Shown here: positions 1 through 64,000 of the stretch, piece by piece
Layout of the letters: the number at the start of each line of letters is the position of its first letter
Position numbering within the stretch: position 1 is the stretch's first letter
Virus record (IMG/VR): IMGVR_UViG_3300042482_000702
Coordinates: 186,001 to 250,000 of that record
Strand: one strand, 5' to 3'
DNA: 64,000 bases
Program-made: the position numbers and the translations under genes
Notes under the pieces: model-generated
Seen by the model: only the letters and a program-made list of their open reading frames with translations
What the model was told of the DNA's origin: nothing
The model's database searches: none

Positions 1-2659
1 CAACGACTTCTAATTTAACAGAATTATATGTTGGTATTGCAGAATTTGTTAATTTATTTACACCAGAAATATAAAATCCTCTTTCAGTTAATGTATCACA
101 ATTTTCAGAAATATTTAACATTATATCAACCTGTTTTTTATATAAAAATGGGTCATGTCTAATCCAATCAATTAATGGTTGGTAATACCCGTCTGGTGCG
201 GGAACATAAGTACCACCTGATAATATTAAAAAATCCGTAACACCTGAATAATTGGTTGTTGATGTTTTTTTAATTAAACCCTGATAACATTTTGGGTTAT
301 TTTCTAATGTTAATGGGTTAAAAACTCTAGAATTATCCATATCTTTACGTAATATATCTAAAGGTATAGGGGAATTAATGTCAAATAAAAACCAATTACT
401 AATATATGATGGGTAAGGTGATTTAGTTTTAACCTCATTACTTATAGATTTAATTTTTCCGGATTCTATTTGATATGTTTTAATTGGTTGGTTAATCAAT
501 TTTGATGGGGTTTCTTCATCAAAACCACCGGTCGGAGCTCCCGTATAGTATCCTTTTAAGACTTTTTTACACCCAGAAACATCAAAATAAACAGTTTTAC
601 CAATAGTTAAACCTAAACTATCTGTATTATTAAAATATAGGGTAGTACTTTCAGATTTAGCAGGAAAAGTAGATGTACCTTCTTCATTCCACGAAAAATT
701 TGTGTAAATTGACTCTAAAATCCCTATATTTACATCTGGTATAGATACTGAATAATTTCCGACCGTTGTTGCGTATTCGTAAGATGCGTTAAGTAAAAGT
801 GTTGCCTTATTATCGGCATCTAATTGACTAACGCAACTAAATTCTTGTTTAGCGGGTATACTAATTTTCGTTTGAGTAGGTATTTCTAATTCACAACACT
901 TATTTGGAACGGCTTTTTCCATTAATGTGCTATAATATATTTGACCTAAACATGTTGGTTCTGGTTTACCGGATGTATATATTAAGATGATTAATCTTAA
1001 AAAATCAGTTATTAATATTGGGTTATCAGGTTGTATCCCTGTTTGTTGGATGTAATTTGAATTTTCAAACGACTCATCAATATAATCGTAAAATACTCCT
1101 GAACATAGTGTTTTAGAGGATATTAAACCATTACTTACTTGGTAGTAATAAATTCCTTCAGAATAAAACCCATTGGGTACTTTTGAGTATTCATTTTTTA
1201 ATAACGATTGGTTTATTTCCATATATGGTGTTGGAACATATCTATGAAGGAACATTTTACAATCTTCAATTAAAGGAGTTACAGTTTTTTTAAAAAAGGC
1301 TTTCAATATCAGGTATACGGCGATTGCCCCAGCAAGAATAGCTAATAGAGGTCCGAGACCTAAACCGAATAAAAGTTTTGCCCCTAAATCTATTGACAAG
1401 GCTTGTCCTGTTATTATTCGGGTGACCCAACCAACACCTTTGTCAAATATCTGAGTTGCAATAAAATTCACCACTTGGGAGTTCTCAAATGCGATAAGTA
1501 GAGCACCTATTAAGGCTACCGTAGCAACATAATTATTTCCGTTTTTCCATGTAAATATCCCTGATAATCCTGCGTTACCCATGATTAACCGCCAATTAGT
1601 TAAGGTCGGGTCGTAACCGTTTACAATAGCCGAACCCATTTTAATTAATGCGTGGAGAGAACCAATAATTTTATAATGTTCTAATTTAGCAAAGTTGAAT
1701 ACTGTAAAAACATTTTTACTTGAATCATCTCTAATGTTATCGTCATACCCAAGGTAATAACGATAACGAGAAGGTTTGGCTAAATTTGTTTTAAAATATA
1801 TTTCTTTAATTTTACCCACATCACGCAATTTTGGTGTAACACAAGCAGGCGATTCATCTTTAATTGGGTCATAAAATGATTTGGGCCCATCAGTTAATAT
1901 TGTTTGTTCTGTTTTGTTAAATACTCCACCCCATGTCACAATTCTTCGAGAAGTTACTCTATAATTAGTTGTGGTACCAAAGGCTCTATCAATTGGACCA
2001 CCTACTTTATATACTTTATCCGCATAACCATAATAATAAGGTAATGCGGGGTTATTTAAAAAAGGTGAACAGTAAACTAAAGTATTTAATGTCCATTGAG
2101 ATATTGGGATAAATGAATATAAATTAGTTCTTAATTTGGGTGTGTATATTGAATCATATGGTGAATAAACGTGAAGACCTACAGTATATTTATAAATTTC
2201 ACTTGGACAATTATAACCTATCCATACAGAAGCTATATTTGATTCTTGATTAATAGTTTGACCAACACCTATATTAACTAAAAGTATGTCGGACACTTTA
2301 GATTGGTCTAAGTTTACAATAACATAATATCTTTGACCTTTTTTTACCCCATTATCACTAAACACCCATGTGATTGTTGTTAGGGTCTGATTTGGTTGAA
2401 ATAATTTCGATAAATCGTCGGATGATGAAATATCAATACTATTGGGTTGTGAGAACGATATACAACCGTGGTCAACATCACCTTCATAATAAATATCGAT
2501 AGTTACAACACCGTGTTTGGTATTGTCTAACCTTATCGGGATAATTTTAGTTGCAAATTTTAAATTTTTTGGACCATCTGATGACCCCATAAATTTTGGA
2601 ACTGATGAATCAAAATCTGGTTCTACGAAAACATATTTTGGTGATTGAATTTGTGACAT
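1..2659 (-). CDS. Large putative virion protein, runs off the left edge (>885 aa); central hydrophobic hairpin and a DUF5977-like motif; not in the ORF track
   Basis: ATG at 2659 (MSQIQSPKYVFVEPDF...). Frame is open in the segments I translated (hydrophobic stretch ~1290-1530; IYYS...C...IPAKQEFSCVSQLDADNKA at ~800-940). Absence from the track fits having no stop inside the window. Confidence 0.8.
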   Translation of the reverse strand, partial: MSQIQSPKYVFVEPDFDSSVPKFMGSSDGPKNLKFATKIIPIRLDNTKHGVVTIDIYYEGDVDHGCISFSQPNSIDISSSDDLSKLFQPNQTLTTITWVFSDNGVKKGQRYYVIVNLDQSKVSDILLVNIGVGQTINQESNIASVWIGYNCPSEIYKYTVGLHVYSPYDSIYTPKLRTNLYSFIPISQWTLNTLVYCSPFLNNPALPYYYGYADKVYKVGGPIDRAFGTTTNYRVTSRRIVTWGGVFNKTEQTILTDGPKSFYDPIKDESPACVTPKLRDVGKIKEIYFKTNLAKPSRYRYYLGYDDNIRDDSSKNVFTVFNFAKLEHYKIIGSLHALIKMGSAIVNGYDPTLTNWRLIMGNAGLSGIFTWKNGNNYVATVALIGALLIAFENSQVVNFIATQIFDKGVGWVTRIITGQALSIDLGAKLLFGLGLGPLLAILAGAIAVYLILKAFFKKTVTPLIEDCKMFLHRYVPTPYMEINQSLLKNEYSKVPNGFYSEGIYYYQVSNGLISSKTLCSGVFYDYIDESFENSNYIQQTGIQPDNPILITDFLRLIILIYTSGKPEPTCLGQIYYSTLMEKAVPNKCCELEIPTQTKISIPAKQEFSCVSQLDADNKATLLLNASYEYATTVGNYSVSIPDVNIGILESIYTNFSWNEEGTSTFPAKSESTTLYFNNTDSLGLTIGKTVYFDVSGCKKVLKGYYTGAPTGGFDEETPSKLINQPIKTYQIESGKIKSISNEVKTKSPYPSYISNWFLFDINSPIPLDILRKDMDNSRVFNPLTLENNPKCYQGLIKKTSTTNYSGVTDFLILSGGTYVPAPDGYYQPLIDWIRHDPFLYKKQVDIMLNISENCDTLTERGFYISGVNKLTNSAIPTYNSVKLEVV

Positions 2660-2698
2660 GAATATTATATTATTTTTTTATTAATTTTATTAATTTTA

Positions 2699-5600
2699 TT
2701 AACCATTACAATCTAGAATATCTGAACGACAATCTAAAACCTGTATTACCTGTCCTTCATAAACACGATAAATAATGTTATAATTAGAATATTCACCGTT
2801 AATTAGTTGGGTGTAATACCCATCTGTAGTGTATGAACCGGCATTATTTTGTGACCGCATATAAACACCCGATGAATAGGAATTATCTCCACCACCAAAA
2901 CAATCGCTAAAATGAAATGAAGATTGCATGGTTGCAAAAAATTTGATTGTCATAGCACTATTGACCAAATATGTCATTTTGTATGTGTTGTTATATTGGT
3001 TTGGATTTGAATCGTAATATATAACAGATATATAAGAATCTCCGGTTCTTACAAAAGTATTGGTTTTAACACCGTTTGTATATAAAAAAATAGTGTAGGA
3101 TATATTTTTATTTGATGGCTCACAACTAAGAGATAATTTTTTCCAACTAATATTATTTCTACAACAATCACAGATTCCTGTCCAAAAACTACCTAAAGAC
3201 ACGTCTGTAAAAGTACCGGCACCGGCAACCCCCGCAGATGAAAAATTAAATTTAAATGGTTGTCGGATATTGTTGCTAACCATCTCATAAGTTATTAGAC
3301 TTTCGAAGTTTGCAGAGCTAAACCAAATAGTTGGAGCGTTTATATTACTACCATTATTAATGAATTGGTTGTTAATATTGTTAAAATAAACAGTTTTTTG
3401 TTCATTACACGATAAACATAAATTATCTTTATTGGTGCTAAAACAGAATGGAATATCAATATAAGAACAATCTTTAACAAATATGGCAAACCAAGTGGTG
3501 TTATCACTTATCATAAAATTAACAGATAATTGTGTGGAAGCTATAACATATCTTTTCGTAATAAGTCCGGTTGTCTGTTTATTTTGATTCCATCCTTTGA
3601 ATATTGACCCTTTACTAGGTATTGCGGTAATTAAATATTTGTCAACACCATTTTTACCTACTTTAGTTATTGTCGTTCCTGTGGTAGGTCCGTCCGATAC
3701 TGCACCTCCAGCACATGTGCTTTCATATAATACTGTAAAAGTTGTTGTCCCCGAATTTGGGAATACTTCGGTACCACCAGCAATTATTTCACAATCAGGG
3801 GTTGTGGGTTTATAGTTTTGTTGTACTTCTTCTGAGGTGAGTGCCTTACAGTGTATTCTAAAATCGTAAACTCTCATACTAGACGCAAACCCGGAAATAT
3901 TTTGAATCCTATAGGGTCCAGGTGTTGAACCATTTAACGGTTTAGTCATCGCTTTTGATTTTAATAACACACCATTCTTATAAAGAGAACCAATTCCATC
4001 ACTAAAAGTAAATGTCATGTGATATATATTGTTAACTAAAAAAGTACCAGGTCCACATCCCGTATCTGAAGGTGTAAGTCTAGTTGCTATATCTGTACCA
4101 CAATATATTGCACCTGTGGCGGTAGTATGTAGAACAAAATCTCCCCAACTCCCAGAACCATTATTTAAACCTACGGTAAATACTGGCGAATAATCACCCA
4201 TAGTTATGGGCATAAAAATAACTTCTACTGTAAATGATGGTGATAAAATAACAGTACCTGAAACACTTTGGTTACTAGTATTACTGAATGTTATGCTTCC
4301 ATTATTTGCTGAATCAAACGTTGGTCCATTTATAAGTGTTCCGTTATTACCGTTTCCAGATAAATCTGCCCAAACTGTTCCCGTACCTGGATATGAACTT
4401 GTATTTCCAGCGTCTAAATTTAATATAAGACAACTTTGTGCTATTGTATCGTTATAGTTTTGTAATATTTCTTGTGATGAAAGAGCTCGGTTGTAGTATC
4501 TATAAATACTAATATTACCGGAGAATCTTCCATAGACACTTGTGTTAACTGTTACTCCACGTGCGGATAGTTCTACTTTTGTCTTAGGAGAAGCTAAACC
4601 ATTTTTTATAAAAACACCGTTTATATATAATGAAGGTTGTTTATTTACTACTGTTATAACTATATGTACAGTACTAGAAATATTTACAGTGTACGATAAT
4701 AAACAAGGCATATATCCATCTCCATGGTCAAAAACCTGTATTACATTAGTCCCAACAGATATTACAAAGTTTCCATTATTTTGACCGTCTGTAGATTTAT
4801 TAGCATTTGTAATATATCTCTGACCGCTAGTTCCTGGGGTTCCTGTTGTGGATTGTCCTACTATAGTTGCCTCACTAGTAGGTTTACATACAAATTCGTA
4901 TGCAAAATTATCATAAACGGGATACCAAGGGGCAACATCAAATGTTGGTGTTGTAATTGCTTGAGACAAGTTAGGGTTAGGTGTGGTAAAAAATTTTGGT
5001 CCTGATAGAGAAACATAATCATCCACCCCATCAAATACAATACTCCCACCATTCTCAGAATTAAAAGTTGGTCCATTTGTTATCAACCCAATACTTGTAT
5101 AACTACTTAAATCTGTCCATATTATTCCTGTTCTTGGATATGAGTTTATATTCCTTGCGTCTAAATTTAATATAAGACTACCTTGTACTGTTGTTGGGTA
5201 TCTTCCTTTTGTGGTGTTATAGTTTTGAAGTACTTCTGTTGCTGTTAGATTTCTATTATACGATAATAGATTGGATAATTTAAAATTACCATAGATATAT
5301 CCATTCGCATAATTGGCTAATCTAAAATTATTACCACTTGGTAGTGGATTAATGTGAGTTCCTGATGTTTGTGTTATATCATTTCCATTAAGATATATTC
5401 TTACAGAACTGCCATTTCTAGAATAAGCAATATTATACCAATTACCGGGAGCTATTACTCCACTATTAGTTGATGTACCTTGATTAACGCCTGATTGGTT
5501 GGTGACAAATATTATATTCCCTGTAGTACTTATTTGGTCATAATAACCATTTGTACGATAGTTACCTTTAAAAATAACTATAGGTCCTTGCCCTCCTTGA

Positions 5601-5866
5601 TTAGTTGCTAGACTATTAAAATTAACCCAATATGAAAATGAAAAGTTTCCTGATGTGTAATCAAGAATATTTCCTAAGTCTACATATTTATTAACACCGT
5701 CAAAAACAATGCTTCCATTATTTGCTGAATCAAACGTTGGTCCATTTATAAGTGTTCCGTTATTACCGTTTCCTGATAAATCTGTCCAAATTGTTCCCGT
5801 GCCTGGATATGAACTTGTATTTCCAGCGTCTAAATTTAATATGAGTCCACTCTGTATTATTGACAT
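2699..5866 (-). CDS. Tail fibre/adhesin-like protein with three tandem LamG (concanavalin A-like) domains
   Basis: Three repeats starting LILNLDA.N..SYP.TG..W.DLS and ending (Y/H)(N/C)(R/K).L(T/S)..E(V/I).QNY; typical phage LamG lectin module. Confidence 0.8.
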   Translation of the reverse strand: MSIIQSGLILNLDAGNTSSYPGTGTIWTDLSGNGNNGTLINGPTFDSANNGSIVFDGVNKYVDLGNILDYTSGNFSFSYWVNFNSLATNQGGQGPIVIFKGNYRTNGYYDQISTTGNIIFVTNQSGVNQGTSTNSGVIAPGNWYNIAYSRNGSSVRIYLNGNDITQTSGTHINPLPSGNNFRLANYANGYIYGNFKLSNLLSYNRNLTATEVLQNYNTTKGRYPTTVQGSLILNLDARNINSYPRTGIIWTDLSSYTSIGLITNGPTFNSENGGSIVFDGVDDYVSLSGPKFFTTPNPNLSQAITTPTFDVAPWYPVYDNFAYEFVCKPTSEATIVGQSTTGTPGTSGQRYITNANKSTDGQNNGNFVISVGTNVIQVFDHGDGYMPCLLSYTVNISSTVHIVITVVNKQPSLYINGVFIKNGLASPKTKVELSARGVTVNTSVYGRFSGNISIYRYYNRALSSQEILQNYNDTIAQSCLILNLDAGNTSSYPGTGTVWADLSGNGNNGTLINGPTFDSANNGSITFSNTSNQSVSGTVILSPSFTVEVIFMPITMGDYSPVFTVGLNNGSGSWGDFVLHTTATGAIYCGTDIATRLTPSDTGCGPGTFLVNNIYHMTFTFSDGIGSLYKNGVLLKSKAMTKPLNGSTPGPYRIQNISGFASSMRVYDFRIHCKALTSEEVQQNYKPTTPDCEIIAGGTEVFPNSGTTTFTVLYESTCAGGAVSDGPTTGTTITKVGKNGVDKYLITAIPSKGSIFKGWNQNKQTTGLITKRYVIASTQLSVNFMISDNTTWFAIFVKDCSYIDIPFCFSTNKDNLCLSCNEQKTVYFNNINNQFINNGSNINAPTIWFSSANFESLITYEMVSNNIRQPFKFNFSSAGVAGAGTFTDVSLGSFWTGICDCCRNNISWKKLSLSCEPSNKNISYTIFLYTNGVKTNTFVRTGDSYISVIYYDSNPNQYNNTYKMTYLVNSAMTIKFFATMQSSFHFSDCFGGGDNSYSSGVYMRSQNNAGSYTTDGYYTQLINGEYSNYNIIYRVYEGQVIQVLDCRSDILDCNG
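4293..4426. repeat. ~134-bp near-identical repeat, copy in LamG domain 3 (partner 5709-5842)
   Basis: atgcttccattatttgctgaatcaaacg...ccagcgtctaaatttaatat occurs twice with about 4 mismatches. Confidence 0.9.
5709..5842. repeat. ~134-bp near-identical repeat, copy in LamG domain 1 (partner 4293-4426)
   Basis: Direct comparison of the two copies. Confidence 0.9.
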
Positions 5867-5989
5867 TTTATTTTTTTTATTAATTTCTTATTTATTAAGT
5901 TTTTGACTTTTTCAAACAATTATTGTTCGTTATTTTATAAATATAAAAAAATTAAGAAATGTTAATGATTTACAATTATATTTTATGAT

Positions 5990-8329
5990 TTATGGATATG
6001 ATAAAAATGATATAGATGCAACCTCTGTAATTGTATTATAAGATATTGAAGCCACTCTTCTCTTTATATTAACTCCTTCTCCACATAATCCTGTAATAAC
6101 ATTTATAGGGGTCGAAATGGAATTAGCCACAACCGTACCAGTACTTACAAATCTATTTGTTTCAATTCCATCAACAACCTCTTTTGAAATAACTCCACCT
6201 ATAAATGTTTCATATTTTACAGTGATTGGCTCTGTGCCAGAGGGTCCAGAATGCCAGCCAGCAAAACACTCCGCTATTATATCATTTTGAGTTAGAATTC
6301 CGCTATTTTCAAGATTTTTAAAGTTTATAACAACTGATTCCCCAAAAGTCCCAGCAACTGATTGACCAGCGTCATCACCTCCAAAGTAAAGGTAAGAAGT
6401 GTTTATATCAGATGTGACAGGTATAGGGTCTAAATCATCATTTGCACCACAACCAACAACACCTGTTCCAGGAATAAATCCAGTTGTATTACTTGATGAA
6501 GTACCTGACAATGCGCTAGTTGGATACCTAAAAGTAGTAAGTGTATCTAAATCATAATTCTGTCCATATTGATACGTTACAATGATATAGTCAAAAGGAT
6601 TAAGTACTACTGTTTGCGCTGTTATAAAACTTAATGGAGAACCATATCCTGTTCCAACTTGATTAGTAGCAAAAGCTCTAACCCAATATGTATTATTAGG
6701 TGTAAGAGATGTAAGGTTACTACTAAAATCACCTGTACCCGTTCCATCAGATGTACTACCTAATATAATCGCAAAATCTTGGGTAGCACTCCACTGAATT
6801 CCCTTAGCAGATATAGTACCATTGTTTGCGTTTATTGATACTCCTCCACTAGTTGCGGATGTGGTAGTAATATTTACAATAGTTGCGGTGACTAATGTCG
6901 GAACATCTACACTATTTAGATTAACTGTTAGACAACTAGGTATTTGAGACGCTCCGGCAATATTATTTACAACATTATCAACTAATGTTAAACCGTATGG
7001 GGAAGATGTGTTAATTAAATATATATTAGTCGAAGTCGTACTAACAGTATCAGTTATGTAAATATTTCCATTATTCTCAAAAATACCATAAGTACTACAA
7101 GTAATTGGTGATAATAAAGGTACATCAACTTCTATCACACCAGTTGAATAGTCCCATTGTGTTAAATAACAATATCTTATAGTATCAAAATCAACAGTAA
7201 CATCTACATAATTAAGTGCTAAAAATTTATCAGTTGTTGTTCTGAAAAAATCTCCAGTTATTCCCGAAGATTCAATGTTTGATATTCCCCTATTAATGAC
7301 TATTGGAAATTTAGTCGTCATAACCCCCGTCGTAACCCCTGAAATATTAATTTCGACCACCTCAAGTGGTGATGTCGACTTATTTACCGCCAAAATAACA
7401 TCATCTGAAATTGCTGCCAATCCTGCGGAACAACTAAAACCGGAAGGGTAAAATATTTCACGATTAAAAGTTGCGGTAAATGGTGATAATGTTATATTAT
7501 ATTCATAAAAACTTGTTCCGCCAGGCTCCCAAAGTTTATTGGCTGTATGAGCAATATCAAGCCCACCACTATACTGACTTGGCATTGTTAACTCTGTTGA
7601 ATCACCAGTATCAGCATTATAAACCCAAACTTTATCATTACTATCATTATATAATACAGCACAAGTTGATACAACAGGATTACTAGTTGGAGTTGGTGTT
7701 AATGTAGGTGTTGGTGTTAATGTAGGTGTTGGTGTCATTGTTGGCGTTTGTGTTTTTGTTGGTGTCATTGTTGGCGTTTGTGTTTTTGTTGGAGTCATTG
7801 TTGGCGTTTGTGTTTTTGTTGGAGTTATTGTTGGCGTTTGTGTATTTGTCGGAGTCGGAGTTGGTAGACAACTATTGTTAACACAAATATCATAAACTGA
7901 TATATTCACATTTTCATCCGCAAATGGTAACTTACCACAAAAATAAAAAGTCACTGATTGAGGAATTACACCGGTAAATATAGTTCCATTACATTGAGTA
8001 TAACCAAAATTTAAATTACCAGTCCCAACATTAATAAAGGCGATACAATTACACGAGATATTTGTTGGGGTTAATGTTGGTGTCGGAGTTAATGTTGGTG
8101 TAGGTGTAGGTGTAAAACAATTGATGTAATTCATTGTTTTACATCCTTTACTATCGGTTATAACCACCAATAATTTGTTAACCCCATTTAGTTGTGTTGG
8201 TGGTGTTATTGTTATAGGTGCAGATGTCACACCACTAATTACAAAATAACAATAAGTGTATGTTATATCACATACTGTGATACTAAAGGGTGAATTACCT
8301 ACTAAACTAGTGATTTCTATTGACTGCAT
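5990..8329 (-). CDS. Virion surface/fibre protein with Thr-Pro repeat linkers and an FN3-like domain
   Basis: TPTPTPTLTP and (TPTMTPTKTQ)n linkers; FN3-like segment F.S.LT.LTPN.TY.VRAFATN..GTGYG..SF.T of the type seen in Bacteroidota surface proteins. Confidence 0.65.
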   Translation of the reverse strand: MQSIEITSLVGNSPFSITVCDITYTYCYFVISGVTSAPITITPPTQLNGVNKLLVVITDSKGCKTMNYINCFTPTPTPTLTPTPTLTPTNISCNCIAFINVGTGNLNFGYTQCNGTIFTGVIPQSVTFYFCGKLPFADENVNISVYDICVNNSCLPTPTPTNTQTPTITPTKTQTPTMTPTKTQTPTMTPTKTQTPTMTPTPTLTPTPTLTPTPTSNPVVSTCAVLYNDSNDKVWVYNADTGDSTELTMPSQYSGGLDIAHTANKLWEPGGTSFYEYNITLSPFTATFNREIFYPSGFSCSAGLAAISDDVILAVNKSTSPLEVVEINISGVTTGVMTTKFPIVINRGISNIESSGITGDFFRTTTDKFLALNYVDVTVDFDTIRYCYLTQWDYSTGVIEVDVPLLSPITCSTYGIFENNGNIYITDTVSTTSTNIYLINTSSPYGLTLVDNVVNNIAGASQIPSCLTVNLNSVDVPTLVTATIVNITTTSATSGGVSINANNGTISAKGIQWSATQDFAIILGSTSDGTGTGDFSSNLTSLTPNNTYWVRAFATNQVGTGYGSPLSFITAQTVVLNPFDYIIVTYQYGQNYDLDTLTTFRYPTSALSGTSSSNTTGFIPGTGVVGCGANDDLDPIPVTSDINTSYLYFGGDDAGQSVAGTFGESVVINFKNLENSGILTQNDIIAECFAGWHSGPSGTEPITVKYETFIGGVISKEVVDGIETNRFVSTGTVVANSISTPINVITGLCGEGVNIKRRVASISYNTITEVASISFLSYP
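7686..7866. repeat. Coding tandem repeats (30-bp and 18-bp units) encoding a Thr-Pro mucin-like linker
   Basis: ttggtgtcattgttggcgtttgtgtttttg-like unit x3-4, plus ggtgttaatgtaggtgtt x2. Confidence 0.9.
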
Positions 8330-8333
8330 ATTG

Positions 8334-8340
8334 ATAAATA
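8334..8340 (-). promoter_or_regulatory. TATTTAT putative late-promoter motif upstream of the 779-aa gene
   Basis: ataaata on + strand, 4 nt before the ATG; same motif precedes most structural genes. Confidence 0.55.
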
Positions 8341-8373
8341 TAATTATAACTTTTTTTAATTAAATTGTTTTTA

Positions 8374-8401
8374 TTGACAAACATATTCGTTTTGTTATTT
8401 T
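8374..8401 (+). promoter_or_regulatory. sigma70-like promoter (TTGACA-16-TATTTT) for the glycosyltransferase pair
   Basis: ttgaca at 8374-8379 and tatttt at 8396-8401, directly before the ORF at 8403/8409. Confidence 0.45.
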
Positions 8402-8402
8402 T

Positions 8403-11141
8403 ATGGATATGAAAAAAATCTTAATTATAACCCCCCATTTAAGTACAGGTGGAGCTCCACAAGTAACTCTTAACAAAATAAAGTTGTTAAAAGACGATTG
8501 TATTATTAAATGCGTGGAATATTCCTTTATCGCTTGGAACTACGTCATTCAACGAAATCCACTTGAAAATATGTTATTAGATAATTTTCACTCATTAGGC
8601 GATAATAAATCTGAACTTATTAATATTCTAAAAGATTTTAACCCTGATGTTGTTAGTATGGAAGAATTCCCTGAATTCTTTATGGATGATAATATCACAA
8701 AAGAAATATATAAAGAAGACCGTAGATATACTATTTTTGAAACCACTCACGATTCTAGTTTTCCTGTTACATCAAAAAGATATTTTCCGGATAAATTTAT
8801 ATTTGTAAGTGCTTTTAACGCTTTCAGATATTCTATCTTTGATATTCCATATGAGATAATTGAATATCCTGTAGATGTTAAAATAAAAAATCAAAAAGAG
8901 AATCAAGAGAAATTAGATTTAAGTTCTGATTGGAAACATGTTGTTAATGTTGGTTTATTTACGGCAAGAAAAAATCAAAAATATCTTTTTGAGATTGCCG
9001 AATACTTAAAGAATTATAAAATTAAATTTCATTTTATTGGGAATCAAGCTGATAACTTTAAAGATTATTGGGAACCTTTAATTACTAACAAACCTAAGAA
9101 CGCCATTATTTGGGGTGAGAGAAATGATGTGGATAGTTTTATTCAGGCATCTGATGTGTTTTTCTTTTCATCGAAAGGTGACCGAAATAATAAGGAATTA
9201 AACCCTATCGCAATTAAAGAAGCTTTAGAGTATAAGATACCAATGATGATGTATAATTTGGAGGTTTATTGTGGTAAATACAATGATGAAAAATCAATCA
9301 CTTTTTTAACCGGCGATTTAAAACAAGATTCGGAAAACTTATTAAATATTTTGGGGGTTGAGGTTGATGATTCATTAACTTCCCATATAAATGATGATGA
9401 AGTTATTATTATTAGCACTTATCCTGACACTATTAAACGCAAAAATCTAACAATTGAATGTATTGAGAGTTTTAAACAATTAGGTAGAAAAATTATATTA
9501 GTTTCTCATTATCCGGTACCAAATGAGATACACGAGATGGCGGATTATTATGTTTTTGATTCAAATAATTTGATGATACCTCATTCATATTATACACACT
9601 TCTACAATAATACGAATCAATATAATGCCCAAATAAACATCAATGGATTATCAAATTCAAATCAATCATTGGCGGCACACATGAATTTTATGAATGGTGC
9701 TAAATTAGCCAAAGATATTGGTGCAACCAAATTTATGATAATCACTTATGATGTTATTCTAAATGATTTGGACATACCATTAATTGAAAAATATTTTAAT
9801 AAATTAACAACTTGGAACTGTTGTTTATCTTATATGGACAATGGTATTGAAACAACATCTATGGTGTTTAAAACTAGTTATTTTCTAAATACTTTTTTAG
9901 ACATTACTGATGAAGTAACCTTTAATAATCATTGTTCTGAATTGAAATGTCACAATTTTTTGGAAAATTATTATATGAAAATATTAGAAGGTAAAGAAAA
10001 CCTTTGGATTGAACATAACAATCAAAAAACTATTTTACCGAATTCGGGGTTGGGTGTATCATCTAATTCAGAATATTATTCTATTTTACCAGTTAATGAA
10101 ACTAAAAATAAATGGGTATTCTATTTTTATACTTATAATATTGATAATCGTAGATTAGAATTATCTATTAATAAATCGGGGAAAAACATCTTTAAAGATT
10201 CTATAATTATTTCCGAACGTAAGTCAGATTTAGTTTCGGATAGAGCAAAATATTTTAAACATATTGATTATGACGGAGAACCTATTGAAATTGTCATATC
10301 ATTTTATGATGGAGATAATTTACATAAAACAGAAACTTATGAATTAAATGATATTACAATTCACGAATACTATAACAATGGGTTTTTTAAAGAAAATAAT
10401 CAATCTTTAATATCTAATATTGAATCTCCGAAATATAACATTAAAATATTACATTTACAAACAACTATAAACGATGTTAGAGAACAGTTATCAAGAGAAT
10501 CTCTTCAGAAATTAAATGATTTTGGTTTTAATTATGTTTTACATAAAAATGTTCCGTACACATCATTACCACCGTCACATAATTGTTTAAGACCTCACAA
10601 TGTTAGGTTAGAGAAATACGATAATATTGATGACCCTGAGTACGGAAATGCTTTAACACCGGCTCATTATGGTTGTTTTGATTCATTTAAGTTAGGTATT
10701 TTATCAGAATTTGATAAAGAGTTAGATTTTCTAATTGTTTGTGAAGGTGATTGTATTATTGAAGTCCCTACGGAAGAATTTGTTAATAAAGTTAATATGG
10801 TTTGTGAAATAATTAACAATGAAGACATTTCTTACTTCTCATTTGGTGACACCAAAACATTAGATTTTGGGTGGCACCAATCCAATGAGATTAGAAAAAT
10901 CCCTAATCAAGATTTACTTTTTATCACCGATAAAATAATTGGATTACAATGTGTGATGTTCCCAATAAAAACTAGAGAATATCTTACCAATAAATTAAGA
11001 ACTGAAAAATGGGATTGTATGGATACATTTTTTAACATTATTTTTTCAAATAAAAATATGGGGATATTAAAGAATAGAATAACTACTCAGGCAGACGGAT
11101 TTTCTTTAATCGATAAAGAATTAAAAACATTTATAAAATAA
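8403..11141 (+). CDS. Multi-domain glycosyltransferase: N-terminal GT4 (GT-B), central GT-A-like domain, C-terminal GT25-like domain
   Basis: HLSTGGA...VGLFTARKNQ...SDVFFFSS...ELNPIAIKEAL (GT4); C-terminal HYGCFDS...LIVCEGDC resembles GT25 GC..SH...LILEDD. Confidence 0.7.
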   Translation: MDMKKILIITPHLSTGGAPQVTLNKIKLLKDDCIIKCVEYSFIAWNYVIQRNPLENMLLDNFHSLGDNKSELINILKDFNPDVVSMEEFPEFFMDDNITKEIYKEDRRYTIFETTHDSSFPVTSKRYFPDKFIFVSAFNAFRYSIFDIPYEIIEYPVDVKIKNQKENQEKLDLSSDWKHVVNVGLFTARKNQKYLFEIAEYLKNYKIKFHFIGNQADNFKDYWEPLITNKPKNAIIWGERNDVDSFIQASDVFFFSSKGDRNNKELNPIAIKEALEYKIPMMMYNLEVYCGKYNDEKSITFLTGDLKQDSENLLNILGVEVDDSLTSHINDDEVIIISTYPDTIKRKNLTIECIESFKQLGRKIILVSHYPVPNEIHEMADYYVFDSNNLMIPHSYYTHFYNNTNQYNAQININGLSNSNQSLAAHMNFMNGAKLAKDIGATKFMIITYDVILNDLDIPLIEKYFNKLTTWNCCLSYMDNGIETTSMVFKTSYFLNTFLDITDEVTFNNHCSELKCHNFLENYYMKILEGKENLWIEHNNQKTILPNSGLGVSSNSEYYSILPVNETKNKWVFYFYTYNIDNRRLELSINKSGKNIFKDSIIISERKSDLVSDRAKYFKHIDYDGEPIEIVISFYDGDNLHKTETYELNDITIHEYYNNGFFKENNQSLISNIESPKYNIKILHLQTTINDVREQLSRESLQKLNDFGFNYVLHKNVPYTSLPPSHNCLRPHNVRLEKYDNIDDPEYGNALTPAHYGCFDSFKLGILSEFDKELDFLIVCEGDCIIEVPTEEFVNKVNMVCEIINNEDISYFSFGDTKTLDFGWHQSNEIRKIPNQDLLFITDKIIGLQCVMFPIKTREYLTNKLRTEKWDCMDTFFNIIFSNKNMGILKNRITTQADGFSLIDKELKTFIK

Positions 11142-11152
11142 TAAATAACAAT

Positions 11153-13276
11153 ATGAGAATAACGCAAGTAACACCAGGAGTAATCCCTGTTCCACCTAAT
11201 GGATGGGGAGCCGTCGAAAAAATATTATGGTGCTATTATAAAGAATTTAATTCTTTAGGACACGAATGCACAATTAAATATTTAAACGAAGCGTCGACAG
11301 ATAATTCAGATATAATACATATCCATATCGCTAATTTGGCGTTAGACGCTGCGGAAAGAGGTATTCCTTATATTTTTTCCCTACACGACCATCATGTTGT
11401 TCATTACGGAAAAGATTCGTTTAATTATAAACAAAATTTAGAGGCAATACAAAAATCTGTAATATCATTTTGTCATGCGGAATATTTGGTTGATTACTTT
11501 GATGGGACTGATAAATTATTTTATTTATCTCACGGAGTTGAGGTTGATTATTTTAAAGTGGATAATTTATATAGGTCAGAGCATAAATTACTTTGTATTG
11601 CGAACAATGGTATCGGTGGTGATGTATCGTTTGATAGAAAAGGTTTTAGATACGCTATAGAGGCGGCAAAAAAACTAAATCTTCCAATAACAATTGCCGG
11701 ACCTGAAAATAATAAATCATTTTTTAAACATCATCCTGACTTATTAGAATATGAAAAATTAACGCTATTACTTACTAATTTAGGTGAAGATGAGATTTTA
11801 GAGTTATATAAATCACATTCAATATTTTTACACCCATCAATATTAGAAGCTGGTCACCCAAATTTAACATTATTGGAAGCGGTGTCTTGTGGACTTCCTG
11901 TTGTCGGAACATATGAGGGTTCTCAAAAAATAGATGGTATGGTTGTAACAGAGAGAAACTCTGATTCAGTAGCAAATTCTATTTCGGAAATAGTGGACCA
12001 ATACAAACATTATGTGGATTTAACTCAAAATAATAGAGATAAATTTGATTGGTCAATCATTTGCGAAAGAATGGTTAAAATGTATGAGGTAGTCACCTTA
12101 ATAAAAAAAGAATACACATCTGACGAAACTAAAAATTTATTTATAAAAAATTTTAACAATATAACGAAAACAATGGGATTAATAAACTCAAATAACCAAA
12201 ATGTAAAACCAAATGTAAAATATAATTTTCATTTTGTTAATCAACCTTTTTTTGAAATATTAGGAGATAGCGATAAAAAATTTAATGTTGGATTTTATGA
12301 TAGTGGTGGATTACATCATCACACGGAATTATCGTCAAATATGTGGACTAAAGTAAGTAGAGAATACTTTACAAATTGGTATATCAAAGTTTCTTGTGAT
12401 AATGACATTGTTTTTGAATATAACCTTGATTTAACAAATAGAAGAGTTTTCATTTCTTTTGAATCTAGTTCGTTGGGAGATAGTATTGCTTGGATACCAT
12501 ATGTTTTAGAATTTAAAAAACAACATAATTGTATTGTAATTGTCTCAACTTTTTGGAATAAATTATTTAAAAAATCCTACCCTGAATTAGAATTTGTTGA
12601 ACCAGGTTCAACTGTTAAAAATCTATTTGCGTTATATAGAATTGGATGGTTTGAAAATGAAACAAAGGAACCTTTTTACCCTAACACAATACCATTACAA
12701 AAAACAATCACAAATCTTTTAAAATTAGAACATACAGAAATTAAACCAATACTTGATTTTATACCTAAAGTAAAACCTATGGTTGAAAAATATATAACAA
12801 TAGCCGATGAGTCAACTGCCGGATTAAAACTATGGAATAACCCAAAAGGGTGGCAAGAACTTATTGATTATTTAACCGGATTAGGTTATAAAATTATTAA
12901 TATATCTAAACACGGTGGAAATTATAAAAATGTTACAAAATTAAAAGATACGTCAATAGAAAATACTATGAACTATATTCACCATAGTGAATTTTTTATA
13001 GGGTTATCAAGTGGGTTGTCTTGGCTTTCATGGGCGTTGGGTAAACATGTTGTAATGATTTCTAATTTTACTGAATCTGACCACGAATTTACATCAAATT
13101 GTACTAGGATAACAAATGATTCTGTGTGTAATGGATGTTGGAATAAATCAGAATTTAGGTTTGACCGTGGTGATTGGAACTGGTGTCCCGAACATAAGGG
13201 GACTCCTCGTCAATTTGAGTGTCATAAATCAATAACCTCTGAAATGGTGATAAAACAGATACAACATTTATTATAA
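11153..13276 (+). CDS. GT4 glycosyltransferase fused to a TibC/Aah-family (autotransporter) protein O-heptosyltransferase domain
   Basis: N-term PPNGWGAVE...RKGF...EAGHPNLTLLEAVSCGLPVV (GT4). C-term SLGDSIAW.PY...FFIGLSSGLSWLSWALGK.VVMISNFT...EF and CNGCWN-x-WCP.HK.T.RQFEC, the four-Cys iron site of the TibC/Aah family. Confidence 0.85.
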   Translation: MRITQVTPGVIPVPPNGWGAVEKILWCYYKEFNSLGHECTIKYLNEASTDNSDIIHIHIANLALDAAERGIPYIFSLHDHHVVHYGKDSFNYKQNLEAIQKSVISFCHAEYLVDYFDGTDKLFYLSHGVEVDYFKVDNLYRSEHKLLCIANNGIGGDVSFDRKGFRYAIEAAKKLNLPITIAGPENNKSFFKHHPDLLEYEKLTLLLTNLGEDEILELYKSHSIFLHPSILEAGHPNLTLLEAVSCGLPVVGTYEGSQKIDGMVVTERNSDSVANSISEIVDQYKHYVDLTQNNRDKFDWSIICERMVKMYEVVTLIKKEYTSDETKNLFIKNFNNITKTMGLINSNNQNVKPNVKYNFHFVNQPFFEILGDSDKKFNVGFYDSGGLHHHTELSSNMWTKVSREYFTNWYIKVSCDNDIVFEYNLDLTNRRVFISFESSSLGDSIAWIPYVLEFKKQHNCIVIVSTFWNKLFKKSYPELEFVEPGSTVKNLFALYRIGWFENETKEPFYPNTIPLQKTITNLLKLEHTEIKPILDFIPKVKPMVEKYITIADESTAGLKLWNNPKGWQELIDYLTGLGYKIINISKHGGNYKNVTKLKDTSIENTMNYIHHSEFFIGLSSGLSWLSWALGKHVVMISNFTESDHEFTSNCTRITNDSVCNGCWNKSEFRFDRGDWNWCPEHKGTPRQFECHKSITSEMVIKQIQHLL

Positions 13277-13277
13277 C

Positions 13278-13303
13278 AAAAAACCCCAATTAAGGGGTTT
13301 TTT
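13278..13303. terminator. Bidirectional intrinsic terminator between convergent genes
   Basis: aaaaaacccc-aattaa-ggggtttttt hairpin with A/T tails on both sides. Confidence 0.85.
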
Positions 13304-14178
13304 TATTGTTTTCTAATTGAATCTATAATTTGATTTACATCAAAAATTTCATTTAAGTCATTATACGGAATACTTGTCATATCTTGGAATAATAAATATT
13401 TAGAGTAATGACCATGGTCTAACATTAGTTCTTTTGTTGGTGTGTTAGCCATTATATTTGTATTGGTGTGGTATCCAAATACATTAGGGTTAGTTCCAAC
13501 CCAAGTAACAACAGATGGAAGATTTAATGATGCCGCAATGTGCATAACACTTGAATCTATTAATAATCGTTTTTTAGATAAACTCAATAAAATTGCAATA
13601 CTTCTAAAATCATCTAACGCTTGTAAAGTGTCTTCATAAACAAATTGGTCTTCTCTTTTAATGTGAAGAATTGCGTAATCATTTTTAAAATATCTAATCA
13701 CTTCCTCTATTGTTGGTTGAGGTATATCACGAGTCCAACTATATTTTAAAGGTTGTCCTACAGCACCACCATTTGGTTGTATAACCATAATTGGTTTATC
13801 CACTTTATAGAATTGTGTGAAGTATTGTTTTTCGGCTTCAGATATAAAAATTTCAGGTAATTCACCTCTATACTCAACACCAAACATTTCACACCAAATC
13901 TGAATTAAGTGTTTAGATTCCGTAATGTAATCTGATGTTTGATATGGTTCACCAACAAACACTTTGGCGTCTTGGTCCATAATGTACTTAGCGTACAGCC
14001 CTGATAATTGTCCGTGATTTAATACCTTGTTCATATTTGGATTGTTAATAAAAACATCCGGAAAACCAGTTACTACAATTATATAACCGTCAGGGTATTG
14101 TCTTCTAATGGCTTTTAATACGGCGGTTCCCATTACGGATTTCCCCAATCCACCTTCTATTGAAAATATTATATTCAT
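13303..14178 (-). CDS. GT9-like (ADP-heptose:LPS heptosyltransferase fold) glycosyltransferase
   Basis: GGLGKSVMGTAVLKAIRRQYPD at N-term; IDSSVMHIAASLNLPSVVTWVGTNP..FGY matches the GT9 DSG.MH.A.A...P motif. Confidence 0.75.
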   Translation of the reverse strand: MNIIFSIEGGLGKSVMGTAVLKAIRRQYPDGYIIVVTGFPDVFINNPNMNKVLNHGQLSGLYAKYIMDQDAKVFVGEPYQTSDYITESKHLIQIWCEMFGVEYRGELPEIFISEAEKQYFTQFYKVDKPIMVIQPNGGAVGQPLKYSWTRDIPQPTIEEVIRYFKNDYAILHIKREDQFVYEDTLQALDDFRSIAILLSLSKKRLLIDSSVMHIAASLNLPSVVTWVGTNPNVFGYHTNTNIMANTPTKELMLDHGHYSKYLLFQDMTSIPYNDLNEIFDVNQIIDSIRKQ

Positions 14179-14190
14179 ATTTGTTTTTTT

Positions 14191-14637
14191 TTAATTGTTT
14201 AATATTTTTTTTATACATTCATTAACACCAATACTTGTTGTGTCAATATCAATAAAGTTTTCTGTTGGAGGTTCATAGTCATCAACAAACAAATTCTCCC
14301 TACCTCTAATTTCGGATGTGTGAACATAAATCTCTGTGATTTTTCTACCCATCTTTTTTTTAAATTTATCTCTTTGGTCTTTATATGGTGATACTAATGA
14401 AACAACAATATTAACACTTTGAGAACTGAGATATTGGGACATTTGTTGAGCAAGTTGAATATTTTTTCTTCTACCATCTTCAGAATAATCTTTATTATCA
14501 AATAAATCTCTAATATCATCACCATCAATGTGGAAACATAATTCCCTTTTAATATCAATAAGTGATGAAGATAATTCTTTTCCCAATGTTGTTTTACCAG
14601 CGCCCGGCTGACCTGTTATCCAATATATGTTAGACAT
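14191..14637 (-). CDS. cysC: Adenylylsulfate (APS) kinase, compact form; likely start 14637 rather than 14718
   Basis: WITGQPGAGKTT P-loop, IDGDDIR, DYS..GR..NI, VSLVSPY...R, EIYV, YEPP; ATG overlaps the sulfotransferase stop. Confidence 0.85.
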   Translation of the reverse strand: MSNIYWITGQPGAGKTTLGKELSSSLIDIKRELCFHIDGDDIRDLFDNKDYSEDGRRKNIQLAQQMSQYLSSQSVNIVVSLVSPYKDQRDKFKKKMGRKITEIYVHTSEIRGRENLFVDDYEPPTENFIDIDTTSIGVNECIKKILNN

Positions 14638-15451
14638 ACCCAAAATAATCATAAAACCATTTATAATGATTCTTAATGTTGGTTGATAATTCATAACCCA
14701 ATATATCCAAATAATCATCCGGTAATTTTCTAAATTCTTTTCTCAATACATGGTCACCATATATACCGTGAACAACATCATTTTCGTTTGTCACCTGTTC
14801 GATATATTCAAAATTGTGTTCTTGATACATTGGTTGTCCAACATAGTCGTAAAATCGTTTTAATTCTCTTTCAGGGTTATCCATCAAATCCTCGTATCTA
14901 ATAAATAAAATTTTAGTATGAAGTCCTTGTTGGAAGATATCTTGTAGTCGGTCTAATGTCACACCAACCGGTGGACCACTAGCCCAAATATCTATTCGTT
15001 TGTTTACAGTTGTTCCAACCAATTCGTTTGGGTTCTGTATATGATTTTCTTTGTGGGGGTTTTTTCTGAAGTTTTTTTCCATTGAGGAATAGACACATCT
15101 AATGTCTCTAACCATACAAACAATCTTTGGGTCTTCTTTGAATAAACTCAATAGATTGTAATTAATACCCCACCCTCGACTCTTGTCTAACACATATGGT
15201 TTATCTGTTAATTCCTCAAAGAATCCTTGAATCCCTTTTCTACAAAAATTAATGAATGCTTTTTCCATTAATTTGGGGTCTTGTGCTCTAATTTCTTGAG
15301 AACCATTATAATGATTTTTAGCTCCCGATACCAACTCAATTAATCCTGAAGTTGGGGTTACGTAAAATTGGGGGTTTTGTCCGATTAAATTTTGAAATAG
15401 GGTTGACCCTGCTCTAGGTAGAGAAGAGTTAAAAAAGATTATCTTATCCAT
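14630..15451 (-). CDS. PAPS-dependent sulfotransferase
   Basis: 5'-PSB loop SLPRAGSTL, 3'-PB motif KIVCMVRD...VYSS, IRYEDL...P. Confidence 0.85.
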   Translation of the reverse strand: MDKIIFFNSSLPRAGSTLFQNLIGQNPQFYVTPTSGLIELVSGAKNHYNGSQEIRAQDPKLMEKAFINFCRKGIQGFFEELTDKPYVLDKSRGWGINYNLLSLFKEDPKIVCMVRDIRCVYSSMEKNFRKNPHKENHIQNPNELVGTTVNKRIDIWASGPPVGVTLDRLQDIFQQGLHTKILFIRYEDLMDNPERELKRFYDYVGQPMYQEHNFEYIEQVTNENDVVHGIYGDHVLRKEFRKLPDDYLDILGYELSTNIKNHYKWFYDYFGYV

Positions 15452-15500
15452 AAATTATAACATATATTTGTGTTAATAATAAATGGATGTTGAATTGTTG

Positions 15501-15534
15501 TAAACCCTATTGAAGTAATTTTTAATAGGGTTTA
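15501..15534. terminator. Inverted repeat (hairpin; terminator or operator) upstream of the sulfotransferase
   Basis: taaaccctattgaa...tttaatagggttta, 14-bp stem with one mismatch. Confidence 0.5.
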
Positions 15535-15592
15535 TTCGAAAAAATAAAGTGGTCTTGTCCTCTCCGACCAGCCAATTCCCGTAGCAACCACC

Positions 15593-15856
15593 TTATAGTA
15601 ATATTGTTCCGATGATAGCACCTAATGTTGTGAAGGCGATGTCATAGTAATCAAAAGGGGCTTCGTGATATTTTCCATGATACCATTCCCAAACAAACCC
15701 TATTACATATCCAAATAGACCTGCAACAAATGCCTGTCCAATCTTTCCGATGTCAAAGGAGGGGTCGTATTTTATTAATAACCAAATAAATGGTGTCACT
15801 ATTAAAGCACCACCAAGTATGTGTAGGTAATATCGCTGTTTAAAAAAATTATTCAT
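15593..15856 (-). CDS. Small integral membrane protein (87 aa)
   Basis: Three hydrophobic segments; LH..GG...WE......FD..D...T..G pattern. Confidence 0.7.
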   Translation of the reverse strand: MNNFFKQRYYLHILGGALIVTPFIWLLIKYDPSFDIGKIGQAFVAGLFGYVIGFVWEWYHGKYHEAPFDYYDIAFTTLGAIIGTILL

Positions 15857-15861
15857 AAATT

Positions 15862-16035
15862 TTAATTATTATTGTTTATATAAGGTTGTTCGTCATACCA
15901 AGTCCATCCATCGACGGGGTAAGTGTAAGTATCTTTTAATTCTTTTTCTAATGTATAGTTGGGTGCGTAAATAGCATTTGGCGCATATTGCCAATTCCCA
16001 TCTTCTAGTTTATAAAATCCTGATGTATTTTCCAT
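15862..16035 (-). CDS. 57-aa protein downstream of the LRR fibre gene (not in ORF track)
   Basis: MENTSGFYKLEDGNWQYAPNAIYAPNYTLEKELKDTYTYPVDGWTWYDEQPYINNNN*; fills the gap, ATG 4 nt after the upstream stop, stop 5 nt before the next ATG. Confidence 0.8.
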   Translation of the reverse strand: MENTSGFYKLEDGNWQYAPNAIYAPNYTLEKELKDTYTYPVDGWTWYDEQPYINNNN

Positions 16036-16039
16036 ATTT

Positions 16040-18220
16040 TTAAAATGTTACTGTCCAGCCTTTATTTGTTGCAATTGTTTTTGTGCAACCTGCTACTCCT
16101 GTGCAACCTGTTATATTAATTGTTTTTGTTGTTACTGTTGTTAAGTCTGTGAATAACTGATTCAACGCTGCTATATCTAAATCACAATAAGAAACATTTA
16201 TTTGTGGTGATGTTCCTGTCCATTGTCCTGCTCCTGTATTTAAAAGTCTTAGACTATTTAGTCTACTGAAGTTTGTTGCACTGGTACCGTTAATTGCTAA
16301 TAACGAGAATGGACAACTAAAACTTAGTGATGGTAGTCGGTTGGCTTGAGTAATAACACCAGCTGATACTAGAGGTGTAGCTGTTAAACTACCTAATTTA
16401 TTTAGATTATTTATTGTAGTTAGGTTACTGCATTGAGCAAATATAGAGGTTAATGTAGTTAGTGCTGATGTTTGAGTTGTTGGTAATGTTAATGTCTGTA
16501 AATTAACACATTGTACAAATGCTGATGCAAAGGTTGTTAAGGATGCAGAAACTGTTGCCGGCATTGTTATGGAAGTTAGTGACCAACAACCATTAAAGGT
16601 ATTAAGAAAAGTTGTACAACCATTCATACTAGTTGGCATTGTAACTGAGGATAGAGATTCACAAGTATTAAAACAGTTAGCTGCAGTAGTTACCAAATTC
16701 ATTGTTGATGGAAAAGCTACACTAGTAAGTAGTAAACAATTCTGGAATGTTGTTGATAATGATGTTGCTGCTGTCATGCTGGTAGGCATCGTTATAGATT
16801 CTAATTTGTTACATCCCAAACACATAGACGCCATTGAGGTAATACTGTTTTGAGTATTATTTGGAAGAGCTATTGTTTTTAAATTAATACAATTTTGAAA
16901 AGCAGTACTTAAACTGGTTATTGTCCATCCAGACGGTATTGTTATTGAAGGTAATACATAACAGCTATCAAACATTCCGGCCATTCCAATAGTTGCTCCA
17001 ACTGTTGTTGGTAGGGTAACAGATGTTAGTAGATAACATCCACTAAAACAACTAGTAGCGACAGTCAAATTCGCCATCCCTGATTGAAAAACAACTCTTG
17101 TTAGTGACTCGCATCCAAGAAAGCAACTAGATAATGCTGAAGCATTAAAGTTTGTTGGAAAAGTTATAGTCTTTAAATTAACAACACCATTAAATGTTGA
17201 GGTTAGGTTATATACGGCATTACTTGAGCAGGTTGATGGTAGATATACGTTCTGTAAACTAGTACATGACGGGTTAAATGCTGTGGTAAGGTTTACTGCT
17301 GTTGCGGGGCTGGCTGGTGATGGTAGTGATGTAAATTTAACCCACTGTAGTGAGCGACAAGAACCAAACGCACTCTCTAAACTTACTACTAAATTAATAC
17401 TAGGTAAGGTAATATTTTTTAAACTAGCACAGTTTTGAAATGCTGTTAGTAGGGTTGTACAACTATTTAATGTTGTTGGGAATAATACTGTTCTAAGATT
17501 TATACAACCATTAAATGTAAGAGTTAAGTTAGTTATGGTAGTAGCATTTGATGGCAGTACTATATCTCGTAGATTAGTACAACTATTACACATGCTTGTT
17601 AAATTAGTTAATGAATCGGCAGATGTTGGCATCACAATTTTATATAAACTACCACAGTTCATAAACATAGCTACCATTTGAGTTGTCCAAGCAACTGAAG
17701 AAGGTAGTTTTACATATTCCAATAATTCAAAAGTGGAAACTGAAGTTGTACCACCAGCAGAAGAAAAATAAGTACCGGTTAATTCTGTTGTATTACAAGT
17801 GTTATCCCCAAAATACGCCTCTAACAATCCAACATTATAATAAATAGCACCTCCGGTAACCGTAAAATTAGACAAATGTTTGGCGTTAGTTATGACACAG
17901 GTTGCGTCACCATATATTCTTATTTTAAATGTGTTATACCCTCTATAACAAGGAGTACCTCCTGTTGAATAGACGTGTTCAGTTGTTGTAGAGGTAATAG
18001 TTGATATTGTATCTACGGTACCATCTCCCCAATCAATATAAATATTTCCTGAAGTTCTTGTAAATGTGGTTTGAATTGCAAATGCCTTCGCACTTGTATC
18101 GGCAACTAAAAACTGAACCTCATTTGCGGTGTCAGTAATTGTTATCCAGTCAGAAGGTCTTACCCAATCAGATGGTGTTGCAATTGGCGCTATTGAATTT
18201 ATTGGTACATTAAAAGCCAT
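16040..18220 (-). CDS. BspA-like leucine-rich-repeat protein with PKD-like N-terminus (putative receptor-binding protein)
   Basis: Many F..C..L..(I/V).(L/M)P repeats; IDWGDG; C-terminal IATNKGWTV cap. Confidence 0.8.
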   Translation of the reverse strand: MAFNVPINSIAPIATPSDWVRPSDWITITDTANEVQFLVADTSAKAFAIQTTFTRTSGNIYIDWGDGTVDTISTITSTTTEHVYSTGGTPCYRGYNTFKIRIYGDATCVITNAKHLSNFTVTGGAIYYNVGLLEAYFGDNTCNTTELTGTYFSSAGGTTSVSTFELLEYVKLPSSVAWTTQMVAMFMNCGSLYKIVMPTSADSLTNLTSMCNSCTNLRDIVLPSNATTITNLTLTFNGCINLRTVLFPTTLNSCTTLLTAFQNCASLKNITLPSINLVVSLESAFGSCRSLQWVKFTSLPSPASPATAVNLTTAFNPSCTSLQNVYLPSTCSSNAVYNLTSTFNGVVNLKTITFPTNFNASALSSCFLGCESLTRVVFQSGMANLTVATSCFSGCYLLTSVTLPTTVGATIGMAGMFDSCYVLPSITIPSGWTITSLSTAFQNCINLKTIALPNNTQNSITSMASMCLGCNKLESITMPTSMTAATSLSTTFQNCLLLTSVAFPSTMNLVTTAANCFNTCESLSSVTMPTSMNGCTTFLNTFNGCWSLTSITMPATVSASLTTFASAFVQCVNLQTLTLPTTQTSALTTLTSIFAQCSNLTTINNLNKLGSLTATPLVSAGVITQANRLPSLSFSCPFSLLAINGTSATNFSRLNSLRLLNTGAGQWTGTSPQINVSYCDLDIAALNQLFTDLTTVTTKTINITGCTGVAGCTKTIATNKGWTVTF

Positions 18221-18224
18221 TTAA

Positions 18225-21200
18225 TTATGTTGTTTGTGTTATTATAATATCTACCGTCATATTTGCGTCAGGTGGAAATTGAGAGTAAAATGTTGCGACT
18301 CCTGAAGCAACACCTACATAAGGTAATACTTGTGCGTTATACGCTGTTAGATAACTTGCATTTTGTGGTGTGACAGATACATCACAATTTGCGGTAATAT
18401 TTACATTACTGAATGAGTATGTGTAATATCCTGACACTAATGTCCACGATGATGCGGTTAATGTTTGACCTGTAAGTTTAATTGGTGTTGAACCTCCACC
18501 ACCTGAACTTGTTCCACTAGTACCTGACATTCCTGATGTTCCCGCAATACCATTTTCTCCTGATGTCCCTGATGAACCACTAACCCCTATTCCACTTGTT
18601 CCACTAGAACCTGCGGCTCCTGATGTTCCTGAAGAACCGCTATTACCAGTACTACCAGATGTTGTTACTAATAAACCATTTGCTCCAACACAGATTGAAC
18701 ATCCCGATGAACCAGTGAAACTACAAACAGATAAGTCATTAACAAATGTTGTACACGCTCTATTCGCTGTTATATTACTACCTATGATGTTAGAATGAGG
18801 AAAGGAAGATGATATTGTGTTTAATTGACCACCAAGGATTGATGAATAAGAACTAGAAACAGAATTACAACAACCACCACCGACTGTTGACAAAGGGCTA
18901 AAAGTTTTATTACCTTTACCACCAGCAATTGTTGAACAATTTCCACAACTAGCGTTACCATAACCACCACCAATAAATGATGTTGTCCCCGATGCAATGT
19001 TACTTATACCACCAACAACAACAGACGCACATCCAAAAGCTGTGTTACCAATATAAGTCAAAGGGTCCCAAAATCCACCACCAACGAATGAATAGTAACC
19101 TAAAGCACAATTACCTTTACCACCACCAATTGTTGAGGAACGACCACAAGCCCTATTACTCCTACCACCCGCAATTGTTGAGTAGTAACCGTTGGCATGA
19201 TTAGCATCACCCCCTCCAACTGTTGATATATACTTAGCACAATTATTAGAACCACCAGCGATTGTTGCAGTTGAACACGTAGTATAATTACCCTGACCAC
19301 CACCAATGGTTGAGATACTACCGCTACAAATATTATTACTATAACCACCACCAATTGTTGTATAAGCACCTGAACCTGTCTTATTACGACAACCACCACC
19401 AATAGTTTGATTAAGATAAGAGGTAACATTATAGGCACCACCACCAATGGTTGAACAATGTCCCGTTGCAGAGTTTTTAAATCCACCACCAACTGTTGAG
19501 GTATTTCCTGAAGAAATATTAAAATGACCACCACCGATGGTTGTATGAACTCCACCGACAGTGTTACAACGACCTCCACCAATGGTTGTAAAACCAACAT
19601 AAGGAGTTGAGGTATTACAATAACCTCCTCCTATTGTATTACCACCAGTATTTAAACTAACCCCTCCATATACGTTTGTATTAATAGTATTTTTATTTCC
19701 ACCGTTAATAACATCACCTATTCTTGGAGATGTATTATTATAGTTTTGTGATGGAAATATTCTGTTACAACAACCACCACCGATAAATGATGTTGTTCCT
19801 GACGATACATTATTTTGACCTCCAACAACTGTCGAAAAATTACATGATGCAGTATTTCCACTACCCGCTAATGCGGCTGAAAAACACGATGATGCTGTAT
19901 TATTAACACCACATCTAATAGTCGAATTAACACCTGTTCCGGTAATGATTATACTATCACCACCTCCACCACCAGAAGCAACAGGAATTAATAAACCATT
20001 TGCTCCAACACAGATTGAACATCCAGATGACCCAGTAAAACTACAAACAGATAAGTCATTAACAAATGTTGTACAAGTTCTATTTGCGGTTATATTACTA
20101 CCTATGATGTTAGAATGAGGAAAGGAAGATGATATTGTGTTTAATTGACCACCAAGGATTGATGAAAAATTACCACAAACAACATTACGAAAACCACCAT
20201 TAATGGTATTACATCCATATTCAGGAAATATATTGTTACAATAACCACCATTAATGGTATTACCACCAACAATATTATATGCACCACTATTTGAGTGGAT
20301 AGTATTACAACCACCTCCTCCAATAATATTTGGTATAATACTATAAAGATTACCGTTAGTGGTAAAATTACAAATAGTGTTACAACATCCACCACCAATT
20401 GTTGAGTTATCAGCAATAGCTCTATTTAATACACCACCGCCAATTGTAATATTACATCCAACAACTGTTCCGGTACAAGATGTGTTTGTAAAAGTGAGTG
20501 TTTGTCCGGCAGTAAAATAAGTGTTTGTTGGGATTTTTGTAAGTCCCGATGAATAGTTTACACCATACGTACAAGATATAACCGCAACACAATTAACCCA
20601 TTTATTTGTTTGGTTGTAAACCATTAATGTTGTTGAGTAAGGGGTAAATTGACTAACAAGATTACCTGAAACATATATATATGCACCATTAACACAAACG
20701 GAGTTAAATCTTGGTGTGTTTGAAATAAAATTCATTACTCCACCACCAATAGTTGACACAGGACCTTTTGATATATTACCTTGACCACCACCAATAACTG
20801 AACAACCATTAAATATGATATTATCACCTCCTCCTCCAATTGTTGAGGTATTACCAGACGAGATATTACTAATACCTCCACCAACTGTTGAACAATTACC
20901 TGTTGCGCGGTTACTTATACCACCACCAATAAATGATGTTGTTCCTGATGCAACATTACCTAGTCCACCAACAACAGCAGACGCAAATCCGAAAGCTGTG
21001 TTACTAATATAAGTTGTACCCTCTCTACATCCACCACCAACGAATGAATAGTCACCTAAAGCACAGTTATACCACCCACCACCAATTGTTGAAGATTTCC
21101 CACATGCTTTATTACTTCTACCACCACCAATTGTTGAGTAGAAACCTTTGGCACAATTATTACCACCACCTCCAACTGTTGATATATATGTAGCGCAATT

Positions 21201-23795
21201 ACCCACACCACCACCAATTGTTGCTTGACTATAATTAACTCTATTACCTTGACCACCACCAATTGTTGGATAATTACCACTATAAATATTATTATCTGAA
21301 CCACCACCAATAGTTCCTCCAATACTCGCACCCATTTTATTTTGAACACCACCACCAATAGTTTGATTACAATAAGAGGTAACATTATAGGCACCACCAC
21401 CAATGGTTGAACACGCTCCCATTGCAGAGTTTCTAAATCCACCACCAATGGTTGATAATCTACCAGAGTTAAAACAATCAATTGTTTCGGTTAAATAACC
21501 TGTATACATATCAAATGTCCCACCTGATGAGTTATGTCCAATACCTCCTCCAATTGTTACACCTAATGAACTACATTCGTCAGTTGGTGATTGAATTGTA
21601 TTTCTTTGTCCACCACCTATTATTGAGAATCTAGCGTTTGTCGTGTTTCCACTACCACCTAATGCTGCTGAAAAATTTGCCGAAGCAATATTACCAACAC
21701 CACATCTCATAGTTGAATTAACTCCTGTTCCTGTAATGATTATACTATCACCACCTATTGGACTTGTTCCACTTGTTCCTGCTGAACCTGTTTCACCACT
21801 AGTTCCTGAAGAACCACTCTCACCACTTGTTCCTGATGTTCCGTTATCACCACTTGTTCCGCTAGAACCTGTTTCACCACTTGTTCCTGCTGAACCTGTT
21901 TCACCACTAGTTCCTGAAGAACCACTCTCACCACTTGTTCCTGATGTTCCGTTATCACCACTTGTTCCGCTAGAACCTGTTTCACCACTTGTTCCTGAAG
22001 AACCACTAGAACCTGATGTTCCGTTATCACCACTTGTTCCTGAAGAACCACTAGTCCCACTTTCACCTGATGTTCCCGAAGAACCACTTGTTCCGGATGT
22101 TCCATTAGCTCCACTTGTTCCACTAGAACCTGACGAGCCATAAACAGCTCCAAGAGTTGTTATTACATAAGAATAATTGGTTGTACCTTCCGTATACCAC
22201 GTAACATCACGATTCCCATTTGATTGGTCAACTACATAAATTTTAACAATCATTCTATCAGTTGGAAGAATAGTAAATGATGTTGGTATAACTAAATCAA
22301 CATATACTTCAACAGGTAAAATAGAACCAATCCAACCAATTTCTATTTGATTTGTTGAGAGGGGTGTTCCTGAATATGGTGTTCCAGTACTATCGGCTAG
22401 TTCTATTGTGCAGAATGTGTCTGTTAAAAATGATTGTCCACTTTTTAAGAAATGTAAATGGAATCTCTGTACTCCTGGTGGAATAACGGTAACACCTAAC
22501 CCTGATGAATCAGTTATAAAAGTGTCGACTAACACAGGTGTTAACCCTGTTGTTGTTCTCGTTACTGTTTGAGTAGTTGCTGTTGTTGCTGATGAACTAA
22601 TCTGTTTATACGATAACGGTGTTTGTGTTACGGATTCATTAAAATAAAATATTTGTCCTGATGAAATACCGTTTTCTCCTGATGAACCACTTGTCCCGCT
22701 AGAACCACTTGTCCCGCTAGAACCTGAAGAACCTGATGTTCCTGAAGAACCCGAAGTTCCGTCAATACCGCTAGTACCTGAAGTTCCGTCAATACCGCTA
22801 GTCCCTGAAGAACCAGAAGTTCCGTCAATACCGCTAGTGCCTGATGTTCCGTCAATACCGCTAGTTCCACTTGACCCTGAAGTTCCGTCAATACCGCTTG
22901 TCCCCGAAGTTCCTGAAGTTCCGTCAATACCGCTAGTCCCTGAAGAACCAGATGTTCCGTCAATACCGCTAGTTCCTGAAGAACCAGATGTTCCTGAAGA
23001 ACCTGAAGTTCCGTCAATACCGCTAGTTCCACTTGACCCTGAAGTTCCGTCAATACCGCTAGTTCCACTTGACCCTGAAGAGCCGCTAGAGCCTGACGAA
23101 CCTGATGTACCATCAATTCCGCTAGTACCCGATGTACCATCAATCCCGGTGGTATCAATAGATACGGTTGCACCGTCATTTCTATATAAATCTAAAGTAG
23201 ATGTTGCGGAAAAATAAGTTCCTCCCGTAACATATATATCTTGTATTGCTGTTGCAAATTTTCTCCATCTAGCATTAATTCGTGTGACACCATCAACATC
23301 TTCAATCGTTGACCCTGTCCAAGTATTAATAAATAATTGACCTTCTAAAGAATTATTTTTAACTGTTGTCCCAAAATCTGATATAACGACAGTATCACCC
23401 CCAGGTCCTGACGCGCCTAAAGCGTCAGACCATAATGTGTTATAATTATCTATTGAAAATTGATATACTTGGTCTGTTTCATATACATAAACCAACATAC
23501 CCAATCGTCTTCTACCTGATGAAATATTGTCAGAATTTAAAGTTATAGTGTCAAATGAGAATGAACTATTAATCCCTTTATAAAATTGGATAGGAATAGT
23601 ATTACCCGAAAATTCAATATCACCGGTATCTCCAAAAGGTATGGTATAAATTAAATCATTTAAGGTGTAAACCTCCATAAAACCCCCCGTATTTAAAACG
23701 CTAAATGTTGTTCCAAATGTGCTAGTTCTTAATGAAGATTGACTCCCTAAAGCGATTATAGGTGATAATGGGTTTTTATAATTTAAATTAGACAT
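18225..23795 (-). CDS. Giant fibre protein (1856 aa) with Pro-free Gly-X-Y (GTS/GSS) tracts and a duplicated Cys-rich STIGGG beta-helix region
   Basis: Long (GTSGSS/GID/GET)n tracts; dozens of S(T/F)(I/V)GGG..N repeats; two copies of GGDSIIITGTGVNST.RCGV...CSICVGANGLL. Confidence 0.8.
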   Translation of the reverse strand: MSNLNYKNPLSPIIALGSQSSLRTSTFGTTFSVLNTGGFMEVYTLNDLIYTIPFGDTGDIEFSGNTIPIQFYKGINSSFSFDTITLNSDNISSGRRRLGMLVYVYETDQVYQFSIDNYNTLWSDALGASGPGGDTVVISDFGTTVKNNSLEGQLFINTWTGSTIEDVDGVTRINARWRKFATAIQDIYVTGGTYFSATSTLDLYRNDGATVSIDTTGIDGTSGTSGIDGTSGSSGSSGSSGSSGTSGIDGTSGSSGTSGIDGTSGSSGTSGSSGTSGIDGTSGSSGTSGIDGTSGTSGTSGIDGTSGSSGTSGIDGTSGTSGIDGTSGSSGTSGIDGTSGTSGIDGTSGSSGTSGSSGSSGTSGSSGTSGSSGENGISSGQIFYFNESVTQTPLSYKQISSSATTATTQTVTRTTTGLTPVLVDTFITDSSGLGVTVIPPGVQRFHLHFLKSGQSFLTDTFCTIELADSTGTPYSGTPLSTNQIEIGWIGSILPVEVYVDLVIPTSFTILPTDRMIVKIYVVDQSNGNRDVTWYTEGTTNYSYVITTLGAVYGSSGSSGTSGANGTSGTSGSSGTSGESGTSGSSGTSGDNGTSGSSGSSGTSGETGSSGTSGDNGTSGTSGESGSSGTSGETGSAGTSGETGSSGTSGDNGTSGTSGESGSSGTSGETGSAGTSGTSPIGGDSIIITGTGVNSTMRCGVGNIASANFSAALGGSGNTTNARFSIIGGGQRNTIQSPTDECSSLGVTIGGGIGHNSSGGTFDMYTGYLTETIDCFNSGRLSTIGGGFRNSAMGACSTIGGGAYNVTSYCNQTIGGGVQNKMGASIGGTIGGGSDNNIYSGNYPTIGGGQGNRVNYSQATIGGGVGNCATYISTVGGGGNNCAKGFYSTIGGGRSNKACGKSSTIGGGWYNCALGDYSFVGGGCREGTTYISNTAFGFASAVVGGLGNVASGTTSFIGGGISNRATGNCSTVGGGISNISSGNTSTIGGGGDNIIFNGCSVIGGGQGNISKGPVSTIGGGVMNFISNTPRFNSVCVNGAYIYVSGNLVSQFTPYSTTLMVYNQTNKWVNCVAVISCTYGVNYSSGLTKIPTNTYFTAGQTLTFTNTSCTGTVVGCNITIGGGVLNRAIADNSTIGGGCCNTICNFTTNGNLYSIIPNIIGGGGCNTIHSNSGAYNIVGGNTINGGYCNNIFPEYGCNTINGGFRNVVCGNFSSILGGQLNTISSSFPHSNIIGSNITANRTCTTFVNDLSVCSFTGSSGCSICVGANGLLIPVASGGGGGDSIIITGTGVNSTIRCGVNNTASSCFSAALAGSGNTASCNFSTVVGGQNNVSSGTTSFIGGGCCNRIFPSQNYNNTSPRIGDVINGGNKNTINTNVYGGVSLNTGGNTIGGGYCNTSTPYVGFTTIGGGRCNTVGGVHTTIGGGHFNISSGNTSTVGGGFKNSATGHCSTIGGGAYNVTSYLNQTIGGGCRNKTGSGAYTTIGGGYSNNICSGSISTIGGGQGNYTTCSTATIAGGSNNCAKYISTVGGGDANHANGYYSTIAGGRSNRACGRSSTIGGGKGNCALGYYSFVGGGFWDPLTYIGNTAFGCASVVVGGISNIASGTTSFIGGGYGNASCGNCSTIAGGKGNKTFSPLSTVGGGCCNSVSSSYSSILGGQLNTISSSFPHSNIIGSNITANRACTTFVNDLSVCSFTGSSGCSICVGANGLLVTTSGSTGNSGSSGTSGAAGSSGTSGIGVSGSSGTSGENGIAGTSGMSGTSGTSSGGGGSTPIKLTGQTLTASSWTLVSGYYTYSFSNVNITANCDVSVTPQNASYLTAYNAQVLPYVGVASGVATFYSQFPPDANMTVDIIITQTT
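18669..20166. repeat. ~178-bp near-identical direct repeat (18669-18846 and 19989-20166) ending each duplicated beta-helix module
   Basis: taataaaccatttgctccaacacagattgaacatcc...ccaccaaggattgatgaa at a 1320-bp offset. Confidence 0.85.
21760..22140. repeat. Gly-X-Y Ser/Thr coding repeat tract with a higher-order duplication
   Basis: GTSGESGSSGTSGETGSAGTSG units repeated. Confidence 0.85.
22670..23145. repeat. Gly-X-Y Ser/Thr coding repeat tract (GIDGTSGSSGTS)n
   Basis: ttccgtcaataccgct(a/t)gt core repeated about 9 times. Confidence 0.9.
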
Positions 23796-23812
23796 ATTTT
23801 GATAATTATTTG

Positions 23813-24832
23813 TTACGAAGAAACAGTATTTCCTCTGAAATAAATACTTTGATTATTGTTTAATGCGAAAATTCTGTTTGGAAAAGTGGTGTAAACTCTA
23901 TAAGTAACCGGCGGTATTGTTCCTCCACTATAAGTGAAAGTATAAGTGCTAATTGCACTTTCTGTACTCACCGTAACTAATGAATTAGGGTCACCATCAC
24001 TGTTAACATCAATAGCTGTTTGTCGTTCATTATTGGTTAACGATATTGGTATTATCCAAGTATACCAAGCCGATACAGGAATTGTATGTTCAAAAATTTC
24101 TGTTGTTAAGAAATTGTATCTAACAATTGGATTACCGAAAGTATCGAATCCGCCGCTTTGTTGTGGAACTGATTGTCTAATAACTGACGGGAATAAACCG
24201 CTAGTCCAACCACTAAAATCAACATAACGATTCATATCAATGTTGAATTGTGTTTGGTCTTGGTTTGGCTGACTATTATTTGTGAATCCAAAGAAATTAG
24301 AACCACTATCATACATCCATTGACCAATTTCCGTTGCTCCCGATATTGGCTCAATAAATAAATGGGCATAATACATCGGTGTCGGAGTAGGTGTTGGTGT
24401 TTTAGTTGGAGTAGCACTCGGTGGATAACAAGGTGTTAACGATGGTGTTGGTGTTGGAGTATTTGTCGGAGTGTTTGTCGGAGTCTCTGTTGGTGTAGGT
24501 GTTTGAGATGGTCCCGGACAAGGGTCGTAAGTTGGTGTAACAGTTGGTGTTGCCGTAGGAGTCGGAGTTTGAGTTTTTGTGGTCGTAGGTGTTGGTGTAG
24601 GTGTAGGTGTTGGTCTTGGAACATTTAAAATGTTAGGGCAGTCACTATCCAATACTAATATAGTATAAGTTCCATATACATCTTTAGGGGGTGTTAATAA
24701 TCCAGGTGAGAATAAATACGGTAATTCTTGATTACCCAAATTAATGACTGTAAGTTCATTAAAAGGTTTAAATAAAATATTCGCAAATTCACCATCGTAA
24801 TTTATACTTTTTATAGTTATTGATTGTGACAT
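23813..24832 (-). CDS. Virion protein with Thr-Pro linker; N-terminal domain paralogous to 62311-62985
   Basis: I.S.NY.G...NI.F.P...I.LG...LPY...YG.Y.I domain followed by (TP)n. Confidence 0.6.
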
Positions 24833-24842
24833 TTATAGTGTT

Positions 24843-25421
24843 TTACGAAATAATGGTACATGTTATTGCAACTGATGGCGTTGTTGGTCTCTCATATGGA
24901 GACATTATTTCATCAACAAATTTTAAATACATAGTATCGTCTGATGATGCAAATACAAATTCAACATATTGACCAGCGGTTAAAACGAAGGAATAAGGTA
25001 TATAGGGTAATTGTTCATTATTATTATTTAATAATACAAGTTCACCTGTGGTTCCAGGAACATTAACACCATCTACTCTAGCCCAAAAATAAGCCGTTTG
25101 ATTTCCAGGTGTTAAGGTTGTTTTATCTAACTGAAAAGACACACCAAACAAGTATGTCCCATCCTGCGATACTGTAAATTTCGAACCATCGACCACAGTT
25201 ATACCGACTTCAATATCGGTATAATCAACTGTAACAACAGTTGGTGTATTTGACCCCGACACAATTTGATTAACATTGGATGTCCATGAACCATTTGACC
25301 TTGATAAAATTTGAGAGTAGTTAATATGGTAAGTTACACCACTTAATTCCACTGGAGCAACCATATTTGGGTTTAAAACCGATAATAATGGTAATTCGCT
25401 AATTGTTTTTCCTGTTAACAT
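24843..25421 (-). CDS. Putative fibre-tip/trimeric jelly-roll (C1q/BclA C-terminal-like) protein with ISELP N-terminus
   Basis: KTISELP start; FTV..DGTYLF.VSFQL...W.RV.G..VPG...L.AGQYVE pattern. Confidence 0.5.
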   Translation of the reverse strand: MLTGKTISELPLLSVLNPNMVAPVELSGVTYHINYSQILSRSNGSWTSNVNQIVSGSNTPTVVTVDYTDIEVGITVVDGSKFTVSQDGTYLFGVSFQLDKTTLTPGNQTAYFWARVDGVNVPGTTGELVLLNNNNEQLPYIPYSFVLTAGQYVEFVFASSDDTMYLKFVDEIMSPYERPTTPSVAITCTIIS

Positions 25422-25431
25422 AATTTTGTTT

Positions 25432-25443
25432 TATTTATAAATA
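25432..25443 (-). promoter_or_regulatory. TATTTATAAATA palindromic putative late promoter
   Basis: Palindrome 10 nt upstream of the ATG at 25421. Confidence 0.55.
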
Positions 25444-25559
25444 TTGTTTATTTTTAATTAAATTTTAAATACTTCATATTTCATACTGAAATATATTTAT
25501 ACACTGGTTGGTGTAGGTGTTGGAGTTGTTGTATTTGTTGGTGTCACTGTCGGTGTTGG

Positions 25560-28500
25560 TCACGGACAAGTACCCCATACCGGTTTTGGTAATATCCAAG
25601 ATGTTGCTCCTGTGTCAAAATTAACTGGTTGTGTTGGAATAAGAGTCACGCACCAACTACTTAAATCTTGATTAAATGACGTTGAACCTTCAAACATGCT
25701 ATCCATATTTGTAACATTTGAAACATTCCACCCACCAATATTTTGATTGAATGCTTGACAACTCGAAAACATAGAACTCATATTTGTAACCCCTGAAACA
25801 TTCCAACCACTAATATCACCATTAAATAATGTGTTATTTCTAAACATATTGGACATATTAATAACATTACTCACATTCCAACCTGTGAGAGGTTGATTAA
25901 ACGATGTTGTTCCGTAAAACATACCATTCATAGATGTAATATTACTTACATCCCAACTATTAATGCTATTAATTGTTGTTATTGAAGTACAATTAGTAAA
26001 TGTATTCTCCAAATTAGTTACATTAGTTAAGTTAAGAACATCTACAACACTCGTTAATACTAAATTACTACATCCATAGAATTGAGCTCCATTATTACCC
26101 ATATTAAAACAACCCCATTGTAAAATTTCAATTATATTATCTTTTGATGTTGGTGTGCCAGCAAACCTCCAAGAACGCATTACCCCATCAATTGTAATAG
26201 TATAATCACCAGCAACTGAATATGTATGAGTATAATTACCATTAGTGTTTGGTGAAATATTTCCATCACCCCAATTAATAGTTCCACTCGGGAAAACACC
26301 ACCGGCATACACTGGTAATGTAATACTTTCATTAGGTGTGGTTGTTCTCCAAATAGAGATAAATGCTGGTGGAGGAGTAGATGTAGGTGTTGGCGTTTGA
26401 GTTGGTGTTGGAGTTTCAGTAGGTGTTTGTGTAGGAGTTTCAGTATTTGTTGGTGTCGGTGTTTGAGTTGGGGTTTCAGTTGGTGTGTTTGTTGGAGTTT
26501 CTGTAGGGGTTATTGTTGGTGTTGGGGTTATTCCGATAAATTTTAAATAAAGTTTTTCCCCCACTGAAATATAATCACCATTTTCATCTAAAATAGCGTC
26601 ATCAATTATTTGTTCAGGAATTGTTGGGGTTACGGTTGGTGTTGGTGTTGGTGTTGGTGTTGGAACTATTCCGGAAAATCTCAAATATAGTTCATCCCCC
26701 ACCGACAAGTATTCATTATTATTGACTAAAATAGCGTCATATATAAACTCTTCCGGTTGTGTTGGAGTGATTGTCGGAGTAATTGTAGGTGTCGGAGTGA
26801 TTGTCGGAGTAATTGTAGGTGTTGGAGTTGGTGTAGGCGTAGGAGTAACATTAAATATAAATTGAGAGTTAAAATTAAACGACATTCCTGTACCAGTATA
26901 ACTAATATTGGTTATCGTTCCGGTTCCGTCTAAACTATTATAATCACCATCTGGCACATATGTTTGAGTAAAACCTGAAGTATCACCTAATGGAATTAAT
27001 ATAGTAACAGGTACTGGAATAGTACCTCCGGTTATTACACCCAATTCCGCAATAAATTGTAATGTAAAATCAGAAATTACGGGTACTTGAGTTTCTACTA
27101 AGAAACCAGCACCAATAGACCCTCGGAAAATATATCCGGTAATTGTGGCAATATTATCTATTAAAATTTCGTAAGTAAAATCATCAACTAAACAAACATT
27201 AGTATTACAATCCGGACAATCCGGATTAAACATTTTGAAAGTGTCTTTTAATAATTTAAAGTTATGTTTTATTTCAGGTGCTGATAATGGTGAAACATAC
27301 ATTCTAAATTGAGATATCCCCCCATCAAAAGTTCCAGCAAAATTCTGTTCTATTAATATATTAGTGTTTAGACCTGAAAATGTTGTTCCGCTTAAATCAT
27401 TAGTTGGTAAACATTCAGGGTCTTGGATGTACGGACCTAATGGAGATGTGGATGAAGAGAATGTTAAATTTTCTCTTAAACCTTGAGTACCCCCACCCCA
27501 CGAAACATTAAAGGGAACACCAACTTGTTTTTCTTTATCGGTATTTAATCCCCTTGGAATAATCTCTTCAAAATCCTCAATAGTGTAAAATAACTTACCA
27601 TTGATATATATTTTTAATCTACCTTTTCTATAGTCTTTATCTAATAACCATTTTTCATTTAAATTAACTAATTCTATTTGTTCTGGTGTACGACCATTTG
27701 TGTGTGTATAAGGTACTGTGATTAACGATGCCGTATTATTGGCTAATGATTCTAAATATTTTCTTTCTGTTATATCACCAAGTCCCCCACGATACCATAA
27801 ATCACAAGTGTCTAACCAAGTATATCTTTCCCAAACCGCATTTAACTGAAACCAATGTTCCTCTTCTAAATAAGCTGGATTAATTAATTCACAATCTGGG
27901 TATATTCCACCAGGTGAACAATATTCTGTAATGGTATATCCGGTTGTGTAAGTAATTCCTGTCGTTTCACAACTACCAGTTGTTTCACATCCTCCGGTGA
28001 ATCGTAATACTTTTACACCAATTTGGGGATTTTTTGGGTCACCACAAAGTTTAAATGATAATGCGTTGGACATTGAGTCATATAATGGGTCAACCTCACA
28101 AGTATTTTCTATTGATGTAAATCCGGTGGTATTACAAGTGTCACAAGTATCACAAGTGGTACAGGTATTGCAACTTGGTGTACAAACAGGTGTAATATCA
28201 CAATTAGATTGAGTTGATGTTGGTGTAGGTGTTGGAGTTGGTGTTATATTAATAATTGTCTCACAAATATGATTCTGACATTCCCAACCACAACTCGCAC
28301 AAGAAGTTTCATTACAACTACAACCACAATTAACTTTAGTTACGGGATTCCCCCCGCATAAATCACAACCATAATTGGCGTGAGTATCGTGTTGATTATT
28401 TATAGACCTAGGTGGATAAACATAAATGCAACGACTATTAGTTATTGTATTATTACAACAGGCACAAGTTGTAACACCGGTTAATTCAGATGTTATTCTT

Positions 28501-29318
28501 GTATATCCTGTAAAACAATTTGGAGTACCATTTGCGTGATGATAAAATTTATTTTCCGCCCTTGTACCTAAATAAAAGAATGTGTTCTTATTTTGGGGAT
28601 ATATCTCATTAAGAGTTGTCTCACCTGAACTTGGTGTGTATTCATCAATTAAACGAGGTTTTAAAACCATCTCAACGCTCCACCCTTTATTTACTCGTTC
28701 AGGAAAAATTTCATAATCATATCCAAATAATTTATAAAACCCTTGATAAAATCCACCATATAATTCGTGGTATTTACCTTCCGATAATCCTTCTTTACTT
28801 ACAACCTCATATAGTATGGTTTTATCAAACCCTGAAAATCTAACATTAGGTGATTGAGTATGTCCTGTTATTTGAAATAATTTTAATCTTCTATCAAATG
28901 ATAACCTATCAAATTTAATAAAATCTGAGTATAGTCCTTTAGTGAAATTAATAGTTTCACCGCTCATTTTATCAACTAAACCATTGTCAATTCCTGTTAA
29001 TCCAATATCACAAGATGTTGATGATGAAAAACAAGAAAAATCATCGTTATTTGGGTTATAATAATTTTGAGAAACAAAAATATTATTAACATTATAATTT
29101 TTATAAGTTAATGTTTGGTCTTGAACTGTGAGAGGATTATTTATATCAAAATAGAATGGTAATTTATTACCATATGTTTGAGCAATTAAATACGGTGAGA
29201 AAATTACTTCCTCATTATAGTCTCTTTCATCGTTAGCTAACGACATATCTTGTGAGTCTAAACTCAACTTTAGAGACCAATTTGACTTATAATATTGATT
29301 TATATTTTGACTCGCCAT
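25560..29318 (-). CDS. Large virion protein: Cys-rich LamG-like N-terminal region, Thr-Pro linkers, PKD-like and BspA/DUF285 repeats
   Basis: RLKIYING...SWGGG...F.GGISQFRMY..PL...EI..NF (LamG-like); INWGDG; W(D/N)VSNV.NM..MF repeats (DUF285). Confidence 0.7.
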   Translation of the reverse strand: MASQNINQYYKSNWSLKLSLDSQDMSLANDERDYNEEVIFSPYLIAQTYGNKLPFYFDINNPLTVQDQTLTYKNYNVNNIFVSQNYYNPNNDDFSCFSSSTSCDIGLTGIDNGLVDKMSGETINFTKGLYSDFIKFDRLSFDRRLKLFQITGHTQSPNVRFSGFDKTILYEVVSKEGLSEGKYHELYGGFYQGFYKLFGYDYEIFPERVNKGWSVEMVLKPRLIDEYTPSSGETTLNEIYPQNKNTFFYLGTRAENKFYHHANGTPNCFTGYTRITSELTGVTTCACCNNTITNSRCIYVYPPRSINNQHDTHANYGCDLCGGNPVTKVNCGCSCNETSCASCGWECQNHICETIINITPTPTPTPTSTQSNCDITPVCTPSCNTCTTCDTCDTCNTTGFTSIENTCEVDPLYDSMSNALSFKLCGDPKNPQIGVKVLRFTGGCETTGSCETTGITYTTGYTITEYCSPGGIYPDCELINPAYLEEEHWFQLNAVWERYTWLDTCDLWYRGGLGDITERKYLESLANNTASLITVPYTHTNGRTPEQIELVNLNEKWLLDKDYRKGRLKIYINGKLFYTIEDFEEIIPRGLNTDKEKQVGVPFNVSWGGGTQGLRENLTFSSSTSPLGPYIQDPECLPTNDLSGTTFSGLNTNILIEQNFAGTFDGGISQFRMYVSPLSAPEIKHNFKLLKDTFKMFNPDCPDCNTNVCLVDDFTYEILIDNIATITGYIFRGSIGAGFLVETQVPVISDFTLQFIAELGVITGGTIPVPVTILIPLGDTSGFTQTYVPDGDYNSLDGTGTITNISYTGTGMSFNFNSQFIFNVTPTPTPTPTPTITPTITPTPTITPTITPTQPEEFIYDAILVNNNEYLSVGDELYLRFSGIVPTPTPTPTPTVTPTIPEQIIDDAILDENGDYISVGEKLYLKFIGITPTPTITPTETPTNTPTETPTQTPTPTNTETPTQTPTETPTPTQTPTPTSTPPPAFISIWRTTTPNESITLPVYAGGVFPSGTINWGDGNISPNTNGNYTHTYSVAGDYTITIDGVMRSWRFAGTPTSKDNIIEILQWGCFNMGNNGAQFYGCSNLVLTSVVDVLNLTNVTNLENTFTNCTSITTINSINSWDVSNITSMNGMFYGTTSFNQPLTGWNVSNVINMSNMFRNNTLFNGDISGWNVSGVTNMSSMFSSCQAFNQNIGGWNVSNVTNMDSMFEGSTSFNQDLSSWCVTLIPTQPVNFDTGATSWILPKPVWGTCP

Positions 29319-29328
29319 CTTTTTTATG

Positions 29329-29355
29329 ATAAATACTCTAAAACGAAGTATTTAT
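29329..29355. promoter_or_regulatory. Back-to-back TATTTAT motifs serving the divergent genes at 29318(-) and 29369(+)
   Basis: ataaata at 29329-29335 (minus strand) and tatttat at 29349-29355 (plus strand). Confidence 0.6.
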
Positions 29356-29368
29356 ATGAAAAAGTTAT

Positions 29369-30199
29369 ATGATAAATTTTAACACGGAGTACTTCAGTAA
29401 TAATTATTACTTCTTTTTAAAAGATAGGGGAGATAAAATATCCCTATATTATTCTGTTGCGGATACTTTAACCGAATCAAGAAAAAAAGATGAGAAGATT
29501 GACTTTGATAAAAAAGACACAAAAAAAATTAAAGATGTTATGTCTAAAGTTTTAAAGTCAAAGAAAAAAGTATCAAAAGACGATTTAACTAAAACTTTAA
29601 AAAATGTTAAATCCAAAACGGAAATAGAAGAATTTGTTGATGAAGATGGAACAATGTTAACATCTAGAATACCATATATTAATACAGCGCTATCTCCAAG
29701 AAAAACGATGGACCAGACTGTTCCTATGGCAAGAACAACTAACGACCCTGTTACTAGAGGTTATAGAGTTTATTATGGTGAGGGTGAAGAAAAGGGTGAT
29801 GAGATGATAAATGAGGTTGACTATTCAGAAGCATTTGGATATGTTGAAACTGAAAATATGGATTATGATAATACGGTTAAAACTCTCGCTAAAATGGGTG
29901 TTGAGAATCCTGAAGAAAGAGCTAAAGAATTTGGAAAACTTCCAAAACAAAAAAAACACGATGGTAAGTTAAAACAAAGATTATCAGAAAAAGATACAAT
30001 AGAAGAACAACAAAAACAACAAATGACTAAAATGGTTGAGGATATTTTAACCAAAAAATCAAAAAATGATTCTGAAGTTATTAAAAATAATGGTATCAGT
30101 AAAATATTAATGAAAAATATCCAATCTATTAAGAAAATCGCCGAAAAAGAAGGTATTAGTATTAATATGTTAATTAAATCACTAAAATCAAATGAATAA
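29369..30199 (+). CDS. Hypothetical protein (candidate head-internal protein)
   Basis: 276-aa charged ORF; LTES and INE motifs. Confidence 0.6.
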   Translation: MINFNTEYFSNNYYFFLKDRGDKISLYYSVADTLTESRKKDEKIDFDKKDTKKIKDVMSKVLKSKKKVSKDDLTKTLKNVKSKTEIEEFVDEDGTMLTSRIPYINTALSPRKTMDQTVPMARTTNDPVTRGYRVYYGEGEEKGDEMINEVDYSEAFGYVETENMDYDNTVKTLAKMGVENPEERAKEFGKLPKQKKHDGKLKQRLSEKDTIEEQQKQQMTKMVEDILTKKSKNDSEVIKNNGISKILMKNIQSIKKIAEKEGISINMLIKSLKSNE

Positions 30200-30662
30200 A
30201 GATTTATACGGAAAAACTTTTGTCATTCCTCAAGATGTTGTTGAGTATTTACATCAATGCAATCAAGCCGTTGGTGAAGTAGATGAAACAACCGAAGGAT
30301 TTAAAAGAAATAAAGATTTAAGAGACAAGAAAGAAGTTACATACCAACAATTAAAAAGAATGAAAAATTGGTTTGATAATTTTGATGGTCACGAAAATGA
30401 TACCACACATATTTTAAATGGTGGGCATTATGTAAAAAATTGGGTCAATGACACATTAAATTCAATGAGAGATAATGTTGAGAATACTAAACAAAACAAA
30501 TCTGAAGTATTACCAAATCAATTTATCCAACCTCACGAAAAAAATGATATGACCACAATGAATAGACCAAGTCAATCACATAAATCAGCGGTTAACAGAT
30601 ATGATTCAGCAATTGTTGAGAATTTACAAAGAATAAACGATTTAATAAAAAAAATAATTTAA
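30192..30662 (+). CDS. Hypothetical protein
   Basis: 156-aa ORF overlapping the previous stop; VTYQQLKRMKNWF...NGG..VKNWV. Confidence 0.6.
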   Translation: MNKDLYGKTFVIPQDVVEYLHQCNQAVGEVDETTEGFKRNKDLRDKKEVTYQQLKRMKNWFDNFDGHENDTTHILNGGHYVKNWVNDTLNSMRDNVENTKQNKSEVLPNQFIQPHEKNDMTTMNRPSQSHKSAVNRYDSAIVENLQRINDLIKKII

Positions 30663-30665
30663 GTT

Positions 30666-30959
30666 ATGGCAAATATAGACCCAACAGACTTAGCTCAACC
30701 AGACAATAAGTTGTCGTCAATTGCGACAGCTCAAAGAGCAATATTATTCCCAAAAAACGATTATAAAACAACCAACCAATATTCTTCGGTTAATCCTGAC
30801 GCATTGGCGGATGGTGATACTAAAGGTAAAGGAACCGGTGGAGATTTAGATGTTTATAATCAAGGAGCAGGAGCAATCCAAGACATTTTAGAAAGAAAAT
30901 CTGAAATAGTAGTGAATACCTTTAAACCAAACGCACCTTACACCACACCAAGCGCTTAA
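30666..30959 (+). CDS. Hypothetical protein
   Basis: 97-aa ORF, tightly packed in the operon. Confidence 0.6.
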   Translation: MANIDPTDLAQPDNKLSSIATAQRAILFPKNDYKTTNQYSSVNPDALADGDTKGKGTGGDLDVYNQGAGAIQDILERKSEIVVNTFKPNAPYTTPSA

Positions 30960-31375
30960 TGAAACTTTACAATACATTTAAGTCCCTTATTTTAGAAGTA
31001 GCGTCAGTTGACTCAATAGTCAGTGCTATAAAAAATAAAGACAAGATAATAATTTACTACGATGGTGATGAACCAGGTGGTCGTGGATTAAGGGAAATTG
31101 AACCTGTATGTTTCGGATACAGTAAAGCCGATAACCCTGTCCTACGAGCTTGGGATACTCAAGGAGCGTCTCACACCGGTTATAAAGGAGAACAACCCTT
31201 ACCAGGATGGAGACTTTTTAGAGCAGATAAAATTCTCTCTTTTAAACCATCCGGAGAAAAGTTTGACACACCAAAGCCCGGTTATAATACAGCCGGAGAT
31301 AAAAGTATGACAAGAGTTATCATAAATGCGGTTTTTAATGACCAACCAACTCAAACAGAACCAACACAATATTAA
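30959..31375 (+). CDS. WYL-domain protein
   Basis: I.YY.G......R.IEP...G......LRAW......WRLFR.DKI (WYL/SH3-like signature). Confidence 0.75.
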   Translation: MKLYNTFKSLILEVASVDSIVSAIKNKDKIIIYYDGDEPGGRGLREIEPVCFGYSKADNPVLRAWDTQGASHTGYKGEQPLPGWRLFRADKILSFKPSGEKFDTPKPGYNTAGDKSMTRVIINAVFNDQPTQTEPTQY

Positions 31376-31381
31376 AACATT

Positions 31382-31993
31382 ATGACAAACGAAAATAGTT
31401 TAATGGAAAAATTAATGATATCTAAAAAAATGATGGATATCCACAATCAAACACCAAGAGGGGGATTACCTTCTATGGATTCTTATAATTCACCAGAAGT
31501 TGCAACATACGACGCACCAAAAGCTAATTATGTTTTACCTCAAGAGTTTTTACAAGAAAACTCAACAACAAACGAACCTTATCTATCGTCAATCCCAAAA
31601 ACACCAACGACACAACAACCAATGACTCAAGATAGAGTTATGTCGTCTAAATTACCGGATGAGATAAAACGATTGATGATTGAACATCCAATTAATCAAC
31701 CAAATTCTATGGGGGGTGGTTCAGTATTGTCGGATGAATTAGTTGAGAAAGCATCTAAACTAATGAATTTAAAAGGCCCTCAACAACCAAAACAAATAGT
31801 TACAGAACAATCATCTCAACCAAATTTTAATAACAAACAATTAAAAGAAATGTTAAAAGAAGTTGTGGAAGAAGTATTATTAGAAAATGGTATATTAGCC
31901 GAGTCAACACAAAAATCAAACGAACTCTTTTCTTTTAAAGTTGGAAAGCATATATTTGAAGGTAAGGTCACAAAGATAAAAAAACTATCTTAA
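31382..31993 (+). CDS. Hypothetical protein (candidate head-internal protein)
   Basis: 203-aa low-complexity ORF with several (L/I/V)xE motifs. Confidence 0.6.
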   Translation: MTNENSLMEKLMISKKMMDIHNQTPRGGLPSMDSYNSPEVATYDAPKANYVLPQEFLQENSTTNEPYLSSIPKTPTTQQPMTQDRVMSSKLPDEIKRLMIEHPINQPNSMGGGSVLSDELVEKASKLMNLKGPQQPKQIVTEQSSQPNFNNKQLKEMLKEVVEEVLLENGILAESTQKSNELFSFKVGKHIFEGKVTKIKKLS

Positions 31994-32013
31994 CTTTATT
32001 TACTCTCAAGATT

Positions 32014-32044
32014 AACCCTCATCTACCAAGTTGGGGGTTTTTTT
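32014..32044 (+). terminator. Intrinsic terminator
   Basis: aaccctca...tgggggtt stem followed by a T run. Confidence 0.7.
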
Positions 32045-32056
32045 ATGGGACAATGG

Positions 32057-32085
32057 TTGATATTCTCATTAAGTATCGTTATATT
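32057..32085 (+). promoter_or_regulatory. sigma70-like promoter (TTGATA-17-TATATT)
   Basis: Follows the terminator, ~20 nt before the ATG at 32106. Confidence 0.45.
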
Positions 32086-32105
32086 TTCATTTATAATTTA
32101 ATAAT

Positions 32106-33323
32106 ATGAAAGAAAAAATTAATGTATTAGTTCTACCATCAGATACTTCAGGTGTTGGAAAATTTCGTTCGGTAGACCCTCATGTATTCTTACAAAACCA
32201 ATATCCTGATGATTTTCATGTGGATATAGATTATACCCCAAAGATAGATGATATTAATTATTGGAAAAAATATCAGATAATTCACGCTCATAGAACTATT
32301 GGTAATAACTACGAAGTGTCAGCACAAATAATTAAAGGATTAAAAGAATTAGGTATTATTGTCATTATTGATATCGATGATTATTGGTTACCAACAGTAG
32401 ACCATCCAATCCATAGTATTATCGTAAAACATAAAATTCACGAGAAAATTGTTGCAAACTTAAAAGAAGCCAGTTATGTTACAACGACAACTGATTTATT
32501 TGCAAACGAAATTCGTAAACTCAATAAAAATGTATTAGTTTTACCAAACGCTATAAATCCAAAAGAAGGTCAATTTAATCAACCAACACCACCGTCAGAA
32601 AAGATTAGAGTTGGATGGCTCGGAGGTAGTTCACACATTGAGGATTTAAATTTATTGGGGGATTTTGTTCAGAAAAATCAAGACATAAATGATAAATTAC
32701 AATATGTTATTTGTGGTTTTGATATTAGAGGTACCGTAACAGAACTTAACCCACAAACAGGTGAAGAAAGAAAAAGAGATATATTACCTCACGAAACTGT
32801 TTGGACTAAATATGAAGATATTTTCACTAACAAGTATAAAACCATAGATGAGAACTATAAAAAACATTTATTAGAGTTCAAAGAACGAGAATTCTTATCA
32901 ACAAGTGATTTGCCATATGTTAGAGTTTGGACAAAACCTGTTACAACTTATGCTATGAATTATTCAAAATTTGACATATCTTTGGCACCGATTAAAAATC
33001 ATATCTTCAATAGAATGAAATCTCAATTAAAAGTGATTGAGGCTGGGTTTTATAAGAAAGCGTTAATTGCGTCAGAAATTGGTCCTTACACGATTGATTT
33101 GAAACATTGTTTGAAAAATGGTAATTTCACAGATGGTAATGCAATTTTAATCCCTGAAAATAGAAATCATAGTGATTGGTCTAAATCAATTAAAAAGTTG
33201 GTTCAAAACCCTGAAATGATTACTGAATTGGGTGAACGATTATTTGAGACCGTTAAAGACAAATATGATTTAAAAAATGTTACAATTACAAGAGCAGAAT
33301 TTTACAAATCTTTAATTAAATAA
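32106..33323 (+). CDS. GT-B fold (GT4-like) glycosyltransferase
   Basis: SGVGKFRS..P, DIDDYW, LPNAI, VGWLGGSSH..DL, DISLAPI...FN.MKS.LK.IEAG. Confidence 0.8.
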   Translation: MKEKINVLVLPSDTSGVGKFRSVDPHVFLQNQYPDDFHVDIDYTPKIDDINYWKKYQIIHAHRTIGNNYEVSAQIIKGLKELGIIVIIDIDDYWLPTVDHPIHSIIVKHKIHEKIVANLKEASYVTTTTDLFANEIRKLNKNVLVLPNAINPKEGQFNQPTPPSEKIRVGWLGGSSHIEDLNLLGDFVQKNQDINDKLQYVICGFDIRGTVTELNPQTGEERKRDILPHETVWTKYEDIFTNKYKTIDENYKKHLLEFKEREFLSTSDLPYVRVWTKPVTTYAMNYSKFDISLAPIKNHIFNRMKSQLKVIEAGFYKKALIASEIGPYTIDLKHCLKNGNFTDGNAILIPENRNHSDWSKSIKKLVQNPEMITELGERLFETVKDKYDLKNVTITRAEFYKSLIK

Positions 33324-33327
33324 AAAA

Positions 33328-34029
33328 ATGATAAACATACCTTTAACCAAAATATTGTTTCTTGATATTGAGACAGTCGGTGGTTGCACAAACTATACAG
33401 AGTGTAAAGTTAATAATCCTAATGTTGCCAAACAATTTGAAAAGTATTTTGATTGGTTTCAAAAAAGATTTCCGGAAGATATTGGTCAGTCATTAGACTA
33501 TGTTTTTGAAAAACGAGCGGCTTTAGTTCCCGAGTTTTCAAAAATTGTTTGTGTTAGTGTAGCGTTTGTTATGGACAATGGGGATATTAAAAAACAATCA
33601 TTCTCCGGAGACGATGAAAAAAAATTACTAAAAGATTGTCAAACATTACTTAATCGTTGTGGTAAATTAGATTTTTATCTATGTGGACATAACTTAAAGA
33701 ATTTTGACATTCCGATGTTGGCAAAACGAATGATTATTAATGGTTTAAAACCATCATCAATTTTACCATCTTATAATACCAAACCTTGGGAGATTAAAGC
33801 GATTGACACCAAAGAAATTTGGCAATACGGAGCTTACACCGCAATTGGTTCCTTGGACTTAATGTGTTCTTGTATGGATGTTCCATCACCAAAGGAAGGT
33901 GATGTTACTGGAGATAAAGTTCACGACGCGTATTGGAATAAAAATATGTTACCAGAAATAACCGCTTATTGTGAACGAGATGTGTTGGTATTAATTGATG
34001 TAATAAAAAAATTAAAAGAGTTAGAATAA
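33328..34029 (+). CDS. DnaQ-like 3'-5' exonuclease (PolB-exonuclease-related family)
   Basis: LFLDIET (ExoI), GHNLKNFDIP (ExoII), YCERDV (ExoIII). Confidence 0.85.
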   Translation: MINIPLTKILFLDIETVGGCTNYTECKVNNPNVAKQFEKYFDWFQKRFPEDIGQSLDYVFEKRAALVPEFSKIVCVSVAFVMDNGDIKKQSFSGDDEKKLLKDCQTLLNRCGKLDFYLCGHNLKNFDIPMLAKRMIINGLKPSSILPSYNTKPWEIKAIDTKEIWQYGAYTAIGSLDLMCSCMDVPSPKEGDVTGDKVHDAYWNKNMLPEITAYCERDVLVLIDVIKKLKELE

Positions 34030-34625
34030 TGGAATATAATAATTTAGATTTTTTAGAGGAAAAGGCTAAAGAATTAAGACAAAGATTAGAGGGTGATTTC
34101 GAAGATTTAGATATGACCGAAATGATGAATGAATTGGGTGTTGATATTAAAGATTTAGAGGATAAAATGTTAAATCATAGAACTAAACTACCTTTACAAT
34201 TTAATAAATTACATCCCGACGCAACAACACCAAAATATAATTACGAAGGAGATTCAGGGTTTGATTTACATTCTATTGATGAGATAATCATACCCCCATT
34301 TGGAAGAGCATTAGTCCCTACTGGATTATCTTTTGATATTAAAGATGGGTATGAAATTCAAGTTAGAACCAAAAGTGGTTTAGCCATTAATCAGGGTCTT
34401 ATGATATTAAATTCTCCCGGAACAGTTGATTCGTCATACACTGGAGAAATAAAGGGGATTATTTTTAATACTAACCCTTTTGAATTTACAATACCTAAAG
34501 GTATGAAAATAGGTCAAGCTGTCTTATGTCCCGTTGTAAATGGGGGGTGGGTTGACTTGGTAGAAGTTAATAAAATAAACGAAAAAGATAGAGGTGAAAA
34601 TGGATTTGGAAGTACAGGGATATAA
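34029..34625 (+). CDS. dut: Trimeric dUTPase with N-terminal extension
   Basis: GDSGFDL, RTKSGLA, NSPGTVDSSYTGE, IGQAV, RGENGFGSTG (motifs I-V). Confidence 0.95.
   Translation: MEYNNLDFLEEKAKELRQRLEGDFEDLDMTEMMNELGVDIKDLEDKMLNHRTKLPLQFNKLHPDATTPKYNYEGDSGFDLHSIDEIIIPPFGRALVPTGLSFDIKDGYEIQVRTKSGLAINQGLMILNSPGTVDSSYTGEIKGIIFNTNPFEFTIPKGMKIGQAVLCPVVNGGWVDLVEVNKINEKDRGENGFGSTGI
34577..34607 (+). repeat. 31-bp exact direct repeat, copy 1
   Basis: aaacgaaaaagatagaggtgaaaatggattt. Confidence 0.95.
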
Positions 34626-35232
34626 CTCAATAGATTTAAAAGTGGTAATGAGACCTTATGAGTCAGAACATGAATTAAGATTGTTTTGTCAAGAATTAAA
34701 AAAAACATTAGGAGATTCTCCGACAATTGTTGAACTTGGTTCATATATGGGTGAAAGTAGTTTAATTTTTTCTCAAGAATTCCCTAATGGGAAAATTATA
34801 TGTATAGATTCGTGGGAAGGTGGGTTTGACGATTCCGATTCCGCTAGTCACGCCGATTATATTGATGTTGAAGAACAGTTTGATTTAAGATTATCATCTG
34901 TTAATAACATTACAAAATTAAAAGGATATTCGACAGATTTCACAATCGAATGTGATATGGTTTATATCGACGCTTGTCATAAATATGAGTGTGTTATGAA
35001 CGATATTAAACATTGGGGACCATTAACCACGAAAGTAATTTCCGGTCACGATTATAATACAGATGAATTTATTAGGATTCATCCACATATTGCAGGGGTT
35101 AAAGTTGCAATAAATGAATCTTTAGGGATTCCGGATAAAATATTTGGTGATGGGTCATGGTTTAAAATAATATTTAATAAAAACGAAAAAGATAGAGGTG
35201 AAAATGGATTTAGTTCAACAAAATTGTTTTAA
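34594..35232 (+). CDS. Class I SAM-dependent methyltransferase (Methyltransf_24-like); start probably ATG 34600 or 34648
   Basis: VELGSYMGES, CIDSW, DMVYIDACHKY, ISGHDY. Confidence 0.85.
   Translation: MKMDLEVQGYNSIDLKVVMRPYESEHELRLFCQELKKTLGDSPTIVELGSYMGESSLIFSQEFPNGKIICIDSWEGGFDDSDSASHADYIDVEEQFDLRLSSVNNITKLKGYSTDFTIECDMVYIDACHKYECVMNDIKHWGPLTTKVISGHDYNTDEFIRIHPHIAGVKVAINESLGIPDKIFGDGSWFKIIFNKNEKDRGENGFSSTKLF
35181..35211 (+). repeat. 31-bp exact direct repeat, copy 2
   Basis: aaacgaaaaagatagaggtgaaaatggattt. Confidence 0.95.
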
Positions 35233-36157
35233 TAAAAAAATATTAATAATTGGTGGTAGTGGTTATATTGGTAGTTTTTTGAGAAAAAAACTACCTTATG
35301 ATTTAAGTTCTGTCGATATCGAATGGTTTGATAATAATGAGTCAATATCGGTTGATTTTGGTACTTTATCGGAATCGTTTTTATCGGAACAAGATGTTAT
35401 TATTTTGTTGGCGGGACATTCAAGTGTTAAAATGTGTCAAGGGGATTATATGAACGCGTTTAATAATAATGTTGTTAATTTTTTAAAATTAACAAATAAA
35501 ATTAAATTAATTGAAAAACGAATTAAACTAATTTACGCTAGTAGTTCTAGTGTATATGGCATGACAGGGGATTTAATTGTTGATGAAAATTATAATAGTT
35601 TCATACCTTATAATAATTATGACATAACCAAACATATAATCGATGTTTATGCGGAATTTTCAGGAGTGGAATATTATGGGTTAAGATTTGGAACGGTTAA
35701 TGGATATTCCCCGATAATGAGGAGTGACGTGATGATAAACTCAATGACATCCTCAGCGTTAAATACTAAAAAAATTCAGTTATATGTTAAAGACACATTA
35801 AGACCTATTTTGGGAATTAATGATTTAACTTCAGCAATTATTAAAATTATTGAGGAGCCAAAAGATTTGAGAGGTCATTATAATTTAGCTTCGTTTAATA
35901 GTACTTCAGAAAAAATCGCGATGGGGGTTTCAAAAATTACAGGGGCCGATATTATTGAAATGGAATCCCCAAATAAAAACCCAACAAATAAACTTGAAAG
36001 TAAAAACTATAATTTTTCAATTAATTGTGATAAATTTATTGAAAATTTTGACTTTAAATTTGAAGAAACAATTGAAAGTATTACCAAAAGTATTGTTGAT
36101 AACTTTGAAAACATTAAATTAACTATAAGAGATAAAATAATTAACTATGAATTATAA
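35198..36157 (+). CDS. NAD-dependent nucleotide-sugar epimerase/dehydratase (extended SDR); start probably ATG 35204
   Basis: ILIIGGSGYIG, YASSSSVYG, YDITK (YxxxK), LRFGTVNG. Confidence 0.9.
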   Translation: MKMDLVQQNCFNKKILIIGGSGYIGSFLRKKLPYDLSSVDIEWFDNNESISVDFGTLSESFLSEQDVIILLAGHSSVKMCQGDYMNAFNNNVVNFLKLTNKIKLIEKRIKLIYASSSSVYGMTGDLIVDENYNSFIPYNNYDITKHIIDVYAEFSGVEYYGLRFGTVNGYSPIMRSDVMINSMTSSALNTKKIQLYVKDTLRPILGINDLTSAIIKIIEEPKDLRGHYNLASFNSTSEKIAMGVSKITGADIIEMESPNKNPTNKLESKNYNFSINCDKFIENFDFKFEETIESITKSIVDNFENIKLTIRDKIINYEL

Positions 36158-37346
36158 CAAAAAAAAAGAATGTATTTGTTGTGGTAGTAACGATTTAACT
36201 GAAATTTTAAATTTAGGTGAGCAACCATTGGCGAATTCGTACCATAATAATGACAATGAAATATTACCTAATTTCCCGTTAAATCTTAATTTATGTGGTA
36301 AATGTTATCATTTACAATTATCACATATTGTAAACCCGGATTTATTATTTAGAAATTATTTATATGTTAGCGGTACTTCAAATACGTTAAGAAAGTATTT
36401 TAATTGGTTTGTTGATTTTGTAAATGAGTATTGTGAATTAAAAACCGGGTCAGTATTAGATATTGCTTGTAATGATGGGACTCAATTAGATTATTTTAAA
36501 AATAAAGGTTGGGACACATATGGTATTGACCCGTCTAAAAATTTATATGATGTAAGTTCAAAAAATCATAATATTGTTTGTGATTATTTTGATAGTAAAA
36601 ATTTTGATAGAAAATTCGATGTGATTACGGCACAAAATGTTTTTGCTCATAATGAAAACGCTAAAGAATTTTTGGATAATTGTTATACATTAATGCACGA
36701 TGATTCTTTATTGTTTATCCAAACGTCGCAATCCGAAATGGTTAATAACAATGAATTCGATACAATTTACCACGAACATATTTCATTTTTTAATATTAAT
36801 TCATTTAATGAACTGACAAAACGAACTAATCTACATTTAATTGATGTTATTAAAACACCTGTACACGGTATTAGTTATTTATTTGTGTTAAGTAAAAAAG
36901 AAAAAAATAAATTTTTAATTGATAATTTAATTTCAGTTGAAGAAGAAAAAGGATTATTATCTTATGAGACATATATTAATTACAAAAAAAATGTCTCAGA
37001 AATAGTTAATGACTTTAAAAAGTCAATCCAAAAATATCGTGATAGAGGTTATAAAATTATTGGGTATGGTGCGGCAGCCAAAGGCATGACTTTTTTAAAT
37101 TTTGCTAATGAAAAGATGGATTTTATAATTGACGATAATGAATTAAAACAAGGGTTATTCACCCCTGGGACTAACACTGAAATTAAATCGATTAATTTTT
37201 TACATGACTATAACAATGATGATTATATAGTATTCGTTCCATTGGCGTGGAATTTTTTCACCGAAATTAAAGAAAAAATTAAAAAAGTGAGAAATAATGA
37301 GAATGATGTTTATATAAAATATTTTCCAAAATTTACTGATAAATGA
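36147..37346 (+). CDS. NDP-hexose C-methyltransferase (zinc-binding, TcaB9/EryBIII-like family)
   Basis: CICCGS...LGEQPLAN...C.KC.HLQL zinc site, DIACNDG, FDTIYHEH, GYGAAAKG, LAWNF..EI. Confidence 0.88.
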   Translation: MNYNKKKECICCGSNDLTEILNLGEQPLANSYHNNDNEILPNFPLNLNLCGKCYHLQLSHIVNPDLLFRNYLYVSGTSNTLRKYFNWFVDFVNEYCELKTGSVLDIACNDGTQLDYFKNKGWDTYGIDPSKNLYDVSSKNHNIVCDYFDSKNFDRKFDVITAQNVFAHNENAKEFLDNCYTLMHDDSLLFIQTSQSEMVNNNEFDTIYHEHISFFNINSFNELTKRTNLHLIDVIKTPVHGISYLFVLSKKEKNKFLIDNLISVEEEKGLLSYETYINYKKNVSEIVNDFKKSIQKYRDRGYKIIGYGAAAKGMTFLNFANEKMDFIIDDNELKQGLFTPGTNTEIKSINFLHDYNNDDYIVFVPLAWNFFTEIKEKIKKVRNNENDVYIKYFPKFTDK

Positions 37347-38077
37347 AAACAATTATATCACATTTTTACAATGAAGAGTATCTTCTCCCTTGGTGGCTTA
37401 AACATCACAAACAATTTTTTGACCACGGAATTATGATTGATTACCATTCTACGGATAATTCAGTTAATATTATTAAAGAAATTTGTCCGACTTGGGAGAT
37501 TGTTGAAAGTAAAAATAAAGAATTTGACGCCGCTGATGTAGATGTTGAAGTTATGGAGATTGAATCAAAATTAGATGGGTGGAGAATCGTTTTAAACACA
37601 ACGGAATTTTTAATTGGTGATTTTGAAAAGTTATCCCAAATTAATAAACCTGAAGATATTATAATATCTTCTTATGTTATGGTTGATAATGTTAATGAGG
37701 AGTTTACTTATCCTAACATAAATAAATCACTCATATCTCAACGTTTAAATGGGTTTAAAGATGTTGGATTCAGGAGGGGAAGAAAATTAAGTAATTTTTA
37801 TTCTACTTATCCTTTAGGTCGACATTACAACATTATTAATACTGACAATTTTATAATTTTATGGTACGGATTTTCACCAATGAACGATTCAATAATTAAA
37901 AGAAAATTACAGATTCAAAATAAAATGCCAGAAAGTGATAAACAAAATGGCCGGGGGTACCAACATATCACAAATGAGAATAAAATTAAGAATGAGTTTA
38001 AAGATTTACAAAATAAGTCGTATGACTTAACTATTAATATTAAAAAATATGATAACAATAATATACTCAACACATAA
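37343..38077 (+). CDS. GT2-like glycosyltransferase
   Basis: HFYNEEYLLPWWL.HH...FDH..MID..STD.S. Confidence 0.75.
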   Translation: MKTIISHFYNEEYLLPWWLKHHKQFFDHGIMIDYHSTDNSVNIIKEICPTWEIVESKNKEFDAADVDVEVMEIESKLDGWRIVLNTTEFLIGDFEKLSQINKPEDIIISSYVMVDNVNEEFTYPNINKSLISQRLNGFKDVGFRRGRKLSNFYSTYPLGRHYNIINTDNFIILWYGFSPMNDSIIKRKLQIQNKMPESDKQNGRGYQHITNENKIKNEFKDLQNKSYDLTINIKKYDNNNILNT

Positions 38078-39572
38078 AAATGAAAATTATAATAACAAAT
38101 TTAGACAACATTTGTTACAAAGTTCAGGTTTAAAAGATATTCAAATATTAGAATATATTAACCACAATCAATTTAGTTTATCTGAATTATATAATAAAGG
38201 GATTTCAGAATCAATTTATGATATAATAGTTTGTTGTCACAACGATATTAAACTTGAAAATGGGTGGGGTAAAAAATTACTTAATGATTTTGATGAAAAC
38301 CCTGATTATGGTATTATAGGTAAAGCTGGTTCTTGTTATTTCCCTGAATCAGGGATTTACTGGGAAAAAATGAATCAAACAATGGTTGGACAGGTTTATC
38401 ACCACCCTGAAGGTCAGAAAAAATGGTTAAGTAATTATTCATCAAAATTACCATATTTAATACCTGTTGTAACTATTGATGGGTTATTCATATCATTTAA
38501 TAAGTTAAAGATTAACCATCAATTTGATGAGACAATTGGTAAATTTCATTTTTATGACCATTTATTTTGCGTACCAAATTATTTAGATGGTGTTAAAATT
38601 GGTGTTACCTCATCTTTTGAAATCACTCACGAATCCGTTGGTAAACCTAATATGGAATTTTATAATTCAAAAGATATGTTCATTAAAAAATGGGGTAATA
38701 AATTACCTTTGGATTTAAAACCTTTGGAGGTTCATATACCGATTATAAAAGAAAAACAATTAAAAAATATTGGTAGAGTTGCGGTAATTATACCAACAAA
38801 AGGTAAGACAGACTTATTATTTTCCTGTGTAAACTCTTTTATAAAAAATTGTAATCCCCAATTATTTGATGTGTTTATCGCCGACACTGGGTCGTCAGAT
38901 TTTGAAAAAAAAGAAATTAGAGAATTTATATTAGAAAATCAAACCAATATTAAGATAAACTTAATTGAGTACGATTATTATAATTTTGGAAAAATTAATA
39001 ATGATGTGGTTAAAAATCGTATAACCGATGAATATGAATTTTTATTATTTTGTAATAACGATATTAAAATCCTTAACAATGTTATTTACGGGATGTTAAA
39101 AAATTTTAAAGAAAATTCAAAAATTGGGACTGTTGGGTGTAGATTACATTACGAAAATAACACAATACAACATAATGGTATTGTTGCCAATTTTGATTCT
39201 GTTGGTAATTTTGGAGTAGGACATATAGAATTAAATAAATACTATTCTAAAACATATAAAGTTAATGATGTTATCGGTTCAACGGGTGGACTACTGATGA
39301 TTAAAAAAATTATGTTTGAAAAATTAGGTTATTTTAACGAAAATTATATTTCTTGTTTTGAGGATGTTGAATTAAATTTAAAATCTATTTTATTAGGTTA
39401 TCGGAATATTTGCGACACTAGTTTAGTGGCGTATCATTTTGAAAGTCAAACTCGAAATGATGACCCTGAAAATTTAAAAAAATTACAACTTGATTTTAAG
39501 AATAATTTATTTCCATTTGTTTCTAATAATATAGAGAGACTACACAAACATATTTTAATGATTAAAACATAG
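38049..39572 (+). CDS. Two-domain GT2 glycosyltransferase
   Basis: YNKGI...CCHNDI...IDGLF...FHFYD (domain 1); VIIPT...ADTGS...FCNNDI...VG.RL.Y....QH.G...EDVEL (domain 2). Confidence 0.85.
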   Translation: MITIIYSTHKNENYNNKFRQHLLQSSGLKDIQILEYINHNQFSLSELYNKGISESIYDIIVCCHNDIKLENGWGKKLLNDFDENPDYGIIGKAGSCYFPESGIYWEKMNQTMVGQVYHHPEGQKKWLSNYSSKLPYLIPVVTIDGLFISFNKLKINHQFDETIGKFHFYDHLFCVPNYLDGVKIGVTSSFEITHESVGKPNMEFYNSKDMFIKKWGNKLPLDLKPLEVHIPIIKEKQLKNIGRVAVIIPTKGKTDLLFSCVNSFIKNCNPQLFDVFIADTGSSDFEKKEIREFILENQTNIKINLIEYDYYNFGKINNDVVKNRITDEYEFLLFCNNDIKILNNVIYGMLKNFKENSKIGTVGCRLHYENNTIQHNGIVANFDSVGNFGVGHIELNKYYSKTYKVNDVIGSTGGLLMIKKIMFEKLGYFNENYISCFEDVELNLKSILLGYRNICDTSLVAYHFESQTRNDDPENLKKLQLDFKNNLFPFVSNNIERLHKHILMIKT

Positions 39573-39620
39573 ACATTTAAATTAAAAGAAGTATTCTTAT
39601 AAAATAAAAACAATTATAAA

Positions 39621-40385
39621 ATGGCTGAACAACGAAAAAAGAAACCAACAACAACTACTTCTACCCCTGAACCAACAGGTAAACCGATAAATAAAAAAGA
39701 TTTAATTGGTCAAATCATTAAGAGAAAAACTAAAGAAAAGTTTTTAACTCTAAATCAAAAAAAGTATTACGACACTTTAATTGATAGTGAAATAACAATT
39801 TGTTCCGGACCGGCAGGTGTTGGTAAAAGTTATATAACAATGAAGGCAGCTATTGATTTACTTTCAGATTCAAAAACCCCTTATGAAAAAATAATCATTG
39901 TTAGACCAGCTGTCGAAGCCGAGGAAAAATTAGGTTCATTACCAGGAAATGTTGAGGAAAAACTTGACCCGTATATTTTTCCATCTTATTACTTATTAAA
40001 TAAAATTATAGGTAAAGAATCTAGAGAAAAATTAAAAGAGATTGAAGTTATTGAAGTATTTGCTTTGGCTTTTATGCGAGGTATGAACATTGATAATTCT
40101 ATTTTAATTTTTGAAGAAGGTCAAAATGCTTCTCCAAGTCAAATGAAACTACTTTTAACAAGGATTGGATATAATAGTAAGTTTTTTATTTCTGGTGATG
40201 TAGAACAGTCAGACAAATATAAAAATAAGACTCATAGTGGTTTATGGGATGCTATTGAAAAATTTAGAGATGATGATTACGTATCAACATTTGAATTTAA
40301 AGATAAGAGCGATATTGTGAGAAATCCTTTAATTAGTAAAATATTACGTAAATACGATAACGAATCAGATGAGAATAGCAATTGA
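39621..40385 (+). CDS. phoH: PhoH-family ATPase
   Basis: GPAGVGKS, IIVRPAVE..EKLGSLPG, AFMRG, EEGQN...QMK.LLTRIG, GD..QSD, DIVRNPLI. Confidence 0.95.
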   Translation: MAEQRKKKPTTTTSTPEPTGKPINKKDLIGQIIKRKTKEKFLTLNQKKYYDTLIDSEITICSGPAGVGKSYITMKAAIDLLSDSKTPYEKIIIVRPAVEAEEKLGSLPGNVEEKLDPYIFPSYYLLNKIIGKESREKLKEIEVIEVFALAFMRGMNIDNSILIFEEGQNASPSQMKLLLTRIGYNSKFFISGDVEQSDKYKNKTHSGLWDAIEKFRDDDYVSTFEFKDKSDIVRNPLISKILRKYDNESDENSN

Positions 40386-40968
40386 AATTAATGGTGTTTT
40401 AAGAAACACTATTAATAAAATAGAACAAACATATCAAAAATATTATATTGATAAAACTGATGGTATTGAAGATGAGATATTCAGTTATGGTATGTCTTTA
40501 CCCGTAACTTCACTAACATTACAAGACCATTTCAAATTTCAAGATGATGATGAATTGTTTTCATTTTTATATGAAGAATTTCCAATGGAAATATTTGGTC
40601 ACTCACAATCGTCGGAGTATTCAACATTCACTGATTTAAACGAATTATATGTAAATTTAAGAGATAATCACGAGTTATTAATTGTGTCTGATGAAATTGG
40701 TAGGTCTAAACCAGCTTCGTTATTTTTCTTATCAAAATTTGGTTGTTTATTAGAAAAAGTAAAATTTTATAGTAATTCTACAATAAATTCTATGTGGGAG
40801 GAAATTGATGTTTTACTTACATCAAATCCTACCTTATTATTAGAACATCCTTCAGATAAAATATTAATAAAATTTGAGACGGAGTACAATAAAGAGATTA
40901 ACACAATCCATTCTATTACATCAATTAAAGAATTGGAAGATAAATTAAAAAAAATAATAGAATGTTAA
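40369..40968 (+). CDS. HAD-fold 5'-nucleotidase-like protein with altered catalytic motif
   Basis: MRIAIEINGVLRN in place of IxIDxDGVL; C-terminal YN...I..I.EL. Confidence 0.55.
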   Translation: MRIAIEINGVLRNTINKIEQTYQKYYIDKTDGIEDEIFSYGMSLPVTSLTLQDHFKFQDDDELFSFLYEEFPMEIFGHSQSSEYSTFTDLNELYVNLRDNHELLIVSDEIGRSKPASLFFLSKFGCLLEKVKFYSNSTINSMWEEIDVLLTSNPTLLLEHPSDKILIKFETEYNKEINTIHSITSIKELEDKLKKIIEC

Positions 40969-41237
40969 AAGTATTAGGTGAAAATTATTATTTGGATTTA
41001 GATAAAATTGATTCTTATGTCCAAATAGAGGAAAAAGTGTCAACATCCGGAGAAACCGAGGGTACCGCGATTAGTATTATAAAATACGAAACAATTAAAT
41101 TAATGTTAGAAATCATTATGGATGAAACCGAAGATATTGATGATAAATTAGGAATTAAAGGTGTTAGCCAATTATCAATACCTTTTAAACTAGCGTTCAA
41201 CACTTTACTATATAAAAAATTATTAAATAAATTATAA
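40962..41237 (+). CDS. Hypothetical protein
   Basis: 91-aa ORF in operon. Confidence 0.65.
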   Translation: MLKVLGENYYLDLDKIDSYVQIEEKVSTSGETEGTAISIIKYETIKLMLEIIMDETEDIDDKLGIKGVSQLSIPFKLAFNTLLYKKLLNKL

Positions 41238-41241
41238 CACA

Positions 41242-42303
41242 ATGACACAAGAACAAATTTCAAAATTAGAGAAATCTATTCAGAACATGAAAGATAAGAA
41301 ATCTAGAATTTATCTTTTAGTTCAAGACACTAAAGGTAACGCAAAAGCCTCATTATCCTATATCTATAATTTAGGAATGGCATTATTAAATGAAGGATAT
41401 AATCCAATTATGTTACACGAAAAATCTGACTACACAGGAGTTCAAAGTTGGTTAGGTCAGGAGTACATGGATTTATTGTCTCATAAACCAATTGAAGGTG
41501 AAAATTTAGAGGTTTCACCTGAAGATTTTATTATTTTACCTGAACTTTATGGGTTTGTAATGAGTCAAATTTCTAAATTACCTTGTGGTAAAATAGTTTT
41601 ATGTCAAGCATATGACCATATATTAGAAACTTTACAACCAGGCCAAACTTGGTCTCAATTAGGGTTTTTCAAATGTATAACAACATCAGAGATTCAAAAA
41701 GAATATTTAGAAAATATAATGAGAAACATCTCATTTGATATATTAAAACCATTCATTTCTGATGATTTTGTACCAAACCCATTACCGGCTAAACCAATTA
41801 TAGCAATACACGCTAGAGACCAAAGAGAGTCAACTAATATTATAAAATCTTTTTATATTAAATTCCCACAATATAGATGGGTTACATTTAGAGATATGAG
41901 AGGATTATCTGAGACTGAATTTGCTAAAGCTCTAAAAGAGTGTTTTCTTTCTGTTTGGGTTGATGAAACAAGTTCATACGGTACCTTCCCATTAGAATCT
42001 ATGAAATGTAATGTTCCTGTTTTAGGATTAGCACCTAATTTAGTTCCGGAATGGATGAATGAAGATAACGGTATTTGGATTAATAATAAAATACAAATCG
42101 TAGATTATATTTCTGACTTTTTACAAAATTGGTTAGAGGATAGCATTAACGAAAATTTAGAAGGTGAAATGTTAAAAACTGTTGGGACATTGTCAACTAA
42201 AGAAACTTTCAACTCCGAAGTAATAAACCTTTTTGAAAGATACTTGTCTGTTAGATTAGAATCGTTTGAAGAGCAATTATCTAAACTAGAAACAATAGAA
42301 TAA
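41242..42303 (+). CDS. GT-B fold glycosyltransferase-like protein
   Basis: DFIILPE, WVD..SSYGTFPLESMKC.VPV.G (GT-B E-x7-E-like region). Confidence 0.65.
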   Translation: MTQEQISKLEKSIQNMKDKKSRIYLLVQDTKGNAKASLSYIYNLGMALLNEGYNPIMLHEKSDYTGVQSWLGQEYMDLLSHKPIEGENLEVSPEDFIILPELYGFVMSQISKLPCGKIVLCQAYDHILETLQPGQTWSQLGFFKCITTSEIQKEYLENIMRNISFDILKPFISDDFVPNPLPAKPIIAIHARDQRESTNIIKSFYIKFPQYRWVTFRDMRGLSETEFAKALKECFLSVWVDETSSYGTFPLESMKCNVPVLGLAPNLVPEWMNEDNGIWINNKIQIVDYISDFLQNWLEDSINENLEGEMLKTVGTLSTKETFNSEVINLFERYLSVRLESFEEQLSKLETIE

Positions 42304-42304
42304 T

Positions 42305-43117
42305 ATGGAAGAAACTAAAACATTTGACGTATCCGTAATATTACCAATAAAATCAGGTAAAACATTAGGATTTACAGAGTATTTTGAAAAATGTGTAAAA
42401 TCATTACAAAATCAAAAAGTGGAAATAAACGAACTAATAATTGTTCATACTAACGAAAGTTATTTGGTTGATTATTTAAACGAGTTTGACTTCGGAAGTT
42501 TAACTGTTAAGAAATACGAATGGACTAAAGACCCTAACTACGCTGACCAAATAAATTACGGGGTTAGAAATTCAAATTCAGAATGGGTTTCATTATTTGA
42601 ATTTGATGATGAATATTCAAGTATTTGGTTTAAAAATGTTGACTTATATAGTGGTGTGTATCCTGATGTAAACGCGTTTTTACCAATTGTTGTTGATACA
42701 GATGAATCAGGTAAATTTGCCGGATTCACTAATGAAGCGACTTTTGCTGCCAATTTTACTGAAGAAATGGGTGTATTAACTAATGAAACATTACTTGACT
42801 ATCAGAATTTTCAAACGTCAGGTATGGTTATTAAAAAATCGTCATTCCTTGATTTTGGATTAATTAAATCATCATTTAAATTAACCTTTGGTTACGAATT
42901 CTTTTTAAGAATGACACATAACTCGGTAAAAATTATATCAATTCCTAAAATAGGTTATAAGCATACAAATTTAAGACAAGGGTCCATTTTTTGGAATTAT
43001 AAAAATGGTGAAAATGTTTTAACTGACGATGAAGTTAAGTTTTGGATTGAATCGGCAAAAAAAGAATATTTGTTTATTAATGACAGAAACATAAAATACG
43101 AACCTCAAGAAGTTTAA
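42305..43117 (+). CDS. GT2 (GT-A) glycosyltransferase
   Basis: VSVILPI, QINYGV, WVSLFEFDDEY, EFFLRM. Confidence 0.75.
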   Translation: MEETKTFDVSVILPIKSGKTLGFTEYFEKCVKSLQNQKVEINELIIVHTNESYLVDYLNEFDFGSLTVKKYEWTKDPNYADQINYGVRNSNSEWVSLFEFDDEYSSIWFKNVDLYSGVYPDVNAFLPIVVDTDESGKFAGFTNEATFAANFTEEMGVLTNETLLDYQNFQTSGMVIKKSSFLDFGLIKSSFKLTFGYEFFLRMTHNSVKIISIPKIGYKHTNLRQGSIFWNYKNGENVLTDDEVKFWIESAKKEYLFINDRNIKYEPQEV

Positions 43118-43866
43118 TGAGTGAAATAGTTAATTTAACAGGAGATACCGTTGTTGAGTTAAAAAAGAAAGGTAGAAAACCAACTCAATTAAATTATTTT
43201 GATGTTCGGGAAGAATTAGCGGTTGTTAGGTTTCTAGCAACCGAAAATTATGAAGAAAGAAATAAAATTTATAATGAGTTTTTAAAACAACCTTTAGATA
43301 AGATGATATCTTCGATTATTCGTCGATATAAATTATATAGAAAAGACATGGATTTCACCGAAATTCACGTAGATACTCATTCATTTTTAATGACCAAGAT
43401 AGAAAAATTTAAACCTTCTAGAGAAAAGAAGGCATATTCTTATTTTGGTACCATATGTAAAAATTATTTAATGGGTCAAATCATTAAAGACCAAAAAGAA
43501 ACAAATAGAAAAATTTCATACGAGGATATTTCAACCAGCATCGAAAATAATGAAATGTTTTCATATAGTATAGAAAACGATGGATTAGACCCCGAAAGAG
43601 TTATTAGACATTTTTTATTAGAGTTAGAAAAATTTATTAAAGATGGTAATCTTTCAGAAAATGAAATTAAATTAGGTCATGCGTTATACGAAATATTCGA
43701 GAATTACGATAAAATTTTTGTAGGAAACGATAATAATAAATTTAATAAAAACATTATTTTATTATCGTTACGAGAGATGACAAACTTAACAACAAAAGAA
43801 ATTAGAGGGTCTATGAAAAAATTTAAAAATATGTATTTGGTGTTAATTCAAAATATGGTTAAATAA
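43117..43866 (+). CDS. Putative late-transcription sigma factor (T4 gp55-like, sigma region 2)
   Basis: KMISSIIRRY...KIEKFKP...KAYSYFGTICKNYL resembles the gp55-type F.P....(N/K)(P/A)(F/Y)(A/S)YF..I region. Confidence 0.6.
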   Translation: MSEIVNLTGDTVVELKKKGRKPTQLNYFDVREELAVVRFLATENYEERNKIYNEFLKQPLDKMISSIIRRYKLYRKDMDFTEIHVDTHSFLMTKIEKFKPSREKKAYSYFGTICKNYLMGQIIKDQKETNRKISYEDISTSIENNEMFSYSIENDGLDPERVIRHFLLELEKFIKDGNLSENEIKLGHALYEIFENYDKIFVGNDNNKFNKNIILLSLREMTNLTTKEIRGSMKKFKNMYLVLIQNMVK

Positions 43867-43880
43867 ATTACACACTTAAA

Positions 43881-43887
43881 TATTTAT
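43881..43887 (+). promoter_or_regulatory. TATTTAT putative late promoter
   Basis: 4 nt before the ATG at 43892. Confidence 0.55.
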
Positions 43888-43891
43888 CATT

Positions 43892-44272
43892 ATGGCAAGA
43901 CCGAAAAAAAACGAAATTAATTTATCTAAAGAATCAATGTTATCATTGATGCAAGAAATCTATAATGAACTAGTAGAACAGAGAAATACCGCAATCAGAA
44001 TTCAAAATAAAATGTTGACAATGATGAAGGAACCTGAAGATATGACTATCATAGGACCTGTGATTGAGAAACAACAAAAAATAATTAATGATTGTGTTGA
44101 GAAAAAATTGACTCTTTCTAAACTCCAAGCTGGTATGTGGGAAAAATCTAATAACAATAATAGTGGTGAAAGTTTTTCTATTACTGATTTAGGTGACGAC
44201 GATGATTTATTAAAAACCTTAATTGAAAAAGACATATCCAAAAGTTCTGATTCTTATAAAATGAAAAAATAA
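43892..44272 (+). CDS. Hypothetical coiled-coil protein
   Basis: 126-aa helical ORF. Confidence 0.65.
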   Translation: MARPKKNEINLSKESMLSLMQEIYNELVEQRNTAIRIQNKMLTMMKEPEDMTIIGPVIEKQQKIINDCVEKKLTLSKLQAGMWEKSNNNNSGESFSITDLGDDDDLLKTLIEKDISKSSDSYKMKK

Positions 44273-44278
44273 TTTAAA

Positions 44279-46201
44279 ATGGGATTAGATTTAAACTTTG
44301 ACTATAATTCTGTTCAAAATAAAATAAATGCGACAAAATCATATACCGATTTAAAAGGTCAGTATGATGATACTACTAAAAAAGCCGGAGAAGCATTTGA
44401 GAACGCAAAATCAGATATCACCGGTCAAATTCAAAATTTAAAAAATCAATCTAAAAGATATCAAAAAGAGATTAAAACTCAACTTGAGCAACTATTAGAT
44501 ATTAATAAAATCACTGGTGGTAAGGGGGGTAATTCAACTAAATATGTTAAAAGATTATTTTTAACCGCCCTTAAAAATATTGAACCTAAAATTGCTAAAA
44601 TTTTATCTGAAGAGGCATTAAACGCTGTTGGGTGTGACCAACAGCAATCTTTTAGTGCTCAAACCATATATATTAAAGTTAAATCAATCGATTTAATTAA
44701 TCTTTTAAAATTATCACCAACCGAAGACGATGGAAAACCATTGTACGAAAAACAACAAATTGATGTACAAAATTATCCATTTGCAATGAATAAAGAATTA
44801 TACGAATTAATTCAAACTGGTAATCCGTATTCTACGACTAATGGTCAATTATATAAAGGACAATCGGGACAAAATTTATTTGATATACAATATGTTGAAA
44901 AAGATAATTTTTTTGTTACCGGACCGTGGTATAAAGTGACATTACAAGACCGTATTGGGATTGGGGGAGGAACCATAAATAAAGTTGGTGAATTCATGGT
45001 GGATTATTTCAAAACAATTAAAGTTGTTGATACCACAAACATAATGGCAAATATTATGGAAGCCTTGTCAGGGGCTGCCTCAATTAAAGCTAACGCAGGT
45101 ATTGGTCAAATTGGTGACCAAACTAAATTTGGCGCGATTGTTCAAAGAATATTAGGATTATGTTTTGATAATAGAAAAGAAATTGATGTTAGTGGAATTG
45201 CCAAATTAGCCGATTTAGATGGTGTTGATGAATCATTTTTTGAATTTAACGAAATTGATTTAAGAAAAATAGAACAGACTATCACAAATATAAAAAATGG
45301 GGTTATCGAATTTGAAGGGTGTGATAATATTAAAGTTCCTGTGAATGCAAATGCAATTTTTGACGATTTAAACAATTTAAATTTTGTACCGGATAATGAT
45401 TTAGTTGATGCTATGGATAATTTAACCAACTCATTAATTAATGACCCAATATGGGGACTATCACCTCAAATAGATGTACAAGCGACTGTTGATTTTAATT
45501 TTATAAAATTAATGTGTCAAGGTATTGCGTCATCATTATTATCACCAAAAATATTATTACCAATTTACATTATGTTAAAATCTTTAGGTCAATCTGCTGT
45601 TGATTTAATTAATTCTTTTATGACTTTTATTAAAGAGTTTAAGAAATTTGCTATTAATGTTATCTCAAAAGTTGGTGCAATATTTATCGAAGAATTATTT
45701 GAACTAATTAAAAGGGATATAATGGCGTTAGTTCAGAAAGTAATTACTGATTTAATAAAAGAAAAAATTGATAAAAGATTAACGATGATTTTAAAATTAG
45801 TACAATTATTATTAATTGTATCAAGTTTTATTAGTGATTGGAGACGATGTAAAAGCGTTGTCGATGAAATATTATCAATGTTATCCTTAATAACATCATC
45901 AATACCTGGTCTTGGTGGGGGAATACCATTACCATTATTATTCGCATCACAACTATTAGACGGGTATTCAGCATCAAGAGCTTTTATTGGTTCTATTGAG
46001 GAGTTTCAAAAAATCGGGGTCCCAACAGGTGCATTACCAGATGGGAGCCCAAATTTAGACATATTATCAAAATTTGGGCAAATGAGAGCCATGGCAAAAG
46101 AAGAAGATTCAAATGGTAAATTAGAGATAGCTATAGGACCATTAACAATGACACCAGCGGGTTTAACTATCCCAATGAAATCTTTCGGAAAAAAAATATA
46201 A
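44279..46201 (+). CDS. Hypothetical protein, probably baseplate/tail-associated
   Basis: 640-aa ORF upstream of the gp5-like spike; amphipathic/hydrophobic helices in the C-terminal third. Confidence 0.5.
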   Translation: MGLDLNFDYNSVQNKINATKSYTDLKGQYDDTTKKAGEAFENAKSDITGQIQNLKNQSKRYQKEIKTQLEQLLDINKITGGKGGNSTKYVKRLFLTALKNIEPKIAKILSEEALNAVGCDQQQSFSAQTIYIKVKSIDLINLLKLSPTEDDGKPLYEKQQIDVQNYPFAMNKELYELIQTGNPYSTTNGQLYKGQSGQNLFDIQYVEKDNFFVTGPWYKVTLQDRIGIGGGTINKVGEFMVDYFKTIKVVDTTNIMANIMEALSGAASIKANAGIGQIGDQTKFGAIVQRILGLCFDNRKEIDVSGIAKLADLDGVDESFFEFNEIDLRKIEQTITNIKNGVIEFEGCDNIKVPVNANAIFDDLNNLNFVPDNDLVDAMDNLTNSLINDPIWGLSPQIDVQATVDFNFIKLMCQGIASSLLSPKILLPIYIMLKSLGQSAVDLINSFMTFIKEFKKFAINVISKVGAIFIEELFELIKRDIMALVQKVITDLIKEKIDKRLTMILKLVQLLLIVSSFISDWRRCKSVVDEILSMLSLITSSIPGLGGGIPLPLLFASQLLDGYSASRAFIGSIEEFQKIGVPTGALPDGSPNLDILSKFGQMRAMAKEEDSNGKLEIAIGPLTMTPAGLTIPMKSFGKKI

Positions 46202-46203
46202 TT

Positions 46204-46419
46204 ATGACAAAAATAGAAGAATCAGAAAAGGCGTTAGACATTATAAAAAATTATAAATCTTCATCAAACAAGGATTTAATTTTTGTTATGGATTTTATTC
46301 AAGAAGATTTTAAATTAACAAAAGAGACTATTATAAAATTAACAGAACATTTAGATAAGGTTGAGGTTACTTATAATACAATTTTAAAAGAATATCAAAA
46401 AAGAACAAACACTAAATAA
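46204..46419 (+). CDS. Hypothetical protein
   Basis: 71-aa helical ORF; stop overlaps the next start. Confidence 0.6.
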   Translation: MTKIEESEKALDIIKNYKSSSNKDLIFVMDFIQEDFKLTKETIIKLTEHLDKVEVTYNTILKEYQKRTNTK

Positions 46420-47990
46420 TGCAAATAGATAGTCAAAATAAGTATCAAATATTATTTGCTGGTAGAGTATATGACAACCAAGACCCCACTATGCTTGGTC
46501 GTTTACGTGTTTTACCTGAAAGTAAAGATTATTCCGCAATAATTGGTGCAGTACCTGATTGGTCTGAAGAGACAGATAAATGGACAAGTAAAGACCCAAT
46601 TGTCTTTATGCCATTATTACCTTTTTATCTTAGTCAAACACCTAAAATTGACGAATATGTTCATATAATTTATATGAACAAAAAATTTCCAAATCAAAAT
46701 CAATTTTATATTCAAGGGCCTTTTTCTTCACCAACAAAAACATCGTTTGAACAATTTAATGCTTCTCAAACTTTTTTAGCGTCAGGTGATAAAATAAAAG
46801 AGGGAATATCAATTAAAAATCAAAATGGTGAATATAGAAACCCAACTTTAAATAAGGGCATTTATCCTGAGCCAGGTGATAACGCTTTATTGGGTAGAGG
46901 TTCTGCAGATGTTCTTGTGAAAGAACAAGAAGTGATAATTAGAGCTGGAAAATCAAAACCTCTTACCGGAGCATTACCGGAAGTCAATACAAAAAGAGGG
47001 TTTTTACAATTATCTAATTTCTCAACACAAGAAATTCCTGGGACACCAACAATGGACACTAGATTTGAGGAAGTTGTTGATATGGTTAAAAAAATGATAA
47101 TATGGGATATTTCAAATTTAGAGAGTAATTTTAATTTTACCGGAACAGTTAGTTTACATAATGTAATACCAAGTATTTCAGTTAACACTAAAAATTTTAA
47201 ACCGGAAAGTATTACATCTTTAAGTGTTGGAACTAACTATACAAATGCGGTTGAGAGTTATTCTTTTGTTGGTGATGACTTTGACACTTGTGTTAATAAA
47301 ATTAATAAATTTATTTCTTCAGTTTTCAACGGTCAGATTGATATTCCGGGATATGCAGTTAAAAATCCTCAAAATTTTGTAAAAGGAGCCAATTTACCTT
47401 TAATTGTTACACCATCAAAATTATCTTATGAAATAGGTAATAATTCTAACCCAAATCCGACAAACATAACTGACGCAACAAATTACATTAAATTTTACTC
47501 TAAGATTAAATGTAATTCAACACAAACTAAAACCGGTTTTTTTCTAATATCAACAACAAATTCAAAAGGAGCCCCACTTATAGGCCCACAATTTGATAAA
47601 AAAGACGAAATTTCAATATTAAATGATTTTAATAATTCAGATATAACTTATGGGATATTGGGTAGTCAAAGAATTTATTTATTATCTCACGATTCAAGAG
47701 GACCAAAAGGTTTAATTGATTTATCCGAAACTCTTTATGGTATTCCCCAAGACAAGTTTGTTAGAGGTGAGGGAAGTATTCTCAATAAAACTTACCCTGT
47801 TGTTAGAGGAGACCAATTGATGATATTACTTAGAAAAATGTTCGCCTTTGTTACCGGTCACGTACACCCAATTGCAACAATGGCACCAGTTCCGGTAGCA
47901 TCAGGTAATGGACAAACTAGTTTTGAGATAGAAAGTATCTTAGCTAATGCGGAAAATGACATATTAAATCAAAATATTCGAATTAATTGA
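46419..47990 (+). CDS. Baseplate central spike protein (gp5/gpV-like OB-fold N-terminus, HxH tip)
   Basis: GRVYDNQDP..LGRLRV...P...P...E.V; PEPGD..L.GRG; C-terminal V.GD.L...L......HVHP. Confidence 0.7.
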   Translation: MQIDSQNKYQILFAGRVYDNQDPTMLGRLRVLPESKDYSAIIGAVPDWSEETDKWTSKDPIVFMPLLPFYLSQTPKIDEYVHIIYMNKKFPNQNQFYIQGPFSSPTKTSFEQFNASQTFLASGDKIKEGISIKNQNGEYRNPTLNKGIYPEPGDNALLGRGSADVLVKEQEVIIRAGKSKPLTGALPEVNTKRGFLQLSNFSTQEIPGTPTMDTRFEEVVDMVKKMIIWDISNLESNFNFTGTVSLHNVIPSISVNTKNFKPESITSLSVGTNYTNAVESYSFVGDDFDTCVNKINKFISSVFNGQIDIPGYAVKNPQNFVKGANLPLIVTPSKLSYEIGNNSNPNPTNITDATNYIKFYSKIKCNSTQTKTGFFLISTTNSKGAPLIGPQFDKKDEISILNDFNNSDITYGILGSQRIYLLSHDSRGPKGLIDLSETLYGIPQDKFVRGEGSILNKTYPVVRGDQLMILLRKMFAFVTGHVHPIATMAPVPVASGNGQTSFEIESILANAENDILNQNIRIN

Positions 47991-48002
47991 TATTTATAAA
48001 TA
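47991..48002 (+). promoter_or_regulatory. TATTTATAAATA putative late promoter
   Basis: Palindrome 10 nt before the ATG at 48013. Confidence 0.6.
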
Positions 48003-48012
48003 AAACACTTAA

Positions 48013-49488
48013 ATGTCAATTAATAACTCGTATTTCAGCAAGAACAATACAATTACTTCAAATAGTTTTGTAAATACAGGAAGAAATCCTGTCACAGAAC
48101 TATTTTTTGGTTCAGTTATTAGTTCTCAATACCCAAATGGATATAGTAGATTTATCTTTGATTTAGATTTTACCTTATTAAATCAAAAAGTCTCTGATGG
48201 TACCATAAATTTAAATTGTGGTGAACTTCCAACACATACTTTAAGAATGGTAAATACTTCATCATTTAATGACGAACTATTAAATACTACCACATCTCAA
48301 GGTAGAATGAGGGCAACTTCATTTGATTTAATTTTATTTAGAATACCTTATATAGATAATGACCCAGACCAACCTCAAGTTTGGGATGAAGGTGTTGGTT
48401 ATGATTTTGCGGATTTAATATATGATTATAGTCCTTCAGATAAAAACTTTTCTGATAGACCGTCCAACTGGTTTCAAACGACAACTATTGGTACTTGGGA
48501 ACAAGCAGGAATATATAATAATCAAAATATCGGTAATGTTCCTTATAGTGGTTTAACTATTGTTGATACCCAACATTTTGAATTTGGTAATGAAAATGTT
48601 AGTTTTAATATGTCAGACGAAATTAACGATATTTTAACCGGTCAATTAATAAATGTTTCAGGATGGGGGATTGCTTACAAGCCACAAGTTGAAAATATAA
48701 CAGGTATTACCGATAATTACGAAGTTCAATTTTTTACTCGTCATACTCAAACATTCTACGAACCATTTTTAGAAACATCTTATGATGATTTAATTGAGGA
48801 TGATAGAAATTCTTTTAGTTTGGGTAAAGTTAACAAACTATTCTTATATCTTTTTGATAATGGAAATCCTATTAATTTGGATTATAACCCATCCGTTGAT
48901 ATTTTAGATGCAACCGGTACGGAAATATCTGGTCTTATTGGTCTTAGCACTTGTCAAAAAACTAAAGGTGTTTATGAAGTAATTATTCCACCTCTTATAG
49001 GTTATAAAACACCTTGTACTTTTTCTGATAGATGGTATGATTTAAATTTAAACGGATTTGAATTACCTCAAATGACTAACGATTTTGTTATATACCCATT
49101 AAAAAATTCAATTCAAATGGGTGCTGTTTCATCTGAACCTAAATTATATGGTTTTGACTTTTATGGTTTAAAACAAGATGAGAAAATATATAATACCGAC
49201 ATGAGAAAAGTTGGTGTGGTTATTAAACAAGCTTACTCAACACAAAAATTATTACAAAATGTTAGCGCGTATTATAGAATTTATGTTAGAGAAGGTCAAA
49301 CGGAAGTTCAAGTCCAAGACTGGACAAAAATTAATCGAACACCAAACGAGTATTATTTTATGTTCGACACAAGAGATAAAATACCAAATGAATATTACAT
49401 AGATATAAAAGTCGAAAGTAGTGGGGAAATAAACACTTACAAAAAACAAATCAAATTTCAGATTGTTAATGTAAAATATTCAGAATAA
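48013..49488 (+). CDS. Putative virion structural protein
   Basis: 491-aa beta-rich ORF after the spike gene, with late-promoter motif. Confidence 0.55.
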   Translation: MSINNSYFSKNNTITSNSFVNTGRNPVTELFFGSVISSQYPNGYSRFIFDLDFTLLNQKVSDGTINLNCGELPTHTLRMVNTSSFNDELLNTTTSQGRMRATSFDLILFRIPYIDNDPDQPQVWDEGVGYDFADLIYDYSPSDKNFSDRPSNWFQTTTIGTWEQAGIYNNQNIGNVPYSGLTIVDTQHFEFGNENVSFNMSDEINDILTGQLINVSGWGIAYKPQVENITGITDNYEVQFFTRHTQTFYEPFLETSYDDLIEDDRNSFSLGKVNKLFLYLFDNGNPINLDYNPSVDILDATGTEISGLIGLSTCQKTKGVYEVIIPPLIGYKTPCTFSDRWYDLNLNGFELPQMTNDFVIYPLKNSIQMGAVSSEPKLYGFDFYGLKQDEKIYNTDMRKVGVVIKQAYSTQKLLQNVSAYYRIYVREGQTEVQVQDWTKINRTPNEYYFMFDTRDKIPNEYYIDIKVESSGEINTYKKQIKFQIVNVKYSE

Positions 49489-49493
49489 ATAGA

Positions 49494-49505
49494 TATTTAT
49501 AAATA
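49494..49505 (+). promoter_or_regulatory. TATTTATAAATA putative late promoter
   Basis: Palindrome 7 nt before the ATG at 49513. Confidence 0.6.
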
Positions 49506-49512
49506 AAAAATT

Positions 49513-49878
49513 ATGGCAAACATATATTACTCAGGGACATCTTGTATTGATGATTCACCAATTGAACTTATTTCGGTTGAAGGTCTTTTAACCGGAAAAA
49601 CATATCAAGATATTAATTTAAATTGTGTTTCATTGGATTTTAGCGCATCTACAACCGGAGAAACTAATACAACATTCGTATATGGTCCATTTGACGATTG
49701 TGCCGAGTGTAATGCTCCATTCTCAGCGGGAACTGAATATAATGTATGTGCATTAGATTGTAGTGGTAACACTATATCTATAATACCCCCTCATCCGACT
49801 TACACAAATGGATTAGGTAAAGCGGTAGTTCAATTAAATGCAATTGCATTAGGAGGAATAAACGGATTAAACAATTAA
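49513..49878 (+). CDS. Small Cys-containing putative virion protein
   Basis: 121 aa; DCAEC and PHP.YT...G..VVQLN...LGG motifs. Confidence 0.6.
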   Translation: MANIYYSGTSCIDDSPIELISVEGLLTGKTYQDINLNCVSLDFSASTTGETNTTFVYGPFDDCAECNAPFSAGTEYNVCALDCSGNTISIIPPHPTYTNGLGKAVVQLNAIALGGINGLNN

Positions 49879-49905
49879 AAATAAATAAATAAATAAATTA
49901 AAATT

Positions 49906-50247
49906 ATGTTATACGCACAAATTACACCAGCAGCTGAAAAAACAACACAAGTAACCCCTTTTTCAGCAATCACCGAATCAGCGGATTTAATGTACGCTGT
50001 GGCAAGACCATACACATTAGGAACAACAAAAGTTAACTTTCAAGTAACTTTTGGAAACGGAACTATTACTAACGGTAAAGTATCTAACTTCCAAGAATTA
50101 TTATCTTCAAATATTAATTTAAGTGGAGATGAACTTTCAAATTGGGGTACAGATGATTCAGTGGTATTATCAACAATCGCAACTAAATTAGGGACAACAT
50201 CAGTAGCGGTTTATACATCAGCATCACAAGAAGGAAATAATTTTTAA
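49906..50247 (+). CDS. Small putative virion/fibre-associated protein
   Basis: 113 aa; L...E...WGTDD.......A.KLG. Confidence 0.6.
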   Translation: MLYAQITPAAEKTTQVTPFSAITESADLMYAVARPYTLGTTKVNFQVTFGNGTITNGKVSNFQELLSSNINLSGDELSNWGTDDSVVLSTIATKLGTTSVAVYTSASQEGNNF

Positions 50248-50287
50248 TTAAAAATTAATTTTTCTTTTTTTACATCATTTTTATTAT

Positions 50288-50295
50288 TATCTTTG
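50288..50295 (+). promoter_or_regulatory. Bacteroidota-type -7 promoter element TAnnTTTG
   Basis: TATCTTTG 19 nt before the ATG at 50315. Confidence 0.5.
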
Positions 50296-50314
50296 TAGAA
50301 TAAAATAAATAGAA

Positions 50315-50725
50315 ATGATGAAAAGTGTAAAAAGATTATCGAGACAAACTAATTATAGAATTGTTAAATTTTTAAGACATCTTACGAGTAATGATATGCC
50401 GATACTTGAGGACACTGAAAAAAAATGCACTTCTGTGTGTAGAAAATTAATTAATCATCCGAAGTCTAAATTCTTGATTGCCCCTCTTTCTATGAAAAGA
50501 TATATTAAGAATGATGAATTAGAATTATTTGTTGTCCTCCAAGATAGACGAATTAGTATTACTAACCATGTGTATCATTATGATGTGGTTATTAGTAATA
50601 GAAATTGGGAAAGAGTTACAAACATGTACGATAATAAAACCGAGAAGATTAGACAAGAATTTGAAAATGAGATGAGTTCTCAAATAAAACATTCTTTATC
50701 AACAATACTAACTAAATTGTCGTAG
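50315..50725 (+). CDS. Hypothetical basic protein
   Basis: 136-aa ORF. Confidence 0.6.
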   Translation: MMKSVKRLSRQTNYRIVKFLRHLTSNDMPILEDTEKKCTSVCRKLINHPKSKFLIAPLSMKRYIKNDELELFVVLQDRRISITNHVYHYDVVISNRNWERVTNMYDNKTEKIRQEFENEMSSQIKHSLSTILTKLS

Positions 50726-51233
50726 TATTTTCAGATAAAACTTTTTTAATTAAATCCCTTAACGATTCGTTTTGGGATTTTTTATTTTGGTTAATATTAA
50801 GTGGTTTTCCGGACACAATTTTATTAAAACAATCCGAAGTATCATTTGAGGTTAAATCTTCGGATATGGTGTCCTGTGTTATCTCAATCCATTCGGTAAC
50901 GATGGGAACAATCTTTAATTTTTTACCAGGATTCTGATTAATGTTATTTCCTTCCTCATCACCCGCAGTTAGATTTGGGTGTTTTTCCATATACTTGGAA
51001 ATTTTTTTAGCTTTAGACTCAATCTTTTTGATTTGTTTTTTTGGCTCATCCATAGACCCGTCATAACTATCATACTCCAACATTGCATTATCATATTTAG
51101 AAACAGGGATGTTAAAAGGTTGTATATCAGATTTTTTAAATATTCTAATTCCCGGTTGCATAGGAGCAATATATGAACCTCTCCCCCCACCATCAGATGT
51201 TGATTCGTTAATATGTATTTTATTATTTTTCAT
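50712..51233 (-). CDS. Hypothetical protein (candidate head-internal protein)
   Basis: 173 aa; INES, VTE, ISE, VLSE motifs; TATTTAT at 51243-51249 upstream. Confidence 0.6.
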   Translation of the reverse strand: MKNNKIHINESTSDGGGRGSYIAPMQPGIRIFKKSDIQPFNIPVSKYDNAMLEYDSYDGSMDEPKKQIKKIESKAKKISKYMEKHPNLTAGDEEGNNINQNPGKKLKIVPIVTEWIEITQDTISEDLTSNDTSDCFNKIVSGKPLNINQNKKSQNESLRDLIKKVLSENTTTI

Positions 51234-51265
51234 AGTATAATTATAAATATCTTATATAATTAAAT

Positions 51266-51490
51266 ATGGAACAACAACCTGAAATATTCGGAAAACTATT
51301 TGAATCAATTCCCCTACACACTGAAGAACACTTAGATATTCTTTTAGATACTATGGATAACGATAGAGCTAACTACTTTTTAATACAAGCAGTTAAATAC
51401 GCCTTTCATTCCGGAATATACTCTCTCGGTGAAGCTGAGGTGATTTCTAAATCAATTAGAGTATTGTCTAAAAAAGAAAAAGAGGACTAA
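51266..51490 (+). CDS. Hypothetical protein
   Basis: 74-aa helical ORF. Confidence 0.6.
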   Translation: MEQQPEIFGKLFESIPLHTEEHLDILLDTMDNDRANYFLIQAVKYAFHSGIYSLGEAEVISKSIRVLSKKEKED

Positions 51491-52176
51491 TTGTCCTCTA
51501 ATATCTTATTGGATTTACGAATATTCTCTTCACCCCACATAGGTTGGAGATTGTCCAAACACCAACATCTCATAAATTCCTCGTCTCCCATCTCCTGTAT
51601 ATCAAATGATGTTATTGGTAGTTTGTGGTCAACATGCCAAATTCCATAGTTATCCCAACTCATCGTGTCCGTGAATTGTTTCTCTAAATGATTTATCAAT
51701 TCCTCCGGTGTGTATTGTAAGATGTCAAAGTAATGACCGTATTTGTCCACATTACTTTCTTTTAGTACTGTGTAAATTGCCGTTCTGAAATTAGAAATTA
51801 GTTTATAGAGGGGGTCTCTCGATTTACGATTTCTTTCGTAATCGCGTTTTATTTGACGAATTTTATCAACATTATTTTCTCGATACTCTTTAATATACTG
51901 TTTTAAATGTTCTTTATTTTGTTCCGCCCATTTTTTATGGTATTCTGATTTTTTTTCTTTATGCTTGTGATAAGTTCTTTTATCTGACGCCTTTTTACCA
52001 CCAATAAATCTTCTACCGGATGGACCCATAATAACTCCATTTTCTTTTAATATTCTTAAAATTATTGGTTTACTAATTCCTGTTTTTTCAGAAATGGTAT
52101 GTGACCCCAATAGGTCTTCATTATACATTTTAAGTATGTTCTTTAGTTCTTCTTCTGTTGGTATAAATTTTTTCAT
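51487..52176 (-). CDS. HNH endonuclease (putative homing endonuclease) with N-terminal HTH; likely start 52176
   Basis: MSWDNYG.WHVDH.LP...F...C....NLQP.W..EN..KSN; the longer track ORF starts next to the MCP terminator and spans the TATTTAT motif at 52182-52188. Confidence 0.8.
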   Translation of the reverse strand: MKKFIPTEEELKNILKMYNEDLLGSHTISEKTGISKPIILRILKENGVIMGPSGRRFIGGKKASDKRTYHKHKEKKSEYHKKWAEQNKEHLKQYIKEYRENNVDKIRQIKRDYERNRKSRDPLYKLISNFRTAIYTVLKESNVDKYGHYFDILQYTPEELINHLEKQFTDTMSWDNYGIWHVDHKLPITSFDIQEMGDEEFMRCWCLDNLQPMWGEENIRKSNKILEDN

Positions 52177-52232
52177 ATAATATAAATATACAACAATCAT
52201 ACCAAAAAACCTATTATTCAAAATAAAGATAT

Positions 52233-52259
52233 AAAAAAAGGGACATATAGTCCCTTTTT
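52233..52259 (-). terminator. Intrinsic terminator after the major capsid gene
   Basis: aaaaagggac-atata-gtccctttt(t) hairpin. Confidence 0.85.
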
Positions 52260-52281
52260 GTTAAATATTTTAAGATTTTGA

Positions 52282-54138
52282 TTATCTCAATTCTCTTAAA
52301 TCGAATGTTCTAACACCATCAACAGTAATTCTTCCGTAAAATCTGTTGTTGACCATTTTTTTCGCGTATCTCGTCATTATACCTTTGATAGGTGTAAAGT
52401 TGAACGGATTGTACATTGTTGGAGTTAATTGTAACGGTACGTATGGTGCGTAGATGTAACCTGTGTCTAACAATGATGTTCCTTTGTGCCCAATTAATAT
52501 TTGGTTAGCTGGGAAGTAAGGGTCACGGTAAACTTGGTAACGTCCTGCCAATGTTCCTACTCTTTCAATACCCATGTTATATTGGTCTTGTTCAGGAGAA
52601 GCATTAGATACGTGGAAGTACTCTAAATCATCAAAGATAGCAGAAACCTCAGAAGATACAACAATCCAGTTTGCTCCACCTCTTAAAGTAGATTTGTGGA
52701 TTTGTGCAGACAATTGGTTGATTGCTGTAATCAATGTTTGGTTCCAATCTTTTTGAGTATAAGAAGTTGTCAAAGATAAACGTTTCCAACCATTGTAATC
52801 CCATCTCAAGTTCCAAGCAGCACCTTTACGTAAATCTCTTAAGATTTCACGGTCAATTTCAGCAGCAACTTGTTCAGATAATAAAGCTGTTAATTCAGCT
52901 TCAGCATCGATGTTGTGGAAAGCTGCAACGTCTTGAGCTAACTCAGGAGACCATTGTGCTCTTAATTTTCTTTCTGTAACAGAAACAGTAACTGAATCTA
53001 ATTCGAAAGAAACCTCACCGATTTTATCTTCAAATTCTAATTCTTTATATCTTCTGAAAACAGCACTGAAGTCATTATTTGCTAATGTTCCAATTGTTGT
53101 TCCTGTGTAACCGTCTAAAGAGTCAGCTCCACATGAAATACATACCGGACAAGATAAATCAACTTCTAAATAGATGATACCATCAACACCACAGATGTTA
53201 TTATAGCTACCACCATTACCATTAGTTGCCCAAGTAGTTGATGATTGACCACCATACTGTACGATACCTTTACCATATTGTTGAGTAACAACTCTAAACA
53301 ATAAAGAATTAGCTGTACCAGCAGCGTTAAATACTACATCACAAGGAGAAGCTCCTGACCAAGTACTATCTGTTGCAGTACCGTTAGCGAAAATTTTCAA
53401 ATCAGATAAGAAAGTTTCAGAATCATATTCGTTACCATCAGGTCCGATTAATTTACCTGCTCCAGTATCTGCGAAACCTGACATTTTAACGATTACTTTT
53501 CTAATGTTTTGGTTATCATAAGCACCATCAGCATCATCTAATCCACCATCAACCCATGCTTGTACTGTTGTTGTAGCAGTAACCGCAGACCATTGTCCTT
53601 TAGAATAATCAAACAATCCTGGAGGGTCTAATTGACCTTCAGTTCCTTCATAGAATAAATCATAAAGATTTTTCTTGTAAGTTGGGTTGTATGTACCTGA
53701 AGAATCAGCCTCATTATAACCTGCACCTATTTGAGTTGGACCGTTTGGTGCTCCGTATGGAGAATAGTGTTCTCCTGATTCAGTTGCACTTCCACCGTCA
53801 TACCCTTGAATTTTAGGTACAAAGAAGAATAATTTACCGATTGGTAAATTCATTGCTTGTACAGATACGATTTCATTCGCTAATAATTTAGAGAATACTC
53901 TTCTTACGATAGGGAATACAACAGTTTCGAATGAACCTGAAGACCCGTCAGAAGTAGCTTCGTTGATTAGGAAAGACGCTTGGTTCTCATATAATTGAGC
54001 TACGTTTTCTTTTAAGTGACCTTTAAGTCCTTCTAGGAATCCTAATTTATCCCATTTGTTAATTGTGTCTTCTTTAATAACTTTAAGGTGTTTTAACCCG
54101 ATGTTACCAACTAGACCTGATTCTAATAATGCTCCCAT
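52282..54138 (-). CDS. Major capsid protein (T4 gp23-like, 618 aa with large insertion)
   Basis: FPIVRRVF..L.A.EIVSVQAM..P.G; RKLRAQWSPELAQD..AFH.IDAEAELT..LSE....EIDREI; GYIYAPYVPL; F.P..GIMTRY. Confidence 0.95.
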   Translation of the reverse strand: MGALLESGLVGNIGLKHLKVIKEDTINKWDKLGFLEGLKGHLKENVAQLYENQASFLINEATSDGSSGSFETVVFPIVRRVFSKLLANEIVSVQAMNLPIGKLFFFVPKIQGYDGGSATESGEHYSPYGAPNGPTQIGAGYNEADSSGTYNPTYKKNLYDLFYEGTEGQLDPPGLFDYSKGQWSAVTATTTVQAWVDGGLDDADGAYDNQNIRKVIVKMSGFADTGAGKLIGPDGNEYDSETFLSDLKIFANGTATDSTWSGASPCDVVFNAAGTANSLLFRVVTQQYGKGIVQYGGQSSTTWATNGNGGSYNNICGVDGIIYLEVDLSCPVCISCGADSLDGYTGTTIGTLANNDFSAVFRRYKELEFEDKIGEVSFELDSVTVSVTERKLRAQWSPELAQDVAAFHNIDAEAELTALLSEQVAAEIDREILRDLRKGAAWNLRWDYNGWKRLSLTTSYTQKDWNQTLITAINQLSAQIHKSTLRGGANWIVVSSEVSAIFDDLEYFHVSNASPEQDQYNMGIERVGTLAGRYQVYRDPYFPANQILIGHKGTSLLDTGYIYAPYVPLQLTPTMYNPFNFTPIKGIMTRYAKKMVNNRFYGRITVDGVRTFDLRELR

Positions 54139-54170
54139 TTTTTTGGTTTTTATTAATTTTTAGTTTATTT

Positions 54171-55625
54171 TTATTTTAATTTACCCATTAAATCTTTCAT
54201 TCTAAGGAACTGAGGATTTTCATAAGTTTTTGATTCAATTAAGTTAATTGCTGAACCTGACAATGGTGCTTTTTGAATTGCTCTTTCCATTGATTCGTTC
54301 ATTGGTTGTGTAGTCTTAACTGAAAGTTCTTCTTTAAGATTTTGATATAAATTTTTAGATTCTTTAATAGTTTCAACACCATCAAATCTTCTTAAGATAT
54401 TTATTTTTTCTTGTTTAGATGTTGAGTGTTCAGTAAACAAACGAGTAGCGTAAGCTAAGTTTGAATTAAATACTGCAACTTCATTCAATTTATTTCTAAA
54501 TACATTAAGAGCTTTTCTATACTCTTCATTCTTTTCTCTAAGAATTGTTAATTCATTTGATTCTGTATTTTCAAATGTTAGATTTCTGTTAGGAGTAATT
54601 CCTTTTCTTAATCCTCTACCTGATTTAGAACCATTTCCGTATGTGTGAGCAGCTTCTTTAGTTTCTACTTTTTTAACGGACGCTTTTTTAACCGGTGCTT
54701 TTTTGATGTCTTTAAATTCTCCATCAAGGTTTTCACCCTCTTTGTATTCAAATTTAGCTTTACCTGTTCCAACTGATTTTGGTGCTTCTTTTTTCTTCAC
54801 ATCAAATCCTTTTCCTTGGTTTGGTTTAGCATCGTATTTGAATTTAGGACTTCCGATTCCAGTACCTTTAGGTTTGATAGTAGATTTTGATTCAAAAATA
54901 GATTCCTCTAATTCTTCTTCTTCGTCTTCTTCTTCCTCTTCGTCGTCTTCATCGTCGTCTTCTTGTTCGTCCAGTTCAATTTCATAAACTAATTCTTCAG
55001 ACTCATCGAATCCTTCGTATTCGTCTTCTTCATCTTCAAAATCACCTTCTTCTTCGTCATCAAAAGAAAATTCCTTTTCTTCGTCGTCGTTTCCAAACAT
55101 TCTTTCAACAATATCTTCAATAGACTCGCCTGATTCATTAAATTCTTCTGATTGCTCAAATTCATTATATTCTTCTTCACCTTCTGTAACAACCATATAT
55201 TCAGCATCGGTTTCGTTGTCTTTAATATTAATGTTACCAGAATCATCTTTAGTAACAACAATATTATCGTCCGGACCCATCAATTTGAATACACGTAAGA
55301 TTTCTTCGTCATCTTTAATGTTAGTTAGGTCGATAACATCTTCATCTTCATCATCTGAATCGTCATCGTCCATATCAAGGTTATCCATATCCATTTCATC
55401 ACCTTCTTCATCGTCAGACTCTTCGTCCTCCATGTCAGGTAATTCCATGTCAATGTCAGTTTCAATCTCATCTTCATCTTGTTCAGTTAGAGATTCTTTT
55501 ACTAGTTCGTTGATTTCTTCCTTCATAGTAGAAGCAAGTATTCCTTTTGCATTTTCAGCTACCGCTTCTTCCAAATTTTTCATTTGGATGATAGCTTCTT
55601 CAACTAAAGATTTTTCTTTTGCCAT
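54171..55625 (-). CDS. Prohead core/scaffold protein (gp22-like position) with very acidic central region
   Basis: Between protease and MCP; helical N- and C-termini; long D/E tracts. Confidence 0.75.
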   Translation of the reverse strand: MAKEKSLVEEAIIQMKNLEEAVAENAKGILASTMKEEINELVKESLTEQDEDEIETDIDMELPDMEDEESDDEEGDEMDMDNLDMDDDDSDDEDEDVIDLTNIKDDEEILRVFKLMGPDDNIVVTKDDSGNINIKDNETDAEYMVVTEGEEEYNEFEQSEEFNESGESIEDIVERMFGNDDEEKEFSFDDEEEGDFEDEEDEYEGFDESEELVYEIELDEQEDDDEDDEEEEEDEEEELEESIFESKSTIKPKGTGIGSPKFKYDAKPNQGKGFDVKKKEAPKSVGTGKAKFEYKEGENLDGEFKDIKKAPVKKASVKKVETKEAAHTYGNGSKSGRGLRKGITPNRNLTFENTESNELTILREKNEEYRKALNVFRNKLNEVAVFNSNLAYATRLFTEHSTSKQEKINILRRFDGVETIKESKNLYQNLKEELSVKTTQPMNESMERAIQKAPLSGSAINLIESKTYENPQFLRMKDLMGKLK

Positions 55626-55647
55626 TTGTTTTATGTTATTTTAATAT

Positions 55648-55720
55648 ATAAATATATGATATTATGAAAAAAGCACATTTGTACTAATATTCACAACATC
55701 TTTTTATTTATTAATAAATA
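55648..55720 (-). promoter_or_regulatory. Two TATTTAT motifs upstream of the scaffold-MCP operon
   Basis: ataaata at 55648-55654; palindrome tatttattaataaata at 55705-55720. Confidence 0.55.
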
Positions 55721-55740
55721 TCACAAAAATGTAAAAAACA

Positions 55741-55767
55741 AAAAAAGGAGACAAAATGTCTCCTTTT
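55741..55767 (-). terminator. Intrinsic terminator
   Basis: aaaaggagaca-aaa-tgtctcctttt hairpin. Confidence 0.85.
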
Positions 55768-55789
55768 AGTTTAATTAATTAAAATTTTT

Positions 55790-55999
55790 TTATTCTATAA
55801 CTTCGTTAATTTTACTCTCAACGATAGCGGTTATTCTCCACTCCATAGAATAATTTTCAAATACTTTAGTGACTTTCGCCTCTACGTCGGTGGGATTGTA
55901 ACCACTAACCAATTTTTCTTCTCTTAACTTTTTAAGTTTTCCTGTTTCAGTATCTACTGAATCCAATGTAATTTTTGCGATGAAATACTTTTCGTCCAT
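55790..55999 (-). CDS. Small DUF4494-like protein
   Basis: YFIAKI...GK.KK..E..LV......VEAKV resembles the Bacteroidota DUF4494 N-terminal pattern. Confidence 0.55.
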   Translation of the reverse strand: MDEKYFIAKITLDSVDTETGKLKKLREEKLVSGYNPTDVEAKVTKVFENYSMEWRITAIVESKINEVIE

Positions 56000-56013
56000 A
56001 ATGTTTAATTTTT

Positions 56014-56739
56014 TTAGTATCCTAAATAATCGTTTAATTTTTTCATTAAGTCAAGCGATTTGTTTCCAGATTCGCCAACTTGTCTTTCTATTTTCATTTT
56101 TTTCTCTTCTTCCAAATTTTCATCAAAATTAAATCTATCGTCAGGATTTTGAAAAAGGTATGCTCCCGGTGTTGATGGTGATGAAACTAAATCAAAACAG
56201 ATTAATTCAAAATCGTCTTGAACTTCATTTTGTTCCCCCACTTTTTTAAGAGACCCTACACCTCTTGAAGATATCCCCAATGTAACACCTTGTCTAAGAT
56301 AATTTGCAGCTAAATCACCTTTGGTTGACACAATCCCTCTTTCGTGGAAACCAGGGGATGTTAATAGTTTTATTTTACCCATTAAAACGGGTCCTTCCCA
56401 CCATATCTCTGTAATTGCGTGAGACACTCTATCTAAATCAATTAACGATGATTCTGGATGATTTAATTCAGAAAGGGCAGTGCCTTTGTTAATCATTTTT
56501 TTATAGTTCTCAGCTTCTCTTTTTAATATTCTTTCAGGATACAATCTACCATTTCTATTTGGTGTGTTATATTTCTGTAGAACAGCATAAAATTCAAAAG
56601 GTTTTGAGTGGTCTAAATCTTCTTTAGACTCTTTAATCATTGCGGCATTTTTCTTATCTGTCGGTGAAATAAACCCAGCATCTTCTTCAATTAATATTCC
56701 CCTCCCTATTTCATTTGGTTTTAAAATTGTTAAATTCAT
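56014..56739 (-). CDS. Prohead protease (T4 gp21-like)
   Basis: NRNGRLYP, ELNHP, VSH.I, GISSRGVGS, FDLVSSPSTPGA. Confidence 0.95.
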   Translation of the reverse strand: MNLTILKPNEIGRGILIEEDAGFISPTDKKNAAMIKESKEDLDHSKPFEFYAVLQKYNTPNRNGRLYPERILKREAENYKKMINKGTALSELNHPESSLIDLDRVSHAITEIWWEGPVLMGKIKLLTSPGFHERGIVSTKGDLAANYLRQGVTLGISSRGVGSLKKVGEQNEVQDDFELICFDLVSSPSTPGAYLFQNPDDRFNFDENLEEEKKMKIERQVGESGNKSLDLMKKLNDYLGY

Positions 56740-56750
56740 TTTGAATGTTT

Positions 56751-56762
56751 TATTTATAAATA
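56751..56762 (-). promoter_or_regulatory. TATTTATAAATA putative late promoter
   Basis: Palindrome 11 nt before the ATG at 56739. Confidence 0.6.
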
Positions 56763-57233
56763 TTAAACATTCTCAATTTGTACTGGTTCTTCTGACGATT
56801 TGATTTTTTTTGTTAGATAAAATTTAAAATTTTCATTTTCTAAAAAGTTATCTAAAAAGATTTGGTTAATAATTTCTTTTAGTGAATTTTTAATTTCATC
56901 AGATTTAAAGTCCATACCAATTTGAATTATAAAAAAATTAATTTCTAAATTCATAAAAGATTTTTTTCCGGTTGATAAACCGCTTGACCTTAAATCTAAA
57001 TCAACAATAAAATTTGCATCAAAAATTGTTTTGTCTAATGATTCATAGACTGAATGTTTTATACCTCTACTCATATTAAGAACTGTCCTTGTCCAGTTAT
57101 TAGATTCGTAGATTGGTTCTACCCATGTTTGAATGTTTAGGTAGAGAGATTTTAAACTCATTGAGTCCACTGTTCCGTATATTATTTTGGCAGTTTTAAA
57201 CCCATGAATTTGTGAGGTTTTCCCCTTTTTCAT
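56763..57233 (-). CDS. Hypothetical protein in the head module
   Basis: 156-aa ORF between bS21 and the protease. Confidence 0.65.
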   Translation of the reverse strand: MKKGKTSQIHGFKTAKIIYGTVDSMSLKSLYLNIQTWVEPIYESNNWTRTVLNMSRGIKHSVYESLDKTIFDANFIVDLDLRSSGLSTGKKSFMNLEINFFIIQIGMDFKSDEIKNSLKEIINQIFLDNFLENENFKFYLTKKIKSSEEPVQIENV

Positions 57234-57265
57234 TAATTTCCATATTTTCTCGTTTATTTTTTAAA

Positions 57266-57294
57266 AAAATAGGTGAAATTACCACAATAGTCAA
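57266..57294 (-). promoter_or_regulatory. sigma70-like promoter (TTGACT-17-TATTTT)
   Basis: agtcaa at 57289-57294 and aaaata at 57266-57271 on + strand; upstream of the 57233 gene. Confidence 0.5.
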
Positions 57295-57327
57295 AACTTT
57301 TTGAAAAGATGGGGATATATGTATTAT

Positions 57328-57522
57328 ATGTTAATAGTTAAATTAGATAAAAACACTACGATTGAGCGAGCTTTAAAACTTTATAAAAGTAAGGTAATAA
57401 AAACTCGACAAAGTTCTGAACTTGTTAAAAGAAAAGAATTTGTTAAAGAGTCTGTTATTAAAAGAGCTGAACTTTCTAAGGCAAAGTATGTCCAAAAGAA
57501 ATTTAAGTCAAATAACGATTAA
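57328..57522 (+). CDS. rpsU: Phage-encoded 30S ribosomal protein bS21 (64 aa; start 57328)
   Basis: MLIVKL....IERALK.YK.K...T....EL..RKEF.K.SV.KR....KA.Y.Q; bS21 pattern, Bacteroidota type, Tyr at position 54. Confidence 0.9.
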   Translation: MLIVKLDKNTTIERALKLYKSKVIKTRQSSELVKRKEFVKESVIKRAELSKAKYVQKKFKSNND

Positions 57523-58238
57523 AGAGTTTCGTTTAAACTTTTAAGTTTAAAATAAGTTAGTTTGTCGTATTTCTCAGATATTACCTTGGATAAGGTATCA
57601 TTGATTCTGCTATTAACTGAACTATCATCGGAGGTAGATTTCATTTTAGTTAATTTACTAACAACACTTTCTTTAATCACATTAAAATCTTCGTTAAGAG
57701 TACTATCATCTTCAGATAGTAATTTAAACAATTCGTCTTTATCTGATTCGTTTAAAGATTCAATGTAATTACTAATTGTTTGATTTGCAATACTAACCAT
57801 CGCTTTTAAAGGTATGTTAACACTTTCAGTTTTAGTGATAGGTAATTTTCTTAAAGTTTCTGAAATAATTTTTTTACTTTTAATTCTTGATTCGATTGTT
57901 AGAACATCTCTTGAAAATAATTTATCAATATTATCGTATGAGTCATTTGATTTAGAATCTTTAACCCATTCGTTTAATTTTTTAATTTCTGATGTAGATA
58001 TTTTGTTTACAGTGTTTTCATATATAGTGATACATTCGTTAATGTAATCACTCACATATGATTCCGACAATGCTTTCGGTGAATTTAATTCATCGTACAT
58101 ATAGAAAATTTTACTGATGTTTTTATTCTCTAACACCAATTTTTTAAAATTTTTTATTTCTTGTTTAAATGTTCCGTTATTATATGATTCTAATAACACA
58201 TTTTCTATTTTCGATTTTAATATACCAAACTTTGTCAT
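57519..58238 (-). CDS. Hypothetical helical protein downstream of portal (likely start 58238, MTKFG)
   Basis: Helical ORF with LLES, LSES, LNES, IKES; TATTTAT at 58254-58260 upstream. Confidence 0.65.
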   Translation of the reverse strand: MTKFGILKSKIENVLLESYNNGTFKQEIKNFKKLVLENKNISKIFYMYDELNSPKALSESYVSDYINECITIYENTVNKISTSEIKKLNEWVKDSKSNDSYDNIDKLFSRDVLTIESRIKSKKIISETLRKLPITKTESVNIPLKAMVSIANQTISNYIESLNESDKDELFKLLSEDDSTLNEDFNVIKESVVSKLTKMKSTSDDSSVNSRINDTLSKVISEKYDKLTYFKLKSLNETL

Positions 58239-58260
58239 TTTTCTTTTTTTATTATAAATA

Positions 58261-60126
58261 TCAATCATTTAGAAGTTTATTCAATTCAGTCTCAATATCT
58301 CCTAAAGAATTTCTAGATTTAGATAAATCAATATAAGAATCGTCATCGGTCATATTACCACTTTCCAATAAAATATTCCAATTTTCTTTTCTTTTAAATG
58401 ATTCTGGTGTTAGTTCACCTTCACCACCTGCTTCTGGTGCTGGTGGGAGTTCTTCACCTCCTAATGCAGGTTCTCCACCCAATTCTGATTCACCTCCAAA
58501 ATCACCTCCACCAAAACTTCCTCCACCGCCCGGTGGTGGTGGTGCTGGAACTTCAGCTGATTGTGTTGTTCCTGATTTACTACCATATAACTTATCAATA
58601 TTATCAAATATACCTGTGTGAGAAATTATTGTTGCTGTGTTAGTTAATTCAGCCCCAACAGCTTTTTCTATTCTTTGTTGTTGTAAATCTAATTTAATTT
58701 CATCATCAGAGAATCCTAATACGTGTTTTTTAGCCCAAGTAACAGATACAGGTGCAATACCTTCTATCGCCGTTACGGCATCTTTATACAATAATATTTT
58801 TTCTTTCCAAACATCAATTTTTAATAAATCTGCTTGGGTTGATGGATTAGTTAAACTTAATCTAAAGTTGGATAATTCATCTTCAAACCCTAATAAAAAT
58901 AAATGAACAATTGCTATTTTATTTAATTCGGCAATCATACATTTTTGTATTCTATTGATAGTTCTTGCAAAACGAATATCTTGTAATGATAAGTTTTTAC
59001 CATCTCCAACAGTTTCTTCAAATCCTAAAAATGCTTTAGGAACTCTAAGAGCTGTTAGTAATTTCTTTTGGATATATTCTATATCGGCAATTTCCGCCAA
59101 ATTCTGTGCTCCTGGTAATGTTTCTATTGGAGATGTCGCTGCTGGGTCACGAACAGGTATAAAATAATCTTGGTCAACAGCCATTTGATTAAATCTCATA
59201 TCCACATTTCCAGTTTTAGAATCAACAACTTGGTCTCTTTTAAATTTATTAGCAACTCTTTGTACGTATGGTTCAACATCTTTATCATCCATATTACCAA
59301 CAAACACTTTAAAAACTCTTCTTTCAGGTGCTCGCGATGTTCTATAAATTAACATTGCATCTTCAGATAATAATAATTGCTTCCAAATACGACGAGCCTT
59401 TTCTAACATAGAAGTACCATAAGGAAGTTTTCTATCATCACCTAATAATCTAAAATGAGCGACTTCCCAAGAGTTAAACTCCATATCTTTAGCTTTCCAC
59501 TTAAATCGTAATCCTTTGTTTTCTGCAGGTTCATCAACATTTGCCGATTTTGCTGCCATACCTCTTTCTAATCTCTCAATTTCTATGTTTGGTAATTGCA
59601 TACAACCAACAATTCCTTTTTCGGCGTCAAGTTTTAAATACACAAAATTATCACCATATTTACAAGTATTTCTTGTCCACATTGGTAAATTGGTGTTAAG
59701 GTCTAAAACATTATTAAATAAATCTGAAATAATTCCTTTTATCCTTTTTGACTCTGAATAAATTTGTAACATATGACCATTTTGGTCAACTGTGGTAGAT
59801 TCTTCACCATAGATATCTAAAGCTGCCGAAATTTCCGGTGTATATTCCATACTCTCATAATCATAAAATGATGCTAAACGAGTTGGTTCATAATAAACCG
59901 CTTGAGTGTATAAATTACTTTCAATTTTTGTCCACTGATTGGCTAGATAATATGTTTGTTGTGCCTGAAGTTTTTCTCGTTCATATTCGGCTTGGGAAGT
60001 AGTTTTTAATAATTCTTTTTTATCTAACTTATATGTTGGATAATCTTGATTTAAAAGAGCATTTGGACCAAAAGCTCTGGATAATCTTTGCCAAACAGTT
60101 AAGTCGTTATTTTGATTGTTTTCCAT
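58261..60126 (-). CDS. Portal protein (T4 gp20-like)
   Basis: Y..ME..PEI..ALDI..EE, HFRL, YG.S.LE.AR..W.QL.L.EDAM.IYR..RAPERRVF...VGN, DYFIP.R, IETLPGA.NL.EI.DIEY..KKL..AL.VP. Confidence 0.95.
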   Translation of the reverse strand: MENNQNNDLTVWQRLSRAFGPNALLNQDYPTYKLDKKELLKTTSQAEYEREKLQAQQTYYLANQWTKIESNLYTQAVYYEPTRLASFYDYESMEYTPEISAALDIYGEESTTVDQNGHMLQIYSESKRIKGIISDLFNNVLDLNTNLPMWTRNTCKYGDNFVYLKLDAEKGIVGCMQLPNIEIERLERGMAAKSANVDEPAENKGLRFKWKAKDMEFNSWEVAHFRLLGDDRKLPYGTSMLEKARRIWKQLLLSEDAMLIYRTSRAPERRVFKVFVGNMDDKDVEPYVQRVANKFKRDQVVDSKTGNVDMRFNQMAVDQDYFIPVRDPAATSPIETLPGAQNLAEIADIEYIQKKLLTALRVPKAFLGFEETVGDGKNLSLQDIRFARTINRIQKCMIAELNKIAIVHLFLLGFEDELSNFRLSLTNPSTQADLLKIDVWKEKILLYKDAVTAIEGIAPVSVTWAKKHVLGFSDDEIKLDLQQQRIEKAVGAELTNTATIISHTGIFDNIDKLYGSKSGTTQSAEVPAPPPPGGGGSFGGGDFGGESELGGEPALGGEELPPAPEAGGEGELTPESFKRKENWNILLESGNMTDDDSYIDLSKSRNSLGDIETELNKLLND

Positions 60127-60241
60127 CTTAATAATTTAAATATTTTTTTTTATTAATAAATAGTTTATAAGTTGGATTAAACTTGGTGGTTATTATTGTT
60201 ATCTACCATATTAAAATAATTATAGTTAATCATATATATTA

Positions 60242-62308
60242 TTAATAAGTTTTATTTAGTATAAAGATATCACTATAGATGTTGTTTCCTGTAGATGCAG
60301 CACCCCATTCAGCTGTAACATTTAATGTATTACTGATTGTTGTATCGAATGTTGTGTTATTCAATACGTTAAATCCGAATCCTTGGACAGAAGCATTGTT
60401 AGTTTTTGTGTAATGGAAACTACCTAAAGAAACAATTGATGCTACAGTAGTAGTTCCAACTTGTCTAATTGTAAAATCAACATTTAAAGACCACACATCG
60501 TCTACAACACTGCTTCCAAGAGATTGTACACCACTATCTAAAAGAATTGTAGACCCTGTTCTCATTCTAATTATAATAGTTTGATTATTGTTTGCATTCA
60601 TAACACCACCAAAAACTGCTCTAAAACTATCTCCAACACTAAAACCATTAGCAGGTACACTTAATGTACCAACTCCTGTACCAATTAAAGTTGATTCAGT
60701 TATTGTATCGCTCACAATAGTACTGTTAGCTGTTTGTACATATAGTCCATATACTAATGGTGCTGGAAAAACTGGTGAAGTACCACTAGAACCTGAAGAA
60801 CCACTCGTTCCCGAAGAACCGCTAGTTCCTGATGAACCATCAATCCCCGCAATTGCCGGTGATAATGTTGTTGTTACTTGTCCGATACTTGCATCGTTAA
60901 AGTACATTGTAAGTACTTTAGTGTAAGGTGAATTAATAGCTATACCATATAATTCTATAAGAATTCTATCTGACGGTACAATATTAGATGCCGGAATAGG
61001 TATTGACCATAGTTTTAAAGTAGGGACAAGGTAATTATCTATCGGGACAGGAATAGGTGTAGTTGTAGATAACAATGTAGTTGTTCCACCAGTATGATAC
61101 GCATATACTCTTGCATATATTCCGTGGTCAGCGTTTACTGCCGTAGTATTAACGTATAATTCAAAATTCCAATTTCCACCCACAATATTACTAATATTGG
61201 GGTCATTATTAGGTGTTATAAATGTCCCAAATAATTGTGCTGTTGTTCCTGATAATGTTTGAGATAAAGATGTTTGTCCGCTAATACTAATTACCCGGTT
61301 TAAATCATAATATGATGCACTTCCATCACCTTGGTTAGGTGTATCTCTATTGAAGTAATAAACTAACCCTGTTGAAAATCCGTTAATACCGCTTGTTCCT
61401 GATGAACCGCTTGGTCCCATAGAACCTGAATTCCCATTTACCCCACTCGTTCCCGATGAACCACTTGTTCCGCTTGAACCATTGGCCCCTGATGTTCCCG
61501 ATGAACCACTTGTTCCGCTTGAACCATTTCCACCTGCAGCACCTCCTAAATTAACGAGCCAAGATGAATAATTCCCCGAACCTACTATATTACTAATATC
61601 AACAACCATATCACCATTTGACGGGTTATAACTAACAACCATACCAATCATATGGTTTGAGAGGTCATAGGCTATAATTACGTCTTGAGCAATACTATAC
61701 CCTAAGTTAGTCCCAACAACAAAAGTCCCTGTACTTCCTGTTTGGATTGTTAAAGGTGTCGAAGATGTTGTTCTATATAAATCACCTGAAAAACCACTAG
61801 AACCTGATGAACCACTTGTTCCTGATGAACCTGATGTTCCACTTGAGCCGCTAGTCCCTGAAGTACCGTTAGTACCAACACATATTCCATTATCTATAAT
61901 GGTTGCGCCACCATCCGCAAATATCTCACCTGACATATAACAATCTGTATATGTCATTCCAGCACTTACCGTACCAATTTGAATGATGTAATTACAAGTT
62001 GTTCCTGTATAATTTATGGTGGTAATACCACCACTATTATCAATCGTATAACTTTTACAAGTTTGACCATTTATTCCCGATGTTCCACTAGTTCCCGATG
62101 TTCCACTAGTTCCTGATTCACCACTAGTTCCTGATTCACCACTTGTTCCCGATGAACCGCTAGCTCCCGAAAATTGTTGAGTTAAGGCTGAAAAATAAAT
62201 TGAATTGGTTTCTCCTGACGGGATAACATCGTAGTTTACAATAACCATCAACGAGTCTGATTGACCGGATGATACTAATGGTAATTGTGATATAGGTAAA
62301 TTAGGCAT
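60242..62308 (-). CDS. Fibre-like protein with Gly-X-Y Ser/Thr tracts; shares a globular domain with the 1856-aa fibre
   Basis: MPNLPISQLP start; four GTSGSS tracts; G.S.G.(I/V).YFN...FIT...P.DR(M/I).(V/I)..Y domain. Confidence 0.7.
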   Translation of the reverse strand: MPNLPISQLPLVSSGQSDSLMVIVNYDVIPSGETNSIYFSALTQQFSGASGSSGTSGESGTSGESGTSGTSGTSGTSGINGQTCKSYTIDNSGGITTINYTGTTCNYIIQIGTVSAGMTYTDCYMSGEIFADGGATIIDNGICVGTNGTSGTSGSSGTSGSSGTSGSSGSSGFSGDLYRTTSSTPLTIQTGSTGTFVVGTNLGYSIAQDVIIAYDLSNHMIGMVVSYNPSNGDMVVDISNIVGSGNYSSWLVNLGGAAGGNGSSGTSGSSGTSGANGSSGTSGSSGTSGVNGNSGSMGPSGSSGTSGINGFSTGLVYYFNRDTPNQGDGSASYYDLNRVISISGQTSLSQTLSGTTAQLFGTFITPNNDPNISNIVGGNWNFELYVNTTAVNADHGIYARVYAYHTGGTTTLLSTTTPIPVPIDNYLVPTLKLWSIPIPASNIVPSDRILIELYGIAINSPYTKVLTMYFNDASIGQVTTTLSPAIAGIDGSSGTSGSSGTSGSSGSSGTSPVFPAPLVYGLYVQTANSTIVSDTITESTLIGTGVGTLSVPANGFSVGDSFRAVFGGVMNANNNQTIIIRMRTGSTILLDSGVQSLGSSVVDDVWSLNVDFTIRQVGTTTVASIVSLGSFHYTKTNNASVQGFGFNVLNNTTFDTTISNTLNVTAEWGAASTGNNIYSDIFILNKTY

Positions 62309-62310
62309 AG

Positions 62311-62985
62311 TTAATTGATTAGAATTTTATTATTATTTTCTTGGTCTAATGTAAAATAATTCTCTTGTAATAAATAGTTTGTATCTTCAATTTGTGTGGG
62401 TGTGGGTGTGGGTGTTGGTGTTGGTGTTGGTGTTTCAGTATTTGTCGGAGTAGGAGTATTAGTTGGTGTTTGGGTGTTTGTCGGAGTAGGAGTATTAGTT
62501 GGTGTTTGAGTGTTTGTTGGTGTTTGAGTAGGCGTATTAGTTGGTGTTGGCGTATTAGTAGGCGTTGGTGGTGGTGGTAAATAACTTAAAACACAAGTCT
62601 TATTTAATTCAGTGATACATATAACATATTGACCATAATAATATTCTGTATAATATACATAGGGTAATACTACAGAACCTAAATCTATTGTACCTCCTGT
62701 TAGAGGGTTATAGGTTATATTTCCGCAATATCCGCTGTAATTATTTGTCGATATTGTAAATTTAGGTGTAGGAATTAATTCAAAACTACCAGTAAAATCA
62801 CAATCAATTATAAATGCCGGTGTTGGTGTTACCGGAATTTTACGGTAAGAATCATTATCTTGTTTACTACTTAATTTATTAAAACCTGGTGGGATAACCT
62901 GAACATTAAAGATATTTTGTCCATCAACAACTAGTCGTGAACCCCCAATAATATTCCCTGATTTTTTTCTATTAACAAATCCCAT
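62311..62985 (-). CDS. Virion protein with Thr-Pro tract and C-terminal YLLQE..LDQE motif
   Basis: (TPTNTP/TQTP)n; domain paralogous to 23813-24832; TATTTAT at 62999-63005 upstream. Confidence 0.65.
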   Translation of the reverse strand: MGFVNRKKSGNIIGGSRLVVDGQNIFNVQVIPPGFNKLSSKQDNDSYRKIPVTPTPAFIIDCDFTGSFELIPTPKFTISTNNYSGYCGNITYNPLTGGTIDLGSVVLPYVYYTEYYYGQYVICITELNKTCVLSYLPPPPTPTNTPTPTNTPTQTPTNTQTPTNTPTPTNTQTPTNTPTPTNTETPTPTPTPTPTPTQIEDTNYLLQENYFTLDQENNNKILIN

Positions 62986-63005
62986 CTTCTTTTAATTAAT
63001 AAATA

Positions 63006-64000
63006 TTATCTTCCACCAAATAACCAACCATATTTCATATAATCGTCTTTAGAAACTTGACTGGAACTAAATTGGTTTATTCTTTCGGTTAAATTTGGCA
63101 TAACCGGATTAAAAGAAATGGATTGTCCTATGTTCTGATTATTACTAACCGACCAAGAATCAATCATCGCTTTGGTATGTTCTGTTACTTTGGTTAAATT
63201 ACTAAATGATGATTCAGCCACATATGTTGCCATAGCAATTGACATAATTAAATCATCGTGGTGTCCTTTCTGGTGGTCAGGTCTACCATTCATATAGATA
63301 AAAGTATTCATTTCCCCACATAAACGAGTACTATAAATTTTAAATCCGTGTCTTAATACTTCTTCAAAAGACGCAATAATTTGAACCCTTTTATTATTAA
63401 AATTTATTCCTGGTATTTTATCTAAAGCTTTTGGGTCGTATTTCCATTTATTTGATGAGTCAACCCCATCAATATATAAATTTCTATATCCCATCTCTTG
63501 CATTTTTCTCGCTGTTGATACGCCCATTCCTCCGGTAATATCAATAACAACAAAACACGAATACATTGTCGCCCATTTATAGGCGATTTCTGCCATAACA
63601 TCGGGTGGTATTTTCCCCACATATTCGGCAACTTGTTCATTAGTGTCAAAATCTACAATTTGGAATGAACTAAAATCTTCACTATCACCCCTAGATACAT
63701 CACAACCCATAATATATTTATGACCGATAACTGGTTCTTTCCAAATCCAAAGGGCGTTACCCATCATTTTACTAATAGGGTCTTTAACCATATTTTCATG
63801 GATTCCTTGCATCATTTTAGAATCAAATACATTATCACCTGACCCAAGGAAATTACATTCTAACTCCTGAGATACTTTACGTTTGTCGTATTTTAATTTT
63901 TTAACCATCGCTTCAAACCAAGAAGAACAAGGTTTGTATCCATCATCCATTAAAACTCTTAATTCTTTATAGTCTCTTTCATATGGTGATATGTTAGCCC
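63006..64000 (-). CDS. Terminase large subunit (T4 gp17-like), C-terminal nuclease part; start lies beyond the window
   Basis: QELEC.FLGS, YIMGCDVSRG..ED.S, EQVAEY, HHDDLIMS.A. Confidence 0.92.
   Translation of the reverse strand, partial: ANISPYERDYKELRVLMDDGYKPCSSWFEAMVKKLKYDKRKVSQELECNFLGSGDNVFDSKMMQGIHENMVKDPISKMMGNALWIWKEPVIGHKYIMGCDVSRGDSEDFSSFQIVDFDTNEQVAEYVGKIPPDVMAEIAYKWATMYSCFVVIDITGGMGVSTARKMQEMGYRNLYIDGVDSSNKWKYDPKALDKIPGINFNNKRVQIIASFEEVLRHGFKIYSTRLCGEMNTFIYMNGRPDHQKGHHDDLIMSIAMATYVAESSFSNLTKVTEHTKAMIDSWSVSNNQNIGQSISFNPVMPNLTERINQFSSSQVSKDDYMKYGWLFGGR

What the first reader, a model, noticed from the sequence alone, without database searches (positions are those of the whole stretch)
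21760..23145. Proline-free, Ser/Thr-dominated collagen-like tracts that may need glycosylation to fold
Gly occurs at every third residue for ~155 and ~125 aa here, and in four shorter tracts of the 688-aa protein. X and Y are almost only S, T, E, D, N and I, with essentially no Pro, so a bare triple helix should be unstable. Known precedent: glycosylated Thr replaces hydroxyproline as stabiliser in Riftia cuticle collagen. Inference: these are glyco-stabilised collagen stalks and natural substrates of the neighbouring transferases. A polyglycine-II bundle or a disordered linker are the alternatives.
Basis: partly seen in the sequence, partly recalled or inferred. Interest (0 to 1): 0.72.

Follow-up and report, generated by a model that had tools for sequence, protein, structure and literature searches.

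The report
Sugar-coated proline-free collagen-like phage fibres
A giant T4-like phage carries fibre proteins with long proline-free Gly-Ser/Thr "collagen" stalks, and across many uncultured phages such stalks travel with a TibC-type enzyme that puts sugars on protein serines, which makes the idea of a sugar-stabilised collagen testable.

Summary
Gly sits at every third residue for 54 triplets (window 22662-23147) and 42 triplets (21762-22139), with no Pro. X is mostly Thr/Ser/Ile/Glu and Y is mostly Ser. Both tracts lie in one 1856-aa ORF (18225-23795, minus strand), not in the 688-aa ORF, which is a second such protein.

The window belongs to a complete 322-kb T4-like jumbo phage. The ORF reads as a modular, probably trimeric fibre:
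- a conserved N-terminal anchor;
- GXY tract, jelly-roll knob, GXY tract;
- two UspA1-head-like beta-roll modules.

Pro-free GTS/GSS tracts are not rare. They occur in at least 120 IMG/VR contigs and in Burkholderia Bucl3.

The new result concerns the neighbouring 707-aa transferase (11153-13276). It is a GT4 domain fused to a bona fide TibC/AAH-family protein Ser-O-heptosyltransferase. This family co-occurs with Ser/Thr-type GXY genes and often lies beside them:
- 28/96 contigs with Ser/Thr-type tracts carry it, against 0/47 with Gln-type collagen-like tracts;
- 7/7 against 4/35 among related fibre loci.

So "substrate of the neighbouring transferases" gains strong circumstantial support. Whether the tracts form a triple helix, and whether they need sugar to fold, remains untested.

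The parts
18225..23795 (-). 1856-aa fibre ORF that holds both long GXY tracts
   Evidence: ORF list. Pfam Collagen E = 3.5e-41. PHROG tail-fibre families, matched mostly through the GXY part.
23148..23795 (-). Conserved N-terminal anchor domain (aa 1-216)
   Evidence: 135 homologues at 50-69% identity carry different distal modules, and none of the best 120 has a GXY tract. IMG/VR holds 424 relatives. The AF2 model has pLDDT 68.5 and no PDB fold match.
22662..23147 (-). GXY tract 1: 54 triplets, 0 Pro
   Evidence: Codon diversity.
22140..22661 (-). Jelly-roll knob between the tracts (aa 379-552)
   Evidence: 343 representative homologues exist, and 116 of the best 150 carry GXY tracts, usually on both flanks of the domain. 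The AF2 model has pLDDT 93.8. Its fold resembles the C-terminal beta-sandwich of CocE/PepX hydrolases, TM 0.70-0.75.
21762..22139 (-). GXY tract 2: 42 triplets, 0 Pro
   Evidence: Contains a 108-bp unit at 2.2 copies, 98% identical.
18657..21761 (-). Two tandem beta-roll modules of 15-aa STIGGGxxNxxxGxx repeats (aa 679-1713), each ending in the same cap motif (aa 1211 and 1651)
   Evidence: Matches the Moraxella UspA1 head: 3pr7_A E = 3.7e-21, 3ntn_A E = 0.014. Motif counts and cap positions.
18507..18656 (-). Short GXY tracts of 8 and 9 triplets before the C-terminal domain
18228..18506 (-). C-terminal domain (aa 1764-1856), candidate distal tip
   Evidence: Read from the sequence. No family hit.
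11153..13276 (+). GT707: GT4-type domain (aa 162-296) fused to a TibC/AAH-family protein O-heptosyltransferase-like domain (aa ~385-705)
   Evidence: TibC 4rap_A E = 4.3e-48. TIGR04414 scores 280.6 bits against a cut-off of 200. D443, T555, K559, W624 and Cys 659/662/678/690 align with TibC D110, T226, K230, W305 and the four iron-finger Cys.
8403..11141 (+). GT912: 912-aa GT4-type glycosyltransferase, partner of GT707
   Evidence: Pfam Glycos_transf_1. Its N-terminal 330 aa co-occur with the BAHT domain in 10 records and are fused to it in one ORF in three of them.
13303..14178 (-). 291-aa ORF with a weak GT9-like match; membership in the system uncertain
   Evidence: PF01075 E = 3.6e-4, below the cut-off. 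No NCBIfam hit.
60242..62308 (-). 688-aa second GXY protein (four tracts, 1 Pro) between the terminase-like and portal genes
   Evidence: Aa 313-510 are the same knob domain: hhalign probability 98.4%, E = 1e-14.

Best explanation
The 1856-aa ORF encodes a modular, homotrimeric virion fibre of a 322-kb T4-like jumbo phage. It is most likely a tail or host-recognition fibre. A conserved N-terminal domain anchors it to the particle.

Two proline-free (Gly-Thr/Ser-Ser)n tracts act as thin rod-like spacers. If they are collagen-like, they would be about 46 nm and 36 nm long. Trimeric or globular modules hold them in register: a jelly-roll knob, and two UspA1-head-like beta-rolls.

During fibre maturation in the infected cell, the convergently encoded GT707 O-glycosylates the many Ser residues of the tracts. 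GT707 is a TibC/AAH-type protein serine O-glycosyltransferase fused to a GT4 domain. Its fused GT4 domain and the neighbouring GT912 probably extend the glycan.

The sugar coat would make up for the missing imino acids, either by stabilising or stiffening the helix or by protecting it.

Shown here:
- the periodicity and composition of the tracts;
- the module homologies;
- the enzyme family and its conserved catalytic and iron-finger residues;
- the genomic coupling between this enzyme family and Ser/Thr-type GXY genes.

Inferred:
- the triple-helical conformation;
- that the tracts, rather than another part of the fibre, are the acceptor;
- the identity of the sugar;
- any effect on folding.
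For: 1. Phage context. Gp23 capsid, Gp20 portal and prohead protease are present. The genome is 322,477 bp and CheckV-complete.

2. Trimer. The central repeats match the UspA1 head, an obligate trimeric beta-roll. Homologues of the knob family end in Peptidase_S74 chaperone domains.

3. Collagen-slot argument. The knob is flanked by GXY tracts in 116 of 150 representatives. Their composition runs from Pro/Gln-rich to Pro-free Ser/Thr, with 40 having zero Pro.

4. Strict periodicity. Ser/Thr-type tracts reach up to 920 triplets with no phase break across many contigs. Amino acids are conserved despite codon diversity.

5. Enzyme identity. TibC E = 4.3e-48. TIGR04414 is above its trusted cut-off. 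The catalytic Asp, 3 of 4 sugar-binding residues and 4 of 4 iron-finger Cys are conserved. TibC modifies Ser, not Thr, and Ser fills 74 of 96 Y positions.

6. Coupling.
- GT707-centred loci carry Ser/Thr GXY tracts within 10 kb in 28/50 dereplicated clusters, against 0/36 PhoH-centred and 2/41 portal-centred clusters.
- Among contigs that share the fibre N-terminal domain, 7/7 with full-length GT707 have the GXY pattern, against 4/35 without it.
- The adjacent LRR gene is kept only in the two closest relatives.
- BAHT occurs in 28/96 contigs chosen only for a GTS/GSS DNA pattern, against 0/47 chosen for GxQ-type collagen-like tracts.
- Near-complete genomes: 7/8 GXY-positive have BAHT, against 0/10 GXY-negative or GxQ-type.
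- In seven loci BAHT lies 51 nt to 4.5 kb from the GXY ORF.
- The same adjacency appears in the only hit in the bacterial and archaeal genome collection.
Against: - No direct evidence exists for sugars, for a triple helix or for a trimer. The trimer prediction returned no answer.
- The composition is unfavourable for a bare collagen helix and departs from bacterial collagens, where Pro is in X and Thr in Y. Here Thr and Ile sit in X.
- TibC Arg286 is replaced by Thr605, and the phage encodes no gmhA or hldE. The donor sugar may therefore not be heptose.
- Known BAHT acceptors are beta-helical autotransporter repeats. This fibre also has beta-roll repeats, and three records pair a BAHT-type gene with beta-rolls but no GXY.
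- About two thirds of Ser/Thr-GXY contigs show no BAHT, although most of them are small fragments. One 98%-complete genome has none, but it carries only a 12-triplet tract.
- Contigs are not phylogenetically independent, so the P values are nominal.
- The comparison of Ser/Thr-type with GxQ-type tracts may be confounded by phage lineage or host.
Confidence: 0.55

Rival explanations
1. The tracts are glycosylated but are not collagen. They would be mucin-like, intrinsically extended Ser/Thr linkers whose dense O-glycans stiffen them into a bottle-brush spacer, as in serine-rich repeat adhesins. On this view the Gly periodicity is a by-product of 9-nt repeat expansion.
For: The GSS/GTS composition resembles flexible linkers. 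There is no Pro, there are almost no charge pairs, and Thr and Ile sit in X, against the usual collagen preferences. The tracts are built from 9-nt-multiple tandem units. Tract length varies among close relatives: longest tract 39, 47 and 54 triplets. Ser/Thr-rich disordered regions are O-glycosylated in streptococci (PMC11092751, abstract seen). The coupling to a Ser-glycosyltransferase fits this reading equally well.
Against: A disordered linker has no need for Gly at every third residue. Yet no phase break occurs in 54, 42, 169 and up to 920 triplets, across many divergent contigs and despite codon turnover. X and Y compositions are strongly asymmetric. In homologous GXY-knob-GXY modules the same slot holds Pro/Gln-rich collagen-like tracts.
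Confidence: 0.2
2. The tracts form a bare triple helix that needs no sugar. Flanking trimeric modules, tract length and a cool habitat would be enough. The neighbouring transferases would act on something else: the beta-roll repeats, other virion proteins with PT linkers, host surface glycans, or DNA.
For: Each tract is clamped between folded modules. BAHT enzymes are known to act on beta-helical repeats, and three records pair a BAHT-type gene with beta-rolls but no GXY. A relative without GXY tracts still has other glycosyltransferases beside its fibre genes. Many Ser/Thr-GXY contigs show no BAHT. Phage glycosyltransferases have several known roles.
Against: Five independent records have full-length GT707 and GXY tracts but no beta-roll. 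BAHT is absent from 47 contigs with Gln-type collagen-like fibres and from all four near-complete relatives that lack GXY. The genes lie very close together in unrelated genomic contexts.
Confidence: 0.15
3. The tracts fold into a polyglycine-II / polyproline-II helix bundle within one chain, as in snow-flea antifreeze protein or the phage S16 gp38 tip, rather than an inter-chain triple helix.
For: Gly-rich, period-3 sequence. PPII bundles are known in phage adhesins (background knowledge; paper list).
Against: Such bundles need short helices joined by turns. Here 54 and 42 (elsewhere 169-920) triplets run without any interruption or turn motif. The surrounding modules are trimeric.
Confidence: 0.03

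Closest known systems
TibC/AAH bacterial autotransporter heptosyltransferases (BAHT) with their adhesins TibA/AIDA-I
   Same: The C-terminal half of GT707 passes the TIGR04414 trusted cut-off. It keeps the catalytic Asp and all four iron-finger Cys. As in the known systems, the enzyme is encoded next to a long, repetitive, Ser-rich surface-adhesion protein. BAHTs hyperglycosylate Ser residues in the cytoplasm.
   Different: - It is encoded by phages, fused to or paired with GT4-type domains, and no autotransporter is present.
- The candidate acceptor is a Gly-X-Y tract, not a 19-residue beta-helix repeat.
- TibC Arg286 is not conserved.
- No ADP-heptose pathway is encoded in the phage.
Bacillus BclA exosporium glycoprotein and Riftia cuticle collagen (glycosylated Thr in collagen-like repeats)
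   Same: A collagen-like repeat without hydroxyproline, where O-linked sugar on hydroxy amino acids is proposed to help the helix. The tract sits next to a globular domain.
   Different: In those proteins the repeat is Gly-Pro-Thr, with Thr in Y and abundant Pro. Here there is no Pro, Thr is in X, Ser is in Y, and a different enzyme family is involved.
Burkholderia Bucl3 and cyanophage P-SSM2 orf028 (Pro-poor GTS/GSS collagen-like tracts)
   Same: The same triplet types: 38-63 GTS/GSS triplets in Bucl3, and Bucl proteins lack Pro. P-SSM2 has a putative tail fibre that is 49% Gly-X-Y.
   Different: Neither has been linked to a dedicated glycosyltransferase, and neither has been shown to fold. 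The non-collagenous domains are unrelated.
Trimeric autotransporter adhesin heads (UspA1, YadA)
   Same: 15-residue GGG-containing repeats match the UspA1 head at E = 3.7e-21. This implies a trimeric left-handed beta-roll.
   Different: Pfam finds no membrane-anchor or translocator domain. The module is used here as part of a phage fibre.
Mycobacteriophage virion glycosylation and Mimivirus glycosylated collagen-like fibrils
   Same: Virus-encoded glycosyltransferases that decorate virion proteins (PMC8968730).
   Different: The enzyme families and acceptor sites differ: capsid and tail-tube C-termini in mycobacteriophages, hydroxylysine in Mimivirus collagen.

Membership tests
Collagen-like protein (Pfam PF01391, triple-helix repeat) | Uninterrupted Gly-X-Y repeats long enough for a helix, scoring over the family threshold | tested here: met
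   54 and 42 triplets. PF01391 scores 139 bits against a cut-off of 27.
Collagen-like protein (Pfam PF01391, triple-helix repeat) | Helix-favouring composition: Pro in X, Thr/Gln/Hyp in Y, or charge pairs | tested here: not met
   0 Pro. Thr and Ile are in X, Ser is in Y, and there are few charged residues. For the usual bacterial pattern.
Collagen-like protein (Pfam PF01391, triple-helix repeat) | Adjacent trimerising modules | tested here: met
   UspA1-head-like beta-rolls. Peptidase_S74 in homologues of the knob family. This rests on homology only.
Collagen-like protein (Pfam PF01391, triple-helix repeat) | Actual triple helix (CD, melting, protease resistance) | not testable with these tools
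   The trimer prediction gave no answer: ipSAE 0, pLDDT about 55.
BAHT (TibC/AAH O-heptosyltransferase, TIGR04414), tested on GT707 | Profile score above the curated cut-off | tested here: met
   280.6 bits against 200. 282 bits in the genome scan. None of the 14 control genomes is over the cut-off.
BAHT (TibC/AAH O-heptosyltransferase, TIGR04414), tested on GT707 | Catalytic base (TibC Asp110) and four iron-finger Cys (339, 342, 358, 370) | tested here: met
   D443 and C659, C662, C678, C690 align.
BAHT (TibC/AAH O-heptosyltransferase, TIGR04414), tested on GT707 | Sugar-binding residues Thr226, Lys230, Arg286, Trp305 | tested here: inconclusive
   T555, K559 and W624 are kept. Arg286 aligns with Thr605. 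Pro300 aligns with Ser619, as in AAH.
BAHT (TibC/AAH O-heptosyltransferase, TIGR04414), tested on GT707 | Transfers heptose from ADP-heptose to Ser of an autotransporter passenger | not testable with these tools
   The phage has no autotransporter and no gmhA or hldE. The acceptor is inferred from co-occurrence only.
Trimeric autotransporter adhesin | Head-type beta-roll repeats | tested here: met
   3pr7_A E = 3.7e-21.
Trimeric autotransporter adhesin | C-terminal membrane anchor / translocator | tested here: not met
   Pfam finds only Collagen in the ORF. It is therefore not a trimeric autotransporter; only the head module is shared.
Riftia/BclA-type glyco-stabilised collagen | Glycosylated Thr in the Y position of Gly-Pro-Thr-type triplets | tested here: not met
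   Thr fills 4 of 96 Y positions and there is no Pro. Glycosylation itself was not testable.
Polyglycine-II helix bundle | Short Gly-rich helices separated by turns | tested here: not met
   No interruption in 162 or 126 residues.

The most novel reading that the evidence does not exclude
Many uncultured phages carry a dedicated protein O-glycosylation system: a TibC-type Ser-glycosyltransferase fused to or paired with GT4 domains. Its natural substrates would be proline-free (Gly-Thr/Ser-Ser)n fibres. Dense Ser-linked sugars would take over the helix-stabilising role of imino acids. That would be a distinct way to build a collagen triple helix, and a new acceptor class for the BAHT family.
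Probability: 0.35. Interest if true: 0.85.

Novelty: new variant of a known kind. Interest (0 to 1): 0.7.

Why it matters
It is an open question how collagen-like sequences with no proline, no hydroxyproline and few charges can fold. The question applies to thousands of phage fibre genes, and to bacterial proteins such as Burkholderia Bucl3.

A specific, conserved enzyme partner turns a vague idea ("maybe glycosylated") into a defined two- or three-gene experiment. If the link holds, three things follow:
- The TibC/AAH family gains a new substrate class outside bacterial autotransporters.
- Glycosylated fibres become a common feature of large aquatic phages, with consequences for host recognition and for shielding of the fibre.
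- Designed collagen materials gain a simple Ser-rich, sugar-tunable scaffold.

Tried and rejected
- Trimer prediction of aa 379-700 in three copies gave no answer: ipSAE 0 and pLDDT about 55, and the controls were not run. It is not evidence either way.
- PDB sequence hits to animal collagens and to a designed GAPGAPGSQ fibril (8zxl) reflect Gly periodicity only.
- The idea that the knob is a C1q/TNF-like trimer, as in BclA, was rejected. The confident model is a CocE/PepX-C-type jelly-roll.
- The N-terminal anchor gave a mediocre model with no fold match, so the attachment site (tail or head) is undetermined.
- No near-identical DNA and no knob homologue were found in deposited phage genomes. 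The capsid is 41-46% identical to Microcystis phage Mel-JY01 and Flavobacterium phage immuto.
- I tested whether the absence of Pro simply follows AT-rich composition. A GARP/FYMINK proxy on homologues gave rho = 0.06, not significant. The proxy is crude, so this is inconclusive.
- In PhoH-selected contigs, co-occurrence on the same contig was weak: 2 records with GT707, both GXY-positive, and 12 GXY-positive records without it. These contigs are fragments that often end inside the GXY gene.
- The N-terminal halves of GT707 and GT912 are not detectably paralogous.
- Literature searches found no paper that links BAHT enzymes with phage collagen-like proteins, and nothing usable on glycosyl-Ser versus glycosyl-Thr peptides.
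- The metagenome contig of a GXY-free relative could not be searched as a whole.


Full report
**What is in the sequence**

The coordinates fall inside one long ORF on the minus strand, 18225-23795, encoding 1856 aa. Gly occupies every third position for 54 triplets (aa 217-378, window 22662-23147) and for 42 triplets (aa 553-678, window 21762-22139). Two short tracts of 8 and 9 triplets lie near the C-terminus.

Neither long tract contains a proline. X is Thr, Ser, Ile or Glu/Asp. Y is Ser in 74 of 96 triplets. Pfam's Collagen model scores E = 3.5e-41. Given the Gly frequency elsewhere in the protein, the periodicity is far beyond chance.

The periodicity is also not just a young DNA repeat. 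Tract 1 uses 25 different 9-nt units to encode only five amino-acid triplets, all four Gly codons, and both Ser codon families. One 108-bp unit in tract 2 is recently duplicated.

It has four shorter tracts and a single Pro. A third protein outside the window has 169 uninterrupted triplets without Pro.

**Context**

The window is bases 186001-250000 of a single 322,477-bp contig with 31.5% GC, rated complete. It encodes a T4-type major capsid protein, portal, prohead protease and PhoH. It is therefore a T4-like jumbo phage.

No close relative exists among deposited phage genomes. The capsid is 41-46% identical to those of Microcystis phage Mel-JY01 and Flavobacterium phage immuto. The lineage is abundant in IMG/VR, with at least 600 portal matches.

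**Anatomy of the protein**

- **N-terminal anchor.** Aa 1-216 form a conserved domain with 135 homologues at 50-69% identity, on contigs of up to 326 kb. Entirely different distal modules follow it, and none of the best 120 homologues has a GXY tract. A conserved anchor with swappable distal parts is the usual logic of phage fibres. The fold of the anchor could not be identified, so tail or head attachment is open.
- **Knob.** Between the two tracts lies a 174-aa domain that models confidently (pLDDT 93.8). It is a jelly-roll beta-sandwich like the C-terminal domain of CocE/PepX hydrolases.
- **Beta-rolls.** After tract 2 come two tandem modules of 15-residue STIGGGxxNxxxGxx repeats. They match the head of the Moraxella trimeric adhesin UspA1 (E = 3.7e-21). 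That fold exists only as a trimer.
- **Shared module.** The 688-aa protein contains the same knob between its tracts (hhalign probability 98.4%). The 2463-aa protein has the same beta-roll module after its tract.

**Is it a collagen-like helix?**

No tool could show this directly. The trimer prediction returned no answer. The best indirect argument is comparative.

The knob defines a family of 343 representative proteins. In 116 of the best 150 it carries GXY tracts, usually on both flanks. The composition of those tracts ranges from Pro/Gln-rich (ordinary bacterial collagen-like) to Pro-free Ser/Thr-rich, with 40 proteins having no Pro at all. The Ser/Thr tract therefore fills the structural slot that canonical collagen-like tracts fill in homologues. 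Two of these homologues sit in phage contigs and end in the trimerising Peptidase_S74 chaperone.

The absolute conservation of phase also argues for a Gly-in-the-core structure rather than a floppy linker. Phase holds over 54, 42 and 169 triplets here, and over up to 684-920 triplets in related contigs.

Against a bare helix, the composition lacks every known stabiliser. It also places Thr and Ile in X, whereas bacterial collagens favour Pro in X and Thr in Y.

**How unusual are the tracts?**

They are not unusual.
- 115 of those contigs have tracts of 10 or more triplets. 73 have no Pro at all. The median longest tract is 66 triplets.
- GTS/GSS tracts of 38-63 triplets are described in Burkholderia Bucl3 (PMC4565658).
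- A Gly-X-Y-rich putative tail fibre is described in cyanophage P-SSM2 (PMC1079782).

**The neighbouring transferases**

The 707-aa ORF at 11153-13276 is convergent with the fibre gene and 4.9 kb from its end. It has a GT4-type domain (Pfam Glycos_transf_1).

Its C-terminal half matches the crystal structure sequence of TibC (E = 4.3e-48). It also matches NCBIfam TIGR04414, "autotransporter strand-loop-strand O-heptosyltransferase", at 280.6 bits against a trusted cut-off of 200.

Mapped on the TibC paper (PMC4358343):
- The catalytic base Asp110 is conserved as D443.
- Thr226, Lys230 and Trp305 are conserved as T555, K559 and W624.
- All four iron-finger cysteines are conserved as C659, C662, C678 and C690.
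- Arg286 is replaced by Thr605.
- The stereoselectivity residue Pro300 is Ser619, as in AAH.

TibC and AAH hyperglycosylate Ser, not Thr, in repetitive adhesins. The phage has a single such gene and no gmhA or hldE. Either host ADP-heptose or another donor would be used.

**Genomic coupling**

1. *Loci centred on GT707 homologues.* I collected 80 IMG/VR loci centred on homologues at 35-95% identity. Of these, 54 loci and 28 of 50 dereplicated clusters carry a Ser/Thr-rich, Pro-poor GXY tract of 10 or more triplets within 10 kb. The controls gave 0 of 36 PhoH-centred clusters and 2 of 41 portal-centred clusters.

2. *Control for simply lying in the fibre region.* I took 42 contigs that carry the fibre's N-terminal domain.
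   - All 7 with a full-length GT707 homologue have the Ser/Thr-GXY pattern, against 4 of 35 without one (nominal P = 1.2e-5).
   - Four near-complete relatives of 272-321 kb have neither.
   - The LRR gene next to the fibre is kept only in the two closest relatives, so this is not whole-region conservation.
   - Five of the seven positive records lack the beta-roll module, so the link is to the GXY tracts rather than the beta-rolls.

3. *Contigs chosen only for the GTS/GSS DNA pattern.* TIGR04414 is present above its cut-off in 28 of 96, and in 5 of the 6 that are at least 90% complete. These genomes range from 66 to 299 kb. The enzyme appears as a ~400-aa protein on its own, as a ~700-aa GT4 fusion, or inside 1100-1460-aa ORFs.

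4. *Specificity.* Contigs chosen for Gln-type (GxQ) collagen-like tracts have the enzyme in 0 of 47, and in 0 of 6 complete genomes (P = 6e-6).

5. *Distance.* Where both genes lie in one fetched locus, they are 51 nt to 4.5 kb apart. The only relative in the bacterial and archaeal genome collection is a contig of a MAG labelled Bacteroides. It shows the same adjacency.

6. *Partner enzyme.* The N-terminal GT domain of the 912-aa neighbour (8403-11141) co-occurs with the BAHT domain in the same records. In three of them it is fused to the BAHT domain in one ORF.

**Caveats**

- Contigs are fragments and are phylogenetically related, so the P values are nominal.
- Ser/Thr-type and GxQ-type tracts may belong to different phage lineages or hosts.
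- About two thirds of the Ser/Thr-GXY fragments show no BAHT.
- Three records pair a BAHT-type gene with beta-rolls but no GXY, so beta-rolls may also be acceptors.
- A GXY-free relative still has other glycosyltransferases next to its fibre genes.

**Conclusion**

The tracts themselves are an ordinary and very common feature of uncultured phage fibres.

The enzyme belongs to a family of protein Ser-O-glycosyltransferases. Its genomic association with Ser/Thr-type GXY genes is specific and replicated.

I found no paper that describes this pairing. Whether the sugars are there, whether the tracts are triple-helical, and whether sugar is required for folding all remain to be tested. The Riftia/BclA analogy is only loose, because here the hydroxy residue in Y is Ser and the enzyme family is different.

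Noticed in passing
window 14191-15451 (-): An adenylyl-sulfate (APS) kinase-like ORF (TIGR00455, E = 4e-20) overlaps a sulfotransferase ORF (Pfam Sulfotransfer_3/1). The pair lies directly between the fibre gene cluster and GT707. A phage-encoded PAPS supply plus sulfotransferase suggests sulfated glycans or proteins.
   Followed up: partly
window 23813-24832 (-) and 25560-29318 (-); also 16040-18220 (-): The neighbouring large ORFs carry long (Pro-Thr)n linkers, which are classic O-glycosylation sites. They also carry DUF285 / BspA-type leucine-rich repeat domains. These are further candidate surface proteins and possible glycosylation substrates.
   Followed up: no
window 35198-43866 (+): A sugar-modification cluster surrounds PhoH. 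It holds an NAD-dependent epimerase/dehydratase, a sugar C-methyltransferase with a zinc-binding N-terminal domain, and several GT2 and GT1 transferases. The epimerase's best NCBIfam hit is ADP-glyceromanno-heptose 6-epimerase, but far below the cut-off.
   Followed up: partly
genome 70077-77468 (-), outside the window: A third fibre-like protein of 2463 aa has 169 uninterrupted Pro-free triplets, about 145 nm if helical. The same beta-roll module follows the tract.
   Followed up: partly
L131-L141 (IMG/VR relatives), e.g. L131:13468-21541 and L141:13451-22094: Relatives encode ORFs of 3100-3200 aa with single uninterrupted Ser/Thr GXY tracts of 684 and 920 triplets, next to a GT707 homologue. 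These tracts are extraordinarily long.
   Followed up: no
window 52282-54138 (-): The major capsid protein is 618 aa. The best Gp23 match covers only aa 364-603, in two stretches, and tblastn covers about 55% in two pieces. This suggests a large insertion or an N-terminal extension.
   Followed up: no
window 63006-63950 (-): A 314-aa ORF matches only the C-terminal part of large-terminase profiles (positions 441-594 of 807). The terminase may be split or interrupted.
   Followed up: no
L572 (CAZYEM010000001.1, 63.6-kb contig of a MAG labelled uncultured Bacteroides sp.): This was the only BAHT relative in the species-genome collection. It lies beside two Ser/Thr-GXY ORFs on a 33% GC contig. 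That may be a hint of a Bacteroidota host, or a phage contig binned into the MAG.
   Followed up: partly
L004, L074, L490 (GVMAG contigs): A few giant-virus MAG contigs also matched the GXY DNA patterns, both Ser/Thr-type and GxQ-type. They were not examined.
   Followed up: no

What the first reader, a model, noticed from the sequence alone, without database searches (positions are those of the whole stretch)
29329..63005. Late-promoter motif TATTTAT is the reverse complement of the T4 late promoter core
TATTTAT lies on the coding strand shortly upstream of at least 14 structural-type starts: 5937, 8334, 25432, 29329, 29349, 43881, 47991, 49494, 51243, 52182, 55648, 56751, 58254, 60156 and 62999. 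It flips with gene orientation, including back-to-back copies at the 29.3-kb divergence. Genes starting at 8403, 32106, 50315 and 57233 have TTGAC/TAnnTTTG-type elements instead. T4 gp55 reads TATAAATA; here the sense is inverted, and four sites are the palindrome TATTTATAAATA, which satisfies both. The gp55-like ORF at 43117 is the candidate reader. Several copies lie only 4-11 nt from the ATG, implying nearly leaderless late mRNAs. High AT content raises chance matches.
Basis: partly seen in the sequence, partly recalled or inferred. Interest (0 to 1): 0.62.

Follow-up and report, generated by a model that had tools for sequence, protein, structure and literature searches.

The report
Conserved TATTTAT promoter of T4-like phages
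The 7-base word TATTTAT in front of many genes of this 322-kb T4-like jumbo phage is a real, evolutionarily conserved promoter-like signal. It is most likely read by a phage-encoded sigma factor distantly related to T4 gp55, and it often sits so close to the start codon that the mRNAs would have almost no leader.

Summary
All 15 listed sites exist, on the coding strand of the gene downstream.

- **Enrichment.** The window-wide count (60) equals chance, but position is far from chance. In the window, 12 of 54 genes carry sense TATTTAT within 40 nt of the start, against 2.1±1.35 in shuffles. In the whole 322-kb genome the count is 86 against 15.5±3.8.
- **Specificity.** Single-mismatch variants, the antisense word and T4's TATAAATA are not enriched.
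- **Conservation.** The word is invariant at three orthologous intergenic sites in 58-80 related contigs while the flanks drift.
- **Promoter signs.** Ten copies follow an intrinsic terminator directly. No -35 element accompanies it. Spacing to the ATG is bimodal, at 4 nt and 13-15 nt.
- **The phage.** It is T4-like (Gp23, Gp20, prohead protease) with Bacteroidota-type host promoters.
ORF 43117 is a sigma-70-family protein. Its region 2 aligns with the gp55 family (hhalign 86%), and it carries an extra, possibly sigma4-like, C-terminal domain.
- **Cultured relatives.** Flavobacterium phage immuto and Microcystis phage Mel-JY01 have this sigma family, no canonical sigma, and the same enrichment.

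"Inverted T4 motif" is only a formal description: read in the same direction, the two words share 6 of 8 bases. This is a new variant of a known kind. No transcription start sites were mapped.

The parts
43117..43866 (+). Divergent sigma-70-family factor, 249 aa: a gp55-related region 2 plus an extra C-terminal domain. Candidate reader of TATTTAT.
   Evidence: Sequence: Sigma70_r2 scores 13.2 bits on this protein alone, and 54 of 79 family members hit Sigma70_r2, best E 4e-7. Structure: AF2 pLDDT 90.6; the top 50 VIA-align rows are all sigma factors, with residues 25-132 on sigma2 at Z about 9 and rmsd 2.3-3.3. gp55 link: hhalign against the gp55 family gives probability 86%, E 4.9e-6. C-terminal domain alone: best matches are sigma region 4, Z 5-6, which is weak.
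43881..43887 (+). TATTTAT, 4 nt before the ATG of 43892-44272 (126 aa). Leaderless-type site.
   Evidence: ATATTTAT is invariant in all 80 related loci (32 distinct sequences) while the flanks are 30-70% conserved. Spacing to the ATG stays 4-6 nt.
47991..48002 (+). TATTTAT within the palindrome TATTTATAAATA, 15 nt before the ATG of 48013-49488 (491 aa).
   Evidence: The word is exact in 79 of 79 loci. The T and AAAA at positions +10 to +14 are also at least 90% conserved, while +7 to +9 vary.
49494..49505 (+). TATTTAT (palindromic copy), 12 nt before the ATG of 49513-49878.
   Evidence: Conserved in the 6 loci that hold this gene.
29349..29355 (+). TATTTAT, 13 nt before 29369-30199. This is the first gene of the + strand sugar-modification operon that ends with the sigma gene.
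   Evidence: Pfam finds a methyltransferase, glycosyltransferases and an epimerase in 35198-42303.
29329..29335 (-). TATTTAT, 10 nt before 25560-29318 (1252 aa, DUF285 fibre-like). Back-to-back with the copy at 29349.
25432..25443 (-). TATTTAT (palindromic copy), 15 nt before 24843-25421 (192 aa).
8334..8340 (-). TATTTAT, 4 nt before the ATG of 5990-8329 (779 aa). Leaderless-type site.
5937..5943 (-). TATTTAT, 70 nt upstream of 2699-5866 (1055 aa, Laminin_G_3). Uncertain member.
   Evidence: The distance is atypical.
51243..51249 (-). TATTTAT, 9 nt before 50712-51233 (173 aa).
   Evidence: Exact in 18 of 19 distinct orthologous sequences (59 loci). In many relatives the ATG is 6 nt away.
52182..52188 (-). 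TATTTAT, 5 nt before an in-frame ATG at 52176. It follows a terminator-like hairpin with a T-run and implies the gene is 51487-52176, not 51487-52221.
55648..55654 (-). TATTTAT, 22 nt before 54171-55625 (484 aa, in the scaffold position). The Gp23 capsid gene 52282-54138 follows without a copy of its own.
   Evidence: Gp23 scores 249 bits.
56751..56762 (-). TATTTAT (palindromic copy), 16 nt before the prohead protease gene 56014-56739.
   Evidence: Peptidase_S77 scores 85 bits.
58254..58260 (-). TATTTAT, 15 nt before an in-frame ATG at 58238. This implies the gene is 57519-58238, starting after the portal gene's stop.
60156..60162 (-). TATTTAT, 29 nt before the T4-type portal gene 58261-60126.
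   Evidence: Portal_T4 scores 259 bits.
62999..63005 (-). TATTTAT, 13 nt before 62311-62985 (224 aa).
50289..50296 (+). Host-type (Bacteroidota) -7 box TATCTTTG, 19 nt before 50315-50725. An example of the second promoter class; coordinates derived from the upstream print.
   Evidence: The same class precedes the tRNA clusters and 10 genes at exactly 4 nt from the ATG elsewhere in the genome.

Best explanation
TATTTAT (extended consensus a-TATTTAT-A-A-n-T-A-A-A) is the -10-like core of a promoter class that has no -35 element. The class belongs to a lineage of T4-superfamily phages. That lineage includes this 322-kb freshwater jumbo phage of a Bacteroidota-type host, Flavobacterium phage immuto and Microcystis phage Mel-JY01.

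The host RNA polymerase core most likely reads it when loaded with the phage sigma encoded at 43117-43866. That protein has a gp55-related sigma region 2 fused to an additional, possibly sigma4-like, C-terminal domain. Like T4 gp55, it would recognise the word on the non-template strand.

Initiation is inferred at the conserved purine five bases after the word, which places the word at about -11 to -5. This is the same geometry as the host -7 box TAnnTTTG. Where the word lies exactly 4 nt before the ATG (19 genes genome-wide), the transcript would begin at the A of AUG and be leaderless. Where it lies 13-15 nt away, a short A-rich leader results.

The class heads morphogenesis operons (portal, prohead protease, scaffold-position gene plus capsid, sheath, fibres) and many genes of unknown function. 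Host-type TTTG/TAnnTTTG promoters drive tRNAs, chaperones and small early-looking genes instead, and are probably served by the host sigma A or the phage's own sigma-A-like factor.

Shown: enrichment, orientation, specificity, conservation, terminator adjacency, the sigma fold, and co-occurrence of sigma and motif. Inferred: promoter function, the sigma-motif pairing, the start position, and late timing.
For: 1. Positional enrichment and orientation. All seven bases matter.
2. The word is invariant at three orthologous spacers across 58-80 contigs while the flanks drift, and T-A at +10/+11 is also conserved.
3. Ten motif genes have a GC hairpin with a T-run 0-8 nt upstream of the word. In five of these the ATG is 0-4 nt after it, which leaves no other room for a promoter.
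4. No -35-like column appears upstream.
5. The host-type TAnnTTTG box shows the same sharp peak at 4 nt before the ATG in 10 genes. Its 3' end is known to lie at -5, with 4-5 nt to the start site.
6. Mel-JY01 uses Shine-Dalgarno sequences (29% of genes against 3-4% in the other two). There the word sits a median 34 nt upstream with GGAG-like sequences in between, so it is not a ribosome signal.
7. ORF 43117 is a sigma. Its profile aligns to the gp55 family at 86% probability, and gp55 F86 and Y97 match conserved F and Y109.
8. immuto and Mel-JY01 each hold exactly one member of this sigma family and no canonical sigma. Both show the same enrichment: 32 against 7.0±2.4, and 26 against 7.9±2.7.
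9. The phage's second sigma keeps host-type region 2.4 and 4.2 residues, so it is the natural reader of TAnnTTTG rather than TATTTAT.
10. T4-type head genes carry the word.
Against: - No transcription start site, timing or binding data exist. The one metatranscriptome run holds only assembled contigs, and one of them runs across the 47991 site.
- The sigma-motif link is correlative and rests on three lineages.
- A relative with a 40%-identical sigma on a 53% GC contig (L128) has no TATTTAT and shows an AAACGAC-like word instead.
- The motif also precedes a DnaB-like helicase and a superoxide-dismutase-domain gene, so 'late' may be too narrow.
- The direct gp55 HMM does not hit the protein. The sigma4 assignment of the C-terminal domain is weak, at Z 5-6.
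- No gp33 or gp45 homologue was found, so the way the promoter is activated may differ from T4.
- About 15 of the 86 genome-wide copies are expected by chance.
Confidence: 0.62

Rival explanations
1. TATTTAT is a variant -7/-10 box read by the host primary sigma, or by the jumbo phage's own sigma-A-like factor (G000 96026-96889), perhaps helped by a phage activator. On this reading the ORF 43117 family reads something else.
For: - The word occupies the same place relative to the ATG as the host TAnnTTTG box.
- It shares the TA and a T-run with that box.
- This phage does encode a sigma-A-like protein.
- L128 has the ORF 43117-type sigma but no TATTTAT.
Against: - The same word is enriched in phages of a Flavobacterium and of a cyanobacterium, whose primary sigmas read very different boxes.
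- immuto and Mel-JY01 have no sigma-A-like gene.
- The sigma-A-like protein keeps host-type DNA-reading residues.
- tRNA clusters and chaperone genes use TAnnTTTG, never TATTTAT.
- The G of TAnnTTTG is nearly invariant in Flavobacterium and is absent here.
Confidence: 0.17
2. The word acts at the RNA level, as a translation-initiation enhancer or an RNA-processing site in polycistronic transcripts, and not as a promoter.
For: - It lies very close to start codons, at 4 and 13-15 nt.
- The hosts lack Shine-Dalgarno sequences.
- Many copies sit between co-directional genes.
Against: - Bimodal spacing is unlike a ribosome-binding signal.
- Copies sit directly after intrinsic terminators.
- In the Shine-Dalgarno-using Mel-JY01 the word moves to about 34 nt upstream, with a separate GGAG between it and the ATG.
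- At 4-nt spacing a U-rich 7-mer would lie where no known bacterial enhancer acts.
Confidence: 0.06
3. A phage-encoded RNA polymerase too divergent to detect reads the word, as in phiKZ- or AR9-type jumbo phages.
For: The genome is a 322-kb jumbo phage with many unannotated giant proteins. Short AT-rich promoters without a -35 element are typical of such enzymes (own knowledge).
Against: - There is no match to Rpb2_6 or Rpb1_2 in six frames.
- The phage is T4-like, and that lineage uses the host polymerase.
- The 160-kb immuto and 190-kb Mel-JY01 share the motif and encode the sigma family instead.
Confidence: 0.05
4. The pattern is a chance by-product of AT-rich intergenic DNA.
For: The whole-window count equals the shuffle expectation, and the genome is 31.5% GC.
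Against: - The positional count lies about 18 standard deviations above dinucleotide shuffles of the same upstream stretches.
- There is a strand bias against composition.
- Mismatch variants are not enriched.
- The word is perfectly conserved in diverged orthologous spacers.
Confidence: 0.01

Closest known systems
Phage T4 late promoters (TATAAATA) read by gp55, with gp33 and the gp45 sliding clamp
   Same: - A T4-superfamily phage: Gp23, Gp20 and prohead protease in T4 order.
- A short AT-rich -10-like word with no -35 element, in front of head and tail genes.
- A small divergent phage sigma whose region 2 aligns with gp55, including the aromatic residues that hold the flipped base.
   Different: - The core is TATTTAT(A), not TATAAATA, with T,T instead of A,A at positions 4 and 5. 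The T4 word is not enriched.
- The inferred position is -11 to -5 rather than -13 to -6.
- The sigma is 249 aa with an added C-terminal domain.
- No gp33 or gp45 homologue was detected.
- Many sites imply leaderless mRNAs.
Bacteroidota primary-sigma promoters (-33 TTTG / -7 TAnnTTTG)
   Same: Same distance logic: a sharp peak at 4 nt between the box and the ATG. Both classes coexist in this genome.
   Different: - Different word: no G at -5, and the T-run is shifted.
- No -33 element.
- It serves other genes.
- It is also present in a cyanobacterial phage.
Flavobacterium phage vB_FspM_immuto and Microcystis phage Mel-JY01 (cultured T4-like phages)
   Same: - Portal 35-41% identical.
- One member each of the ORF 43117 sigma family.
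- Sense TATTTAT enriched upstream of the terminase, portal, fibre and other genes. The immuto portal site reads TATTTATAAATAAAAC, as in this window.
   Different: - Genomes of 160-190 kb rather than 322 kb, with no sigma-A-like gene.
- Mel-JY01 has long leaders with Shine-Dalgarno sequences.
- No paper in the searched library describes their promoters.
Leaderless mRNAs of bacteria
   Same: The promoter box is placed so that the start site coincides with the A of AUG.
   Different: - The frequency is unusual. About 30% of TATTTAT sites (26 of 86) and 14 of 51 TAnnTTTG sites lie 3-6 nt from the ATG. By comparison, about 5.5% of mRNAs are leaderless in Flavobacterium psychrophilum.
- Not verified by RNA data.

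Membership tests
T4-type late transcription system (gp55 / TATAAATA) | Promoter consists of a -10-like element only, with no -35 element | tested here: met
   No informative column from -50 to -2 relative to the word in 82 sites. There is only a weak AT-rich patch at -14 to -17 and an A at -1.
T4-type late transcription system (gp55 / TATAAATA) | Consensus TATAAATA on the non-template strand | tested here: not met
   The enriched word is TATTTAT. ATAAATA/TATAAATA in the sense direction are at or near background here (43 against 28±5, 9 of them from palindromes) and in immuto and Mel-JY01.
T4-type late transcription system (gp55 / TATAAATA) | gp55-type sigma: region 2 homology domain only, about 185 aa, with a C-terminal clamp-binding tail | tested here: inconclusive
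   Profile-profile match to the gp55 family has probability 86%, E 4.9e-6, over 90 columns. However, the protein is 249 aa with an extra helical domain, a gp55 HMM gives no direct hit, and PHROGs gives none.
T4-type late transcription system (gp55 / TATAAATA) | gp33 co-activator present | tested here: inconclusive
   Only the conserved neighbour 43892-44272 was tested. hhalign against T4 gp33 gives probability 0.2%, and there is no PDB match to gp33. The rest of the genome was not searched for gp33.
T4-type late transcription system (gp55 / TATAAATA) | gp45-type sliding clamp present | tested here: inconclusive
   No match to gp45-slide_C or DNA_PPF. T4 gp45 gives only a spurious 12-bit hit. 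A divergent clamp could have been missed.
T4-type late transcription system (gp55 / TATAAATA) | Drives virion and morphogenesis genes late in infection | tested here: inconclusive
   The word precedes the portal, prohead protease, scaffold-position gene (with Gp23 downstream), sheath and fibre-like giants. It also precedes a DnaB-like helicase and a superoxide-dismutase-domain gene. Timing cannot be read from sequence.
Sigma-70 family | Region 2 domain (core binding and -10 recognition) | tested here: met
   54 of 79 family members hit Pfam Sigma70_r2. The profile hits SigA at E 0.003. The model aligns to sigma2 domains at Z about 9, rmsd 2.3-3.3 Å over 82-100 residues, and all top 50 rows are sigma factors.
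Sigma-70 family | Region 4 helix-turn-helix | tested here: inconclusive
   The C-terminal 98 residues were modelled alone (pLDDT 88.6). The best matches are sigma-H, sigma-E region 4 and SigA region 4, but at Z 5.0-6.1, which is within the noise band for helical domains. There is no sequence hit.
Sigma-70 family | Binds RNA polymerase core and directs initiation | not testable with these tools
   Needs biochemistry.
Bacteroidota sigma-A promoter (-33/-7) | TAnnTTTG box at -12 to -5 | tested here: not met
   TATTTAT sites lack it. Exact TAnnTTTG boxes form a separate set: 51 sense copies, including those before the tRNA clusters.
T4 superfamily phage | Gp23 capsid, Gp20 portal and Gp21-type prohead protease in conserved order | tested here: met
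   Pfam Gp23 249 bits, Portal_T4 259 bits, Peptidase_S77 85 bits, at 52282-60126 on the minus strand.
Leaderless mRNA | 5' end of the transcript at or within a few bases of the AUG | not testable with these tools
   Only the geometry is available: 19 genes at exactly 4 nt, terminators directly upstream, and the analogy with TAnnTTTG-N4-ATG. The reads held are contigs.

The most novel reading that the evidence does not exclude
A very large, so far unannotated family of phage sigma factors (over 1,100 clusters at 50% identity, labelled 'hypothetical' or 'SprT-family metalloprotease' in public sources) joins a gp55-like region 2 to a sigma4-like domain in one chain. The family defines its own -35-less promoter word, TATTTAT, across T4-superfamily phages of Bacteroidota and cyanobacteria. 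In the phages of Bacteroidota that promoter is positioned to produce leaderless mRNAs on a scale not seen in their hosts. It could represent the undivided form of the gp55 + gp33 arrangement of T4.
Probability: 0.3. Interest if true: 0.72.

Novelty: new variant of a known kind. Interest (0 to 1): 0.55.

Why it matters
T4 late transcription is a textbook case, and its TATAAATA/gp55 pair is regarded as conserved across T4-like phages. A widespread environmental branch uses a different, very sharply defined word. The sigma family behind it has thousands of metagenomic members on roughly 320-kb contigs, and the protein has a different architecture from gp55.

The result gives a concrete rule for annotating promoters, operons and start codons in these genomes; two start codons in this window are already corrected by it. 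It gives a function to a large family of 'hypothetical' proteins. It also points to leaderless translation as a common route of phage gene expression in hosts without Shine-Dalgarno sequences.

Two cultured phages share the system, so all of this can be tested at the bench.

Tried and rejected
- **PHROGs.** A scan of ten window proteins, including ORF 43117, gave nothing.
- **Megablast.** 20 kb of the window against GenBank phages gave nothing. tblastn of ORF 43117 found only LR756508 at E 2e-4, and the 491-aa protein found nothing.
- **Phage RNA polymerase.** Rpb2_6 and Rpb1_2 are absent.
- **T4 proteins searched directly in the genome.** gp55 gave no hit and gp45 gave only a spurious 12-bit hit. 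The gp45 Pfam families are absent.
- **The gene next to the sigma (43892-44272) as a gp33 analogue.** No support.
- **RNA evidence.** One metatranscriptome run was found, kept only as contigs. It was laid on 6,000 bases. It shows that relatives are present but gives no ends, no strand and no start sites.
- **More distant relatives.** A profile search for distant loci in IMG/VR failed for lack of a conserved stretch.
- **C-terminal domain.** Sequence search against the PDB gave nothing. Foldseek on the domain gave nothing significant.
- **Literature.** No description of a TATTTAT late promoter, of immuto promoters or of Mel-JY01 was found in the searched library.
- **Not done.** Complex prediction was not used, because no binding claim is made. 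No other genetic code was needed.

Full report
**Context.** The window is bases 186001-250000 of a 322,477-bp IMG/VR virus record that CheckV rates complete. GC content is 31.5%, and my simple ORF caller found 375 ATG-started ORFs. Pfam shows a T4-superfamily phage. On the minus strand, in T4 order, lie the Gp23 capsid gene (52282-54138, 249 bits), a prohead protease (56014-56739) and a T4-type portal (58261-60126). A tail sheath, a baseplate J protein, a family B DNA polymerase, ribonucleotide reductase, a DnaB-like helicase, DnaK and ClpB lie elsewhere in the genome. Bases 1-29,000 of the window hold collagen-like, LRR, DUF285 and lectin-type giants that look like fibres. The stretch 29369-43117 is a plus-strand block of sugar, methyl and glycosyl transferases.

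**The host looks like a member of the Bacteroidota.**
- Shine-Dalgarno-like 4-mers precede only 3% of genes.
- The classical -33/-7 promoter (TTTG ... TAnnTTTG) precedes the tRNA clusters and many small genes.
- A phage-encoded sigma-A-like protein is 38-48% identical to primary sigmas of the FCB group.
- The nearest cultured relative by portal, apart from a Microcystis phage, infects a Flavobacterium.

**Checking the observation.** All listed coordinates are exact TATTTAT words on the strand of the gene downstream. Position and orientation, however, are far from chance.
- In the window, 12 of 54 genes have the sense word within 40 nt of the start, against 2.10±1.35 (maximum 8 of 1000 shuffles of those same stretches).
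- Genome-wide the count is 86 copies before 80 genes against 15.5±3.8 (maximum 30 of 300). The antisense word gives 43 against 28.0±5.2.
- 134 of all 325 copies lie in the 8.7% of the genome that is intergenic.
- In spacers between co-directional genes the sense word outnumbers the antisense word 65 to 28, and 8 of those are palindromes. The binomial p is 3e-5, although that strand is richer in A than in T.
- Convergent spacers hold 3 copies in 2.9 kb.
- None of the 21 single-mismatch variants is enriched in the sense direction, so all seven bases count.
The motif therefore corrects those starts.

**Anatomy of the signal.**
- The consensus is A at -1 (65%), then the word, then A and A at +7 and +8 (about 60-70%).
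- In sites at least 9 nt from the ATG, T or A follows at +10 and A at +11 to +13 (about 80%).
- Nothing resembling a -35 or -33 element appears between -50 and -2.
- The distance from the word to the ATG is bimodal: exactly 4 nt in 19 genes (plus 7 at 5-6 nt), and 13-15 nt in 22 genes.
- Ten motif genes have a GC-rich hairpin with a T-run on the same strand, ending 0-8 nt before the word in eight of them (29 and 55 nt in the other two). In five of the ten the ATG follows the word by 0-4 nt. After a terminator a new start of transcription is needed, and the word is all that lies between.

**Conservation.** I fetched 80 IMG/VR loci whose ORF 43117 orthologues are 76-98% identical.
- In the spacer after that gene, ATATTTAT is invariant in all 80 loci (32 distinct sequences). 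The upstream spacer changes in sequence and length, and the four bases before the ATG vary.
- The same holds before the 491-aa gene at 48013, in 79 of 79 loci. There +7 to +9 vary, while T at +10 and AAAA at +11 to +14 are at least 90% conserved.
- It also holds before 50712, in 18 of 19 distinct sequences.
- Spacers before genes that lack the word (39621, 44279) show no such block.

**Promoter or RNA signal.** Three arguments favour a promoter.
1. Copies sit directly after terminators, as described above.
2. The host-type box TAnnTTTG shows the same sharp peak at exactly 4 nt before the ATG, in 10 genes. In Flavobacterium this box occupies -12 to -5 with 4-5 nt to the start site. That arrangement puts the start at the A of AUG, and the identical spacing suggests the 3' end of TATTTAT also lies at -5.
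3. Microcystis phage Mel-JY01 carries Shine-Dalgarno-like 4-mers before 29% of its genes (4% in a control window). There the word is still enriched but lies a median 34 nt upstream, with GGAG-type sequences between it and the ATG. The median is 14 nt here and 18 nt in immuto. A translation signal would not move away from the ATG and leave room for a separate ribosome site.

**Who reads it.** No multisubunit RNA polymerase was detected in six frames. Two sigma genes were found.

The first, G000 96026-96889, has regions 1.2, 2 and 4. It keeps the region 2.3-2.4 and 4.2 residues of FCB-group primary sigmas almost unchanged while lacking region 3. It is the natural reader of TAnnTTTG.

- Alone it scores only 13 bits on Sigma70_r2 and has no PHROG or Pfam family.
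- It belongs to a huge family: about 8,000 close proteins, many on roughly 320-kb contigs, and 1,116 clusters at 50% identity.
- 54 of 79 diverse members hit Sigma70_r2.
- Against the PDB the family profile finds cyanobacterial SigA (E 0.003) and T4 gp55 (E 0.14).
- The AlphaFold model is confident (pLDDT 90.6), and all of its best structural matches are sigma factors. Residues 25-132 lie on sigma region 2 at Z about 9 and rmsd 2.3-3.3 Å.
- Profile-profile comparison with a 32-member gp55 alignment gives 86% probability (E 4.9e-6) over 90 columns. gp55 F86 and Y97, which form the pockets for the flipped bases, match a conserved F and the nearly invariant Y109.
- The match to the phage's own sigma-A-like protein is much weaker, at E 0.19.
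- A gp55 HMM finds no other candidate in this genome, in immuto or in Mel-JY01. The family HMM finds exactly one gene in each.

The protein is not a plain gp55. It is 249 aa, and its last roughly 100 residues form a separate helical domain whose best matches are sigma region 4, though only at Z 5-6. No gp33-like protein was found; I tested only the conserved neighbour. No gp45-type clamp was found either.

**Co-occurrence.**
- Flavobacterium phage immuto (160 kb) and Microcystis phage Mel-JY01 (190 kb) have portals 35-41% identical to this one.
- Each encodes one member of the sigma family (E 5e-35 and 1.3e-29) and no canonical sigma.
- In both, sense TATTTAT is enriched upstream of ORFs: 32 against 7.0±2.4, and 26 against 7.9±2.7. 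The antisense word and T4's TATAAATA are at background.
- In immuto the word precedes the terminase (after a terminator), the portal (TATTTATAAATAAAAC, the same extended form as in this window), a fibre gene and the gene after the sigma gene.
- More distant members also have the word nearby: L130 (35% identity) and L132 (30% identity, on a 284-kb contig).
- L128 (40% identity, 53% GC) does not. It shows an AAACGAC-like word before its genes instead. This remains unexplained and keeps the pairing an inference.

**Which genes carry the word.**
- With the word: the portal, the prohead protease, the scaffold-position gene (with the capsid gene behind it), the sheath, several fibre-like giants and many genes of unknown function.
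- Also with the word: the first gene of the sugar-modification operon that ends in the sigma gene, a DnaB-like helicase and a superoxide-dismutase-domain gene.
- With host-type boxes instead: tRNAs, DnaK, ClpB, a GIY-YIG gene and many small ORFs.

'Late' is therefore plausible for most sites but not shown, and about 15 copies are expected by chance.

**The 'reverse complement of T4' idea.** TATTTATA is indeed the reverse complement of TATAAATA. Read in the same direction, though, the two words agree at six of eight positions and differ only in the middle pair. gp55 reads the non-template strand and flips out the bases at -12, -9 and -8. A related sigma reading TATTTAT on the same strand needs only altered pockets, not an inverted complex. 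The four palindromes arise because the preferred downstream sequence begins AAATAAAA. Their other orientation points into the end of an upstream gene, and the T4-type word is not enriched.

**RNA data.** One metatranscriptome run holds relatives of this stretch, but only as assembled contigs. They give no ends or strands, and a 2.5-kb contig crosses the 47991 site, which proves nothing either way.

**Verdict.**
- The best explanation is a -35-less promoter class read by a gp55-related phage sigma with the host polymerase, placed so that many transcripts are leaderless or nearly so.
- My confidence is high that the word is a promoter element (about 0.85) and moderate for the sigma pairing (about 0.65). 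Late timing is open.
- It is a new variant of the T4 late-transcription theme rather than a new kind of system.

Noticed in passing
G000 96026-96889 (-), outside the window (locus L003:1081-1941): The phage encodes a second sigma, like the primary sigma of the FCB group, with regions 1.2, 2 and 4. It keeps host-type DNA-reading residues but lacks region 3. It is 66-68% identical to genes on short contigs binned into 'Dehalococcoidales' and 'Flavobacterium' MAGs, which are probably phage contamination of those bins.
   Followed up: partly
G000 264045-293929 (-), outside the window: 22 tRNA genes, mostly in clusters. Several clusters are preceded by Bacteroidota-type promoters (TTTG ... TAYCTTTG) and none by TATTTAT.
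   Followed up: partly
Genome-wide, e.g. G000 16461, 17480, 35862-36368, 262930, 294953: Ten genes have the host-type box TAnnTTTG exactly 4 nt before the ATG. By the known geometry this means leaderless mRNAs. A 53% GC relative (L128) shows the same arrangement with 5 nt. Such an arrangement is far more frequent here than reported for Flavobacterium hosts.
   Followed up: partly
L128/L129 (ENA contigs of 61-94 kb, 53.5% GC): A relative with a 40%-identical sigma has no TATTTAT. It has an AAACGAC-like word 6-12 nt before many start codons. This may be a changed promoter word or a different signal.
   Followed up: no
window 29369-43117 (+), with L128 and L132: A block of glycosyl and methyl transferases and an epimerase lies directly upstream of the sigma gene. 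Glycosyltransferases keep this position in relatives whose sigma is only 30-40% identical. This may relate to virion or DNA glycosylation.
   Followed up: no
window 18225-23795 (-), 60242-62308 (-); G000 70077-77468 (-): Giant collagen-repeat proteins (1856, 688 and 2463 aa), alongside BspA-type LRR, DUF285, Fib_succ_major and Laminin_G_3 giants. These are probably fibres or head decorations.
   Followed up: no
G000 311009-312883 (-) and 256566-258617 (+): The phage encodes full-length DnaK (HSP70, 841 bits) and a ClpB-like AAA+ protein. Both have TAnnTTTG boxes upstream, at 96 and 56 nt.
   Followed up: no
window 43117-43866 and its family: JGI sources name many members of this sigma family 'predicted SprT family Zn-dependent metalloprotease'. 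Nothing in the sequence or the model supports that name.
   Followed up: partly
window 34571-34599 and 35175-35203 (+): Two neighbouring ORFs with GTG starts are preceded by the same roughly 22-base sequence ending in GATAGAG-GTGAAA. This may be a local duplication or a shared signal.
   Followed up: no
G000 94628-95689 (-): A 353-aa protein with a membrane-like N-terminus and a long acidic tandem repeat (EEPIEE / EEVVEEP units).
   Followed up: no
window 49881-49895: Three overlapping antisense copies (ATAAATAAATAAATA on the + strand) sit before 49906. They are a simple repeat rather than oriented promoter words.
   Followed up: no

What the first reader, a model, noticed from the sequence alone, without database searches (positions are those of the whole stretch)
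34577..35211. Methyltransferase cassette flanked by a 31-bp dual-coding direct repeat taken from the dUTPase C-terminus
The exact repeat aaacgaaaaagatagaggtgaaaatggattt encodes dUTPase motif V (NEKDRGENGF) in one frame and the start (GAGGTG-AAA-ATG, MDL...) of the next gene in another. The methyltransferase therefore ends in a copy of the dUTPase tail (NEKDRGENGFSST), and the epimerase's only usable ATG lies in copy 2. Recombination between the copies would excise the methyltransferase and leave dut joined to the epimerase, though dut would then end ...GFSSTKLF rather than ...GFGSTGI. This looks like a gene-capture scar, or a switch that toggles glycan methylation.
Basis: partly seen in the sequence, partly recalled or inferred. 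Interest (0 to 1): 0.68.

Follow-up and report, generated by a model that had tools for sequence, protein, structure and literature searches.

The report
Recombination scar lends epimerase its start
The repeat is real: its second copy is a leftover piece of a dUTPase gene end, carried along when a sugar-modifying gene block was spliced in behind the methyltransferase of a 322-kb phage, and it now supplies that block's start codon; it is an instructive recombination scar, not a switch.

Summary
An exact 31-nt direct repeat lies at 34577-34607 and 35181-35211 (37 nt at 95%), with none expected by chance. It occurs in independent assemblies from at least six other samples.

The window belongs to a 322,477-bp tailed phage from a large freshwater family. 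In that family, dut and a 507-aa glycosyltransferase (GT507) flank a hypervariable slot of -4 to 5,204 nt.

Copy 2 is not a duplication made by capture of the methyltransferase (MT):
- MT sits behind dut in close relatives that have no copy 2.
- Homology to those relatives ends at 35173 and resumes at 38047.
- Copy 2 is therefore the 5' edge of a swapped-in block (epimerase, C-methyltransferase, GT2_4).
- In other relatives that block sits directly behind dut, and the epimerase either has its own ATG or starts at the ATG inside dut motif V.

An unequal crossover moved about 60 nt of dut tail along with the block.

A sister haplotype, 98.5% identical and seen in five assemblies, still has the MT stop and a more foreign-looking copy 2 with only 23 exact nt. 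The window lost one unit of an ATAAT tandem. That fused MT to the remnant, and three sites changed to the copy-1 state.

No excision product was found, and it would spoil dut motif V. The "Shine-Dalgarno" reading fails because this genome shows no SD signal.

The parts
34029..34625 (+). dut, a trimeric dUTPase of 198 aa. Its last ~60 nt are the source type of the repeat. It forms the conserved left border of the variable slot.
   Evidence: PF00692, E 1e-22. Motif V aligns to solved dUTPases such as 8hrv. Conserved synteny hyp405-exo-dut in about 90 loci.
34577..34607 (+). Repeat copy 1 (extended 34571-34607). It encodes dut motif V in frame 0. The ATG at 34600 in the +1 frame is the MT start.
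   Evidence: The same ATG opens the downstream gene in L003, L005, L006, L007, L039 and others.
34600..35232 (+). Methyltransf_24 methyltransferase, 210 aa here and 191 aa in relatives. The last 19-20 codons are read-through into the dut-tail remnant.
   Evidence: PF13578. The cluster holds many 191-aa members ending WFKLK or WFKII. 93-97% identical orthologues sit behind dut in L003, L006 and L007.
35166..35173 (+). Site of a 5-nt deletion: one unit of an ATAAT-ATAAT tandem present in the sister haplotype. The deletion removed the MT stop and put MT into the dut frame of the remnant.
   Evidence: Alignment of the window with L124-L128.
35174..35232 (+). Ectopic remnant of a dut 3' end (FNK-NEKDRGENGF-SSTKLF-stop). 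It is the left edge of the swapped-in block and now serves as the epimerase leader.
   Evidence: Homology to MT-bearing relatives stops at 35172-35173. nhmmer with a dut-tail profile finds ectopic tails only here and in L099. The Ser/Thr codons downstream of the core are of the L004/L099 type, not the resident type.
35181..35211 (+). Repeat copy 2 (extended 35175-35211). It contains the only usable epimerase start, the ATG at 35204.
35204..36157 (+). NAD-dependent sugar epimerase/dehydratase, 317 aa, with a borrowed 10-residue leader (MDLVQQNCFN) in place of its own start.
   Evidence: PF01370/PF16363. Homologues start MKKIL.. or MDNKKIL...
36147..37346 (+). Sugar C-methyltransferase-type protein (Methyltransf_13/23/14). 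It always travels with the epimerase.
   Evidence: The epimerase-CMT pair is linked in L091-L105.
37343..38077 (+). GT2_4-type glycosyltransferase, the last gene of the swapped-in block.
   Evidence: PF13704. Homology to close relatives resumes at 38042-38049.
38049..39572 (+). GT507 glycosyltransferase, the conserved right border of the variable slot.
   Evidence: PF13712/PF00535. Present in 72 loci at -4 to 5,204 nt from dut.

Best explanation
The repeat is the scar of an unequal, largely non-homologous crossover between two related phages that carried different genes in the same variable slot. One parent had dut-MT-... . The other had dut-epimerase-CMT-GT2_4-GT507, with the epimerase translated from, or in frame with, the ATG that Asn-Gly of dut motif V happens to create.

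The crossover joined the 3' end of MT to a point about 60 nt before the end of the other parent's dut. The recombinant therefore kept its own dut and MT, followed by a redundant dut tail that heads the epimerase block.

The remnant persists because the epimerase has no start of its own, and the remnant's ATG at 35204 is its start codon.

Later changes in the window's lineage:
- Slippage deleted one ATAAT unit. This removed the MT stop, so MT now reads 19-20 codons through the remnant in the dut frame.
- Three remnant positions took the state of the resident dut tail, most simply by short-patch conversion. This raised exact identity from 23 to 31 nt.

Shown directly: the break-points, the parental-type arrangements, the haplotype series and the loss of the native start. 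Inferred: the crossover mechanism, the direction of the conversion, and use of the ATG in vivo.
For: - Break-points. Close relatives (92-94% nt) match the window up to 34625 (no MT: L004, L005) or up to 35173 (MT but no copy 2: L003, L006, L007; also L056 and L088), and all resume at 38042-38049. In them MT ends WFKLK-stop and the next gene follows directly.
- Parental-type arrangement. In L096 and L097 (epimerase 88% aa) dut is followed after TAG-T by the epimerase's own ATG. P0003 (84%) begins MDLGQQEF.., which is the +1 reading of a dut tail, and overlaps the upstream gene by 26 nt, exactly as dut and MT overlap in the window.
- Foreign origin of copy 2. Downstream of the core it uses the TCA-ACA Ser-Thr codons seen in the L004 and L099 tails, not the resident AGT-ACA.
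- Sister haplotype L124-L128 (98.5% over 4.46 kb). It keeps the MT stop, has five extra nt (ATAAT), and its remnant reads GFGSTKLF with only 23 exact nt. Three of the four substitutions that separate the two copy-2 versions put the window in the copy-1 state.
- Same kind of scar elsewhere. L099 has a decayed dut tail, with an in-frame TGA, right upstream of its epimerase and 3.5 kb from its real dut. L124 has a 30-aa ORF made of the first 10 codons of GT507 and the last 18 codons of MT. L129/P0001 has the same epimerase fused to the first 24 codons of another slot gene.
- Slot variability. The gap ranges from -4 to 5,204 nt in 72 loci.
- Reality of the junctions. Exact proteins are on 8-10 contigs from several sources.
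Against: - No parent with an identical dut tail directly upstream of a >95% identical epimerase was recovered. DNA of the P0003 and P0001 contigs could not be fetched.
- The direction of the three copy-2 changes is inferred from outgroup-like tails, not proven. It could be window converted towards copy 1, or sister diverged or patched.
- The MT 3' end also differs sharply between the two haplotypes (10 differences in 43 nt). The junction region has therefore seen more than one exchange, and the history may be more complex than one crossover plus one conversion.
- The remnants in the window and in L099 start at nearly the same place in dut. This hints at either one old event or a preferred break-point, and I cannot tell which.
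- Use of ATG 35204 is not shown experimentally.
Confidence: 0.8

Rival explanations
1. Programmed toggle: recombination between the two copies excises and restores MT, switching glycan methylation on and off.
For: 31-37 nt of direct identity 604 nt apart is enough for occasional recombination in a phage. Relatives without MT exist (L004, L005).
Against: - Relatives without MT do not carry the predicted joint. They have other genes behind an intact dut tail.
- All 11 independent contigs with the remnant-epimerase junction have MT upstream.
- The predicted joint has no match in IMG/VR.
- The product would end dut in GFSSTKLF, whereas every dut tail in about 90 loci keeps GFGSTG. Loss of motif V nearly inactivates dUTPases, and one Ser-to-Ala change costs about ten-fold (PMC5519681).
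- The sister haplotype has only 23 exact nt.
- Re-insertion has no mechanism.
Confidence: 0.04
2. Target-site duplication made when a mobile MT cassette inserted between dut and the epimerase.
For: Direct repeats flank a single gene. In L096/L097 and in the P0003 contig, dut and the epimerase are adjacent.
Against: - There is no transposase, integrase or homing endonuclease between the repeats; the interval holds only MT.
- MT lies at this position without a duplication in many relatives, down to 66% aa identity.
- The flanks of copy 2 are of a different dut allele type from copy 1.
- 31-60 nt is far longer than known target-site duplications (own knowledge).
Confidence: 0.04
3. A selected, portable expression signal: the dut tail is kept with cassettes because it provides translation initiation, or coupling, to whichever gene lands behind it. 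It would then be more than a passive scar (see the section on the most novel reading).
For: - The motif V ATG is in frame with, or is the only start of, downstream genes of at least four families in nine lineages, and of the epimerase in P0003 and in the window.
- The copy-2 core has 0 changes from copy 1, while the ~36 nt flanking it differ from the dut tail at many sites and by two indels.
Against: - The L099 remnant carries no ATG and has a stop codon, and its epimerase has its own start.
- In L129/P0001 the same epimerase uses a different borrowed leader.
- The in-frame relation follows trivially from the common stop-T-ATG junction.
- There is no SD usage in this genome.
Confidence: 0.1
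4. Assembly artefact: a chimeric join or collapsed strain variants.
For: This is a metagenome assembly. Two contigs from other samples break at 34561, next to copy 1.
Against: Identical junctions appear in independent assemblies from JGI, ENA and Logan made with different assemblers. L120 and L121 span both copies.
Confidence: 0.01

Closest known systems
Modular shuffling in hyperplastic regions of T4-type phages through PeSL cassettes (Arbiol et al. 2010, PMC2839356)
   Same: Non-essential genes sit in a variable region between conserved core genes. Close relatives differ by insertion, deletion and replacement. Short direct repeats flank single genes and could in principle give small circles. 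By its capsid protein the phage is a distant relative of the T4-like group.
   Different: PeSLs are intergenic, multi-copy promoter-plus-terminator cassettes. Here the repeat is a coding fragment of a core gene with two copies only, no promoter-like or terminator-like site, and no fold better than shuffles. Circles were not tested.
Mosaic 'novel joints' made by illegitimate recombination in tailed phages (the Hendrix-type model for lambdoid phages and mycobacteriophages; from my own knowledge, not checked in a paper here)
   Same: Joins fall at or near gene borders. Recombinants that keep all needed functions survive. Gene fragments are left at the joints.
   Different: Here the leftover fragment has acquired a job as the start codon of the displaced gene. 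A graded series of haplotypes documents the later steps: stop loss by slippage and patch homogenisation.
Integron gene cassettes expressed from a fixed upstream signal (own knowledge)
   Same: Cassettes without their own expression signal are read from a signal at a fixed docking position next to a conserved gene.
   Different: There is no integrase and no attC-like structured site. The joints differ from event to event. The signal is a start codon inside another gene's coding sequence, not a promoter.
Shine-Dalgarno-independent, A-rich ('Kozak-like') initiation in Bacteroidia (Baez et al. 2019, PMC6847099)
   Same: This genome's start regions are G-poor and A-rich, with peaks at -3 and -12, and have no SD enrichment.
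   Different: The host is unknown. The G-rich stretch before the motif V ATG is atypical for this genome, so the start probably works through overlap or re-initiation, or simply as the first available AUG.

Membership tests
Recombination scar (partial duplicate of a border gene) in a phage variable region | The repeated segment is a fragment of an adjacent conserved gene | tested here: met
   Copy 2 and its flanks (35174-35232) match a profile of dut 3' ends (nhmmer E 2e-6) and read NEKDRGENGF in the dut frame.
Recombination scar (partial duplicate of a border gene) in a phage variable region | Homology with close relatives breaks at the edge of the duplicate | tested here: met
   The break is at 35172-35173 in five MT-bearing relatives and homology resumes at 38042-38049.
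Recombination scar (partial duplicate of a border gene) in a phage variable region | Relatives exist in which the displaced gene lies directly next to the intact border gene | tested here: met
   L096 and L097 have dut followed directly by the epimerase. The P0003 contig shows a 26-nt overlap and a leader that is the +1 reading of a dut tail.
Recombination scar (partial duplicate of a border gene) in a phage variable region | Other joints of the same kind occur in the same region | tested here: met
   L099 has an ectopic dut tail. L124 has a chimeric ORF of GT507 head plus MT tail. L129 has a gene-X head fused to the epimerase.
PeSL regulatory cassette (T4-type phages) | Strong sigma-70-like promoter within the repeat | tested here: not met
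   No promoter-like site overlaps either copy. 36 sites were found in the region against 34.2 expected.
PeSL regulatory cassette (T4-type phages) | Stem-loop terminator within the repeat | tested here: not met
   No terminator-like site at the copies. Fold z-scores are +0.70 and -0.98.
PeSL regulatory cassette (T4-type phages) | Many intergenic copies across the variable regions | tested here: not met
   Two copies in the 322-kb genome, both in coding sequence.
Transposon-type target-site duplication | A mobility gene or defined element ends between the repeats | tested here: not met
   Only the MT gene (PF13578) lies between the copies.
Transposon-type target-site duplication | Both copies derive from the one resident target sequence | tested here: not met
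   The flanks of copy 2 are of another dut allele type. The sister haplotype shares only 23 exact nt with copy 1.
Programmed excision / phase-variation switch | Both states are found in natural populations | tested here: not met
   There is no deletion joint in 11 contigs or in IMG/VR. Reads could not be examined, so the test is weak.
Programmed excision / phase-variation switch | Both states leave the flanking genes intact | tested here: not met
   Excision would change the dut end from GFGSTGI to GFSSTKLF. GFGSTG is invariant in all relatives.
Trimeric dUTPase (for the gene that donates the repeat) | dUTPase fold signature and a C-terminal motif V (RG..GFGSTG) | tested here: met
   PF00692, E 1e-22. 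Aligns end to end with 8hrv including motif V.

The most novel reading that the evidence does not exclude
The dut 3' end acts as a general docking and expression pad for the glycosylation slot of this phage family. The Asn-Gly codons of motif V create an ATG that lies in frame with the usual start position of the next gene. A gene that lands there, or loses its own ATG, is then still translated, and selection keeps about 60 nt of dut tail attached to cassettes when they are displaced. On this reading a constrained catalytic motif doubles as a portable start module that eases cassette turnover.
Probability: 0.12. Interest if true: 0.55.

Novelty: new member of a known kind. Interest (0 to 1): 0.36.

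Why it matters
This is an unusually legible natural record of how a phage variable region is rebuilt:
- Both parental-type arrangements are present in relatives.
- The recombinant joint is preserved.
- A leftover gene fragment has been pressed into service as another gene's start codon.
- The later tidying steps are visible: stop loss by 5-nt slippage and local homogenisation of the repeat.
- Sister haplotypes show alternative borrowed leaders for the same startless epimerase.

It shows that gene-fragment scars can become functional parts of neighbouring genes. It also shows that the strongly conserved end of dUTPase marks one border of a fast-evolving sugar-modification island in a widespread family of ~320-kb freshwater phages.

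It does not reveal a new kind of element or a regulatory switch.

Tried and rejected
- Donor search by DNA. The remnant-epimerase junction has no match in IMG/VR, and neither does the predicted deletion joint.
- Donor search by protein in IMG/VR. The best epimerase there is only 59% identical.
- Metagenome scan. It gave L097, L098 and L099 but not the contigs of P0001 or P0003.
- The Shine-Dalgarno reading of GAGGTG is rejected.
- The PeSL-like element reading is rejected.
- An early idea that L005 keeps "the first nine MT codons" is withdrawn. Those codons are simply the +1 reading of the dut tail, so L005 shows a GT92-type gene started from the motif V ATG, not an MT remnant.
- Simple microhomology at the MT/dut-tail joint could not be assessed. 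The sequence there is A/T-rich and low in complexity.

Full report
WHAT IS THERE

The window is bases 186001-250000 of a 322,477-bp IMG/VR virus record that CheckV rates complete. It is 31.5% G+C. It carries a T4-superfamily-like major capsid protein, a portal and tail-fibre genes. The nearest isolates by capsid protein are a Microcystis phage and Flavobacterium phages, at 41-42% aa identity.

All genes around the finding lie on the + strand:
- a PolB-exonuclease-like gene, 33328-34029
- dut, 34029-34625 (PF00692)
- a Methyltransf_24 methyltransferase (MT), 34600-35232
- an NAD-dependent sugar epimerase/dehydratase, 35204-36157
- a C-methyltransferase-type protein (CMT), 36147-37346
- a GT2_4 glycosyltransferase, 37343-38077
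- a 507-aa glycosyltransferase (GT507), 38049-39572

The 31-nt string occurs exactly at 34577-34607 and 35181-35211. It occurs nowhere else even with three mismatches, and no shuffle produced a match. The match extends to 37 nt at 95%.

In the dut frame both copies read NEKDRGENGF, which is motif V. In the +1 frame each copy holds an ATG, at 34600 and at 35204. MT starts at the first ATG and ends 21 nt after copy 2, reading it in the dut frame. The epimerase starts at the second ATG.

Epimerase homologues begin MKKILIIGG or MDNKKILIIGG. The window has Asn where their start Met stands, and the next in-frame Met lies behind the NAD-binding glycine motif. The copy-2 ATG is therefore the only usable start.

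The structure is not an assembly artefact:
- The exact 210-aa MT is on 8 contigs and the exact 317-aa epimerase is on 10 contigs, drawn from JGI, ENA and Logan.
- Contigs from other samples (L118-L123) are 99.9-100% identical to the window. Two of them span dut, MT and the epimerase with both copies.

THE SETTING: A HYPERVARIABLE SLOT

About 90 related loci from IMG/VR and metagenomes share the order hyp405-exo-dut-[slot]-GT507-.... The distance from the end of dut to the start of GT507 runs from -4 to 5,204 nt in 72 loci, and in 27 of them the two genes abut. In the window the distance is 3,423 nt.

Even genomes 92-94% identical in the flanks differ in slot content:
- L003: MT plus gene X
- L004: gene X alone
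- L005: a GT92-type gene alone
- L006: MT plus two genes
- L007: MT plus GT92
- the window: MT plus epimerase-CMT-GT2_4
- L124-L128: the window set plus GT92
- L129/P0001: MT plus an X'-epimerase fusion

WHERE COPY 2 COMES FROM

Relatives that have MT match the window only up to 35172-35173, and all relatives resume at 38042-38049. In them MT ends WFKLK-stop and is followed at once by the next gene, with no second dut tail. A regular-expression scan and an nhmmer scan with a dut-tail profile found no second tail in any other locus except L099.

MT behind dut is therefore the older state. The newcomer is the segment 35174-38046, whose first ~60 nt are a dut 3' end.

The arrangement from which such a segment could be cut exists in relatives:
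- In L096 and L097 (epimerase 88% aa identity) dut ends ...ERGENGFGSTGI, then TAG, one T, and the epimerase's own ATG.
- In the contig of P0003 (84%) the epimerase begins MDLGQQEF... This is what a dut tail gives in the +1 frame. It also overlaps the upstream gene by 26 nt, the same overlap as dut and MT in the window. I could not fetch that DNA, so the identity of the upstream gene is inferred.

Downstream of the exact core, copy 2 uses the TCA-ACA codons for Ser-Thr seen in the tails of L004 and L099. The resident tail uses AGT-ACA. Copy 2 is therefore not a local duplication of the resident tail.

The simplest event is an unequal crossover between a dut-MT-... phage and a dut-epimerase-... 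phage. On the left it joined the MT 3' end to a point about 60 nt before the end of the other dut. On the right it was homologous, at or beyond the GT507 start.

LATER STEPS, READ FROM A SISTER HAPLOTYPE

Five assemblies (L124-L128) are 98.5% identical to the window over 33629-38084. They differ from it at the joint in two ways.

1. MT stop. In the sister haplotype MT is 191 aa and ends WFKII-stop, and the remnant follows the stop. The window lacks one unit of an ATAAT-ATAAT tandem. That deletion removes the stop and shifts MT into the dut frame of the remnant. The dUTPase-like end of MT is therefore a by-product of a 5-nt slippage. It is tolerated in a haplotype found in many samples.

2. Remnant sequence. 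The sister remnant reads NEKDRGENGFGSTKLF and shares only 23 exact nt with copy 1. Four substitutions separate the two versions of copy 2, and at three of them the window carries the copy-1 state. The sister version continues the foreign-type codons seen in real tails elsewhere. I therefore infer that the window's core was homogenised by a short conversion patch templated by copy 1.

That direction is an inference. The region 35106-35212 holds 19 of the 69 differences between the haplotypes, including 10 in the last 43 nt of MT proper. The joint has evidently been reworked more than once.

THE SAME KIND OF SCAR RECURS

- L099 (epimerase 71%) has a decayed dut tail, with an in-frame TGA, directly upstream of its epimerase. 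It lies 3.5 kb from the intact dut, with four other genes between. There the epimerase keeps its own ATG.
- L124 has a 30-aa ORF made of the first 10 codons of GT507 fused to the last 18 codons of an MT allele, followed by the GT92 gene that follows MT in L007. This is the footprint of a further unequal crossover between a window-type and an L007-type genome.
- In L129/P0001 the same epimerase (98%) is fused to the first 24 codons of gene X. It shares sequence with the window only from the last few bases of the remnant onward.

Three leaders thus serve one startless epimerase.

WHY THE MOTIF V ATG IS SO OFTEN A START

Among 49 distinct real dut-tail contexts, 15 encode Asn-Gly as AAT-GGN and so contain an ATG. 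In 9 of these that ATG opens a long ORF. The ORFs belong to several families: MT (L003, L006, L007, L022), gene X (L004, L019, L050), a GT92-type gene (L005) and an unknown gene (L039).

The common stop-T-ATG junction puts the normal downstream start in the same +1 frame as the motif V ATG, and the eight codons between them are open. A gene that loses its proximal ATG is therefore still translated from the upstream one. L005 is an example, with ATA at the proximal position.

Translation does not rest on a Shine-Dalgarno site:
- SD-like 4-mers precede 3% of 212 long ORFs, against 7% at random positions.
- Start regions are G-poor and A-rich, with peaks at -3 and -12.

This is the pattern described for Bacteroidia (PMC6847099). 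GAGGTG is simply Arg-Gly-Glu.

NOT A SWITCH

Recombination between the copies is possible in principle. Its product would end dut in GFSSTKLF. Every dut tail in the relatives keeps GFGSTG. Motif V is required for efficient catalysis: truncating it leaves a nearly inactive enzyme, and one Ser-to-Ala change costs about ten-fold (PMC5519681).

None of the 11 independent contigs that hold the remnant-epimerase joint lacks MT. The predicted joint is also absent from IMG/VR. Relatives without MT have other genes behind an intact tail.

The repeat has none of the features of the PeSL cassettes that drive shuffling and mini-circle formation in T4-type phages (PMC2839356). It has no promoter-like or terminator-like site, no fold better than shuffles, and only two copies in the genome.

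Read-level evidence could not be obtained.

VERDICT

The "gene-capture scar" reading is right in kind, but the roles are reversed: the epimerase block brought the dut tail, and MT was already there. The toggle and ribosome-binding-site readings are not supported.

This is a new, well-documented example of a known process, illegitimate recombination in a phage variable region. Its one attractive twist is that the scar became the start of a neighbouring gene.

Noticed in passing
L087:2594-4487 (IMGVR_UViG_3300032304_001472): The dut gene of this relative is interrupted at motif III. One ORF holds the dut N-part followed by an intein-like N-half starting with Cys. Next comes a free-standing 297-aa ORF. 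A third ORF holds an intein-like C-half ending HN, followed by the rest of dut including motif V. It looks like a fractured gene with a split intein and an inserted endonuclease-type gene.
   Followed up: partly
whole genome G000; window start regions: There is no Shine-Dalgarno signal upstream of genes. Leaders are G-poor and A-rich with peaks at -3 and -12, as in Bacteroidia. This suggests a Bacteroidota-type host, and the nearest isolates by capsid protein include Flavobacterium phages.
   Followed up: partly
L124:4426-4518: A 30-aa ORF is built from the first 10 codons of GT507 and the last 18 codons of an MT allele. It sits between GT2_4 and a GT92 gene and is a second crossover scar in the same slot.
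   Followed up: yes
L129:172-1182, and the P0001 contig: The same epimerase (98% aa) is fused to the first 24 codons of the slot gene that follows MT in L003. This is a third leader for a startless gene.
   Followed up: partly
window 34561: Contigs from two different samples and pipelines (L118 from ENA, L119 from JGI) both begin exactly at 34561. That is one base after a polymorphic site and 10 nt before the repeat, which suggests several dut haplotypes joined to the same downstream sequence in those populations.
   Followed up: no
window 35106-35148: The last 43 nt of MT proper carry 10 differences from the sister haplotype, which is otherwise 98.5% identical. Several are unique among all MT alleles seen, which suggests a small foreign patch.
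   Followed up: partly
window 4293-4357 and 5709-5773; genome 161806-162551 (outside the window): There are other dispersed exact repeats. A 65-nt and a 41-nt pair lie 1,416 nt apart inside the 1,055-aa structural gene. Repeats of 44-53 nt are spaced 386-389 nt apart in an upstream region of the genome.
   Followed up: no
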